A stretch of DNA of 38,618 nucleotides, from the sequence record DRR723986_4001; one strand, 5' to 3'. The notes below the pieces were generated by a model. The model searched no databases, had not been told where the DNA came from, and was given only the letters and a program-made list of their open reading frames with translations. This document shows, one piece after another, positions 1 to 38,618 of this stretch. Position numbers and translations under genes: made by a program. The stretch's first letter is position 1. Each line of letters begins with the position of its first letter.

Positions 1-300
1 TGGAAGATCAAGCTGCCGCTGATCCTGCCGTCCATCGGGATCATCTCGATCCTGACCTTCGTGGCCAACTTCAACGCTTTCGATTTGATCTATGCCGCGC
101 AAGGTGCGCTGGCCGGGCCGGATTACAGCACCGATATTCTTGGCACGTTTATGTATCGCACCTTCTTTGGCTTCCAGCTGCAACTGGGCGATCCACATAT
201 GGGGTCCACCATTGCCTCGGCCATGTTTGCCATCATCCTTGTCGGTGTGTGTCTGTACCTTTTCGGGATCCAGTCACGCATGCGCCGCTATCAGTTCTGA
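1..300 (+). CDS. Carbohydrate ABC transporter permease (CUT1), 5' truncated by the window edge
   Basis: Frame 1 is open from base 1 (WKIKLPLILPSIGIISILTFVANFNAFDLIY...) to TGA 298-300; MalF-type C-terminus. Confidence 0.9.
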   Translation, partial: WKIKLPLILPSIGIISILTFVANFNAFDLIYAAQGALAGPDYSTDILGTFMYRTFFGFQLQLGDPHMGSTIASAMFAIILVGVCLYLFGIQSRMRRYQF

Positions 301-310
301 GGAGACAGCC

Positions 311-1150
311 ATGAACGCCGCCCGCCAGAACCGCTTTAACACCATTGCCGCCCATGGCGCGTTGATCCTCTATACCTTGATCGCGCTCTTCCCGGTCTTC
401 GTGATCGTCATCAACAGCTTCAAGACCCGCAAAGCGATCTTTCGTGAGCCGCTGGCATTGCCCGGCGCCGACAGTTTCTCACTGATTGGTTATGAGACAG
501 TGTTGAAACAGGGGGATTTCTTTCTCTACTTCCAGAACTCGATGATCGTCACCATCGGATCGCTGTTCTTTATTCTGCTGTTCGGGGCGATGGCGGCCTT
601 TGCCTTGGCCGAATACCGGTTCAAGGGGAACACGGTCATGGGGCTCTATCTTGCGCTTGGCATCATGATCCCGATCCGCATTGGCACGGTCGCGATCCTT
701 GAGATGATGGTACAGACCGGGCTGGTGAATACGCTTTGGGCGTTGATCCTTGTCTATACGGCGCAGGGTTTGCCGCTGGCGGTGTTTATCCTGTCCGAGT
801 TTATGCGTCAGGTCAGTGACGATCTCAAGAATGCGGGCCGGATTGACGGGCTGAGCGAATACCGGATTTTCTTCAGTCTTGTCCTGCCTCTGGTGCGCCC
901 TGCGATGGCGACTGTGGCTGTGTTCAACATGATCCCGATCTGGAACGATCTTTGGTTCCCGCTGATCCTCGCCCCTGCCGAAGAGGTCAAGACCCTGACG
1001 CTGGGCAGTCAGGTGTTCATCGGGCAGTTTGTCACCGACTGGAACGCGGTGCTGTCTGCCCTGTCGCTCGCGATCCTGCCGGTTATGGCCCTTTACGTCA
1101 TCTTCTCGCGCCAGCTTATCCGCGGCATCACATCAGGAGCGGTCAAATGA
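311..1150 (+). CDS. Carbohydrate ABC transporter permease (MalG-type)
   Basis: GGAG RBS before ATG 311; EAA-like loop (DLKNAGRIDGLSEYRIF), WNDLWFPL motif, multiple hydrophobic helices. Confidence 0.92.
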   Translation: MNAARQNRFNTIAAHGALILYTLIALFPVFVIVINSFKTRKAIFREPLALPGADSFSLIGYETVLKQGDFFLYFQNSMIVTIGSLFFILLFGAMAAFALAEYRFKGNTVMGLYLALGIMIPIRIGTVAILEMMVQTGLVNTLWALILVYTAQGLPLAVFILSEFMRQVSDDLKNAGRIDGLSEYRIFFSLVLPLVRPAMATVAVFNMIPIWNDLWFPLILAPAEEVKTLTLGSQVFIGQFVTDWNAVLSALSLAILPVMALYVIFSRQLIRGITSGAVK

Positions 1151-2169
1151 AAGTCATCGTCGCCGGTCTCGGCAATATGGGGCAGAGCCATGCATTGGCC
1201 TATCACGCACACCCGAGTGCTGAAATTGTCGGGTTGGTCAACCGCTCTGCGGTCGAATTGCCTGCGGCCCTGCAAGGCTATCCGCGCCTGGGCACCTTTG
1301 AAGAAGGCCTTGCCCTGGCCCCTGATCTGGTCTGCATCGCCACCTATTCTGACAGCCACGCACAATACGCCATCGCGGCGATGGAAGCCGGAGCCGATGT
1401 GTTTATAGAAAAGCCGCTGGCCAACACGGTCGAGGATGCAGAGCGTGTCGTCGCCACGGCCAAAAGGCTCGGACGCAAGGTGGTGGTGGGCTATATCCTG
1501 CGCCACCATCCCAGCTGGCAACGGCTGATCACAGAGGCGCGGGCCTTGGGCGGACCGTATGTGTTTCGGATGAACCTCAACCAACAGTCGGACGGCCCCA
1601 CCTGGGAAACCCACAAGGCCTTGATGCGCGACACCAGCCCGATCGTGGACTGCGGCGTACACTACGTGGATGTCATGTGCCAGATCACCGACGCCGCGCC
1701 GGTGCGGGTAAGCGGCATGGGGTTGCGGCTGTCAGATGAGATTGCACCGGACATGTACAATTATGGCCAGTTGCAGGTTTGGTTCGCCGATGGCTCTGTC
1801 GGTTGGTACGAAGCCGGATGGGGGCCGATGATGTCCGAGACCGCGTTCTTCGTCAAAGATGTGGTGTCGCCCAATGGTGCCGTTTCGATCGTCGATAGTG
1901 ACAAGGGCGCATCCGACAATGTGGATGGTCACACCAAAGTGGGCGGATTGCTGGTGCATCGCGCCGAAGGGGACAGCCTGATCGAGCTGCCGGATGAGCC
2001 GGATCACCAACGGCTGTGTGATGCTGAGCAAGCCTTCATGATCGAAGCGATCACCAAAGATATCGACCTCACACGCCACATGAATGACGCGGTGCAATCT
2101 CTCGCGATTTGCCTTGCTGCGGATGAAAGCATCCGCACAGGCCGCCCCATAGACCTAGGAGATATCTGA
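1147..2169 (+). CDS. Gfo/Idh/MocA family NAD(P)-dependent oxidoreductase
   Basis: ATGA overlap with the upstream stop; GLGNMG Rossmann motif, EKP motif, DCGVH motif. Confidence 0.9.
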
Positions 2170-3170
2170 TGACGGCTCTTACCCTGACCAACGTGTGCAA
2201 GTCGTTTGGCACCGTTGAGGTTCTCAAAGACATCAACCTGACCGTTGAGGATGGCGAGTTTGTGGTGTTTGTCGGCCCGTCGGGTTGCGGCAAATCCACA
2301 TTGCTGCGGGTCATCGCGGGCCTTGAAGATGCGACCAGCGGAACGGTGGATATCGGCGGTAACGTTGTGAACCACATCCCCCCTGCCAAGCGCGGCATTG
2401 CGATGGTGTTCCAGTCCTACGCGCTTTATCCACATCTCACTGTGCGCGACAACATGGCGCTGGGTCTCAAACAGGAAAAGCAACCCAAAACCGTCATTGA
2501 TGAGCGGGTGGGCAAGGCCGTCGAAATGCTTGACCTCGGCGCATACGTGGATCGCCGTCCGTCCGATCTGTCTGGCGGCCAACGGCAACGTGTGGCCATA
2601 GGACGCGCCATTGTGCGGGAGCCGAAATTGTTCCTGTTTGACGAACCGCTGTCCAATCTTGACGCCGCTTTGCGTATGAACACCCGGATCGAGATTGCCG
2701 AGCTTCACCGCACCCTCAGCGCCTCGATGATCTATGTGACCCATGACCAGACTGAAGCCATGACACTGGCCGACAAGATCGTCGTGTTGCGCGATGGCCG
2801 GGTTGAGCAGGTCGGCTCTCCGATGGAGCTTTATAACAACCCCGCAAACCAGTTTGTTGCCGGGTTTCTTGGCTCTCCCGCAATGAATTTCCTACACAAA
2901 GCGCCGCTGGCCATTCCAAAGAACGGTGCCTTGGGCATTCGCCCTGAATATCTGCGGGTCCAGAAAGATGGACGGATCAAAGGCACGGTCACTCATGTTG
3001 AGCGCCTTGGCGGAGACACCAATCTGTTGGTGTCCACCGCCGAGCAGGAACACCTTACTGTTCGGATCTTTGGTCAGGACAGCACGCAGGTCGGGGAGAG
3101 CATTCAACTGGATTTTGACGATCATCAGTCCTTTGCCTTTGACGAGCATCGCCAGAGGATCCCTGCCTGA
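2169..3170 (+). CDS. Sugar ABC transporter ATP-binding protein (MalK/UgpC-like)
   Basis: Walker A GPSGCGKS, signature LSGGQRQ, Walker B LFDEP, TOBE-like C-terminus. Confidence 0.95.
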
Positions 3171-3288
3171 TCCGGTGTTGGTGTCCTGGAAATCGGGCAA
3201 ACGATAGCAGATGGCAGCGAACTGGCCTTGCTGCCCAGAACGGCACCTTCCAAACTGCTTAGTTTTTCCAATATTCAGCCGATCACAG

Positions 3289-3327
3289 TAGACAAACGGG
3301 CCAGAACTTTGAATGGTAGCGCAAACA
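3289..3327 (+). promoter_or_regulatory. Putative sigma70 promoter with an overlapping LacI-type operator upstream of iolC
   Basis: TAGACA (3289-3294), 17-nt spacer, AATGGT (3312-3317); imperfect palindrome TGGTAGCGCAAACA (3314-3327) with central CG. Confidence 0.45.
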
Positions 3328-3396
3328 CTTACTTGAAACGCTGACCACGGTGAGCCGGCCCAAGGCCGATTTTCGCCGGTACGAAAGTTCAAACCG

Positions 3397-5286
3397 ATGA
3401 AGAAGCTGGACCTGATCACCATTGGACGGTCATCCGTCGATCTTTATGGCGCCCAAATCGACGGCAAGCTGGAAGATGTACGCGGGTTTCACAAATATAT
3501 CGGAGGATCCCCCACCAACACCGCCTGTGGAACTGCCAAGCTGGGGCTGAAGTCCGCAGTGATCACTGGTGTGGGCGACGAACACATGGGCCGCTTTGTC
3601 ACCGAAGAACTGGCGCGACTTGGCGTTGATACCGCAGGCGTGAAGGTTGACCCGGAGCGGCTCACGGGGTTGGTGCTGCTGGGCATTCGCGACAAAGAGC
3701 AATTTCCCCTGATTTTCTACCGCGAGAATTGCGCTGATATGGGGCTGACCCCGGACGACATAGATCCCGGTTTCATTCGGCAGGCACGTGCGCTGGTCGC
3801 CTCCGGCACCCATCTGAGCCATCCGCAAGTGGCCGCCTCCACCATCAAGGCATTGCAGATCGCGCGGGATGACGGGATGCAAACGGCGTTGGACATTGAT
3901 TACCGGCCCAACCTTTGGGGTGTGGCCGGTCATGGCGATGGCGAGAGCCGGTTTGTCGAAAGCGCCGAAGTGACGGCCAAATTGCAAAACACATTGCATC
4001 TGTTTGATCTGATCGTCGGCACCGAAGAAGAATTTCATATCGCGGGCGGATCGACAAATACCGTTGCGGCCCTGCGTGCGGTCCGGGACAAATCCGATGC
4101 CACGCTGGTGTGCAAGCTGGGCGCAAAGGGGGCTGTGGCCTTTACCGGCGGCATTCCTGATCATGTTGAAAGCGGTCCGGTTGTGCCGGGCTTTCCGATT
4201 GAGGTGTTCAACGTCCTGGGGGCCGGTGACGGCTTTATGGCCGGTTTGCTCAAAGGGTGGCTGGATGGGGAGAATTGGACGCGGGCGATCACATACGCCA
4301 ATGCCTGCGGCGCGCTTGCGGTGTCACGTCACGGCTGCACGCCTGCCTACCCTTCCCTGCAAGAGCTAGAGTTTTTCCTGTCGCGCGGGGTGACCCGGCC
4401 GGATTTGCGCAATGACGCCGAATTGAACCAAGTGCATTGGGCCACCAACCGCAACGGCGATTGGCCGGATCTGCGGGTCTTTGCTTTTGATCACCGGATG
4501 CAGTTGGAAGAACTGGACGGCGCAACCCCAGACAAGATCGGGCGCTTCAAAGAGCTGTGCCTCGACGCGGCGCAGCGCGTCGCCGGGGGGCAGGATGGAT
4601 ATGGGTTTCTGTGCGATGACCGGCTGGGCGAGACCGCATTGCACAGGGCGGCGGGCGGCAGTCTTTGGATTGGTCGTCCGGTTGAATGGCCGGGATCACG
4701 CCCACTGACGCTTGAGCCGTCCCTGGGGCCTGATTTTGGTGGGCTTGAAACATGGCCCGCAGGTCAGGTCGTGAAGGTCTTGTGCTTTTGTCACCCCGAC
4801 GATCCAGCAGAGATGCAACGCGCCCAAGAGGACACCATCACCCGCCTGTTCACAGCCTGCCGCCGCAATGATCTGGAGTTCCTGTTGGAGGTTATTCCGT
4901 CCAAAGTTGGTGATGTCGCGGATGACACAACCGCCCGATTGATCCGGCGGTTTTACGAGATTGGCATTTTTCCCGATTGGTGGAAACTTGAGCCGATGCA
5001 ATCGGCAAACGCCTGGGATCTGGCCAGCGCAGCGATCACGGACAATGATCCGCACTGCCGGGGCATTGTGGTTCTTGGGCTGGGCAAGGACGAGGCGGAG
5101 CTTGCTGCCAGTTTCGAAATTGCCGCGAAACAACCTTTGGTCAAAGGGTTTGCTGTGGGGCGGACAATCTTTGCCAAAAGCGCCAAAGCCTGGATGAAAG
5201 GCGAAATGTCTGACGCCGATGCGGTGGCGCAGATGGCTGCGATCTACCAACGTTTATGTGACATCTGGGACAAGGCGCGGGGCTGA
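3397..5286 (+). CDS. iolC: Bifunctional 5-dehydro-2-deoxygluconokinase / DUF2090 aldolase
   Basis: N-terminal LDLITIGRSSVDLYG, PfkB motif VLGAGDGF, C-terminal FAFDHR...PDWWKLEP...GFAVGRTIF domain; 629 aa. Confidence 0.93.
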   Translation: MKKLDLITIGRSSVDLYGAQIDGKLEDVRGFHKYIGGSPTNTACGTAKLGLKSAVITGVGDEHMGRFVTEELARLGVDTAGVKVDPERLTGLVLLGIRDKEQFPLIFYRENCADMGLTPDDIDPGFIRQARALVASGTHLSHPQVAASTIKALQIARDDGMQTALDIDYRPNLWGVAGHGDGESRFVESAEVTAKLQNTLHLFDLIVGTEEEFHIAGGSTNTVAALRAVRDKSDATLVCKLGAKGAVAFTGGIPDHVESGPVVPGFPIEVFNVLGAGDGFMAGLLKGWLDGENWTRAITYANACGALAVSRHGCTPAYPSLQELEFFLSRGVTRPDLRNDAELNQVHWATNRNGDWPDLRVFAFDHRMQLEELDGATPDKIGRFKELCLDAAQRVAGGQDGYGFLCDDRLGETALHRAAGGSLWIGRPVEWPGSRPLTLEPSLGPDFGGLETWPAGQVVKVLCFCHPDDPAEMQRAQEDTITRLFTACRRNDLEFLLEVIPSKVGDVADDTTARLIRRFYEIGIFPDWWKLEPMQSANAWDLASAAITDNDPHCRGIVVLGLGKDEAELAASFEIAAKQPLVKGFAVGRTIFAKSAKAWMKGEMSDADAVAQMAAIYQRLCDIWDKARG

Positions 5287-5290
5287 CCAT

Positions 5291-6343
5291 TCAGGTCAGC
5301 TCCAACGCATCCTTGTTAAAAGGCACCTCACGGCGGCTGCCGTCTTCACCGCACAGAACAAGATGTTCGTCTGCCAACTCGACCGAGCGAATGGCCGCGC
5401 CGGAGGGCCAGGCAACTGCGCCGATCACATGCGAGACCGACATGGCGCACTCATTGTGCAGCTTGAGGTCTCCCGGTCCGCTCAGCGAAAGGCCGTGATT
5501 GACGCCCAACATGTGCTGGGCTGCGCCCTCTTCGACGCCCAGACATCCCGTATGGCGCCCTGACCACGGCGGGTAATCACGACCGCCATTGGAATGCCAC
5601 AGCATCGTCATCGGCAATTGGTCCGCACGGCGCAGCGACAGGAACACATCCCCCTCGGTCGGCCGCGTGACGGCTGTCCAGCCCAAAGTATGGCCGGGAG
5701 CCTCAACCCCCGAAACAAAGTCCTCATGTCGGTCAAACCAAGGGTAACGGGTCAGATCAACCGTGCCTTCGCGGGCAGGAAACGCAGCCGGATCGGTGGC
5801 GGTCGCCGGATAGGACAGCCCGGACCGGCCTCTGGCGACATCGGGTTCGAGCGGCGATGGCGGGGTCACCCAAGCCTGTTTGGCCGAGGTGCGAATCAAC
5901 CCGCCATTGGGCAGCGAAACATTGGCATGGTTTGACACCGGCACCCGGCCAGAGCCGCCAATGAATGTGTGCCGCTGATAGACAAACGGCTGATCCGGGC
6001 ACAGCCACAACTCTTTGGTCAGGGTCGCGCCCTGAACCGGTTTGGTCAGGCGGGCAGACAAACGATCCGGCGATGCGTTTTGCAGATGCCAGCGGGCGTT
6101 GGGTGGCCAGCCATGAGGCGGCGCGCCGTCCTGTGCTTCGCCAAAGGGCGCACAGAAAAAATCGCCACCCAAATGATAAAGGTGTGGCGGCAATCCATCG
6201 GGCAGAACCTCGCCGGTCTTGTCCCAAGGGGCACGATGCAGCGGCGCGATTTCCCGCGCCCCGTTCATCACCGCAAAGCGGACGATCTGGCCCAAAGAGG
6301 GATCAAACGTCAGGCGAATACCGCGAGAGGCAAGCACAATCAT
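5291..6343 (-). CDS. Hypothetical protein, probable galactose-mutarotase/aldose-epimerase-like fold
   Basis: About 350-aa ORF directly after the PanB-like gene; motifs GDFFCAPFG, HGWPPN, SNHAN, LGVEEG. Start may instead be TTG 6366, overlapping the upstream stop. Confidence 0.65.
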   Translation of the reverse strand: MIVLASRGIRLTFDPSLGQIVRFAVMNGAREIAPLHRAPWDKTGEVLPDGLPPHLYHLGGDFFCAPFGEAQDGAPPHGWPPNARWHLQNASPDRLSARLTKPVQGATLTKELWLCPDQPFVYQRHTFIGGSGRVPVSNHANVSLPNGGLIRTSAKQAWVTPPSPLEPDVARGRSGLSYPATATDPAAFPAREGTVDLTRYPWFDRHEDFVSGVEAPGHTLGWTAVTRPTEGDVFLSLRRADQLPMTMLWHSNGGRDYPPWSGRHTGCLGVEEGAAQHMLGVNHGLSLSGPGDLKLHNECAMSVSHVIGAVAWPSGAAIRSVELADEHLVLCGEDGSRREVPFNKDALELT

Positions 6344-6362
6344 GTCGAAGCGCCAATGCCGC

Positions 6363-7166
6363 TCAAGACCGTGTCTCAAGTTGGTTGCGAAAGGCGTCCA
6401 ACTCATTTTCGGGCATCTTCACCAACTGCTCGTCCTGCGGAAAAGCGCCGGTTTCAACATCCGCGACAAACTCCTGAAACGCCGCGATCCGCTCATTTTG
6501 CAGGCGGTCATACTCGGCCTGAAAATCGCGGTAGACTTTGGCGTGGCGGGGAACGCGGCCTTCGGTATAGCCAAGGATGTCATTGGAAAAGAGGTATTGC
6601 GCATCGCAGCCCGCACCCGCCCCCATGGACCACACAAGGATGTTGACGCGTTTGGAAATCTCGGTCGCCACTTCTTCTGGCACCACTTCCAATTCTATCG
6701 CAATAGCCCCGGCGTTTTCATAGGCTTTCACCTCGTCGAAGAGGCGCAGTGCATCAGCGGCGGTTTTACCAACCGCGCGAAACCCACCCGTCCACGTGGC
6801 GCGGGCCGGTACCAGACCGACATGTCCGACAACGGGAATATACTCCCGCGCCAACATCTCGACCGTTTGCATCGAGCCAGAGCAATAAAGCGCATCCGCT
6901 CCGCGTTCCACTGCGTCATTGCACCAGCGCAGGTAATCCAGCGGCGTGCCGCATTGCGTGTGGGTTTGCCCGGTCATGGAAAATATCGACGGAGCAACCT
7001 CACGGTAACGCGGATCGAACAGAATTTCAGGCGGCACCGAGGCAATATCGACCCCGGCGGTTTCGGCGGCGGCGGCCTCTTCTATTGTGAAATACCGCAA
7101 CATGCTCAGTTGTTTTTTGCCTTTGAGCGCACGCAGATCGGCAACGGTGGGCAATTTGCGGCTCAC
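6363..7166 (-). CDS. Divergent 3-methyl-2-oxobutanoate hydroxymethyltransferase (PanB) family protein
   Basis: GHVGLVP, GAIAIELEVVP, GAGAGCDAQ...DILG and GAFP motifs of PanB present; N-terminal metal-binding motifs missing. Confidence 0.85.
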   Translation of the reverse strand: MSRKLPTVADLRALKGKKQLSMLRYFTIEEAAAAETAGVDIASVPPEILFDPRYREVAPSIFSMTGQTHTQCGTPLDYLRWCNDAVERGADALYCSGSMQTVEMLAREYIPVVGHVGLVPARATWTGGFRAVGKTAADALRLFDEVKAYENAGAIAIELEVVPEEVATEISKRVNILVWSMGAGAGCDAQYLFSNDILGYTEGRVPRHAKVYRDFQAEYDRLQNERIAAFQEFVADVETGAFPQDEQLVKMPENELDAFRNQLETRS

Positions 7167-7474
7167 GGTACGTTCACGAAAACCCGGTCGCCCTCTTTCT
7201 TGGTTTCATATGTGCTCAGATGCTCGCAAGCCGGAGCGCGCAGAGCCTTGCCGGTGCGATAATCAAAGATCCCGTTGTGGCGCGGGCATTCGATTTCGTG
7301 ATCCATGACCATCCCGTCAGACAGGTGGACATGTTCGTGTGTGCAAAGTCCGGCAGTGCAGAAAAATTCGTCATCGGGGCTGCGGATGATCACATAGGTT
7401 TTGTCATTATGGTCCCAGCGGATAACGTCTTCTTCTTCGACATCATCCGCGGCAATTGCGTCAATCCAGGGCAT
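7163..7474 (-). CDS. mocE: Rieske [2Fe-2S] ferredoxin, MocE-like
   Basis: CTHE...CPRH ligand motifs; 103 aa; adjacent to a mocD-like gene. Confidence 0.88.
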   Translation of the reverse strand: MPWIDAIAADDVEEEDVIRWDHNDKTYVIIRSPDDEFFCTAGLCTHEHVHLSDGMVMDHEIECPRHNGIFDYRTGKALRAPACEHLSTYETKKEGDRVFVNVP

Positions 7475-7503
7475 GTATTGCTCCGTTTGGTTAGGTGAGG
7501 GGA

Positions 7504-8640
7504 TTAGCCCGCATCGCTGCGGTCCGGCACATGTTTGTGCAGGAATTCGTTGTAGGGTTTTGCCGTTGGCGGCAGCATCTTGCGCACCGCATAGCTGGGA
7601 TCGCGTCGTTGCTTCATCACCGCGCCCATCATCTCTTTGTAGCCATCCCAGATTGAGGTGTTCGGCGCGGGCAGGTCATGTTTGATCTCATCATGCAACG
7701 CGGGCAGCGCATAATAGGGCACCATGGGAAACATGTGGTGTTCGATGTGATAGTTCATGTTCCAGTAGATCCAGCGGCTGATCGGATTCATATAAAGCGT
7801 GCGGGAATTCAGACGGTGGTCGGTCACGTCCTCGGGCAAACCGCCATGCTGCAACAGCCCGGTCATCACCATATGCCAACAACCATAGACACGCGGACCG
7901 CCAATCAGCAGGATCGGGATTGCAGATTTCCACCCCATCCCATTTGCCAGCATCAGCAGAACTGCCAAGCCCACCAGGGCAAAAAGAGAAAGATGCACAC
8001 GCGCCCAGAACACCGCCTTTGGCCATTCGGTTTCTGGGATGTAATTCCTTTCATCATCGGACAAAACGCCCCGTGCATTGCGCACCAACACCTTGAGTGA
8101 GGCCCAAGTATCGACAACGCCGACAAAGGCCAGCGCCTTGAAAAACAGGTTGACCGGATGCATCCAGGCTATCTCGGGATCGCGCCCAACGATAAGCGTA
8201 TCGGTGTGATGGCGGGCATGGCTCCAACGCCAGTTCACCGGGTTTCGGATGATCTGGAACGAGGCAATGTGATAGACCACATCGTTCATCCAGCGGGTGC
8301 GAAACGGGGTGCCGTGGCCACATTCATGCCAGCGGCTGTCGCAGGCCGAACCATAGATCACCCCATAGGCCAGCCAGAACGGCACTGCGATCCATGAGCC
8401 CCAGAAATAAATCCCTCCAGCCGCAAACAGAACATGGAGCGCGATCCAGATGGCTGTATCCCGCAAGGCCGGACCGTCACGCCGTTTCATCAACGCCTTC
8501 ATGGTCTTGCGGGGGACATCGCTGTGATACCACTCAGCCGCAGCAAGCCCGACCTCCTCGGCATGGCGGCTTGATGCGCCGGTCAGCGAATAGTCTCGGA
8601 CAGGAGAAATCTCGGAATGTGGCTGGGCTGCGTCGCTCAT
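7504..8640 (-). CDS. mocD: Fatty-acid-desaturase-family membrane di-iron oxygenase, MocD-like
   Basis: Three His boxes HECGH, HARHH, HIEHH; hydrophobic segments; followed by a Rieske ferredoxin. Confidence 0.85.
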   Translation of the reverse strand: MSDAAQPHSEISPVRDYSLTGASSRHAEEVGLAAAEWYHSDVPRKTMKALMKRRDGPALRDTAIWIALHVLFAAGGIYFWGSWIAVPFWLAYGVIYGSACDSRWHECGHGTPFRTRWMNDVVYHIASFQIIRNPVNWRWSHARHHTDTLIVGRDPEIAWMHPVNLFFKALAFVGVVDTWASLKVLVRNARGVLSDDERNYIPETEWPKAVFWARVHLSLFALVGLAVLLMLANGMGWKSAIPILLIGGPRVYGCWHMVMTGLLQHGGLPEDVTDHRLNSRTLYMNPISRWIYWNMNYHIEHHMFPMVPYYALPALHDEIKHDLPAPNTSIWDGYKEMMGAVMKQRRDPSYAVRKMLPPTAKPYNEFLHKHVPDRSDAG

Positions 8641-8714
8641 CGGCTCTCATCTGGTTGTCGTTTCTGGCGGCGCGCAATTGTCGATCCCGCTTTTGGTCCG
8701 CGCACTCTGACTTC

Positions 8715-8860
8715 GGGTTCGGTCCAATGTCTTGGGTTCGGTTGCAGCCCGCAAGGCGACAACACATCAGATCACATCAGACAGGCGTACGATCTGTGGT
8801 TTAACCTTCTGAAATTATGGCAACCGATATTTCGTTTGGCTTGGAAACAGACCGATGTGA
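8715..8860. repeat. Short direct and inverted repeats in the divergent mocD/SDR intergenic region
   Basis: GGGTTCGGT at 8715-8723 and 8734-8742; CACATCAGA at 8763-8771 and 8773-8781; near-inverted copy CCGATGTGA at 8852-8860. Confidence 0.4.
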
Positions 8861-9089
8861 GGTAATTTGATGGAATTGATCGGGACTATCCCTCCCTGCC
8901 CGGTCACTATCTGTACCAAGGATTTGATTCGATCTTTGGAGAGCGCCGGTGCCACGCAGAACAATCTGGGATATCGCCCAACGTGTTGTCATCCCAGCGG
9001 ACATTTTCACGGATCTTGCCCCCTGCCCTCACGGCGCAAATTTCTGACCCAATCGGGCAGCCATCTTTTCACACAGAACGGACCCCGCG

Positions 9090-9881
9090 ATGACACAAGA
9101 TCTCGAAAACATGGCTCTGGTCATCACCGGTGCAGCCAGCGGCATTGGCCGGGCGGTAGCAATCGAGGCGGCGGAACAAGGCGTGCGCCAGATACTCGCC
9201 ACAGATCTCAACGCAGAAGGTTTGGCGTCACTGAGCGATGCATTAAAGGGGCGGACCGAGGTGTCTTGCGTTGTGGCCAACCTTGCGGAGCCAGAGGCCG
9301 CGCAGCAGATAGCCGAGAGTGCGCGAACGGCGTTTGGCCGGATCGACGGGCTTGTCAATGCGGCGGGGATCACCAACCGTGCCAGCGTTGTCGATGGCAC
9401 AGCCGCAGATTTCGACACTATTTTCGCCGTCAATACCCGTGCGCCGTTCCTGCTGATGCAAGAGGCCATCAAAGATATGCAAAACCGCCAGGCAAGCGGT
9501 GTGATCGTCAACATCCAATCAATGAACGCCCATTGCGGCCCGCCCGAGTTGGCGCTCTATGCTGCCTCAAAAGGGGCGCTGCAAACATTGACCAAGAACG
9601 CAGCCAACGCGCATCTGCGCGACGGCATTCGCGTAAACGGCATCAATCTGGGCTGGGTGCGGACGGAGGCCGAGCACAATATGCAGGCCAATATTCTGGG
9701 CCATGGCGCAGACTGGGAGAAAGAAGCCGGGCGCAAACTGCCCCTTGGGCGGCTGGTGTCGTCCGAAGAAACGGCGCGGAGCACGTTGTTTCTGCTGTCA
9801 CCGGCATCGGCCCCGATGACTGGCGTGAATCTGGACTTTGAGCAATCCGTGACCGGCGCCCCGAATGCAGGCATCGGCTGA
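9090..9881 (+). CDS. Short-chain dehydrogenase/reductase (SDR)
   Basis: TGAASGIG, NAAG and YAASK motifs. Confidence 0.92.
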   Translation: MTQDLENMALVITGAASGIGRAVAIEAAEQGVRQILATDLNAEGLASLSDALKGRTEVSCVVANLAEPEAAQQIAESARTAFGRIDGLVNAAGITNRASVVDGTAADFDTIFAVNTRAPFLLMQEAIKDMQNRQASGVIVNIQSMNAHCGPPELALYAASKGALQTLTKNAANAHLRDGIRVNGINLGWVRTEAEHNMQANILGHGADWEKEAGRKLPLGRLVSSEETARSTLFLLSPASAPMTGVNLDFEQSVTGAPNAGIG

Positions 9882-9890
9882 CCGGCGGGT

Positions 9891-10916
9891 TCAAGTCCTC
9901 AGCGGCGCAGTGCTTTCGCGGACGATCAATTCGACCGGGATCGGCACTTCGGGCGTGCGTTCAAGGCTTTTGTTTTTCAACCGGTCCAAAAGCACCCGCG
10001 CAGCGCGGCGGCCCAATCCGTGGCGGTCTTGCCGGATCGTTGTCAGTGCCGGAATATAGTATTCGGACATTTCGATGTCGTCGAACCCGACGACAGATAT
10101 ATCTTCTGGCACCCGCAATCCGCCGCTCTTTAGCCCCGCCATCAGGCCAAAGGCCACCATGTCGGCCGAACAAAAGACAGCTGTGGGCCGGTCGTCCATG
10201 GCCAGAATGCGGGTTGCTGCGTCATGCCCCGATTCCAGTGAAAAATCACCCCGGATGATCCATTCAGGTTGCGCCGGCAAGCCAAGTCGGGCGCGTTCGG
10301 ATACCATGCCCTCCCGCCGGGCCGTGGTCAGAACATTGCCGTCCGGTCCTGTAATATGGGCGATCTTGCGATGCCCAAGATCATGTAGATGCCGAATGGC
10401 AAGCCGCGCCCCTTCGGCGTTGTCACTGGAAATGACGGGGAACTTTTGGCCTTCGACCCATTCACACAAAAAGACGATCCGGTCCTCGACCCCAAGATCG
10501 ACGCATTCCTGCAAAGCCGAGGCCCGCACTCCGCCATCCAGAGAAATCACACCATCAACACGACCATCCAAAAAGTATCCGGCAAGGGCGGAATCAACAA
10601 TCGGATCACTGTCCGTATCGGCGATCAGAACCGCATAGTCCGTGCCAGAGAATTCTTCGCTGATGCCTGCCAGAATACCCGAATAAAACGGCTTGCCGAG
10701 ATTGGGCACCAGAACAAGCACCGCATTTGCGCGTTGCAGACGCAGATTTCGTGCCGCCTGATTGACCCTGTATTCGGTGCTCTTGATCGCTTGGAGCACA
10801 GTTTCGCGGGTGGTGTCGCTGACCAGACTGGGGTTGGTCAAAACCCGGCTGACCGTCGCGGCTGACACCCCCGCTGCACGGGCCACATCCTGAATTGTTG
10901 CGGGTTTCTGAATCAT
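9891..10916 (-). CDS. LacI family transcriptional regulator
   Basis: HTH TIQDVARAAGVSAATVSRVL; C-terminal VPEDISVVGFDD...PALTTIRQ. Confidence 0.95.
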   Translation of the reverse strand: MIQKPATIQDVARAAGVSAATVSRVLTNPSLVSDTTRETVLQAIKSTEYRVNQAARNLRLQRANAVLVLVPNLGKPFYSGILAGISEEFSGTDYAVLIADTDSDPIVDSALAGYFLDGRVDGVISLDGGVRASALQECVDLGVEDRIVFLCEWVEGQKFPVISSDNAEGARLAIRHLHDLGHRKIAHITGPDGNVLTTARREGMVSERARLGLPAQPEWIIRGDFSLESGHDAATRILAMDDRPTAVFCSADMVAFGLMAGLKSGGLRVPEDISVVGFDDIEMSEYYIPALTTIRQDRHGLGRRAARVLLDRLKNKSLERTPEVPIPVELIVRESTAPLRT

Positions 10917-10946
10917 CTACGCGGGTCGCCATCTATCATTTTTCTG

Positions 10947-10976
10947 TTGACACGAATCTCTTGTCTTGCCGATTAT
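10947..10976 (+). promoter_or_regulatory. Sigma70-type promoter for the 11104-20701 operon
   Basis: Perfect TTGACA (10947-10952), 18-nt spacer, GATTAT (10971-10976). Confidence 0.6.
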
Positions 10977-10990
10977 GTAATCGATTTCAT
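10975..10990. promoter_or_regulatory. LacI-type operator O1
   Basis: ATGTAATCGATTTCAT, near-perfect palindrome with central CG, overlapping the -10 element. Confidence 0.8.
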
Positions 10991-11017
10991 GTTCTGAAAA
11001 GACTTAATTGGTCGAAA

Positions 11018-11031
11018 TGAAATCGATTTCA
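11018..11031. promoter_or_regulatory. LacI-type operator O2
   Basis: TGAAATCGATTTCA, perfect 14-bp palindrome; centre 42 bp from O1. Confidence 0.82.
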
Positions 11032-11062
11032 GGACGCATTCAGTGCGTTAGAGGGGGATGGC

Positions 11063-11107
11063 ATGAGACCGGCCAGAAACGGCAAGACAATGACTGTGAT
11101 GTCATGA
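11063..11107 (+). other. Possible 14-aa leader ORF (MRPARNGKTMTVMS)
   Basis: GAGGGGG SD at 11051-11057; its TGA overlaps the SDR start codon (ATGA). Confidence 0.3.
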
Positions 11108-11832
11108 GCGCAGCGGCGAAATTCGATTTTTCCGGCGCCCGGATCATCGTGATCGGCGCCAGCCGTGGCGGCATTGGCGCGGCCATTGCGCGGGCGTTTC
11201 AGGACGCGGGGGGCACGGTTGAGATCACCGGCGCAGAACCCGAATGCCTGCCCGAGGACGCGGCGCGGTTTCCATATACGCAGCTTGACGTGACCGACAC
11301 CGATGCCGTGGAGAGTTTTGCCAAAAGCCGGGGCGAATTGGATGTGCTGGTCAATTGCGCCGCCATCACCAAGCGCGGCGAAGAGATGGACCCAGAGTTC
11401 TTTCAACATGTGCTGAACGTGAACCTCGTCGGCTCCATGCGCTGCGCCAAGGCGCTGCAGGGGGCGCTTGCCAAACGGCAGGGGCGCGTCATCAATATTG
11501 CGTCGATGTATGCCCGCTTTGGCTCACCCCAGAACCCTGCTTATGGCGCATCCAAAGCCGGGGTTGAGCAGATGACAAAATCGCTGGCCATCGCTTGGGC
11601 GCCCGATGGTATCCGCGTCAACGCCATCGCGCCGGGTTTCATTGTCACCGCACAATCAGCCCGCGCAAGGCAAGATCCGGCGTTTACCGATGCCATCGAG
11701 GCCCGCACCCCGCTGGGCCGCTGGGGGCAGCCGGACGACATCGCCGGGTTGGCGCTGTTTCTGGGGTCTGATGCGTCCCAGTTCATGACCGGGGTCTGTG
11801 TGCCCGTGGATGGAGGATATTCTGTTGTCTGA
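11104..11832 (+). CDS. Short-chain dehydrogenase/reductase (SDR)
   Basis: GASRGGIG, NCAA, YGASK, RVNAIAPG and VDGG motifs; the longer ORF call would start inside the operators. Confidence 0.9.
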   Translation: MSAAAKFDFSGARIIVIGASRGGIGAAIARAFQDAGGTVEITGAEPECLPEDAARFPYTQLDVTDTDAVESFAKSRGELDVLVNCAAITKRGEEMDPEFFQHVLNVNLVGSMRCAKALQGALAKRQGRVINIASMYARFGSPQNPAYGASKAGVEQMTKSLAIAWAPDGIRVNAIAPGFIVTAQSARARQDPAFTDAIEARTPLGRWGQPDDIAGLALFLGSDASQFMTGVCVPVDGGYSVV

Positions 11833-11843
11833 GGAGACCCACC

Positions 11844-12998
11844 TTGTCTGATGTTTCGCAAATCAATGCGGCGGTCATTGGGACCGGATTCATTGGCACT
11901 GTGCATGTGCAGGCGCTGCGCCGTCTTGGCGTGCGGATTGCCGGTGTGTTGGGATCATCGCCGGAACGCGGCGCTGCACGCGCGGCTGAGATCGGCGTTG
12001 GCCATGCCTATGCCTCGCTTGATGATCTGTTGGCGGATGATGTGGTGGATGTGGTGCATGTCACTTCGCCCAATCATGCGCATTACCCGCAAGTAAAGGC
12101 GATTATCAGCGCTGGAAAACACGTCGTTTGTGAAAAACCCTTGGCCATGACAAGCGCCCAATCGGCAGAGATGGCAGTGCTGGCCAAGGCATCAGGCAAG
12201 ATTTGCGCGGTCTGCTACAACATCCGGTTTTATCCCCTGAACCAACAGGCGCAAGGGATGGTGAAAGCCGGGGAATTGGGTGATTTGCGTTTCGTTACAG
12301 GGCATTATCATCAGGATTGGCTGGCCAAAGCGACCGACTGGAACTGGCGGCTGCAATCCGAGGAGGGCGGCGCCCTGCGTTCGGTGGGTGATATCGGCAC
12401 GCATTGGGTGGATTTGACCAGCTTTATCATGGGCCTGAAAGCCAAATCTGTGTTTGCCGACCTCAGCACATTCCTGCCCGAGCGGCAGCGGCCAACAGGA
12501 CCGGTTGAAACATTCTCAAGCGCCGAGGGCACAACTGAACCGGTGGCGATCGACACCGATGATGCAGCCGCGATCATGATCCGCTATGAAAACGGCGCAA
12601 GGGGTGTGATGACCACCTCGCAGATCAACATTGGCCGCAAGAATTCACTGCAATGGGACATCGCCGGCAGCATGGCCAGTGCCGCATGGGACAGTGAAAC
12701 GCCTGATCATCTGTTTATCGGGCATCGCGATGCCCCGAACCAAACGTTGATGCGCGACTTCACTTTGATGAACGAAACCGGCACCCGCGCGGCATCCCTG
12801 CCGCCCGGCCATGTCGAAGGGTTTGCAGACAGCTTCTTTGCCTTCTTCGGTGCGGTTTACGCCGATGTCGCTGCGGGCAGCCGTGGAGATCACAGCACCT
12901 GGGCCACGTTTGATGACGGCCATTATGAAATGAAATTCTGCGATGCCGTGCTGAAATCAGCGCAAGAGGCGCGCTGGGTCAATCTGGACGAGATTTGA
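11844..12998 (+). CDS. Gfo/Idh/MocA family oxidoreductase
   Basis: GAGGAG RBS with TTG start; GTGFIG, CEKP, DIGTHW motifs. Confidence 0.92.
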   Translation: MSDVSQINAAVIGTGFIGTVHVQALRRLGVRIAGVLGSSPERGAARAAEIGVGHAYASLDDLLADDVVDVVHVTSPNHAHYPQVKAIISAGKHVVCEKPLAMTSAQSAEMAVLAKASGKICAVCYNIRFYPLNQQAQGMVKAGELGDLRFVTGHYHQDWLAKATDWNWRLQSEEGGALRSVGDIGTHWVDLTSFIMGLKAKSVFADLSTFLPERQRPTGPVETFSSAEGTTEPVAIDTDDAAAIMIRYENGARGVMTTSQINIGRKNSLQWDIAGSMASAAWDSETPDHLFIGHRDAPNQTLMRDFTLMNETGTRAASLPPGHVEGFADSFFAFFGAVYADVAAGSRGDHSTWATFDDGHYEMKFCDAVLKSAQEARWVNLDEI

Positions 12999-13008
12999 GG
13001 GGAGCGAC

Positions 13009-13923
13009 ATGAAACTTGGAATTCTAAGTGTGCCATTTGAAGACCAAAGTCTGATGGAGGTCGCCGATTGGGCAAGCGCAAACGGCTTTTCGGCGATGGA
13101 GATCGCCTGCTGGCCACAATCAAGCGGTGACAGGCGGCGTTATGCCGGAACTTGTCATATCAACGTGGATGGTTTGACCGCGGCGCAGGGCAAGGACATC
13201 AAGGACGGGCTGGAGGCCAAGGGGATCGAGATTTCCGGCCTTGGGTTTTACCCAAACCCACTCCACGCCGATGCGGCGCACCGCGATGATGTGATCGGCC
13301 ATCTGACCAAGGTGATCAAAGCGGCGGGCGCTATGGGCGTGCCGGTGGTCAACACCTTTGTGGGTGGAGATCGGACGTTGAACGTCGATGAAAACTGGAC
13401 CCGTGCGCAAGCGATTTTTGCACCTATCGTGGCGCAGGCCAAGGATGCAGGCGTCAAGCTTTGCTTTGAAAACTGCCCGATGATCTTTTCCAACGACGAA
13501 TGGCCCGGCGGTCACAACATCGCCTATTCGCCCAAGATCTGGCGCCGCATTTTTGAGGAATGGGGCGACGATGTGGGCATGAATTTCGACCCATCACATC
13601 TGATCTGGCAATTCATTGATCAGACCCGCTTTATCAAAGAGTTTGGCCCCCAGATTGGCCATGTGCACGCCAAAGACCTGATGATTGATCACGATGGTCT
13701 TTACGAAAATGGTATCATGTCAGCAGGCATGGGCTGGCAAGTGCCGCGCCTTTGCGGGCTGGGGGATGTCAATTGGTCGGATTTCTTTTCCGGTCTCTAC
13801 CGGGCTGGCTATGACGGCCCGGTCATTATCGAGCATGAAGACAGGCTGTTCGAAGGCACGGACGAAAAGGTCAAGCGCGGCTTCCTACTGGCGCGCGACG
13901 TGCTGCAACCGTTCATCAAGTAA
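13009..13923 (+). CDS. Sugar phosphate isomerase/epimerase (xylose-isomerase-like TIM barrel, AP_endonuc_2)
   Basis: Metal-ligand pattern FEN, NFDPSH, HVHAKD, IEHED; GGGGAG RBS. Confidence 0.9.
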   Translation: MKLGILSVPFEDQSLMEVADWASANGFSAMEIACWPQSSGDRRRYAGTCHINVDGLTAAQGKDIKDGLEAKGIEISGLGFYPNPLHADAAHRDDVIGHLTKVIKAAGAMGVPVVNTFVGGDRTLNVDENWTRAQAIFAPIVAQAKDAGVKLCFENCPMIFSNDEWPGGHNIAYSPKIWRRIFEEWGDDVGMNFDPSHLIWQFIDQTRFIKEFGPQIGHVHAKDLMIDHDGLYENGIMSAGMGWQVPRLCGLGDVNWSDFFSGLYRAGYDGPVIIEHEDRLFEGTDEKVKRGFLLARDVLQPFIK

Positions 13924-13979
13924 TTGGGCGCAAAAGCCCGACAATCACCACACGTAATCTTCATTTGGGAGGAAATAAC

Positions 13980-15008
13980 ATGAAGAAACTACTCACAAGC
14001 GCGGCGGCTCTTGCAATCGCGGCCACCATGGCCCCGGCGGCATTCGCGGCGGATTATTCCATCGGCATATCCAACACCGTGCAAGGCAACGGCTGGCGCG
14101 AACAGATGATCTGCGCGATGCGGGCGCAGGCGCTGGTCGAAGAGGATGTGTCCAACCTGATCGTGGCACACCGCAACACCGATTCCGCAGGTCAGCTGGA
14201 AGATCTCAACAACCTGATCGAGGCGGGCGTTGATGCCATCGTTCTCAACCCTTCAAACCCCGATGCATTGAACTCTGCGCTGGAAATGGCGATGGAAAAG
14301 GGCATCGTTGTGGTCGCGGTTGACGCGGGTGTGTCGGCGGAAGGTGCCTACATCCTGTCCAACAACCAGGAAGAATATGCCTATCTGGGCGCAAAGTGGC
14401 TGTTTGAACAGGTCGGCGGCAAGGGCGACATTGTCTATATGCGCGGCATTGCCGGCGTGTCGGCAGACAGCGACCGTGACAATGGCTTCAAGCGGGCTTT
14501 GGAAGAGTTTCCGGGCATCAACATCGTCCACGAAGTGTTCACCGGCTGGCAGCAGGACCAGGGCAAACAACAGATGTTTGACTATCTGGCAACGGGCATT
14601 CCGTTTGATGGTGTCTGGACGTCGGGGATCGACAACGTAATCGTTGATGCCTTTGTAGAATCCGGCGCACCGCTGGTGCCGATCGTTGGCGCCGACAACG
14701 CGGGCTTTGTTCAGTATCTGACCGAAGTGGATGGTCTGACCGGCGCGGCCGTGACCAACCCCGGATCGGTTGGCGGTGCAGGCGTTGCGCTTGCTGTCGA
14801 TATTCTCAATGGCAAAGCACCGGGCGAGAAAACCGTGCTGGTTGATCCGGTTCTGTGGGAAAACGCCACTGATGGCGGACGCGCGACCATCACCGCGGCG
14901 CAGAACCCGAACCTCGATCCTGAATGGCCCGTGTCCGTCACTGTGCCGGGCTGGACCGATTACACGATGGATCAGATCATCGCCTGCAAAGGCCCAGGCG
15001 ACAGCTGA
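13980..15008 (+). CDS. Sugar ABC transporter substrate-binding protein (CUT2, ribose-binding-like)
   Basis: GGGAGG RBS; signal peptide MKKLLTSAAALAIAATMAPAAFA; GVDAIVLNP motif. Confidence 0.92.
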   Translation: MKKLLTSAAALAIAATMAPAAFAADYSIGISNTVQGNGWREQMICAMRAQALVEEDVSNLIVAHRNTDSAGQLEDLNNLIEAGVDAIVLNPSNPDALNSALEMAMEKGIVVVAVDAGVSAEGAYILSNNQEEYAYLGAKWLFEQVGGKGDIVYMRGIAGVSADSDRDNGFKRALEEFPGINIVHEVFTGWQQDQGKQQMFDYLATGIPFDGVWTSGIDNVIVDAFVESGAPLVPIVGADNAGFVQYLTEVDGLTGAAVTNPGSVGGAGVALAVDILNGKAPGEKTVLVDPVLWENATDGGRATITAAQNPNLDPEWPVSVTVPGWTDYTMDQIIACKGPGDS

Positions 15009-15022
15009 TCAACACCCGGAAC

Positions 15023-15050
15023 GCCCCCGCCCGACCTGTCGGGCGGGGGC
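15023..15050 (+). terminator. GC-rich stem-loop after the SBP gene (mRNA stabiliser or partial terminator)
   Basis: GCCCCCGCCCGAC-CT-GTCGGGCGGGGGC, perfect 13-bp inverted repeat; no U tract. Confidence 0.7.
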
Positions 15051-15079
15051 ACCCATTCGAGAAAAGAACACGCATTCCC

Positions 15080-16564
15080 ATGAACGCAAATCAGATCCTA
15101 GATGCCAGCGGCATCGCCAAAAGCTTTGGCGCTGTCAAAGCGCTCGTTGATGCCAGCCTCAGTGTCTCGGAGGGCGAGATTGTCGCGCTGATGGGTGCCA
15201 ACGGCGCAGGCAAATCGACATTTGTGAAAATTATAACCGGGGCGCTGAACCCGGACAGCGGCAAGGTGCTCATTCGCGGCAAGCAAGCCCGAGTTGGAAG
15301 CCCGGCCGAAGCCCGTCGTTCCGGCCTTGTGCCGGTCTATCAAGAACCCTCGTTGATCCCCGATCTGGACGTTGCCGACAATCTGCGGCTGACCGATACA
15401 CCCGTCGCCCCGTTTGAGCGTTGGGTCAAGGAATTGGGCATCGAGGGGCTGGCCCTGTCAGACATGGTGGGCGATCTGCCATTGGCCACTTTGCGCATTC
15501 TCGATCTGGCCCGCGCACTGGCAAGCGAGCCGGATGTGCTGTTGCTGGATGAAATGACTGCCGCATTGCCATCGGATCTGGTTGAGCGTGTGCTGAAAGT
15601 GACGCGGCAACAGGCGGACAAGGGCATGGGGGTGATCTATGTCTCGCACCGCTTTAACGAAATTTCCGAATTGTGTGACCGCGCCACAGTGCTGCGCGAC
15701 GGCCAAACCGTCGGCGATCTGGTCATTGAGCCGGGCGTCGAGGATCGCGCCGTTGAATTGATGCTGGGGCAACGGCTTGATCTTGCCGCCCGCGAGGTCG
15801 ACAAAACGCGCGGCACCATCGGTGACACCCCGCGCGTGCGGGTCAAGGGCGTGGCGATTGCGCCGAAGGTCACTGATATCTCTTTTGACATGTACCCCGG
15901 CGAAGTGCTCGGCGTGGTTGCCCTGGAAGGTCAGGGGCAAGACGAATTGTTTGAATGTCTGGCGGGCTTCATGCCGCCCACGGCAGGCAGCATCGACGTA
16001 AACGGCACCACCACGGCCTTTCGTCACCCCGCAGATGCGATTGCGGCCGGGGTCAAATTTGTGCCCGGCGACCGGGCGGACGCGTTGCTGGCGCAGCGGT
16101 CTGTGCGCGAGAATATCGCGTTGCCCTTTTCGGCACGGATGTCGTCCTGGGGGTGGCTCAAAATGCGCCATGAACGCGAGCGGGTGGCACATGCCATCGA
16201 CCGCTTGCAGATCGACACGCGGGCGCAGGGTGAAGTGCAGCGGCTATCCGGTGGCAATCAGCAAAAGGTCACCATCGGGCGTTGGCTGGCAACCGGCGTT
16301 GAGACGCTTTTGCTGTTTGACCCAACCCGCGGCATTGATGTGCGCACCAAGCGCCAGATCTATCCACTGGTGCGCGAACTGGCCGAACAGGGCTCATCGG
16401 TTCTGTTCTACACCTCGGAACTGGAAGAGATACCCTTGGCCTGCGACCGCGCCGTGGTGATCTTTAATGGCCGCGTTGTCGATATCATCGACGCAGAGAA
16501 TGCGGACGAACAAACGCTGCTGCGTGCGGCTTATGGATTGACGGCACAAGAGGGCGCGGCGTGA
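15080..16564 (+). CDS. Sugar ABC transporter ATP-binding protein (two-domain, RbsA-like)
   Basis: [29 protein letters not shown] motifs. Confidence 0.93.
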   Translation: MNANQILDASGIAKSFGAVKALVDASLSVSEGEIVALMGANGAGKSTFVKIITGALNPDSGKVLIRGKQARVGSPAEARRSGLVPVYQEPSLIPDLDVADNLRLTDTPVAPFERWVKELGIEGLALSDMVGDLPLATLRILDLARALASEPDVLLLDEMTAALPSDLVERVLKVTRQQADKGMGVIYVSHRFNEISELCDRATVLRDGQTVGDLVIEPGVEDRAVELMLGQRLDLAAREVDKTRGTIGDTPRVRVKGVAIAPKVTDISFDMYPGEVLGVVALEGQGQDELFECLAGFMPPTAGSIDVNGTTTAFRHPADAIAAGVKFVPGDRADALLAQRSVRENIALPFSARMSSWGWLKMRHERERVAHAIDRLQIDTRAQGEVQRLSGGNQQKVTIGRWLATGVETLLLFDPTRGIDVRTKRQIYPLVRELAEQGSSVLFYTSELEEIPLACDRAVVIFNGRVVDIIDAENADEQTLLRAAYGLTAQEGAA

Positions 16565-17499
16565 GCGATATTATCAAAAAGAATGCATGGGTGGCCGGGC
16601 TTTTGGCCCTGCTCATCGTGCTGTTGGTTCTGACCAAGATCATCCAACCGTCGTTCGGCATGTCCGGCCTCGAAAGCGTGGCCCGTGCCGCCCTGCCCTT
16701 TGCCTTTGCCACTGCGGGCATGGCGGTGGTGGTCATTGTCGGCGGCATCGACCTTTCGGTTGCCTCAATGATGGCGGTTTGCGCGGTCACAGCCGCCGTT
16801 CTGATGGAAAGAATGGCAGGCGTGCCCGCCATCCTGATCGTGCTGGGGTTGGGATTTGTCATGGGGTTGGTCAATGGCGGGCTGATCGTGCTGACGCGCG
16901 TGCCTGACATTGTGGTGACCCTGGCGATGCTCTTTGTCTGGGAGGGCGTTGCCCTGCTCATTCTGGAATCCCCCGGCGGCGCGACAACCGAATGGCTCAA
17001 GCAAAGCATTCGCGGCAGTGTGATCCCCTTTGTGCCAAATGCGCTGGCGATCATCGCCGCCTGTGTGGCACTCGTCTGGATCCCGCTGCGCCGCTCGAAA
17101 CTGGGCATTTCCATCTACGCCACCGGCTCGGACGAGCTGGCCGCGTTCCGCTCTGGCGTGGCGGTTGGACGCACCAAGATCGTTGCTTATGGCGTCTGCG
17201 GCATGTTCTGCGCCTTTGGCGGGCTCAGCCTCGCCTCGCTCACCGGGATCGGAGAGCCGGTGCCGGGGCCGTATCTGATGGCATCGGTCGCAGCCGTTGT
17301 TCTGGGCGGTGTGGTTCTGGGCGGAGGTCGCGGAGGATTGCTTGGCCCGATCATTGCGGTCTTTATCTTGCGGATTGTGCGGACGATCCTGACACTTCTG
17401 GCTGTTGACCCAAATGTCACCACCATCATCGAAGGCACCATCATGGTGGGTGTGGTGATGTTGGGCACAGCCGCAACTTTGCGGGGGGCCAGAAAATGA
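16561..17499 (+). CDS. Sugar ABC transporter permease (RbsC-like)
   Basis: GTGA overlap; GGIDLSV and AAVVLGG motifs. Confidence 0.92.
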   Translation: MSDIIKKNAWVAGLLALLIVLLVLTKIIQPSFGMSGLESVARAALPFAFATAGMAVVVIVGGIDLSVASMMAVCAVTAAVLMERMAGVPAILIVLGLGFVMGLVNGGLIVLTRVPDIVVTLAMLFVWEGVALLILESPGGATTEWLKQSIRGSVIPFVPNALAIIAACVALVWIPLRRSKLGISIYATGSDELAAFRSGVAVGRTKIVAYGVCGMFCAFGGLSLASLTGIGEPVPGPYLMASVAAVVLGGVVLGGGRGGLLGPIIAVFILRIVRTILTLLAVDPNVTTIIEGTIMVGVVMLGTAATLRGARK

Positions 17500-18503
17500 A
17501 CATGGCAACGACCGATTCATCAATGGTCCGCTTTGGCCGCTTTCTGCGCGACAATCCGGTTATTCCGCTTTTGGCCTTTCTGGTTCTGATGATCGCGGTT
17601 CTCGAAGTCATTCGCCCCGGCATCGTGACACCGTTTCGCGCCGGACGTGATGGGCTGATCTCGACCTTCTGGGTTGGCAACCTGATCAAATTCGCGATCC
17701 CGCTTGCGATGCTGGCCGCCTGTCAGGTTTTGACCATGCTGACTGCCGGGATCGACCTGTCAGCCGGTATTGTCGCAACCGTTGCTGCCTTTGTCTGTGC
17801 CACCCTATCGTCGATCTGGGGGCCGATCCCTGCGGTGCTGATTGCGATGTCGATGGGGCTTGTGGTTGGCGTGGTCAACGGTATCGGGGTTGGCGTGGTG
17901 CGGGTGCACCCGCTGATCATGACGCTGGGCACCGGGCTGATCGCAACTGGGTGTATGCAAGTCTATCAGCGCCTTGTGATCAACGCCGGATCCGAAATCC
18001 CTGCCGCGCTGTCATGGCTTGGCACGGGCCGCACGCTGTCTATGCCAAACGGGCTGTTTCTGTTCGTGCCATTTGCGCTCTTTGTCTTTTGGCTTATGCG
18101 GTTTACCGGCTTTGGCCGCTTGCTTTTTGCGCTTGGCTCGAACGAAAACGCGGCCAAGCTGTCCGGGGTGCGGTCATGGCAGGTCTATGTGGCGCTTTAT
18201 GCGCTTTCGGGCCTGATCGCCGCGCTGGCCGGTCTGCTGTATCTCGGGATGATCCGCCAAACCTCGCTCAGCCTTGCGACGCCCTTGCTGCTGCCGTCCG
18301 TGGCGGCGGCGGTGATCGGCGGCACGTCAATCTTTGGCGGGCGCGGCAGCTTTGCCGGAGCGATTGTCGGCGCGTTGATCATCCGGGTTCTGGATACAAT
18401 GCTGACCCTGATGCAAATGCCCGAAGGCGCCCGCACAATGTTGTTCGGGCTGATCATTCTTACCGTGACTGCCATTTATGTGCGCATCACGGGCAGCCGA
18501 TAG
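17496..18503 (+). CDS. Sugar ABC transporter permease (RbsC-like)
   Basis: AGIDLS, GSNENAAKLSGV, AAAVIGGTSIFGGRG motifs. Confidence 0.92.
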   Translation: MNMATTDSSMVRFGRFLRDNPVIPLLAFLVLMIAVLEVIRPGIVTPFRAGRDGLISTFWVGNLIKFAIPLAMLAACQVLTMLTAGIDLSAGIVATVAAFVCATLSSIWGPIPAVLIAMSMGLVVGVVNGIGVGVVRVHPLIMTLGTGLIATGCMQVYQRLVINAGSEIPAALSWLGTGRTLSMPNGLFLFVPFALFVFWLMRFTGFGRLLFALGSNENAAKLSGVRSWQVYVALYALSGLIAALAGLLYLGMIRQTSLSLATPLLLPSVAAAVIGGTSIFGGRGSFAGAIVGALIIRVLDTMLTLMQMPEGARTMLFGLIILTVTAIYVRITGSR

Positions 18504-18515
18504 GAGGACATCCAC

Positions 18516-19592
18516 ATGACCAAATTTCGCGTCGTTGGAATAAGCTTTGACCACATGCATATGGGCGATCTGCTGCGGATGGTGCATGAGCACCCCGAAG
18601 CGGAAATCGCAGGGATCTACGATCCTGATCGCGCCAAGATGCAGGCGGCGATTGATGCGTTTGACCTGCCCGAAGATCGCGTCTTTACCGATTTTGACGC
18701 CTGCATGGCGGCTGGCCCCTATGACATGGCGTTGCTGTGCGTTGCCACCGCGCAACATGCCGAGATGACCGAACGGTTGGCGCCGCATGGATGTCATGTC
18801 CTTGTTGAGAAGCCCTTTGCGGCCTCGGCAGATGATGCCCGGCGGATGATTTCGGCAATGCAAGGCACCGGCAAGCAAATGCTGATCAACTGGCCGCTGC
18901 GCTGGGTCGAAAGCCATGTGACCGCCAAACGGCTGATTGACGAGGGGCTTATTGGAGAGCTGCGCGAGGTGCATTTTTATGACGGCAATCGCGGCCCGCT
19001 TTATCACCTTGCAGACAAGGTCGAGGTCAGCCCCGAAGAGGTCGAGCGTCAGAAGCCGGACTCCTGGTGGTACAAAAAGGCATCGGGCGGCGGCGCTTTG
19101 CTGGATTATATGGGTTACGGCGCAACTCTTGGCACGTGGTACATGGACGGCGAAGCGCCCTTGGAAGTGACCTGCACAGTAGATGAGGTCGCCGGGATCG
19201 AGGTGGATCAACACGCCATTGCGGTGTGCCGCTACGCCCGTGGCCTTTCCAAGATGGAGACCCGTTGGGGCACGTTCACCGACCCTTGGGCGATCCAGCC
19301 GCAACCGACCTGCGGCTTTGTCTTTGTTGGCAGTGACGGGACCATATCGTCGCCCGACTATGCCAGCCATGTGACCGTGCAAACACGGGCCCGCCCCGAG
19401 CAGCATCAGATTGCCGCCGATCCCCTGCCCGCAGGCGAGAGCAACGTGATCGAATACGCCGTCAGCCACCTTAAGCGGGGCGCCGCCATCGACGGCCCGC
19501 TGGCCCCCGATCTGTGCCTGACCGCGCAACGCATCGTCGACACGGCCATGCAATCGGCCGTTGAAAAACGGACATTGAGCCTGCTGCCATGA
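18516..19592 (+). CDS. Gfo/Idh/MocA family oxidoreductase
   Basis: AGGAGG RBS; VEKP, GGGALLDYMGY; atypical N-terminal GISFDHMH in place of GxGxxG. Confidence 0.88.
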   Translation: MTKFRVVGISFDHMHMGDLLRMVHEHPEAEIAGIYDPDRAKMQAAIDAFDLPEDRVFTDFDACMAAGPYDMALLCVATAQHAEMTERLAPHGCHVLVEKPFAASADDARRMISAMQGTGKQMLINWPLRWVESHVTAKRLIDEGLIGELREVHFYDGNRGPLYHLADKVEVSPEEVERQKPDSWWYKKASGGGALLDYMGYGATLGTWYMDGEAPLEVTCTVDEVAGIEVDQHAIAVCRYARGLSKMETRWGTFTDPWAIQPQPTCGFVFVGSDGTISSPDYASHVTVQTRARPEQHQIAADPLPAGESNVIEYAVSHLKRGAAIDGPLAPDLCLTAQRIVDTAMQSAVEKRTLSLLP

Positions 19593-20701
19593 GTGAAGAT
19601 TCCGCCGACAGCGATACCTATGCCCTGAAATCCGGGGCCCTGCCCGAAATTGCCCCACCGGAGGTGGACTACCTGCCGCCCGCGCCTAAAACCTATCGCC
19701 CAAAGATCGGGATGATCGGCACCGGCGGTATCTCGAACAGCCACCTTGATGCCTATCGCACAGCCGGCTGGGAGGTTGCAGGCCTGTAGAACCGCAGCCG
19801 CGACAAGGCCGAGGCCAAGGCGGCTGAGTTCTGCCCCGCTGCGCAGATCTTTGACGATGTAGAGGCCCTTCTGGATCGCGATGACATCGACGTTCTCGAC
19901 ATCACCCTGCCGACCGAGGTCCGCGCCCCGGTGATCGAAGCGGCGTTGAAGGCGGGCAAACATGTGCTTAGTCAAAAGCCGTTTGTCTCCGATCTTGATA
20001 CCGGCGAGGCGCTGGTCAAGCTCGCCGAAGACCAAGGCGTGCAATTGGCGGTCAACCAAAACGGCCGCTGGTCGCCGCATATGGCATGGATGCGCAATGC
20101 CTGCCGGAACGGTCTGATTGGCGATGTCATATCCGTGCACGCCTCTTTGCATTGGAACCACGGCTGGACCGCTGGCACACCGTTCGACAAGATCGAAGAC
20201 CTGATCCTTTACGATTTTGGCATCCATTGGTTCGATTTTCTGTCCTCCATCGCCCTGGATCGCGCCGAGAGTGTGACCGCCTCAGCCGCCCATGCCCGCG
20301 GACAGGCCAATGCCACCCCATTGCTGGCACAGGCATTGATCAAAATGGACGGCGGTCAAGCCAGCCTTGTTTTTGATGGCGGCACGCCGCATGGCCCCCG
20401 AGATACCACTTACATCGGTGGAACCGAGGGCAGTATCGTGGCCAATGGCCCCGATCTTGGCAGCCAGTCCGTGACCCTGACCACGGACGCCGGGATCGCC
20501 CACCCCAAGCTGCGCGGCACTTGGTTCAACGACGGGTTTCAAGGCGCGATGGGCGCGCTGCTCTGTGCCATCGAGGACGGCCGCGCGCCCGTCAATTCCG
20601 CGCGCGACAACCTGACCTCCCTGGCTCTGACTTTCGCCGCCATTGCATCGCGAAAGTCCGGGCAAGAGGTTCCGGTTGGCGAGGTGCGCCGCCTGCCTTA
20701 G
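19589..20701 (+). pseudogene. Gfo/Idh/MocA oxidoreductase interrupted by an in-frame TAG at 19787-19789
   Basis: The 66-aa ORF (GTGGIS) and 256-aa ORF (SQKP, DFGIHW) share one frame; readthrough gives ...EVAGL*NRSRDKAEAKAAEF..., 370 codons in total. Confidence 0.88.
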
Positions 20702-20703
20702 GG

Positions 20704-22218
20704 TCAAAGCAGGTCGACCGGCAGCAGGTCTTGCGGAACGTTCTGATAGCAAACGGGGCGAAGGAAACGGCGGATAGCGAGGGTGCCAACGGATGTCGCA
20801 CCAAAGTTGGTAGAGGCGGGATAGGGGCCACCGTGGACCATCGCATCGCAGACCTCAACGCCGGTCGGAAAACCATTGACCATGATCCTGCCCGCTTTGC
20901 GTTCCAGCACGGGCATCAGCATTTGCGCGATCGGTGTATCGCTGTCGTTCATGTGTAGGGTGCAGGTCAGCTGCCCGTCCAAAGCCTGGGCTATTTCGAG
21001 CATCTCAGAGGTGTCGGCAGCACGGATGATCAGGCCCACGGGGCCAAAGATTTCTTCGCCCAGCGCAGGATTTGCCAGCCATTCTGCCCCGCTGGCGGTG
21101 AATAGGTTGGGCGTTGCAGTGCGGCCTTTGCAAGTCGAGGTGGACAATACCTCAACGCCTGTGTTGGCCGCCATGCGTTCACATCCGTCGCGGTAAGCTG
21201 CGGCGATACCATCCGTCAGCATTGTCTGGGGGCCAACCGGCTGCAGTGATTTGGCCGCGGCGATCGCGAAGGCATCCGCATCTGGTCCGTCCACCATCAC
21301 GACCGTACCTGGATTGGTGCAAAACTGGCCTGCCCCCATGGTCAGTGATCCGGCCCAGCCGGACGCAATTTCGTCGCTGCGCGTCTTGAGCGCTTCTGGA
21401 AGCAGGAACATCGGATTGATGCTGCCGAGCTCGCCGAAAAACGGGATTGGTGTTGGCCGTGCAGCACATAGATCAAACAAGGCACGCCCGCCTCCGAGTG
21501 AGCCGGTAAAGCCCACCGCAGTGATCAGCGGATGCTGGACCAGCGCTTGCCCCATTTCGCGTGTGTCGCCTTGCAAGAAGCTGAACGTGCCCGGCGCGAC
21601 GTCGCATTTGGCAATGGCGGCGCGGATCGCCTCTGCGATGATCTCGCCGGTCCCGGGATGCGCCGGGTGTCCCTTGACCACCACAGGACAGCCCGCCGCC
21701 AACGCCGAGGCAGTGTCACCCCCGGCGGTTGAAAACGCCAAGGGAAAGTTTGACGCGCCAAAGACGGCCACCGGGCCGATGGGGCGTTGCACCATCTTCA
21801 GGTCAGGTCGGGGCAGCGGTGCCCGGTCTGGCAAGGCCGCATCGTGGCGACGGTCGCGGTGCGCACCGCCCAGAATGTGATCGGCGAACAGACGCAACTG
21901 ACCCGTGGTGCGGCCCCTTTCGCCCTGAAGCCGCGCTTCGGGAAGTCCGGTCTCCTGGGTGCCAATCGCGGTGATGTCATCCCCGCGGGCATCAATTTCG
22001 TCTGCGATGGTATTCAGGAACGCCGCGCGTTCTTGAACACCAGAATAGCCAAAGGACCAAAAGGCCTCATGCGCGGCGCAGCAGGCCAGATCAACCTCAG
22101 CGGTGCTGGCCACACAAAAGCTATGGGCTTTGCCGTGCGCAGGCGATGATACGAAACGGACGTCGTTTTCCACCCATTCGCCGTTGATCAGATGTTTGCC
22201 ATGGGGTTGTAATGTCAT
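20704..22218 (-). CDS. NADP-dependent aldehyde dehydrogenase, probable alpha-ketoglutaric semialdehyde dehydrogenase
   Basis: FGASNFPLAFS, GFTGS, ELGSINP, GQFCTNPG, HGGPYPAS; last gene of the arabinose operon. Confidence 0.9.
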   Translation of the reverse strand: MTLQPHGKHLINGEWVENDVRFVSSPAHGKAHSFCVASTAEVDLACCAAHEAFWSFGYSGVQERAAFLNTIADEIDARGDDITAIGTQETGLPEARLQGERGRTTGQLRLFADHILGGAHRDRRHDAALPDRAPLPRPDLKMVQRPIGPVAVFGASNFPLAFSTAGGDTASALAAGCPVVVKGHPAHPGTGEIIAEAIRAAIAKCDVAPGTFSFLQGDTREMGQALVQHPLITAVGFTGSLGGGRALFDLCAARPTPIPFFGELGSINPMFLLPEALKTRSDEIASGWAGSLTMGAGQFCTNPGTVVMVDGPDADAFAIAAAKSLQPVGPQTMLTDGIAAAYRDGCERMAANTGVEVLSTSTCKGRTATPNLFTASGAEWLANPALGEEIFGPVGLIIRAADTSEMLEIAQALDGQLTCTLHMNDSDTPIAQMLMPVLERKAGRIMVNGFPTGVEVCDAMVHGGPYPASTNFGATSVGTLAIRRFLRPVCYQNVPQDLLPVDLL

Positions 22219-22230
22219 GGTTTGCTCTCC

Positions 22231-23148
22231 TCATTTGCCCCAGCGCAAGGCGATGAGGTCATGCTCACTTGCCAGTTGCAGCAATCGGGCTTTGGTTCTT
22301 TGGGACATAGGCTTTAGCGGGTGGCGCACGTGGTCCGATCCAATGACGCCCCCCGCCATCATGACGGTTTTGGCCGCGCGCAACCCACATTGGCGGTTCT
22401 CGTGGTTGATCAACGGCAAACACAGTTTCCATTGCTCCAATGCACCATCCAAATCGCCCGCTAGATACCGGGTGACGATGGGCCGGATCAGTTCCGGTTG
22501 CAGTGCGGAGGTCATGGTGCCTTTTGCGCCTGCGTCCAGATCGGCCAATAGTGTGACGGCCTCTTCGCCATCAAAAGGCCCGACGATGTGATCACCGCCC
22601 GCGTCGATCAAAGCGGCGAGTTTGTCCGCAGCGAAGGGCGTTTCCATTTTGAAATAGCTGACATTCTCAATCTCGCGGGCCATTTTCACCAATGTTGGCA
22701 CTGTCAGGGTGACGCCCGACAGTGGTGCATCCTGCACCATGATCGGGATGTTGGCAGCCTCGGAAACCGCTTGAAAATGTTCAAAAACCCCTACTTCGGA
22801 TGGAACAAGTCCGACACCATGATAGGGCGGCATCATCATGATCATCGATGCGCCCATGGCCTCAGCTTCAACCGCGCGTGCCACCGCGATCTGCGTGGAA
22901 AAGTGACTGGTGGTAACAATCATCGGCACACGACCCGCCACATGTTCGAGGCTCACACGGGTTAGTCTGGCGCGTTCTTCGTCAGACAGGACAAATTGTT
23001 CGGAATAGTTCGCCAGAATACAGATGGCATCGACCCCTTGGTCAATCATGCAATCCAATACCCGGCGCATTCCGTCTTCATCTACGGTGCCATCAGACTG
23101 AAAAGGCGTTGGCGCAACGGGCAGGATGCCTGTTAGTGGATTTTGCAT
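22231..23148 (-). CDS. L-2-keto-3-deoxyarabonate dehydratase (DHDPS family)
   Basis: ILANYSEQF, MPPYHG, QDAP, YFKME, DGEEA, LPLINHENRQ, matching the Azospirillum-type L-KDA dehydratase as I recall it. Confidence 0.88.
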   Translation of the reverse strand: MQNPLTGILPVAPTPFQSDGTVDEDGMRRVLDCMIDQGVDAICILANYSEQFVLSDEERARLTRVSLEHVAGRVPMIVTTSHFSTQIAVARAVEAEAMGASMIMMMPPYHGVGLVPSEVGVFEHFQAVSEAANIPIMVQDAPLSGVTLTVPTLVKMAREIENVSYFKMETPFAADKLAALIDAGGDHIVGPFDGEEAVTLLADLDAGAKGTMTSALQPELIRPIVTRYLAGDLDGALEQWKLCLPLINHENRQCGLRAAKTVMMAGGVIGSDHVRHPLKPMSQRTKARLLQLASEHDLIALRWGK

Positions 23149-23235
23149 CGCGGTTCTCCTTGATTACCGGGGCGGTCGTTCGGTGTTGAGCATGGCCAAG
23201 AGCCATCGCGCAGCAAAACGGCCATCTGCAGGGGC

Positions 23236-24165
23236 TTATTCGAAAAAAGGGGCGACCGAGATGCGGCGTCCCAGGGTGAAGGCATCAGCTACATGGCGCA
23301 TCGGGGCCAAGTCCATGTCGATACCACCATGGCTGACCAAATCAGCCATCCGCGCGTAAAGTCTGGGATATTCGCCTTGCAGGCTCAATTGATCCTGATC
23401 CAGTATGTCCGAGCCGTCGATGGTCAGCTTCGCGCCTCCCTCTGACAGAACCAGCGTGCCTTGCCCGGTTTCCACTTCGATGGTCCAGATTTGTTCACCG
23501 CTTTGCCGGAAATCAAAAACCGCACCGACCTGCGCCCCCTTGGGGTGGCTGAATTCCATCGAGGCCGCAATGGGGGTCTGACAGTTTTCCGGAACCTCCA
23601 AAAGTGCGCTTTGCACGTGGATCGGGTCTGGCAGGATTTCTGTCACAATGGACAGCGCATTGATGCCTGGGTCAAACACGCCCAGACCACCCGGTTGCCA
23701 GATCCAGTCCTGGCCCGGATGCCAGCGGCGCACGTCTTCTTTCCATGTGACAGACAGCCTGCGCAGGGTTTTGTCGGCCAACCACTGTTTGGCATATGCA
23801 ACTCCTGCCGCTTCGCGCGAGTGCCAGGTTGCAAAGAGCGACACCCGGTGTTCTCTCGCCACGGCCTCAAGCCTGTGGCATTCTGACAATGTCGCCCCCG
23901 GTGGTTTCTCCAGCATGACGTGCCGACCGGCCCGAATGGCCGATTGGGCCGCCGCATAGCGCGGCACCGGCGGCAGGCAGAGCGAGACGACGCGAATGTC
24001 ACCACAACTCTGCAACATCTCTTCCAGATCGGTATAGGCATCGACACCCTCGACCGTGCCGCGGCGGGACACAGTGGCGGCCAGTTCCCAGTCAGAGGAT
24101 GCAGCGATAGCTGGCACATGCTGATCCACGGCAATCTTGCCGATCCCTACAAGAGCGATTTTCAT
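23236..24165 (-). CDS. L-arabinose/D-galactose 1-dehydrogenase (Gfo/Idh/MocA)
   Basis: GIGKIAVDQH, LEKPP, WKEDVRRWHPGQDWIW, GVFDPGINALS; TGATG overlap with the upstream gene. Confidence 0.9.
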   Translation of the reverse strand: MKIALVGIGKIAVDQHVPAIAASSDWELAATVSRRGTVEGVDAYTDLEEMLQSCGDIRVVSLCLPPVPRYAAAQSAIRAGRHVMLEKPPGATLSECHRLEAVAREHRVSLFATWHSREAAGVAYAKQWLADKTLRRLSVTWKEDVRRWHPGQDWIWQPGGLGVFDPGINALSIVTEILPDPIHVQSALLEVPENCQTPIAASMEFSHPKGAQVGAVFDFRQSGEQIWTIEVETGQGTLVLSEGGAKLTIDGSDILDQDQLSLQGEYPRLYARMADLVSHGGIDMDLAPMRHVADAFTLGRRISVAPFFE

Positions 24166-25907
24166 CAATGGGAGTCCTTTCCAACAGGTGCGCCGCGGCA
24201 CCCTTTGAGAAAATTGAGGTCCGCGCCCGTGTCGGCCCCTTCGACATGCGCCTGATGCAGCCAGGCATAGCCCGAAGCGGCCATCTCATGACGCGGTGTC
24301 CATTTCGAAAGACGCGCTGCCAGATCAGCCTCGGATATCTCCAAATGCAACCGGCGGCCTGCCACATCGACCTCGATCATGTCACCGTTTTGAACCACCG
24401 CTAGCGGCCCGCCTGCGGCAGCTTCGGGGGAGGTGTGCAGAATAACAGTGCCGTAAGCTGTGCCGGACATGCGGGCGTCCGAAATGCGAATCATGTCCTT
24501 GATCCCTTTCTTCAGCACCTTTGGGGGCAGGCCCATGTTGCCGACCTCGGCCATGCCGGGATAGCCTTTAGGCCCACAATTTTTCAGCACCATGATACAG
24601 GTTTCGTCAATATCAAGCGTATCATCGTTGATCCGCGCCTTGTAATCGTCAATGTCCTCAAACACGACAGCCCGGCCACGGTGCTGCATCAGGTGCGGTG
24701 ACGCGGCGGAGGGTTTCAAGATCGCGCCCCGCGGGGCGAGGTTGCCTTTCAGGACTGCGATACCGCCATTTGTGGTGAGCGGTTTATCCACCGGCCGGAT
24801 CACATCTTCGTTCCAGTTGACCGCCTCTTTGACTTCATCCCAGACGGTTTCACCCGAAACCGTCAGCGCATTTTTGTGAAGTTTGCCAGCCTCACCCAAG
24901 CGTTTGAGAACGACAGGCAATCCGCCGGCATAAAAGAACTCTTCCATCAAGTATTCGCCTGAGGGCTGGAGGTTCAGAATGGTCGACACGTCGCGCCCGC
25001 AGCGATCCCAATCATCCAATGTGACGTCCACGCCTATGCGCCCGGCAATGGCCAACATATGCACGACCGTGTTTGTCGAGCCGCCAACCGCGCCATTGCA
25101 ACGGATCGCGTTCTCAAACGCGTTTTTGGTCAGAATGTCGGAAGGTTTCAGATCGTCTTTCACCATCTGCACAATCCGGCGGCCGGACAATTGCGCCATC
25201 ACGCGGCGGCGGCTGTCAACGGCGGGGATCGCCGCATTGCCGGAGAGCGCCATGCCGAGAGCTTCGGACATGGACGCCATGGAAGAGGCGGTGCCCATCG
25301 TGTTGCAGGTGCCCGAAGACCGGGTCACGGCGGATTCAGCACTCAGAAACGCCTCTTGGGTCATCTCTCCGGCTTTCACGGCTTCGGAAAAACGCCACAA
25401 ATGCGTGCCCGCCCCGACCCGTTCCCCTTGGAACCAGCCGTTCAGCATTGGCCCACCCGTGACCACGATTGAGGGGAGGTCGCAGGACGCGGCCGCCATC
25501 AACAAGGACGGCGTGGTCTTGTCACAGCCCACCATCAGCACGCATCCATCCATGGGTTGACCACGGATCTGTTCCTCGATCGACAACGCCGCAAGATTGC
25601 GAAACATCATCGCCGTCGGGCGAAAGGTGTTCTCTGACGCTGAAAAAACCGGCACTTCCATCGGAAAACCGCCGGCTTCCCAAATCCCAGCTTTAACCTT
25701 TTCCGCCAATTCCCGCAGATGGCCATTGCAGGGGGTCATGTCTGACCAAGTGTTCAAAATGCCGATGATCGGGCGACCATCGAACAGATCATCCGGGTAG
25801 CCTTGATTTTTCATCCAGCCGCGGTGGTAGATCACGTCCTTGGTGCTGCCTTCGTACCATGCGGCAGAGCGCAGCTTGCGGGGCCATTTTGCGGGCTTAA
25901 ATTGCAT
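24165..25907 (-). CDS. araD: L-arabinonate dehydratase (IlvD/Edd family)
   Basis: TPCN, GCDKT, GTCNTMGTAS, DARMSGT motifs; operon context. Confidence 0.88.
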   Translation of the reverse strand: MQFKPAKWPRKLRSAAWYEGSTKDVIYHRGWMKNQGYPDDLFDGRPIIGILNTWSDMTPCNGHLRELAEKVKAGIWEAGGFPMEVPVFSASENTFRPTAMMFRNLAALSIEEQIRGQPMDGCVLMVGCDKTTPSLLMAAASCDLPSIVVTGGPMLNGWFQGERVGAGTHLWRFSEAVKAGEMTQEAFLSAESAVTRSSGTCNTMGTASSMASMSEALGMALSGNAAIPAVDSRRRVMAQLSGRRIVQMVKDDLKPSDILTKNAFENAIRCNGAVGGSTNTVVHMLAIAGRIGVDVTLDDWDRCGRDVSTILNLQPSGEYLMEEFFYAGGLPVVLKRLGEAGKLHKNALTVSGETVWDEVKEAVNWNEDVIRPVDKPLTTNGGIAVLKGNLAPRGAILKPSAASPHLMQHRGRAVVFEDIDDYKARINDDTLDIDETCIMVLKNCGPKGYPGMAEVGNMGLPPKVLKKGIKDMIRISDARMSGTAYGTVILHTSPEAAAGGPLAVVQNGDMIEVDVAGRRLHLEISEADLAARLSKWTPRHEMAASGYAWLHQAHVEGADTGADLNFLKGCRGAPVGKDSH

Positions 25908-25908
25908 C

Positions 25909-27138
25909 TTAAGACTGCTTCGATTTGTTGTAGACGTCAAAGATCACCGCTGCGAGCAGGACCAGACCCTTGATCACCTGCTGATAATCAATGCCGATGC
26001 CAAGGATCGACATGCCGTTGTTGAGCACCCCCATCAAGAAGGCCCCGACCACCGCACCGACAATCCTGCCGACGCCGCCTGACATCGACGCCCCGCCGAT
26101 GAAAACAGCCGCGATCACATCCAGTTCCAGCGCAAAGCCCGCCTTTGGCGTCGCGGAATTAAGCCGCGCGGCAAAAACCAGACCAGCCGCAGCCGCCAGC
26201 ACGCCCATATTGGCAAAGGCCAGAAAGGTCAGACGCTCGGTCTTCACGCCAGAGAGTTTCGCCGCCTTCTCATTGCCGCCCAGCGCGTAGATGCGCCGCC
26301 CCGTCACCGTGCGCTCGGTGAAGAACGCATAAATGATCGTCAGAACACCCATCGTCAAAAGCACATTGGGCAGGCCGCGGAAGGTCGACAGTTTGTAAAA
26401 GATAAAGATCAACGCCAATGAGGTGATCCCGATCCGCGCATAGAAAAAGGCGGCGGGCTCCACATCCATGCCGAAGGCACGGTTTTGGGCGCGGGCCTTC
26501 AGCCCCATATAGGTGATCAAACAGGCGGCAGTCAGACCCGTCGCCAGCGACAACACGTTGATCCGTTTTTCCCCGAACAGATCCGCTAGGCCGGTCGCCA
26601 GATCCGCGGGGAATATGTCGGGCACAAATCCATTCGAAATCATCTGGAATTCGCGTGGAAACGGGCCCAGGGATTGCCCTTCCAGCAGCCAAAGCGACAG
26701 GCCACGAAACACAAGCATCGCAGCCAGCGTCACAATAAACGACGGGATCTTCCAATAGGCGATCCAGTACCCCTGTGCCGCGCCGATCAGCCCACCGGCA
26801 AGAAGACAGGTCGCGATTGTCACCCCTGTGGACATGTCCCATTCCACAATCATGACAGCGGCAAGCGCGCCGACAAACCCCATGACAGAACCGACCGAAA
26901 GGTCGATATGGCCCGCCACAATCACGATCAACATGCCCAAGGCCATGATGATGATATAACTGTTCTGCAACAGCAGGTTGGTGACATTCACAGGCTTCAA
27001 TAGCGTGCCATTTGTGACGATCTGAAAGAAAAACATGATGGCGATCAGGGCAAACAAGAGGCCATACTCGCGCATGTGCCCCATCAAATATGCACCGATG
27101 CCCGAGCCGTTCGCGGCCTCTGCATTGCGATCTGTCAT
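25909..27138 (-). CDS. mmsB: Multiple monosaccharide ABC transporter permease (MmsB/GguB)
   Basis: GHIDLSVGS, ARLNSATPKAG, ELDVIAAVFIGG; downstream of chvE-mmsA. Confidence 0.93.
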   Translation of the reverse strand: MTDRNAEAANGSGIGAYLMGHMREYGLLFALIAIMFFFQIVTNGTLLKPVNVTNLLLQNSYIIIMALGMLIVIVAGHIDLSVGSVMGFVGALAAVMIVEWDMSTGVTIATCLLAGGLIGAAQGYWIAYWKIPSFIVTLAAMLVFRGLSLWLLEGQSLGPFPREFQMISNGFVPDIFPADLATGLADLFGEKRINVLSLATGLTAACLITYMGLKARAQNRAFGMDVEPAAFFYARIGITSLALIFIFYKLSTFRGLPNVLLTMGVLTIIYAFFTERTVTGRRIYALGGNEKAAKLSGVKTERLTFLAFANMGVLAAAAGLVFAARLNSATPKAGFALELDVIAAVFIGGASMSGGVGRIVGAVVGAFLMGVLNNGMSILGIGIDYQQVIKGLVLLAAVIFDVYNKSKQS

Positions 27139-27149
27139 GTCCCTGTCTC

Positions 27150-28673
27150 CTATTCGGTCACGATGAGCGACATGATGCGCTCTTGGCTGGCTTCTTCGGC
27201 GGTCAATTCACCGACAAAAGCGCCCTCATTCATTACGTAGATGCGATCACACATGCCCAGAAGCTCGGGCATTTCAGAGGAAATCATCACGACCCCTTTG
27301 CCCTGCGCGGACAGTTCGTTGATGATTCCGTAAATTTCAAATTTGGCGCCTACATCGATGCCACGGGTCGGTTCATCAAGGATCAGAACCTCTGGCCCGG
27401 CAAACAGCCACTTGGACAGGACAACCTTTTGCTGATTGCCGCCGGACAGGTTCATCACCTTCTGGAAAACGCTTGGTGTCCTGATGTTGAGTGCTGCGCG
27501 ATATTTCTCTGCCACTTGGGTTTCGCCCGCTTCGTTCAGGATCGAGTTGCGCGACACCTGCGGTAAATTGGCCAGTGTGATATTGCGCTGGATGGTTTCA
27601 TCCAGCACGAGGCCAAGCGATTTCCGATCTTCGGTCACATAGGCAAGGCCCGCCTCAATTGCGCCAGACACAGAACTGACATTCGCCGGTGCCCCGTTCA
27701 TTTCCAGGCGGCCCGAAATATTCCGGCCATAGGAGCGGCCAAAAATACTCATCGCCAGTTCCGTGCGTCCGGCGCCCATGAGCCCGGCGATGCCAACAAC
27801 TTCGCCCGCACGGACGGTCATATTCACATCTTTGATCATCTGCCGGTCGGCGTGGATCGGGTGCCAGACGTTCCAGTCCTTGACCTCCATCAGGATCTCG
27901 CCCGCACGTCGCTCACGTTCGGGGTAACGGTCAGCCATGTCGCGGCCCACCATATCACGGACAATCCTGTCTTCGGTGATCTCGCCCTTGGCGGTGTTCA
28001 TGGTGGAAACGGTGGTTCCATCGCGAATGACGGTCACGGTGTCGGCCACGCGGCGGACTTCGTTCAATTTGTGGCTGATGATGATCTGGGTGACGCCCTG
28101 CTGCTTGAGTTCCAGCATCAGATCCAAAAGGGCTTGGCTGTCACTTTCGGACAGGGCCGCCGTCGGTTCATCGAGGATCAGCAGACGAACCTCTTTCGAC
28201 AGTGCCTTGGCAATCTCTACCAGCTGTTGTTTGCCCACACCCAACTTGTCGACAATGGCGCTTGGTGGTTCCGTCAGGCCAACTTTTCTCAAGAGCGCTT
28301 CGGTGCGCTGGTTTGTGTCGCGCCAGTCAATGATACCGCCGTGGCTGCATTCGTTCCCAAGAAACAGGTTCTCGGCAATCGACAGAAGCGGGACAAGTGC
28401 CAGTTCCTGATGAATGATGATGATCCCGCGCGCCTCGGAATCGGAGATGCCCGCAAATTCCGCCAACGCGCCGTCATAATGTATTTCACCATCATAGGTG
28501 CCTGTCGGATAGACCCCGGACAACACTTTCATCAGTGTTGATTTGCCCGCACCGTTTTCGCCGCAGATGGCATGGATTTCACCTTGGTGGACGGCAAGGT
28601 TGACCGTGTCGAGCGCCTTGACCCCAGGGAATTCCTTGGTGATCGCGCGCATTTCGAGTAGCGTCTTCATCAT
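27150..28673 (-). CDS. mmsA: Multiple monosaccharide ABC transporter ATP-binding protein (MmsA/GguA)
   Basis: [34 protein letters not shown]; start is ATG 28673 or 28670. Confidence 0.93.
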
Positions 28674-28694
28674 CCCGCCCACATGAATATCAGA

Positions 28695-28720
28695 GTCTGC
28701 CCACCCAAAGGCGGACAGAC
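28695..28720 (-). terminator. Stem-loop between chvE and mmsA
   Basis: Minus strand GTCTGTCCGCC-TTTG-GGTGGGCAGAC, 11-bp stem including two G-U pairs. Confidence 0.6.
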
Positions 28721-28736
28721 CCAGGGAGAATTCCGG

Positions 28737-29789
28737 TTACTGGACTTCGTCCATCGTATAGTAACCGGACCCGATGATCACCTCTTCCCAGTTGGACAGA
28801 TCCACTGAGACCGGTTCAAGAAGGTAGCTTGGGATAACCTTGACACCGTTATCGTAAGTCGAGGTATCGTTGATTTCGGGCTCGCCGCCCTCAATCAATG
28901 CATCCACCATACCAACGGTCACGCGGGCCAGCTCGCGGGTGTCTTTGAAAACAGTCGAATACTGCTCACCTGCCAGCATAGATTTCACAGAACGCAGTTC
29001 GGCATCCTGGCCTGTCACAATCGGCATCGGCTGATCGCCAGATCCGTAACCCACACCTTTGAGAGATGAGATAATGCCAATCGACAGCCCATCGTAGGGC
29101 GCCAATACGCCGTGAACCTGCGCATCCGTGTAATGCGCCGACAACAGGTTATCCATACGGGCCTGTGCCACTGCACCGTCCCAGCGCAGTGTGCCGACAG
29201 TTTCCATGCCCATCTGGCCGGACACGATGTTTACGGTGCCATCTGCAATCAACGGATCCAGAACAGACATCGCACCGTTGTAAAAGAAATAGGCGTTGTT
29301 GTCGTCCGGCGAACCGCCAAAAAGCTCAACGTTGTAAGGGCCGTTTCCAAAGCGTTCTTTGAGGCCATCAACCAGCGATGTGGCCTGCTGCACACCAACT
29401 TTGAAGTTGTCAAAGGTTGCATAGTAATCCACATGTGCACTGTCGCGGATCAGCCGGTCATAGGCGATCACTTTGATATCGGCGAAATGGGCGTTTTCCA
29501 GTGCATTTGACAATGTGGTGCCGTCAATAGCAGCAATCACCAGAACGTCGACACCATTGGTGATCATGTTTTCGATCTGGGCCAACTGGTTGGGGATGTC
29601 GTCTTCGGCGTATTGCAAGATCGTGTCATAGCCAGCGGCATTGAACTGTTCGACCATCGAATTGCCGTCAGAGATCCAGCGGGCCGATGATTGTGTTGGC
29701 ATCGCAATACCGACCGTTCCATCAGCATAGGCAGCAGCAGACACAAATGCAGTCGCCGCCGCCGTCAAAAGCAGGCGCGTAAATTTCAT
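28737..29789 (-). CDS. chvE: Multiple monosaccharide-binding periplasmic protein ChvE/SbpA
   Basis: GGGAGG RBS; signal peptide; [42 protein letters not shown]. Confidence 0.94.
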
Positions 29790-29914
29790 TGTTTCCTCCC
29801 AAGGATGCGCGTTCAATCCAGATGTGTCGCGCGTTTCTCTTTGCGAGCGATGAGGCTCCTGCCTTGCATAGCGCAGGATCTCATGACAATAAAATGTAAG
29901 TATTGGTGAATAAC

Positions 29915-29930
29915 ATATCAATATTGATAT
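29915..29930. promoter_or_regulatory. Probable LysR (GbpR) binding site
   Basis: Perfect 16-bp palindrome ATATCAATATTGATAT in the AT-rich chvE/LysR divergent region. Confidence 0.7.
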
Positions 29931-29941
29931 ATTGGTGACTT

Positions 29942-30859
29942 ATGAGCTTTGCGCATCGTTTGAAAAACATTCACCTTCGGCTGATTTCGCAGATAGCACG
30001 CTCCGGAAAGCTACAGATCGCAGCCGAAGAGGTCGCGCTTTCACAGCCGGCAGCCTCCCGGATGTTATCAGAAATCGAGAAGTTGGTGGGAAGGCCTCTG
30101 TTCACCCGTCATGCCAAGGGAATGTTGCCAACCCCTGTGGGAGAGGCCGTCATTCGCCATGCCCGTCAAATTCTTCAAGGTTTTGATACGCTGGCCTTGG
30201 ATGTTGCCAATATTGCCAGTGGGCGGGCCGGGTCCGTTCGCATTGGCACAGTGACCGGCCCTGCTGTGGGACTCATCGTTCCGGTTGTGCGCGCCATGCG
30301 CATGCAGGCTCCCCAAGTTGAATTCACCATTGAGGTTGCCCCTTCTACGACGCTGATGCGTGGTTTGGATGAGGGAATATTTGATTTTGTGGTCGCAAGG
30401 CCACCTCAGGATTTTGACAGCCAGATGTATCGCATCTATCCGGCCCGCAACGAAGTTGTGTCGATGTTGGTCTATCAAGATCACCCGATGGCCAATCGAG
30501 CCTCGATCAACCTTAGGGATCTGACGGATTTTGAATGGATCATCCAGGATCACGGCACCCCGATCCGGGCCGCAGTGGAAACCGCGTTTCACGCCAATCA
30601 GGTCACGATGCCCTCTCAGATCACCAACACGTCCTCACTGCTTGTGGCACTGGCTCTGTTGGAACAATCAACGGCCATCGCATCGCAATCTCATGAGGTT
30701 GTCGAACTGCTTGCTGTTTCGGCATTGGACATGAATGTCGTGCGGTTGGACGTTGTCGAAGAGATCTTCGTCTCACCGTTCTTTGTAATCGCCCGCGCGG
30801 ATCGGGAATTGTCGCCCATCGCGTCGCTTGTCATTCAGGAAACGTTCCGAAACATCTAA
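29942..30859 (+). CDS. gbpR: LysR family regulator, GbpR-like
   Basis: HTH AAEEVALSQPAASRMLSEIE, LFTR, VRIGTVTGP; divergent from chvE as in Agrobacterium. Confidence 0.85.
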   Translation: MSFAHRLKNIHLRLISQIARSGKLQIAAEEVALSQPAASRMLSEIEKLVGRPLFTRHAKGMLPTPVGEAVIRHARQILQGFDTLALDVANIASGRAGSVRIGTVTGPAVGLIVPVVRAMRMQAPQVEFTIEVAPSTTLMRGLDEGIFDFVVARPPQDFDSQMYRIYPARNEVVSMLVYQDHPMANRASINLRDLTDFEWIIQDHGTPIRAAVETAFHANQVTMPSQITNTSSLLVALALLEQSTAIASQSHEVVELLAVSALDMNVVRLDVVEEIFVSPFFVIARADRELSPIASLVIQETFRNI

Positions 30860-30860
30860 C

Positions 30861-30896
30861 GCCGGGGTCAAAGACGCCATTGGCACCTAACCCGGC
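30861..30896. terminator. Imperfect hairpin between convergent genes
   Basis: GCCGGG...CCCGGC outer stem with an inner GCCA/TGGC stem. Confidence 0.35.
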
Positions 30897-30920
30897 AGTA
30901 TCTGAATCATGGCAGGGCAA

Positions 30921-32156
30921 TTATTGCGGCTGGTTAATCTCGCGCAGAAACGCGGCGACCTCCTTTTCCCAAAAACTTGGCATGACGATCACCCTGTGCC
31001 CGTTTCCGTACCCCGGAAGCTTCACAACATGAAGTTTGCTTTGTGCGCCGCTTGCGGCCAAATGCGCAACATTGGCCTTGGAGTGCTCAATGCTGTAATA
31101 GGGATCTTCTTCTCCGTAGATCGACAAAACCAAACCATCGTAAGCGCCGATGCGCTTGAAGAGTGTTGGGTTGATTGACGCCTCACCTTTCTTACCAGTC
31201 CATCCGCCTACAAAGTTGATCACGCCCGCAACCCCGTCGGGCATGCTCCCAGCTTGCAGAATTGCGACCACACCGCCTCTTGAGATTCCGCCAACAAGAA
31301 CCTTCCCCCGTTGCACGTCAGCGCGTTCGCCCAGTGCAACAAGGGCCGCATTTGCATCTGTCAGCGCCCTTTCGGCTCCGGGAAGGGAGAGCGCCGCCTT
31401 TGGGGAGTATCCCTCAGACCGATCCAACGCGAAACCTTCGTCATAAAGCCCATCTGACAAGCCTCGCCCGCGCCGATAGGGAAACGCGACAAGCCACCCA
31501 TGTTCATTGAGCAAATCGGCAAGCCAGTCGCTGGTCCAGATCCGGTCAAAGTCCCTTGGCTGCGTGCCTGATCCGGTGGATCCATGGTGGATCAAGGCAA
31601 GCGGGAATGGCCCTTCTCCCGGTGGTGGATAGGTTATGACAGTCAGCCGAACCGCCTTACCATCTTCAACAAGGTCTGTCTGAACGAATTCATTCCGGCC
31701 AATGGAAAACCAGTCTTGGTCTGGCGTTGCCAGAATTCTTGATAAGTCCTGTCTCTGTAGAACGGCAAAACCTGCATCCGAACCAAACACACCGCGAATC
31801 CGGCCAGACCCCGACATCGCATAGCGCGCCGGGAACCCGTCATCGGAAAAGACGAGGGTCTTGCCGTTTACCTGTGCCTGACGCCTGAACCACCGTCCCC
31901 GAGCATTGAAGTCGTTCCCAACCGCATAGATGACATCGGCAGAGCCATCGGGTCTCACCTGCTCTACAATGAGGATGTGGTTGCGCCATCCATCCCATTG
32001 GCCGACCCAGGTCCCGACAAATTCCGAACTTGCCGATGCCGGCTCGGTCGCATCATCCGGCAGAGGGACATTGCCAATGAGCACCGCCTCCTGCGCATAG
32101 GTGCCACTTGTTAGGAACAAAAACAGGGCAACGACCTGCAACAATGATTTCAGCAT
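30921..32156 (-). CDS. Secreted alpha/beta hydrolase (dienelactone-hydrolase-like) with an extra N-terminal domain
   Basis: Signal peptide; HHGS, nucleophile elbow GISRGG, GEEDPY, GNGH (Ser-Asp-His order). Confidence 0.8.
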   Translation of the reverse strand: MLKSLLQVVALFLFLTSGTYAQEAVLIGNVPLPDDATEPASASSEFVGTWVGQWDGWRNHILIVEQVRPDGSADVIYAVGNDFNARGRWFRRQAQVNGKTLVFSDDGFPARYAMSGSGRIRGVFGSDAGFAVLQRQDLSRILATPDQDWFSIGRNEFVQTDLVEDGKAVRLTVITYPPPGEGPFPLALIHHGSTGSGTQPRDFDRIWTSDWLADLLNEHGWLVAFPYRRGRGLSDGLYDEGFALDRSEGYSPKAALSLPGAERALTDANAALVALGERADVQRGKVLVGGISRGGVVAILQAGSMPDGVAGVINFVGGWTGKKGEASINPTLFKRIGAYDGLVLSIYGEEDPYYSIEHSKANVAHLAASGAQSKLHVVKLPGYGNGHRVIVMPSFWEKEVAAFLREINQPQ

Positions 32157-32230
32157 CCTTGACTCTCACGTGACCCTGTCACGTCCTTTTGCTTGGTTCG
32201 TTTCTATGCGCGGCAGTCTGGTACAGGCCT

Positions 32231-32722
32231 TCATATCGCAAGCAAGAGCATCGTCGCAAAACCCCAGAGCGTCATTTGATAATGTGTGTTCTGCGCACCC
32301 TCGTGACAGAACCAATAGCAGAACCAATTGCCAACGATAAGAAAACCGGCCCATGTGCAGGTGAACAAGAGCGCTCCCAGCAAGGCCCATGCGCGTGCGG
32401 CATCGGGCTCCACACCTCCAAACACCGCCAGCACAAGGGTGACCACCCCAGCCCAAAGTGCCAACACCGCGACAAGTTCCCACAGAACGATCAGGAAGAA
32501 CAATCCATTGAGTGCTTTTGGATTGGTGATGCGTCGGTGCGCCACACGCGCATAGGCGTCCGGGTATTGTTCTCTCATGCGGGTGAAATCCAGCACCTCG
32601 CTTGTGAAGGTCCGGTTGAGGTCGGCGTAAAACACATTCTCAAAAACACCCGTGGACAACCAGGCGGCCAAAAACATCGTGGCCGAGGCTTGGGCGATCA
32701 AAAGTACAATTTCAAACGACAT
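32231..32722 (-). CDS. DUF2165-like small membrane protein
   Basis: Four hydrophobic segments; EN...N, R(R)IT and GFLIVGNWFCYW pattern. Confidence 0.7.
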   Translation of the reverse strand: MSFEIVLLIAQASATMFLAAWLSTGVFENVFYADLNRTFTSEVLDFTRMREQYPDAYARVAHRRITNPKALNGLFFLIVLWELVAVLALWAGVVTLVLAVFGGVEPDAARAWALLGALLFTCTWAGFLIVGNWFCYWFCHEGAQNTHYQMTLWGFATMLLLAI

Positions 32723-32767
32723 TGTTTCACCTGTGAAATTGGCAGACGCAAGGACCTGCCCTAATTG

Positions 32768-33673
32768 TCAAAGCTGCTGCTGGTCTGCTGAAGCAGGGAT
32801 GCGCATTGTCTCAATTCCGTCCGCAGCTGTCACCGAACAACAGATGCTGGAAAGGGTACGTGGCTGGTCATAAGGCCATGGCCGCCCGCGATGCAGCACC
32901 GCCCGTTGATCCCAGATCAGTACATCACCAACCTCCCAATTGTGGGAATAGGAAAACTCAGGTTGCGTGCAAAACGCCATCAGCTCATCCAAAAGCGCCT
33001 GGCTTTCGGCCTCGTCATAGCCGTCGACCTGATATGCATGTGATGCGATGTAAAGCGCCTCCTGACCGTTCACCGGGTTGGTCCAGATCGCGTTCCAATG
33101 GGTTGCGGGCCATTTGTGAAACATCGGCAGCTTGGCCAGTTCCGGCGAAATTTTTGCGCGCGAGGTGGCGTAGTGATGCCAAATTCCGCGCCCCCGAATA
33201 CGATCACGCAGGGTCTCGGGCATCGCGGCCCATGCCGCACGGGTCGAGGCAAGTTCGGTCTGGCCACCTTCGGTGGGCAGCACACGGGCAGTAATGATGT
33301 TGGTCAATGCTGGCGTCGGGATAAAGGTGCTGTCCGCATGCCAAAGGAAATTCGATTGCAAGTTCAAAGTGTGCAAATCCATCTCTCCTGTCACAGATCC
33401 GTCGTCGCGCACATTGGTCACTTTTGGAACTTTGAATTCTTCGCCGGGTTTGCGTTCATCCGCGAGGCGATCTTCAATCGGACCAAAAGCCCGCCCCAAC
33501 TCCAGATGGGCTTCGTCGCTGAGGTCTTGCCCTCGGAACAGCAGCGCCGAATGGGTTTCGAACAAGTCACGCAATTCCCCGAAACGGCCCGAGGGGACAA
33601 TATCGGCGATGTTGGCATTGGTGACTTCAACGCCAAAGGCCGGGGTGATCGGGGTGGTCGCAAAAGATGTCAT
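32768..33673 (-). CDS. TauD/TfdA family Fe(II)/2-oxoglutarate dioxygenase
   Basis: WHADS (HxD), GGQTELA, WDQRAVLHRG; ATGA overlap with the upstream gene. Confidence 0.92.
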   Translation of the reverse strand: MTSFATTPITPAFGVEVTNANIADIVPSGRFGELRDLFETHSALLFRGQDLSDEAHLELGRAFGPIEDRLADERKPGEEFKVPKVTNVRDDGSVTGEMDLHTLNLQSNFLWHADSTFIPTPALTNIITARVLPTEGGQTELASTRAAWAAMPETLRDRIRGRGIWHHYATSRAKISPELAKLPMFHKWPATHWNAIWTNPVNGQEALYIASHAYQVDGYDEAESQALLDELMAFCTQPEFSYSHNWEVGDVLIWDQRAVLHRGRPWPYDQPRTLSSICCSVTAADGIETMRIPASADQQQL

Positions 33674-35088
33674 GAGGGCGTCCCAGAAGTGGTTTTGGCT
33701 TGGATTTCTTCGGGCGTCAGATCCTTGACAAGCTCCCATGCCGTGGATTTCGCGCTGTTCAAAAGCCCTTTGGGATCAAGGCGCTTTTTCCAGGCCAGAT
33801 GGCTGTAATCGGCATTGTGCAGCCCGCCCCGTTCAACTTGATTTGAGTGGGCGTCATAGACGGCAAAGCCGTGATCGCTGTAGGTTTGGTTTATCGCGTC
33901 CAAACGGTCTTTGCCCGAGTACCAGATGATCGGCAGATCGATTGCACTCACCACGCCAGCCAACTTCAGAAACTCATGGTGGGTCCAGACATCATCGCCC
34001 AAATCATCCCGCAGCCGCGCAATCGCCGTGGCATCGGACGGATCCGGCACACCAATTTGCTGATAGGTCGCCGAACGGTCGGATTTCAGGACTTGCAGGG
34101 TGGTGTGGTTGTAGCAGAATTCAAACGCATGCGGGATCTTCCTGGCCTCGCGGTCTGCATCATTCAACGCCAGATCCACATGGCCGCCGAACTGCGCGAT
34201 AAGCGCGCGATAATCTGGCACGTCACCCGCGGGCACATAGGCAACAAGCAAACTACACCCCTCACGCACGTGCCCCTTGAGCCGCGGAAAGTAGTCAACA
34301 ATCCGCGCATCCACTACGCTGGCCAACTTGGGGGCCATGTTGTCCGCCGTGGCAAGGGCATATCCAGCTGCGTAAGCCTCTTGGTAGTGATCAAAGGTCG
34401 CCATGCAAGCGATCCAGTCGTACGTTGGCACGGTGCGCAGGGTGACTTCGGTGATCACGCCGTTCAGGCCCCAGGCGTGGTGAATTTTCAGGACATCTTC
34501 GCCTTCGAACAGGTGTTCCTGCGGTTCCCCCTCAAGCGACAAAACCTGCAACGCGATCAGATTGCCCGGCTCGCGCAGGGCGCCTGAGGCCAAAGACCCG
34601 ATGCCGGCCGAACCGCCAGCAACAAATCCGCCGACGGTTGCGATGTCTTGGGTGGAAGGGAACATGGCCATTTCCTGCCCGGTTTCCTTGAGGGCGGCAT
34701 TCATATCCGCCATCAACGCACCCGCTTCGGCGCGAATGAAACCGTCACCGATCTCCAGTACCCGGTTCATGTGCGTCGTTTCGATGATCAGCCCGCCATC
34801 CACCGGCACGGCCTGACCATAATTGCCCGTCCCGCCCCCGCGCAGGACTACCGGCACATCTGCCTCATAGGCCACTTTCAGGCAATGTTTCATCTCATCT
34901 GCGGTTTTTGGAACCGCCACAAGGTCGCCAAAACACCGCTTGAGTTCCTGATTCAGGATCGGGCTGTACCAGAAAAAGTCACGCGACCGTTTTTTGACCA
35001 GCACCGGTTCGTCAATCACTTCGACAGGGTCAAGACGGGCCGCAAAAGCACCCCAGTCGATTTCGTTTTTCCCGGAAATGGATGTCAT
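33670..35088 (-). CDS. FAD-binding oxidoreductase (PCMH/GlcD-like)
   Basis: AGGAGAG RBS; SRDFFWYSP, RGGGTGNYGQ, ATVGGFVAGG, DPKGLLN. Confidence 0.9.
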   Translation of the reverse strand: MTSISGKNEIDWGAFAARLDPVEVIDEPVLVKKRSRDFFWYSPILNQELKRCFGDLVAVPKTADEMKHCLKVAYEADVPVVLRGGGTGNYGQAVPVDGGLIIETTHMNRVLEIGDGFIRAEAGALMADMNAALKETGQEMAMFPSTQDIATVGGFVAGGSAGIGSLASGALREPGNLIALQVLSLEGEPQEHLFEGEDVLKIHHAWGLNGVITEVTLRTVPTYDWIACMATFDHYQEAYAAGYALATADNMAPKLASVVDARIVDYFPRLKGHVREGCSLLVAYVPAGDVPDYRALIAQFGGHVDLALNDADREARKIPHAFEFCYNHTTLQVLKSDRSATYQQIGVPDPSDATAIARLRDDLGDDVWTHHEFLKLAGVVSAIDLPIIWYSGKDRLDAINQTYSDHGFAVYDAHSNQVERGGLHNADYSHLAWKKRLDPKGLLNSAKSTAWELVKDLTPEEIQAKTTSGTPS

Positions 35089-36332
35089 GCGATCTCTCCT
35101 TTGTGCACATCTGACAGCGACTTCGGGCGTCCGGCGCCCGACAGGATGTCCGATGTGGATGTTACGTCGAACAACAGGAGATCCCCGATTGCTGCCCCGT
35201 CGACAAAAATGGGCGCAAGGCCAAGCGCCTGCCGGGCGTTGGTGGTGATCATTGGTAAATAGTTGCCGAATGGCGGATCCAGATGCGCCGCCAGCACAGC
35301 CGTTGCCAAAGACTGACACGGATCATGTTGCCCCAGCGGGCAAAATGCATCGCGCACATTGTCCGTTCCAACAGCCAATGGCACCCCTGCCGCGCCGAGT
35401 TCTCGCATGCGGGTGATCCCGCGCCGATCCGGGGTGCCATCGACGCGCCCCTGTAGATAGAGATTGGTGCTGGGAAGGGCCGCCACTGTAAGCCCGGCGC
35501 GCGCGATCTTGTCAATCAATCGGGTCAAATCTGAACCGTTCAAGTTTGCCATGCTGCAGGCATGCCCGCACAGAACGGGCCCCTCAAAGCCACATGCAAT
35601 GGCCGCATCTGCAATCATCTCAAGCCCGTTCAGGCCCTCTGCCAGCCCCTCATCAACGTGGAAATCCAGCGCCAGACCAAATTGATCAGCCATGCGAAAC
35701 GCATTTTCGATCCCCTGTCTGCGGCTGGGTTGGTCCAACACAAAGGCACCCAACACACCGCTTGTCTTGGCGGCCAAAGCTGCGGTGACTTTGGCGATGT
35801 CGTGGTTTGCCAGATCCGCAATTCCCATCAGAGGGGCCACTTGCAGCGTCACCTCGTCCCTGTAGTCCTGTCCAAGCGTGTTCAAAACCTGCCAAGCCAG
35901 CGGCGGTTCAAAAGCCTCGGCGCCATGGGTCCAGTCCACATGGCTGCGCACAACATCGCAACCGCTTGCAATCAGTTCCTGCAAGCCGCGTTTGGCGCGG
36001 TTTCGAATGTCATCGACCGTCCATGTTGCACGGTCGGCGGCCTGCGCAGCAATGGCGGCGCGCAAATCCCCGCCGATGCCTGTCATACGTGAGATGCTGT
36101 GGCATTTGTCCAGATGCACGTGACACTCTGTCAACTTTGGCATCACCAGATATTCCAGCTGTGTCTGCAGGTTCGATTGGGCCATCCCGAGGATTTTGCC
36201 ATTTCGAATGATCAGATCCCCCTGCAAGCAATCCTGACGCATTTGACCGCCAAACCGATCCGGTTTTGCCAGCATGGAGATGGGCACCGAAACACCCCTG
36301 AGGGTCTGATCAGAAGATACTGGCATATTCAT
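35085..36332 (-). CDS. Cytosine-deaminase-like amidohydrolase (possible pterin deaminase)
   Basis: HVHLDK, FHVDE, GHACS, GTDNVRD metal-site motifs. Confidence 0.88.
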   Translation of the reverse strand: MNMPVSSDQTLRGVSVPISMLAKPDRFGGQMRQDCLQGDLIIRNGKILGMAQSNLQTQLEYLVMPKLTECHVHLDKCHSISRMTGIGGDLRAAIAAQAADRATWTVDDIRNRAKRGLQELIASGCDVVRSHVDWTHGAEAFEPPLAWQVLNTLGQDYRDEVTLQVAPLMGIADLANHDIAKVTAALAAKTSGVLGAFVLDQPSRRQGIENAFRMADQFGLALDFHVDEGLAEGLNGLEMIADAAIACGFEGPVLCGHACSMANLNGSDLTRLIDKIARAGLTVAALPSTNLYLQGRVDGTPDRRGITRMRELGAAGVPLAVGTDNVRDAFCPLGQHDPCQSLATAVLAAHLDPPFGNYLPMITTNARQALGLAPIFVDGAAIGDLLLFDVTSTSDILSGAGRPKSLSDVHKGEIA

Positions 36333-36336
36333 CCCG

Positions 36337-37122
36337 TCACCCCCGATGATCGAAAGAGGCAAATTCCAACAGGAACGCAGCAAAGTTTCGCGCCGCACTG
36401 TCCAGCAAGTGTCGCCCTTTTTCTGCGGTTGCAGCCGAGGCATCGCCGCAGGCACCTTTGTCATTCAGATCATCAATAATCCAACCGGGGCGCGCGGCCT
36501 GTCCTGTCAAACCGATAAACTGGTTGCGCTGTTCCCAATCCTGCATCGCGGTCGCAAAGTTCTCGGCTTTGGTCATGTCGACCAAATGCGGCTTTGCGGC
36601 CAGCATGGGTGAGGTTTCGCAATCTCCGGCATGCAGATCATAGGCCATGCCCTTTGGATCCATTACCCCATCCCAATCTGCGAACCCAAACCACGAACAG
36701 GTCGCCACAATCAGATCTTGAGAAATGCGCAGATCCCGTGCGGCAATGTCCAGAACGGCATTATTGCCCCCATGCCCATTGAGAAACACAATGCGCCGCA
36801 CCCCTGACCGCGCGATGGAGGCACCGATATCGCGCAGGGTGGCCAACATGGTTTCTGCCGAAAGGCTCAGCGTGCCCGGATGGCGGTGATGCTCATTTGA
36901 CTTGGTGATTGTAAGCGTTGGCAGGATCAGAATGCTCTGGCTCGAAGACAACAACGGCAGCACCCGTTGAAGCGTGGCCTCAACCAAATCGCGATCAACC
37001 GAAACCGGCAGATGTGGCCCGTGCTGCTCAATCGCACCGACAGGCAAAACCGCGACCAGATCCTCTGGCAGATCCCGAAATACGGTTGATTTCTGATCGG
37101 CCCAATACCCCTGAACACTCAT
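36337..37122 (-). CDS. Creatininase family amidohydrolase
   Basis: EQHGPHLP..D, NGHGGN, HAG..ETS motifs. Confidence 0.92.
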   Translation of the reverse strand: MSVQGYWADQKSTVFRDLPEDLVAVLPVGAIEQHGPHLPVSVDRDLVEATLQRVLPLLSSSQSILILPTLTITKSNEHHRHPGTLSLSAETMLATLRDIGASIARSGVRRIVFLNGHGGNNAVLDIAARDLRISQDLIVATCSWFGFADWDGVMDPKGMAYDLHAGDCETSPMLAAKPHLVDMTKAENFATAMQDWEQRNQFIGLTGQAARPGWIIDDLNDKGACGDASAATAEKGRHLLDSAARNFAAFLLEFASFDHRG

Positions 37123-37208
37123 CTGCCAGCCCTCGCCGACAGCGATTCCGCATTCATTTTGGCTGGGGCGACACCCCAATAGCATGACAAAAGCACACGC
37201 GGCTCCAT
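37119..37208 (-). other. Possible 29-aa leader ORF or gene remnant (MEPRVLLSCYWGVAPAKMNAESLSARAGR)
   Basis: AAGGAGG SD 5 nt before ATG 37208; its TGA overlaps the creatininase start codon (ATGA). Confidence 0.4.
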
Positions 37209-37336
37209 ATCGCCCTCCTTGACGAGTTTGGTTTGCGTGGCCCTAAAGAATAGTCTGTGCCAGAGATGTATCTTTATGCTTGCAAAGTTCTATTGCTAAG
37301 GCAAGCCTTATCGGCAGATAGGAAAAGGGCTACGAA

Positions 37337-37726
37337 ATGAAAGAGTTAACCCCAGACACCATCAGGCCGCCCTTTGCACGCTACGCCCATGGTGTAGAAA
37401 TTCCCGCGCATTGGCGGATCGTACAGACCTCTGGTCAACTGGGGATTCGGGCAGATGATTTCATCCCCGAAGATGCATTTTCCCAAGCTGTTATCTGCTT
37501 TGAGGCGGTGCGCGAAATTCTGAAGTCCGCAGGCATGAACGTCAATGATGTTGCGCATATTTCAGCCTATGTGACCGAGCGAGAACATATGGCCGGCTAC
37601 ATGCGTGCCAGAGACGGATTTATGGCACATGCCACCAGAGTGCCCAGTTCGACCTTGTTGATCGTTTCGGGTTTCACCCGACCTGAGTTCAAGGTGGAGG
37701 TTGAGGTGCTCGCGGCGGCACCTTGA
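37337..37726 (+). CDS. RidA/YjgF/UK114 family protein
   Basis: YAHG, TSGQLG, VEVEVLA; PSST where RidA has PARS. Confidence 0.9.
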   Translation: MKELTPDTIRPPFARYAHGVEIPAHWRIVQTSGQLGIRADDFIPEDAFSQAVICFEAVREILKSAGMNVNDVAHISAYVTEREHMAGYMRARDGFMAHATRVPSSTLLIVSGFTRPEFKVEVEVLAAAP

Positions 37727-37829
37727 GGGATACGGGCCACAACAGTGGGTCTTTTGCCGGCGATGTCCTGACCAGCAAAGCGACAATGAAATCGATCCGA
37801 ACGACGCAGGGACAGAACCCAGCCCAATG

Positions 37830-37857
37830 AAAAAGCGGCACCTCGAAAGATGCCGCT
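37830..37857 (-). terminator. Rho-independent terminator of the last minus-strand gene
   Basis: Minus strand AGCGGCATCT-TTCG-AGGTGCCGCT followed by TTTT. Confidence 0.8.
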
Positions 37858-37880
37858 CCTTGGACGCTACAGATCTTTGA

Positions 37881-38618
37881 TCAGACGATGAATTCTTCCA
37901 TTTCATCACCCGCAGTGGCATCCGTCTCTTCCTCGGTGCCTGCCCCGCTCATCAGGGACATGACATCTTCGAGGACAATATCGCTGTCGTCCTGACCGTC
38001 GCCATCCATAAAGTCGGGATGGTCACTGCCTGACACACCTAGGACTTCTCCTCCGGTTCCGTCGCTGTCGACGATCACCCGCATGCCGTTCAAGTCGATA
38101 TCTTCAAGCGTCACCGGACCGTCATCTGACCACAGCGTAAAGCTGGTGTTGTTTACACTGCCCTCAGAGCTGTCAGGCTCGGTGCCGAATTGCAGTCCAA
38201 CGTCAAAGTTCTGACCGACCCCTGCGCCGTTTGGCAAGGCAGACACCCCGTTCGCTTCGGCTTGAATGTCCGTAACGTTGTGGCTGTTTTCCTCGGGGAA
38301 GAAGTTGAGCGAGCCCAACTGGCTGTCATCGGCCATGTCAAAGAATATGCCGTCGATGTCGGATGGCGATCCTGCGAAATCGGTTTGGCTCATGTTGAAG
38401 TGCAACTGGCCTTCCGGTGTTTCGGTGACGGAGATGTTGATCTCTGCCGGGTCACCCATGACGAAGTTCAGAACCGATTTGTCGCTTGCAGGTGGATCGA
38501 CGGGATCACCGCCGCCATTGGTGCCGCCGGACCCTGATCCATTCGAACCGCCAGAGCCGGAGCCACGTGTCCCGCCAGAACCAGAACCGCGCGTGCCACC
38601 GGAGCCGGAACCCTTCGT
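37881..38618 (-). CDS. Acidic hypothetical protein with a Gly/Ser repeat linker, 5' truncated by the window edge
   Basis: Frame stays open from the edge: TKGSGSGGTRGSGSGGTRGSGSGGSNGSGSGGTNGGGDPVDPPASDKSVLNFVMGDPAEI...; own terminator downstream. Confidence 0.8.
   Translation of the reverse strand, partial: TKGSGSGGTRGSGSGGTRGSGSGGSNGSGSGGTNGGGDPVDPPASDKSVLNFVMGDPAEINISVTETPEGQLHFNMSQTDFAGSPSDIDGIFFDMADDSQLGSLNFFPEENSHNVTDIQAEANGVSALPNGAGVGQNFDVGLQFGTEPDSSEGSVNNTSFTLWSDDGPVTLEDIDLNGMRVIVDSDGTGGEVLGVSGSDHPDFMDGDGQDDSDIVLEDVMSLMSGAGTEEETDATAGDEMEEFIV
38523..38618 (-). repeat. In-frame 24-nt tandem repeat encoding [TS][KRN]GSGSGG, at least 4 copies
   Basis: Manual translation; copies differ at synonymous positions. 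Confidence 0.85.

Follow-up and report, generated by a model that had tools for sequence, protein, structure and literature searches.

A conserved operon linking a MocD-like oxygenase to a PanB-derived protein in a sugar-uptake locus, with a possible role in oxidative O-demethylation

The DNA analyzed here (the window) is a stretch of 38,618 nucleotides from sequence record DRR723986_4001. It carries a minus-strand operon at 8640-5291 of four tightly packed genes, encoding a MocD-like oxygenase, a MocE ferredoxin, a PanB-like protein and a mutarotase-fold protein. The genes are separated by gaps of 29 nt and 19 nt, and those for MocE and the PanB-like protein are joined by a GTGA stop/start overlap. 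All genes named in a sequence-only reading of this region were found where it had placed them or nearby, by Pfam or NCBIfam matches or, for the mutarotase-like protein, by predicted fold. The features are as follows.

3397..5286, plus strand: bifunctional 5-dehydro-2-deoxygluconokinase/aldolase (IolC-IolJ type; PfkB and DUF2090), convergent neighbor
5291..6343, minus strand: predicted mutarotase-fold protein of an unnamed family, 350 aa (predicted structure and Foldseek)
6363..7166, minus strand: PanB-derived TIM-barrel protein of 267 aa, whose GTG start overlaps the stop codon of the MocE gene (partial PF02548 match)
7163..7474, minus strand: MocE-family Rieske [2Fe-2S] ferredoxin, 103 aa (TIGR02377, 149.2 bits versus a cut-off of 136.15)
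7504..8640, minus strand: MocD-like membrane di-iron (His-box) oxygenase, 378 aa (PF00487 FA_desaturase, 118 bits)
9090..9881, plus strand: SDR oxidoreductase 1 (PF13561, PF00106; NF004847, 301 bits versus 240)
9891..10916, minus strand: LacI-family repressor (PF00356 and Peripla_BP_3)
10975-10990 and 11017-11032: two putative LacI-type palindromes before the SDR2 operon (pattern search)
11008..11832, plus strand: SDR oxidoreductase 2 (PF13561, 199.9 bits)
11844..12998, plus strand: Gfo/Idh/MocA dehydrogenase 1 (Pfam)
13009..13923, plus strand: xylose-isomerase-like TIM-barrel enzyme (PF01261, 114 bits)
13965..18503, plus strand: CUT2 ABC importer (Peripla_BP_4, two ABC_tran domains, two BPD_transp_2 proteins), made up of a substrate-binding protein (SBP; 13965-15008), a double-domain ATPase (ORF 14924-16564) and permeases (16561-17499 and 17496-18503)
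18516..19592, plus strand: Gfo/Idh/MocA dehydrogenase 2 (Pfam)
19589..20701, plus strand: Gfo/Idh/MocA dehydrogenase 3, with an in-frame TAG at 19787-19789

The MocD-like translation contains three His boxes (HECGH, HARHH and HIEHH), which were invariant in 14 homologues, and that of MocE contains the motifs CTHEH and CPRHN. No ferredoxin reductase (MocF) gene was found within the window's cluster; a MocF-like reductase (42-46% identity) was present as a single copy, away from the locus, in all five genomes with this locus type. For the last gene of the operon, the start was placed at the ATG at 6343 in preference to 6406. Its product matched no Pfam or NCBIfam model, and almost all of its 2556 homologues are labelled "hypothetical." The structural model (pLDDT 87) had aldose 1-epimerases/mutarotases as its best Foldseek matches (TMt 0.60-0.65), and Atlas neighbors carry the names galactose mutarotase or DUF4432. 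The protein is thus predicted to have a galactose-mutarotase fold.

The PanB-like protein matched PF02548 only over profile positions 106-258 and scored 103.5 bits on the panB model TIGR00222, under the cut-off of 207.55. Its N-terminal half was not recognised by Pfam or NCBIfam models; the C-terminal half aligned with PanB at an E value of ~1e-23. The predicted structure (pLDDT 86) had PanB structures as its closest folds (TM 0.75-0.80), with 2-methylisocitrate lyases and aldolases among the next matches. The protein shares with PanB (EC 2.1.2.11; PDB 1m3u, 1oy0 and 3vav) the TIM-barrel fold and retains the His motif GHVGL, GGF[KR], and the general-base Glu motif E-x-E-VVP. However, GDS is replaced by SVP, VDMPF by FSMTG and VKLEGG by YCSGS, and about 25 residues are deleted. 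The family has lost the PanB motifs for Mg2+ and alpha-keto acid binding, and the remodelled site carries an invariant set of its own (S43, D91, Y94, C95 and S98). According to the available text of PMC7770189 and PMC13488298, PanB requires the metal for enolisation. In a tree, the PanB-like proteins formed a clade of their own, set off by a long branch. Assignment as ketopantoate hydroxymethyltransferase was rejected on the score, the lost metal-site motifs and the independence of the gene from panC.

The second operon lies beside the first. SDR 1 also adjoins the oxygenase/PanB-like module in other genera, and LacI orthologues (70-77% identity) were found next to the same operon at six loci (L055, L058, L060, L077, L083 and L102). 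The search for LacI-type palindromes gave 5 matches on both strands versus 0.33 expected by chance. No counterpart of the SDR2-operon sites was found upstream of mocD, in 8641-9089, which we count against the O-demethylation reading given below. The true start of SDR 2 probably lies further downstream, since its PF13561 match begins only at residue 51. The nearest named relatives of Gfo 1 were levoglucosan dehydrogenase (160.9 bits, far under the cut-off of 650) and scyllo-inositol/L-glucose dehydrogenase structures, and the TIM-barrel enzyme matched the IolE model weakly (29 bits versus 290). The SBP was 69-91% identical to counterparts in other genera; the nearest solved SBPs scored about 96 bits or less. 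The three Gfo/Idh/MocA genes expected here were all located, but the third is interrupted by its TAG codon, at which the nearest genome (G001) has TGG (Trp) and an open frame. The gene taken to be iolC does adjoin the operon, but it encodes a bifunctional kinase/aldolase (NF047869, 685 bits versus a cut-off of 600) and not a plain IolC. In other genera, a gene of this type adjoins the module only at L118, and its membership in the pathway is uncertain. Of five genomes with this locus type that were examined, three gave no canonical IolD or IolB, which weakens the case for a cyclitol substrate.

We then considered how widely the module is conserved. MocD and/or MocE lay beside the PanB-like gene in 18 of 20 Rhodobacteraceae loci. 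A larger survey, partly overlapping these, covered 80 PanB-like loci, of which 69 were non-actinobacterial. Among the latter, MocD was found within 4 kb of the PanB-like gene in 61 and MocD or MocE in 64; in the subset flanked by 4 kb or more on each side, MocD or MocE was present in 50 of 52. This pairing is far beyond chance, and the oxygenase/Rieske/PanB-like/mutarotase-like set that had been proposed from the sequence is indeed a conserved module. On rhizobial plasmids, the PanB-like protein and its linked oxygenase-system partner matched near-equal numbers of records (279 and 275). The predicted co-occurrence with the Gfo/TIM/SDR/CUT2 operon also held: the Gfo/TIM/CUT2 operon recurred in many genera, at 16 of the 69 loci, and at L076 the module and the Gfo/TIM/SDR/CUT2 operon form a single same-strand gene string. 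A single genome can carry as many as three paralogous modules, each of which has a transporter to itself. At L139, LacI is followed by PanB-like, FA_hydroxylase (PF04116), MocE and TIM; another membrane di-iron family thus replaces MocD, so the PanB-like protein goes generally with a di-iron hydroxylase and a Rieske ferredoxin. Minimal operons were found in Rhizobium sp. K102 (LacI; MocD-MocE-PanB-like-ABC-mutarotase-like) and on S. meliloti pSymB and R. johnstonii pRL11 (LacI-MocD-MocE-reductase-PanB-like). None of the three contains a dehydrogenase gene, and they fit a one-step conversion to an ordinary metabolite. The literature searched held no description or biochemical study of the module, in line with the novelty claimed for it.

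Some copies of these genes occur apart. At 11 actinobacterial loci, a PanB-like gene of 61-64% identity sits in unrelated contexts with neither MocD nor MocE nearby. It also stands alone in three alphaproteobacterial copies (L026/L065, L072 and L040), and MocD occurs without it at L138 and L052. These cases count against the O-demethylation reading.

By analogy, the layout of SBP, Gfo, TIM barrel and MocD/E seems to parallel the moc locus for rhizopine (3-O-methyl-scyllo-inosamine) of Sinorhizobium meliloti L5-30 and Rhizobium leguminosarum. The O-demethylation role of MocDEF in that system is reportedly a genetic model (Bahar et al. 1998). The two loci share the membrane His-box oxygenase and the MocE-family ferredoxin; neighbors in the window belong to the families of MocA (Gfo), MocC (TIM barrel) and MocB (sugar-type SBP), and rhizobial relatives of the module have a MocF-type reductase in the operon. 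However, the window's cluster has no reductase gene to complete the MocD/MocE/MocF set, its regulator is LacI instead of MocR, and its SBP scored 15.8 bits on the rhizopine SBP model (cut-off 420). One rhizopine-type SBP was found, at a contig end. In the available text of PMC10107442, MocDEF is required for rhizopine catabolism and neither "panB" nor "hydroxymethyltransferase" occurs; the PanB-derived and mutarotase-fold genes set the window's operon apart from moc as described there.

The job that the module may perform has a counterpart in marine Bacteroidota, where a CYP236A-type P450 6-O-methyl-D-galactose demethylase acts with a ferredoxin and a reductase. As far as the available parts of PMC6292453, PMC9400963 and PMC10033563 describe it, the sugar O-methyl group is removed oxidatively as formaldehyde in these alga-associated bacteria, and the released formaldehyde is detoxified by separate pathways, whereas here the PanB-derived gene travels with the oxygenase. 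That enzyme is a soluble haem P450, unlike the unrelated membrane di-iron enzyme of the window. Folate-coupled N-demethylases of marine bacteria, e.g., the TMAO demethylase Tdm, offer a precedent for a demethylation in which the formaldehyde unit is captured or channelled (PMC13619132, available part). They differ in acting on N-methyl substrates and in having a C1-handling part of another fold than the PanB-derived barrel. In Tdm, this part is a GcvT-like domain.

The analysis shows the gene content, the conserved linkage, the motif changes and the folds. Our preferred reading, held with middling confidence, is that a methylated sugar or sugar-like compound is imported and oxidatively O-demethylated and that the PanB-derived protein hands the C1 unit on to tetrahydrofolate; for this scheme we infer all chemical steps, the dependence on folate and the class of substrate. 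In its favor count the linkage, the exchange of oxygenase family at L139, the departure of the PanB-like protein from PanB, the minimal operons, the moc-like layout and the MocF-like reductase in each of the five genomes. The locus would import and degrade the compound. MocE, reduced by a reductase whose gene lies elsewhere in the genome, would supply electrons to the MocD-like enzyme, which would hydroxylate the O-methyl group, and the resulting hemiacetal would split, leaving the free hydroxyl compound and a C1 unit at the level of formaldehyde. The PanB-derived protein, with barrel and general-base Glu motif kept and the Mg2+/keto-acid site lost, would move this unit to tetrahydrofolate, so that no free formaldehyde would be released; its folate binding is suggested by homology. 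The demethylated ring compound would then be handled by the mutarotase-fold protein and the Gfo/SDR/TIM enzymes. Against O-demethylation, the chemistry does not call for a dedicated enzyme, since a hemiacetal breaks down unaided.

In the C-demethylation route of the sequence-only reading, MocD/E would hydroxylate a C-methyl branch of a sugar or cyclitol to a stable hydroxymethyl group, and the PanB-derived protein would transfer it to tetrahydrofolate by retro-aldol cleavage. The neighboring carbonyl needed for this would be made by a Gfo/SDR dehydrogenase; in a variant of the route, a 2-C-branched aldose would already offer it as its open-chain aldehyde. Because the intermediate would be stable, the pathway could not do without the PanB-like enzyme, matching the tight linkage. 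Membrane di-iron enzymes of both families found here (MocD-like and FA_hydroxylase) hydroxylate unactivated methyl groups. The route would be the exact reverse of PanB's own reaction (PMC7770189, available text), and both the His motif and the general-base Glu motif survive; dehydrogenases adjoin the module in the window and at 16 of the 69 loci, and the mutarotase-fold partner could provide the open-chain aldose. However, the PanB residues holding Mg2+ and the keto acid, the carbanion-making part, are all replaced, the minimal operons have no ketone-forming dehydrogenase, and the paralogous modules with their own transporters better fit many O-methyl sugars. Natural O-methyl sugars are many and C-methyl sugars few. 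We therefore regard C-demethylation as improbable, and the earlier interpretation as a whole was partly supported.

A possible, though somewhat unlikely, alternative is another oxidation (hydroxylation or desaturation) followed by a folate-independent lyase, isomerase or hydratase step, reactions typical of the wider PEP-mutase/isocitrate-lyase-like barrel superfamily. The new invariant set at the remodelled site suggests a new substrate and not mere loss; the lyases and aldolases next after PanB in the fold matches and the PanB-like copies that work without MocD/E agree with this. Against it, the nearest relatives in sequence and fold are all PanB, with which the conserved half is common, and the moc-type layout and minimal operons suggest that a small blocking group is taken off, not that a longer pathway is at work. 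We give almost no credence to the PanB-like gene being the organism's pantothenate-pathway (vitamin B5) panB, even though its homologues bear the name 3-methyl-2-oxobutanoate hydroxymethyltransferase in public sources and G001 has no canonical panB. Besides its low score and lost metal-site motifs, the gene sits within a catabolic operon linked to an oxygenase. Neither panC nor canonical panB was found in three of five genomes with the PanB-like gene (G001, G068 and G130), the other two (G092 and G119) have a panB-panC pair alongside it, and 13 of 19 genomes searched from the genus gave no PF02548 match.

The gene set is widespread and lies here in the sugar-uptake locus of a marine bacterium. 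If the O-demethylation reading is true, it would link the removal of methyl groups from imported sugars to folate.

The locus combines an oxygenase system of the MocDEF type with an undescribed partner derived from PanB. Four tightly packed genes on the minus strand form one operon, which has a kinase-aldolase gene as its convergent neighbor:

7504-8640, minus strand: MocD-like membrane protein of the FA_desaturase family, 378 aa, three His boxes (PF00487, 118 bits versus 29.7)
7163-7474, minus strand: Rieske ferredoxin, 103 aa (TIGR02377, the MocE family, 149.2 bits versus a cut-off of 136.15; CTHEH and CPRHN)
6363-7166, minus strand: PanB-like protein, 267 aa, with a GTG start overlapping the MocE stop
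5291-6343, minus strand: protein without a family match, 350 aa, mutarotase fold in the model
3397-5286, convergent with the operon: IolC/IolJ-type kinase-aldolase fusion (NF047869, 685 bits versus 600)

The His boxes of the MocD-like protein (HECGH, HARHH and HIEHH) were identical across 14 sequences, and the ferredoxin translation carried the CxH...CxxH cluster ligands, as the MocE family demands. On the divergent and downstream side were an SDR gene, a LacI repressor gene, a second SDR gene (SDR2), Gfo1, a gene for a xylose-isomerase-like TIM barrel, a complete CUT2 importer and two further Gfo genes. The third Gfo/Idh/MocA gene (ATG at 19589) had an in-frame TAG at 19787-19789, where G001, the nearest genome, has TGG (Trp) and an intact frame. 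The TAG may be a nonsense mutation in the window's strain or a sequencing error. G001 has the same locus, at 93 to 99% protein identity. The genes named in the sequence-only reading were present, except that one Gfo gene is interrupted, the "iolC" is bifunctional and, by profile matching of the window's proteins, no ferredoxin reductase (MocF) was found in the cluster.

DNA nearly identical to the locus was found in metagenomes from marine biofilm, plastisphere, aquaculture, algae and protists; eight runs, belonging to five studies, contained at least half of the words sampled from it. One metatranscriptome had short contigs covering mocE/mocD, SDR2, the TIM-barrel gene and the gene for the substrate-binding protein (SBP) of the importer; such contigs cannot show transcription, as the library may contain DNA. 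Two other runs were marked "RNA?", their RNA type being a guess.

Several gene groups flank this region. A separate cluster at 20704-30859 encodes an aldehyde dehydrogenase, a DHDPS-family protein, a Gfo dehydrogenase, a dehydratase of the IlvD/Edd family, a LysR regulator and another CUT2 importer; from the family names, it presumably resembles a nonphosphorylative (Weimberg-type) pentose oxidation pathway. The minus strand at 30921-35319 carries genes for an alpha/beta-hydrolase-like protein, a dioxygenase of the TauD family and an oxidase that binds FAD. In the G001 locus L053 (G001:C13), which shows the sequence upstream of where the window begins, the CUT1 transporter ending at window position 3170 is part of a cluster of the amino-sugar type. 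This cluster encodes an SBP, permeases, a protein resembling SIS/MurQ, GntR, a further SIS protein and an amidohydrolase similar to NagA, and the IolC/J gene comes after the ATPase gene of the transporter.

The PanB-like protein scored 103.5 bits against TIGR00222 (cut-off, 207.55) and 128.8 bits against NF001452 (cut-off, 272), and both models matched only its C-terminal part, at about residues 97-248. PF02548 covered profile positions 106-258 of 259, with the C-terminal 150 residues alone fitting the models; the canonical PanBs of relatives reached about 350 bits over PF02548 positions 1-258. In an alignment of 22 PanB-like and 3 canonical PanB sequences, the latter from related genomes, SVP, FSMTG and YCSGS replaced the canonical GDS, VDMPF (D-x-PF) and VKLEGG (K-x-EGG) motifs, and about 25 residues were deleted. 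The replacement residues were invariant across the PanB-like family, and the GHVGL, GGF[KR] and Glu-bearing E-x-E-VVP motifs were retained. In E. coli PanB, the canonical motifs bear the Mg2+ ligands and the substrate-binding Lys; we take the residues at the positions of GDS, D-x-PF and K-x-EGG to be D45, D84, K112 and E114. The enolization of the keto acid by PanB requires the metal (PMC7770189, PMC13488298). The model of the PanB-like protein (pLDDT 86) was a complete eight-stranded barrel whose top 28 Foldseek matches were all PanB structures (TM 0.66-0.80). In a FastTree phylogeny, the family was a single clade, separated from canonical PanB by a long branch.

Among five genomes carrying the PanB-like gene, panC was found in two (G092 and G119), both of which also had a canonical panB beside it. 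Searches of G001, G068 and G130, three nearly complete Rhodobacteraceae genomes, detected no panC and no canonical panB, and PF02548 gave no match in 13 of the 19 genomes of the genus. These absences suggest that pantothenate auxotrophy is widespread in this Rhodobacteraceae group. The PanB label used in databases is wrong for the PanB-like family because of the scores below cut-off, the motif changes, the separate clade and the independence from panC and panB. A housekeeping PanB was likewise rejected as the identity of the window's protein, given its low curated scores, lost motifs and occurrence without panC.

The PanB-like protein was present in 28 of 151 genomes of the bacterial family (E <= 1e-60), some of which had two or three paralogous copies. 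MocD and/or MocE adjoined it in 18 of the 20 loci fetched around the best matches, the exceptions being L026 and L040. In a scan of species-representative genomes, we analyzed the best 80 of 585 confirmed PanB-like relatives, a sample that partly overlaps the 20 loci. Eleven of these best 80 were actinobacterial, with both MocD and MocE absent. Among the 69 nonactinobacterial loci, 61 had MocD within 4 kb, 39 had a detectable MocE and 64 had either; when only loci flanked by 4 kb or more on each side were counted, MocD or MocE was present in 50 of 52. A Mesorhizobium locus kept MocE and the PanB-like protein, with a PF04116 membrane di-iron protein in place of MocD. In this locus, L139 (G183:C47), positions 7369-10465 encode, in order, LacI, a PanB-like protein, an FA_hydroxylase of PF04116 (sterol-desaturase-type di-iron), MocE and a TIM barrel.

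The sequence-only reading had taken co-occurrence of the oxygenase operon with the SDR2 operon as a test of its proposal. In 16 of the 69 loci, the Gfo1-TIM-CUT2 operon of the window lay no more than 10 kb away, and at L076 a single strand carried, in order, DUF4432, MocD, PanB-like, SDR, SDR, Gfo, TIM, SBP, ATPase and permeases; the two operons therefore do co-occur. Two LacI-type palindromes (10975-10990 and 11017-11032) precede the SDR2 operon. Palindromes like these were not found upstream of mocD, and a shared operator was thus not supported. A complex prediction for MocD with the PanB-like protein scored 0.00, which counts neither way.

The PanB-like and MocD-like proteins each matched about 275 to 280 plasmid records, chiefly from Rhizobium and Sinorhizobium. 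The operon on S. meliloti pSymB and R. johnstonii 3841 pRL11 consists of genes for LacI, MocD, MocE, a ferredoxin-reductase-type FAD protein and the PanB-like protein. The minimal operon of Rhizobium sp. K102 encodes LacI, MocD, MocE, the PanB-like protein, an SBP, a permease, an ATPase and a 348-aa hypothetical protein that belongs to the window's mutarotase-fold family. No paper was found in the literature on the R. johnstonii 3841 operon under the guessed locus tags pRL110619-24. The rhizopine moc locus is a close parallel to the window, as both have an SBP, Gfo, TIM-barrel and MocD/E(/F) genes. However, the three-component MocDEF system has its reductase, MocF, in the operon, whereas the window's cluster is without one. 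A ferredoxin reductase was found within 4 kb in only 3 of the best 80 of 585 relatives. The roseobacter loci had none, and a single unlinked copy, 42 to 46% identical, was present in all five genomes checked (42% in G001). An SBP of the rhizopine type exceeded the cut-off in one genome, where it sat at the end of a contig and the 10 kb examined contained no MocD.

The actinobacterial copies, on metagenome-assembled contigs (L090, L103, L108, L109, L111, L112, L116, L119, L121, L130 and L133), were 61 to 64% identical to the window's PanB-like protein. Their contexts varied, with no conserved partner and no MocD or MocE. The neighbors were a P450, two Gfo genes and an esterase at L116; an esterase, FMN reductase, SDR, RPE65-type oxygenase and molybdopterin oxidoreductase at L090, L103 and L109; and an acyl-CoA synthetase at L108, L112 and L119. 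In the FastTree phylogeny, these copies formed one clade nested among alphaproteobacterial ones, a topology suggesting that the PanB-like gene may have moved between phyla.

The 350-aa protein had no Pfam or NCBIfam match. An AlphaFold model built on 25 homologues (pLDDT 87) showed the galactose-mutarotase beta-sandwich fold (Foldseek probability 1.00; TMt 0.60-0.65 to 3nre, 2hta, 3k25 and 1lur), at 9 to 14% identity to the mutarotase structures. The nearest Atlas clusters carried the names galactose mutarotase or DUF4432. A mutarotase-fold gene accompanied the module in 32 of the 69 nonactinobacterial loci, with the window's family in 17 and DUF4432 in 15. BLASTP detected no relation between the window's protein and the DUF4432 proteins of other modules, and the fold class alone is common to them.

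The predicted mutarotase fold suggests that the substrate may be an aldose. A cyclitol is also possible, since in Thermotoga an IolD-independent inositol route is built from dehydrogenases and TIM-barrel enzymes, and since an IolC/J gene lies beside the module both in the window and at L118. The 3397-5286 gene scored as the IolC/IolJ of the canonical myo-inositol pathway (IolG-E-D-B-C-J). Neither IolD nor IolB was found in G001 (99% complete), G068 or G130; across the five genomes with the locus type, IolD was over the cut-off in two and IolB matched in two. The adjacency of IolC as proof of an inositol substrate was rejected, as among other genera it was kept at L118 only. The nearest named relatives of Gfo1 were levoglucosan and scyllo-inositol/L-glucose dehydrogenases, with scores far below any cut-off. 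The window's SBP had only distant CUT2 matches among solved SBPs (best, 96 bits) and the K102-type SBP matched one solved chain (62 bits), neither giving a usable ligand assignment. In the plasmid collection, the window's SBP had no match at E 1e-40.

The rhizopine parallel and the minimal operons, which have few genes other than those for the oxygenase system and the PanB-like protein, point to a putative role of the module in freeing an imported ring compound of a small blocking group. In the explanation that we prefer, MocD and MocE would hydroxylate an O-methyl group of this compound to a hemiacetal, yielding carbon at the level of formaldehyde, and the PanB-derived protein, which keeps the half of the PanB site not engaged with the keto acid, would pass the one-carbon unit to tetrahydrofolate. 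We infer every chemical step of this O-demethylation with handover to folate, and we consider its chances to be about even. A second reading compatible with it would make the PanB-derived protein a folate-specific formaldehyde-activating enzyme.

The remodeled barrel could instead carry out a folate-independent reaction on some other oxidation product; we regard this as unlikely but worth keeping in mind, chiefly because there are PanB-like genes with no MocD or MocE. Less probable still is the C-demethylation put forward in the sequence-only reading, in which the oxygenase hydroxylates a C-methyl branch on a sugar or cyclitol, leaving a hydroxymethyl group, and the PanB-derived enzyme cuts the C-C bond in a folate-dependent retro-aldol reaction. 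This scheme is chemically neat, being PanB's own reaction reversed, and its stable intermediate would account for the tight gene linkage. However, the enolizing metal site is gone from the PanB-like protein, and the dehydrogenase is missing from the minimal operons. If true, it would add to carbohydrate catabolism a previously unknown route for removing a carbon branch.

Methylated sugars block ordinary sugar enzymes, and they make up a notable share of marine dissolved organic matter and of the polysaccharides of algae and plants. In the full-text literature searched, we found neither a MocD-type enzyme assayed on sugars nor the PanB-like partner; supplements may contain tables of transcriptome or fitness data that cover the rhizobial operon. 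A pinitol study that sought bacterial demethylases found that none was required (PMC9788770), and the only sugar demethylases in the portions of the literature searched were those of the P450 system of Bacteroidota. Carried by roseobacters and by rhizobia, S. meliloti (pSymB) and R. johnstonii (pRL11) among them, the module would be the counterpart of that system in Alphaproteobacteria. The vitamin-B5-enzyme label on the PanB-derived partner distorts predictions of the pantothenate pathway. If the methyl carbon goes to folate, the module would tie sugar demethylation to one-carbon energy metabolism, and the PanB-derived protein would represent a folate enzyme of a new type.

What the first reader, a model, noticed from the sequence alone, without database searches (positions are those of the whole stretch)
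6363..7166. PanB paralogue that has lost the Mg2+/2-oxo-acid binding residues but keeps the catalytic base
Seen (alignment by eye): canonical LVGDS, D(M/L)PF and VK(I/L)EGG are replaced by IASVPPE, FSMTGQTH and LYCSGS, while GHVGLVP and ELEVVP are kept. Known: E. coli PanB uses D45/D84/E114 for Mg2+, K112 for the substrate and E181 as the base. Inference: not a pantothenate enzyme but possibly a metal-independent (retro-)hydroxymethyltransferase or aldolase acting on a non-2-oxo-acid ketone. Automated annotation would mislabel it panB.
Basis: partly seen in the sequence, partly recalled or inferred. Interest (0 to 1): 0.7.

Follow-up and report, generated by a model that had tools for sequence, protein, structure and literature searches.

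The report
Oxygenase-linked PanB-like enzyme, not PanB
A gene that databases label as the vitamin-B5 enzyme PanB is a remodelled relative that travels with methyl-group-oxidising oxygenases in marine and root-nodule bacteria, and it probably hands the released one-carbon unit to folate rather than making pantothenate.

Summary
ORF 6363-7166(-) has a PanB TIM-barrel fold. It has lost the D84, K112 and E114 equivalents (G66, Y94, deletion) and a ~19-residue loop after the GDS motif. It keeps H136 and E181 (H115, E160).

This is a family trait, not decay. 121 relatives share the pattern, and they split from canonical PanB with full support in a quick tree.

The gene is fourth-frame-coupled in an operon: MocD-like di-iron oxygenase, MocE Rieske ferredoxin, PanB-like gene (GTGA start/stop overlap), then a mutarotase-fold protein.

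In 301 Rhodobacteraceae genomes, 62 of 114 family genes lie within 12 kb of a MocD-like gene (well under 1 expected by chance). Of the other 52, 50 were inspected and 37 sit beside another oxygenase part.

Rhizobial plasmids carry mocD-mocE-(mocF)-"panB". The nearest genome lacks both canonical PanB and PanC.

So this is not a pantothenate enzyme, and the panB label is wrong. The best mechanistic guess (about 0.45, inferred) is a tetrahydrofolate-dependent acceptor of the C1 unit released by methyl-group hydroxylation. No description was found in the papers searched.

The parts
7504..8640 (-). MocD-like membrane di-iron oxygenase (378 aa), first gene of the operon
   Evidence: PF00487 FA_desaturase at 118 bits. 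The histidine boxes HECGH, HARHH and HIEHH are visible in the translation. 93% identical in S. mediterraneus locus L015. 60-72% identical to the 'fatty acid desaturase family protein' that precedes MocE on rhizobial plasmids.
7163..7474 (-). MocE-family Rieske [2Fe-2S] ferredoxin (103 aa)
   Evidence: TIGR02377 MocE_fam_FeS at 149.2 bits, cut-off 136.15. PF00355 Rieske. Its TGA stop overlaps the GTG start of the next gene as GTGA.
6363..7166 (-). PanB-like protein ('PanBL', 267 aa): the finding
   Evidence: PF02548 on the C-terminal half only. Below the NCBIfam panB cut-offs. hhalign to canonical PanB at 99.9%. AlphaFold pLDDT 94.6. Foldseek top hits are PanB structures, TM 0.68-0.73. The D84, K112 and E114 equivalents are lost across the family.
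5291..6343 (-). Galactose-mutarotase-fold protein with no Pfam family, last gene of the operon. The ORF is open to 6406, but the likely start is the ATG at 6343, 19 nt after the PanBL stop.
   Evidence: No Pfam or NCBIfam hit. AlphaFold pLDDT 76.4, all-beta. Foldseek hits aldose 1-epimerase-like structures: 3nre at E 6.9e-10, YeaD 2hta at TMt 0.66. Start inferred from the homologue consensus 'MIxLxAxGI' and the sequence. Found fused behind PanBL in P0271 and P0272.
9891..10916 (-). LacI-family regulator near the operon; a possible regulator, not shown to be one
   Evidence: PF00356 plus Peripla_BP_3. Homologues of 73-99% identity lie near the module in L015, L016, L032 and L040. In R. etli, R. 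johnstonii and S. meliloti a LacI gene lies directly upstream of mocD.

Best explanation
ORF 6363-7166(-) belongs to a distinct, widespread clade of PanB-fold proteins that I call PanBL. It is not ketopantoate hydroxymethyltransferase.

The half of the barrel that in PanB holds Mg2+ and the 2-oxo acid (strands b2-b4) has been rebuilt. The other half (b5-b8, with H115, E160, D188, D196) is conserved. I infer that this conserved half includes the 5,10-methylene-tetrahydrofolate site.

PanBL is co-transcribed with a MocD-like di-iron oxygenase and its MocE Rieske ferredoxin.

Proposed mechanism (inferred, not shown):
1. The oxygenase hydroxylates a methyl group, most likely an O-methyl ether of an imported sugar or cyclitol. 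This gives a hemiacetal that releases formaldehyde.
2. PanBL runs the folate half of the PanB reaction, using E160 as acid/base. It condenses that C1 unit with tetrahydrofolate to give 5,10-methylene-THF.
3. The demethylation therefore feeds C1 metabolism instead of releasing free formaldehyde.
4. The mutarotase-fold protein downstream may open the hemiacetal or handle the demethylated sugar.
For: Shown:
1. PanB fold with the canonical site lost family-wide, and H136/E181 kept.
2. A separate clade. 97 PanBL rows split from 9 canonical rows at SH-aLRT 100 in a quick tree. There are 124 clusters at 50% identity with E<=1e-30.
3. Operon structure with a GTGA overlap to mocE.
4. Neighbourhood in 301 Rhodobacteraceae genomes:
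- 62 of 114 PanBL genes lie within 12 kb of one of 116 MocD-like genes. My estimate of the chance expectation is about 0.3.
- 17 of 20 orthologue loci have MocD adjacent.
- 16 of 20 paralogue loci have MocD and/or MocE.
- Of the 52 genes without MocD, 50 were fetched. 37 of those lie within 6 kb of another oxygenase part: FA_hydroxylase PF04116, Rieske alpha PF00355+PF00848, a ~30%-identity MocD, MocE, or a MocF-like reductase.
- Acidimicrobiia loci have a Rieske alpha gene 3.8 kb upstream.
5. Three unrelated oxygenase types and differing substrate contexts (sugar/LacI/ABC; aldolase-II/creatinase-like) share only PanBL. This argues for a common product or cosubstrate.
6. Rhizobia carry LacI | mocD-mocE-(mocF)-'panB' in R. 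etli, R. johnstonii 3841 and S. meliloti 1021. Plasmid counts are nearly equal: Rhizobium 142 PanBL against 144 MocD, Sinorhizobium 87 against 85.
7. The minimal R. etli operon is transporter + MocDE + PanBL + mutarotase-like, with no dehydrogenase.
8. Not pantothenate. PanC was not found in G001, G009 or G108, all of which hold PanBL. Canonical PanB was not found in G001.
9. 26 of 92 MocD-holding genomes have no PanBL. This fits an accessory, C1-salvaging role.
Against: - No call shows folate binding. Where THF sits in PanB is my assumption.
- FolD and PurU are not near PanBL in 5 of 5 genomes checked.
- Formaldehyde condenses with THF spontaneously (stated in PMC4814558, passages read), so an enzyme may be unnecessary.
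- Genomes keep up to 5 PanBL paralogues, and the clades track the oxygenase type (33 label changes against a shuffled mean of 64.4). The former substrate loops vary between paralogues. This fits a substrate-specific role better than a generic trap.
- PanBL is fused to the sugar-binding-type mutarotase fold in P0271 and P0272. That may mean it acts on the carbohydrate.
- 13 of the 50 inspected MocD-less genes, and a ~54%-identity clade, stand alone beside housekeeping genes.
- Invariant E158, H208 and H115 could form a new metal site.
Confidence: 0.45

Rival explanations
1. Hydroxymethyl lyase, a refinement of the reader's idea. The oxygenase hydroxylates a C-methyl branch to C-CH2OH. After oxidation of a neighbouring carbon to a ketone, PanBL runs the PanB reaction backwards and removes the hydroxymethyl group to THF from a non-2-oxo-acid ketone.
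For: - E181 (E160), the residue recalled as PanB's catalytic base, is invariant.
- The former substrate loops differ between paralogues, and clades track the oxygenase type. Both would be expected for a substrate-specific enzyme.
- GFO/IDH/MocA dehydrogenases and AP_endonuc_2 genes are frequent neighbours.
- AlkB/XylM-type and FA_hydroxylase-type enzymes typically oxidise C-methyl groups (recalled).
Against: - The minimal R. etli operon has no dehydrogenase.
- The rhizobial mocDEF-'panB' units also lack one.
- The electrophilic catalyst (Mg ligands, K112) needed to stabilise an enolate is gone.
- The same protein family accompanies Rieske oxygenases in non-sugar contexts.
- 26 of 92 MocD-holding genomes lack PanBL. 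That is odd for an obligatory pathway step.
Confidence: 0.12
2. A folate-independent enzyme acting on the oxygenase product or on the carbohydrate itself. It could be a hemiacetal lyase, enolase-type isomerase or epimerase that uses E158/E160/H115/H208, possibly with a metal at a relocated site, together with the mutarotase-fold protein.
For: - Fusion with the mutarotase-fold domain in two protein clusters, P0271 and P0272.
- Family-specific invariant E158, R207 and H208, and Y94 in 110 of 121.
- Module-specific paralogues.
- No folate genes nearby.
Against: - The part of the barrel shared with PanB is exactly the part not needed for 2-oxo-acid binding. That conservation is unexplained if folate is not used.
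- The family also occurs beside Rieske oxygenases in clusters without sugar genes.
- The fusions were not confirmed at DNA level: no fused frame among 401 genomes.
Confidence: 0.2
3. A non-catalytic partner: a scaffold, chaperone or effector subunit of the membrane oxygenase that has kept only the fold.
For: - Loss of the canonical catalytic metal site.
- Tight translational coupling to mocE.
- Irregular database proteins join PF02548 with FA_desaturase (P0277, P0278) or Pyr_redox_2 (P0276).
Against: - About 16 polar residues at the barrel mouth are invariant or nearly so across 34-98% identity. This is typical of an active site.
- Many MocD-like genes work without it (60 of 116 have one nearby, 56 do not).
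- The FA_desaturase and reductase fusion proteins are partial or irregular and unverified.
Confidence: 0.08
4. A true but divergent ketopantoate hydroxymethyltransferase, as annotated.
For: - PF02548 is above its gathering score.
- Source names call it 3-methyl-2-oxobutanoate hydroxymethyltransferase.
- G293 has PanC but no canonical PanB over the cut-off.
Against: - It is below both NCBIfam panB cut-offs.
- The D84, K112 and E114 equivalents are absent in the whole family.
- PanC was not found in 3 of 5 PanBL-holding genomes checked.
- It coexists with canonical panBC in G006 and G154.
- It sits in an oxygenase operon.
Confidence: 0.03

Closest known systems
Ketopantoate hydroxymethyltransferase PanB (PF02548 / TIGR00222; structures 1m3u, 1oy0, 3vav, 1o66)
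   Same: - Same TIM-barrel fold (Foldseek E 2.4e-19, TM 0.68-0.73; hhalign 99.9%).
- 23-30% identity.
- Shared H136, E181, the D of CDGQ, the D of DxLG, and the GxG strand b7.
   Different: - D84 becomes G/A/S, K112 becomes Y, and the E114 segment is deleted.
- About 19 residues after the GDS motif are deleted.
- A 7-residue insertion and a C-terminal helix are added.
- PKF becomes PRH, and VxE becomes ExE.
- Below the equivalog cut-off.
- Not linked to panC; linked to oxygenases instead.
MocD/MocE/MocF oxygenase system of rhizopine (3-O-methyl-scyllo-inosamine) catabolism (Bahar et al. 1998, recalled; cited in passages of PMC10107442 and PMC5789663)
   Same: - The two upstream genes are a MocD-type FA_desaturase-family oxygenase and a MocE-family ferredoxin above the TIGR02377 cut-off.
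- Inositol-type neighbours: IolC+DUF2090, GFO/IDH/MocA, AP_endonuc_2.
- The model for that system is O-demethylation.
   Different: - The published model names no PanB-like component (recalled; the passages read mention only mocDEF).
- There is no MocF-type reductase among the window ORFs scanned.
- Whether true rhizopine clusters carry PanBL was not tested.
- The substrate here is unknown.
Folate-binding C1-acceptor domains of oxidative demethylases (GcvT-like domains of dimethylglycine oxidase, sarcosine oxidase and TMAO demethylase; recalled)
   Same: The proposed job is the same: take the formaldehyde-level carbon made by an oxidative demethylation and deliver it as 5,10-methylene-THF.
   Different: There is no sequence or fold relation, since PanBL is a PanB-type TIM barrel. 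PanBL is a separate protein, not a domain of the oxidase. Folate use by PanBL is inferred only.
Cytochrome P450 demethylases of 6-O-methyl-D-galactose in marine Bacteroidota (PMC6292453; search listing and abstract start only)
   Same: Oxidative removal of methyl ethers from algal carbohydrates by marine bacteria. This is a plausible ecological analogue.
   Different: A different oxygenase family (P450 rather than di-iron/Rieske). I know of no folate-type partner in that system. The substrate of the present module is unknown.

Membership tests
PanB / ketopantoate hydroxymethyltransferase (equivalog TIGR00222, PRK00311) | Score above the curated whole-protein cut-off of the equivalog model | tested here: not met
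   TIGR00222 scores 103.5 bits against a cut-off of 207.55. NF001452 scores 128.8 against 272. Both match only the C-terminal half.
PanB / ketopantoate hydroxymethyltransferase | Mg2+ ligands (E. coli D45, D84, E114) and substrate lysine K112 (roles recalled) | tested here: not met
   The positions are P46 (with E47 next to it), G66, a deletion, and Y94. Family-wide, D occurs at the D84 column in 1 of 121, the E114 column is a gap in 121 of 121, and Y occurs at K112 in 110 of 121.
PanB / ketopantoate hydroxymethyltransferase | Catalytic glutamate E181 and H136 | tested here: met
   E160 and H115 are invariant in 121 of 121.
PanB / ketopantoate hydroxymethyltransferase | Works in a genome with pantoate-beta-alanine ligase PanC (pathway context) | tested here: not met
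   PF02569 was not found in G001 (the nearest genome, 99% complete), G009 or G108. It was found in G006 and G293. The window's own assembly is not held.
PanB / ketopantoate hydroxymethyltransferase | Ketopantoate formation from 2-oxoisovalerate and CH2-THF; complementation of panB | not testable with these tools
   Needs an enzyme assay or genetics.
Pfam PF02548 Pantoate_transf / PEP-mutase-isocitrate-lyase superfamily fold | Domain score above the gathering threshold and a (beta/alpha)8 PanB-type fold | tested here: met
   143.2 bits against 28.7. Model pLDDT 94.6. Foldseek hits PanB chains first, then isocitrate-lyase/PEP-mutase members at E about 1e-7.
Moc-type (MocD/MocE) oxygenase module | MocE-family Rieske ferredoxin next to a FA_desaturase-family oxygenase with histidine boxes | tested here: met
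   TIGR02377 scores 149.2 against 136.15. PF00487 scores 118 bits. His boxes are visible in the translation. The pair is conserved in 17 of 20 orthologue loci.
Moc-type (MocD/MocE/MocF) oxygenase module | Ferredoxin reductase MocF in the cluster | tested here: not met
   No Pyr_redox_2 protein appears among the window ORFs scanned. One is present between mocE and PanBL in S. meliloti 1021 and R. johnstonii 3841.
Folate-dependent C1 acceptor of oxidative demethylases ('works like', not membership) | Binds tetrahydrofolate and forms 5,10-methylene-THF from the demethylation product | not testable with these tools
   THF is not among the ligands offered for co-folding. No folate-bound PanB structure was seen in the calls. 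This is inference from which half of the barrel is conserved.

The most novel reading that the evidence does not exclude
PanBL, together with the mutarotase-fold protein, is a 'finishing module' for O2-dependent demethylases. The mutarotase-like protein opens the R-O-CH2OH hemiacetal made by di-iron or Rieske methyl hydroxylases. The PanB-derived barrel then transfers the nascent formaldehyde directly to tetrahydrofolate.

That would be the first PanB-fold, 2-oxo-acid-independent formaldehyde/THF-condensing enzyme. It would explain how algal- and plant-associated alphaproteobacteria use methylated sugars and cyclitols without releasing free formaldehyde.
Probability: 0.3. Interest if true: 0.8.

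Novelty: new variant of a known kind. Interest (0 to 1): 0.62.

Why it matters
1. Annotation. A large family is systematically mislabelled as panB. It comprises 124 clusters at 50% identity with E<=1e-30. It occurs in 77 of 301 Rhodobacteraceae genomes and on hundreds of rhizobial plasmids. The mislabel creates false pantothenate prototrophy calls, for example in Sulfitobacter, where canonical panB was not found in 21 of 25 genomes.

2. Biochemistry. The family shows a PanB barrel whose 2-oxo-acid/Mg half was rebuilt while the other half stayed. It is recruited as a standing partner of three oxygenase families. If it traps C1 on folate, it is a new solution to formaldehyde handling in oxidative demethylation.

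3. Ecology. The modules are multiplied (up to 5 per genome) in algae- and plant-associated bacteria. They sit next to sugar/cyclitol transporters. This points to methylated carbohydrates as an under-studied substrate class.

4. Tractability. Model strains carry the module (S. meliloti 1021 pSymB, R. johnstonii 3841 pRL11), so the idea can be tested directly.

Tried and rejected
- Complex prediction of MocD with PanBL gave 'no answer' (score 0.00; my alignments were not used). It is evidence neither way.
- The earlier-findings look-ups returned nothing.
- The ESM Atlas only returned clusters auto-named as the panB family.
- Looking for folate genes next to PanBL (FolD, PurU in 5 genomes) found none nearby.
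- Reads and contigs:
  - Short contigs from one metatranscriptome (X18) lie on mocD and mocE only.
  - Two runs only guessed to be RNA (X17, X19) carry fragments on all four genes.
  - No contig bridges a gene junction by 31 letters on both sides.
  - DNA carry-over cannot be excluded, so transcription and co-transcription are not shown.
- Long open frames that looked like fusions are upstream read-through in high-GC DNA, not fusions. These are the L026 608-aa frame (Pfam finds only PanB at 368-562) and the L052 677-aa frame.
- Database proteins joining PF02548 to FA_desaturase (P0277, P0278), Pyr_redox_2 (P0276) or a glycosidase (P0274) are partial or irregular. I do not rely on them.
- The weak second PF02548 hit in G001 (L002, 21.8 bits) is a PEP_mutase-family protein, not PanB.
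- The 'membrane protein' after PanBL in R. johnstonii is NrtR-like and belongs to the nad genes.
- Literature searches found no paper describing this family. 'PanB-like' occurs in 0 papers. PMC3008233 is not held.
- The careful tree did not finish, so the quick tree is used.
Full report
**What is at the coordinates**

- Pfam's PanB model PF02548 matches only residues 88-244, profile positions 106-258 of 259, at 143 bits.
- The two NCBIfam panB models score at half their cut-offs or less: TIGR00222 103.5 against 207.55, NF001452 128.8 against 272.
- Against solved structures, only PanB chains match, and only over query residues 72-248 (5 distinct sequences at E<=1).

**The replacements are real**

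Three alignments agree.
- In the HMMER alignment to E. coli PanB (1m3u), counting from chain position 92 gives K112 opposite Y94, E114 opposite S96, and E181 opposite E160.
- MAFFT with nine canonical PanB proteins taken from related genomes shows four changes:
  - LVGDS is replaced by IASVPPE.
  - About 19 residues after it are missing.
  - DMPFGSY is replaced by FSMTGQTH.
  - VKLEGG is replaced by LYC--SGS.
- A profile-profile comparison gives 99.9% probability, E 3e-34 and 250 aligned columns over the whole length (42 family members against 7 canonical). It puts P46 at the GDS aspartate, G66 at the DMPF aspartate and Y94 at the lysine, and it deletes the EGG segment.
- The AlphaFold model is confident (pLDDT 94.6). 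Its best Foldseek matches are PanB structures (3vav E 2.4e-19, TM 0.69; 1oy0 TMt 0.73), followed by isocitrate-lyase/PEP-mutase superfamily members.

The catalytic roles of the E. coli residues are recalled, not taken from a call.

**It is a family, not a decayed copy**

- The word-indexed search found thousands of relatives. The 120 best are 72-100% identical, and wherever a source names them the name is 3-methyl-2-oxobutanoate hydroxymethyltransferase.
- The exhaustive search found 124 clusters at 50% identity with E<=1e-30.
- Named genomes holding it include Sulfitobacter mediterraneus (98% identical), Dinoroseobacter, Silicimonas, Acidimicrobiia and an Akkermansiaceae MAG.
- In 121 aligned members:
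  - The D84 column is G/A/S, with D in 1 of 121.
  - K112 is Y in 110.
  - The E114 column is a gap in all 121.
  - H136, E181 and the D of DxLG are kept in all 121.
  - The D of CDGQ is kept in 113.
- The family has its own invariants: E158 (119 of 121), R207 (114), H208 (121), plus K15, R55, D91, W125 and K134.
- The D45 column is variable, and 90 of 121 members have an acid within one column (E47 in the query). A relocated metal site cannot be excluded.
- In a quick maximum-likelihood tree, the 97 family rows separate from the 9 canonical rows with SH-aLRT 100. The careful search did not finish.

**Operon in the window**

The minus strand carries four genes in order.
1. A MocD-like FA_desaturase-family oxygenase (7504-8640), with HECGH, HARHH and HIEHH boxes.
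2. A MocE-family Rieske ferredoxin (7163-7474), which scores above the TIGR02377 cut-off.
3. The PanB-like gene. Its GTG start overlaps the mocE TGA stop as GTGA.
4. After 19 nt, a protein without any Pfam family. Its model has a galactose-mutarotase-like fold.

The surroundings are carbohydrate or cyclitol catabolism. They include IolC fused to DUF2090, several GFO/IDH/MocA dehydrogenases, SDRs, an AP_endonuc_2 protein, LacI and ribose-type ABC transporters.

**The neighbourhood is conserved far beyond this genome**

- In 301 Rhodobacteraceae genomes I counted 114 full-length family genes in 77 genomes and 116 MocD-like genes at E<=1e-40 in 92 genomes.
- 62 of the 114 lie within 12 kb of a MocD-like gene, and 60 of the 116 MocD-like genes have a family gene within 12 kb. 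Given about one MocD-like gene per 10 Mb, I estimate fewer than one such pair by chance.
- Of 20 fetched orthologue loci (62-76% identity), 17 have MocD adjacent and 18 have MocD or MocE.
- Of 20 paralogue loci (35-55% identity), 16 have MocD and/or MocE.
- Of the 52 genes without a close MocD, 50 were fetched.
  - 37 lie within 6 kb of another oxygenase part. These parts are an FA_hydroxylase-family di-iron enzyme (PF04116), a Rieske oxygenase alpha subunit (PF00355+PF00848), a ~30%-identical MocD, MocE, or a MocF-like reductase.
  - 13 have none.
- In total, 99 of the 112 family genes examined sit beside an oxygenase component.
- One cluster type (L071, L095, L096) has class-II aldolase, Rieske alpha, one or two PanB-like genes and an FA_hydroxylase, with a creatinase-like gene next to it in L071. 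That context is quite different from the sugar operons.
- Acidimicrobiia loci have a Rieske alpha and a PhyH dioxygenase 3-4 kb upstream.
- Family clades track the oxygenase type (33 label changes against a shuffled mean of 64.4).

**Rhizobia**

- tblastn on plasmids finds the family in 142 Rhizobium, 87 Sinorhizobium and 9 Ensifer records. MocD is found in 144, 85 and 9.
- R. etli pRetNXC12e has LacI | fatty acid desaturase family protein - MocE family ferredoxin - '3-methyl-2-oxobutanoate hydroxymethyltransferase' - binding protein - permease - ATPase - hypothetical. The hypothetical is the mutarotase-fold homologue, 55% identical.
- R. johnstonii 3841 pRL11 has LacI | MocD - MocE - FAD-dependent oxidoreductase - 'panB'.
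- S. meliloti 1021 pSymB has the same order, with a Pyr_redox_2 reductase. A passage of PMC11387232 names these genes LacI SM_b20817, mocD SM_b20818, mocE SM_b20819 and mocF SM_b20820. The PanB-like gene is the next one; I did not verify its tag.
- Passages of PMC10107442 and PMC5789663 describe mocDEF as the oxygenase part of rhizopine catabolism and mention no PanB-like gene.

**Not pantothenate**

- The window's own assembly is not held.
- The nearest genome, G001 (99% complete; its copy is 98% identical), has only this gene and a PEP_mutase-family protein as PF02548 hits. It has no PanC.
- PanC was also not found in G009 and G108, which hold the family gene. It was found in G006 and G293.
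- Canonical PanB over the cut-off was found in 9 of 41 relatives and in 4 of 25 Sulfitobacter genomes.
- G006 and G154 have both canonical PanB and the family gene.

**How it most likely works**

Shown:
- The fold, the loss of the canonical site, the retained half-barrel, the operon, and the statistical link to methyl-oxidising oxygenases.

Inferred:
- The retained half (b5-b8 with H115, E160, D188, D196) includes the folate site.
- The common denominator of three oxygenase families in unlike substrate contexts is the C1 product.

I therefore propose that the oxygenase hydroxylates a methyl group, most likely an O-methyl ether of a sugar or cyclitol. PanBL then condenses the resulting formaldehyde-level carbon with tetrahydrofolate to form 5,10-methylene-THF.

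Two observations fit this reading.
- The minimal R. etli operon (transporter, MocDE, PanBL, mutarotase-like) fits 'demethylate an imported compound to a common sugar'.
- 26 of 92 MocD-holding genomes lack PanBL, which fits an accessory role.

My confidence is about 0.45.

**What speaks against it**

- No call shows folate binding.
- FolD and PurU are not nearby.
- The formaldehyde-THF reaction is spontaneous (PMC4814558, passages).
- Each module keeps its own paralogue, with variable former substrate loops.
- Two protein clusters, P0271 (648 aa) and P0272 (687 aa), fuse PanBL to the mutarotase-fold domain at 51% identity to the window's protein. This hints at action on the carbohydrate. The fusion was not confirmed at DNA level, and no fused frame was found in 401 Rhodobacterales genomes.
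- A ~54%-identity clade stands alone beside housekeeping genes.

The rivals are listed with odds in their own section: a retro-aldol hydroxymethyl lyase, a folate-independent enzyme with a new metal site, a non-catalytic partner, and a true PanB.

**Novelty and prior work**

Nine literature searches found no description of this family. NCBIfam release 20 has no model for it. Supplementary tables could not be seen.

I rate it a new variant of a known kind: a PanB-fold family with a rebuilt active site and a new, conserved partnership. Interest is 0.62.

Noticed in passing
P0271, P0272 (proteins): Natural-looking fusions of the PanB-like protein (N-terminal, 72% identical to the query) with the mutarotase-fold protein (C-terminal, 51% identical to window 5291-6406). 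They come from several sources, on contigs up to 226 kb.
   Followed up: partly
L012 (G010:C37:6560-10321), ORF 1456-2319(+): A third PanB variant. It gives a full-length PF02548 match (289 bits) and passes the TIGR00222 cut-off (256 bits). Its DMPF aspartate is serine and its EGG glutamate is glutamine (LTSMPYG, LKLQLGG).
   Followed up: partly
Genus of the window (G001-G025); G001, G009, G108, G293: Canonical panB was not found in 21 of 25 Sulfitobacter genomes searched. PanC was not found in G001, G009 or G108, so pantothenate auxotrophy is possible. G293 has PanC but no canonical PanB over the cut-off.
   Followed up: partly
L071 5911-7581 (G139:C13); P0121, P0273: Two PanB-like genes sit in tandem directly after a Rieske oxygenase alpha gene. 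Separately, single chains of 540-542 aa hold two PanB-like repeats.
   Followed up: partly
window 3397-5286 (+): A 629-aa fusion of a PfkB kinase with DUF2090 (IolC-type). It marks the neighbourhood as inositol-type catabolism.
   Followed up: no
window 20704-30859: Aldehyde dehydrogenase, DHDPS-family protein, GFO/IDH/MocA, ILVD_EDD dehydratase, an ABC transporter and a LysR regulator. Together they look like an oxidative (non-phosphorylative) sugar-acid route.
   Followed up: no
window 32768-37185 (-): A cluster of a TauD-family dioxygenase, an FAD_binding_4 oxidase, an amidohydrolase and a creatininase. The 411-aa ORF at 30921-32156 has no Pfam family.
   Followed up: no
plasmid collection: 103 Enterococcus plasmid records gave tblastn hits at E<=1e-20 to the query. 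These are presumably canonical plasmid-borne panB, but they were not inspected.
   Followed up: no
L114 11514-12512 (R. johnstonii 3841 pRL11): The gene annotated 'membrane protein' after the PanB-like gene carries an NrtR winged-helix domain. It precedes nadA, the L-aspartate oxidase gene and nadC, so it is probably the NAD regulator rather than part of the moc-type module.
   Followed up: partly
window 5200-9000; runs X1-X10: DNA with 48-77% of the sampled 31-mers of this locus is held by marine biofilm, aquaculture, algae, protist, plastisphere and seawater metagenome runs from seven studies.
   Followed up: no
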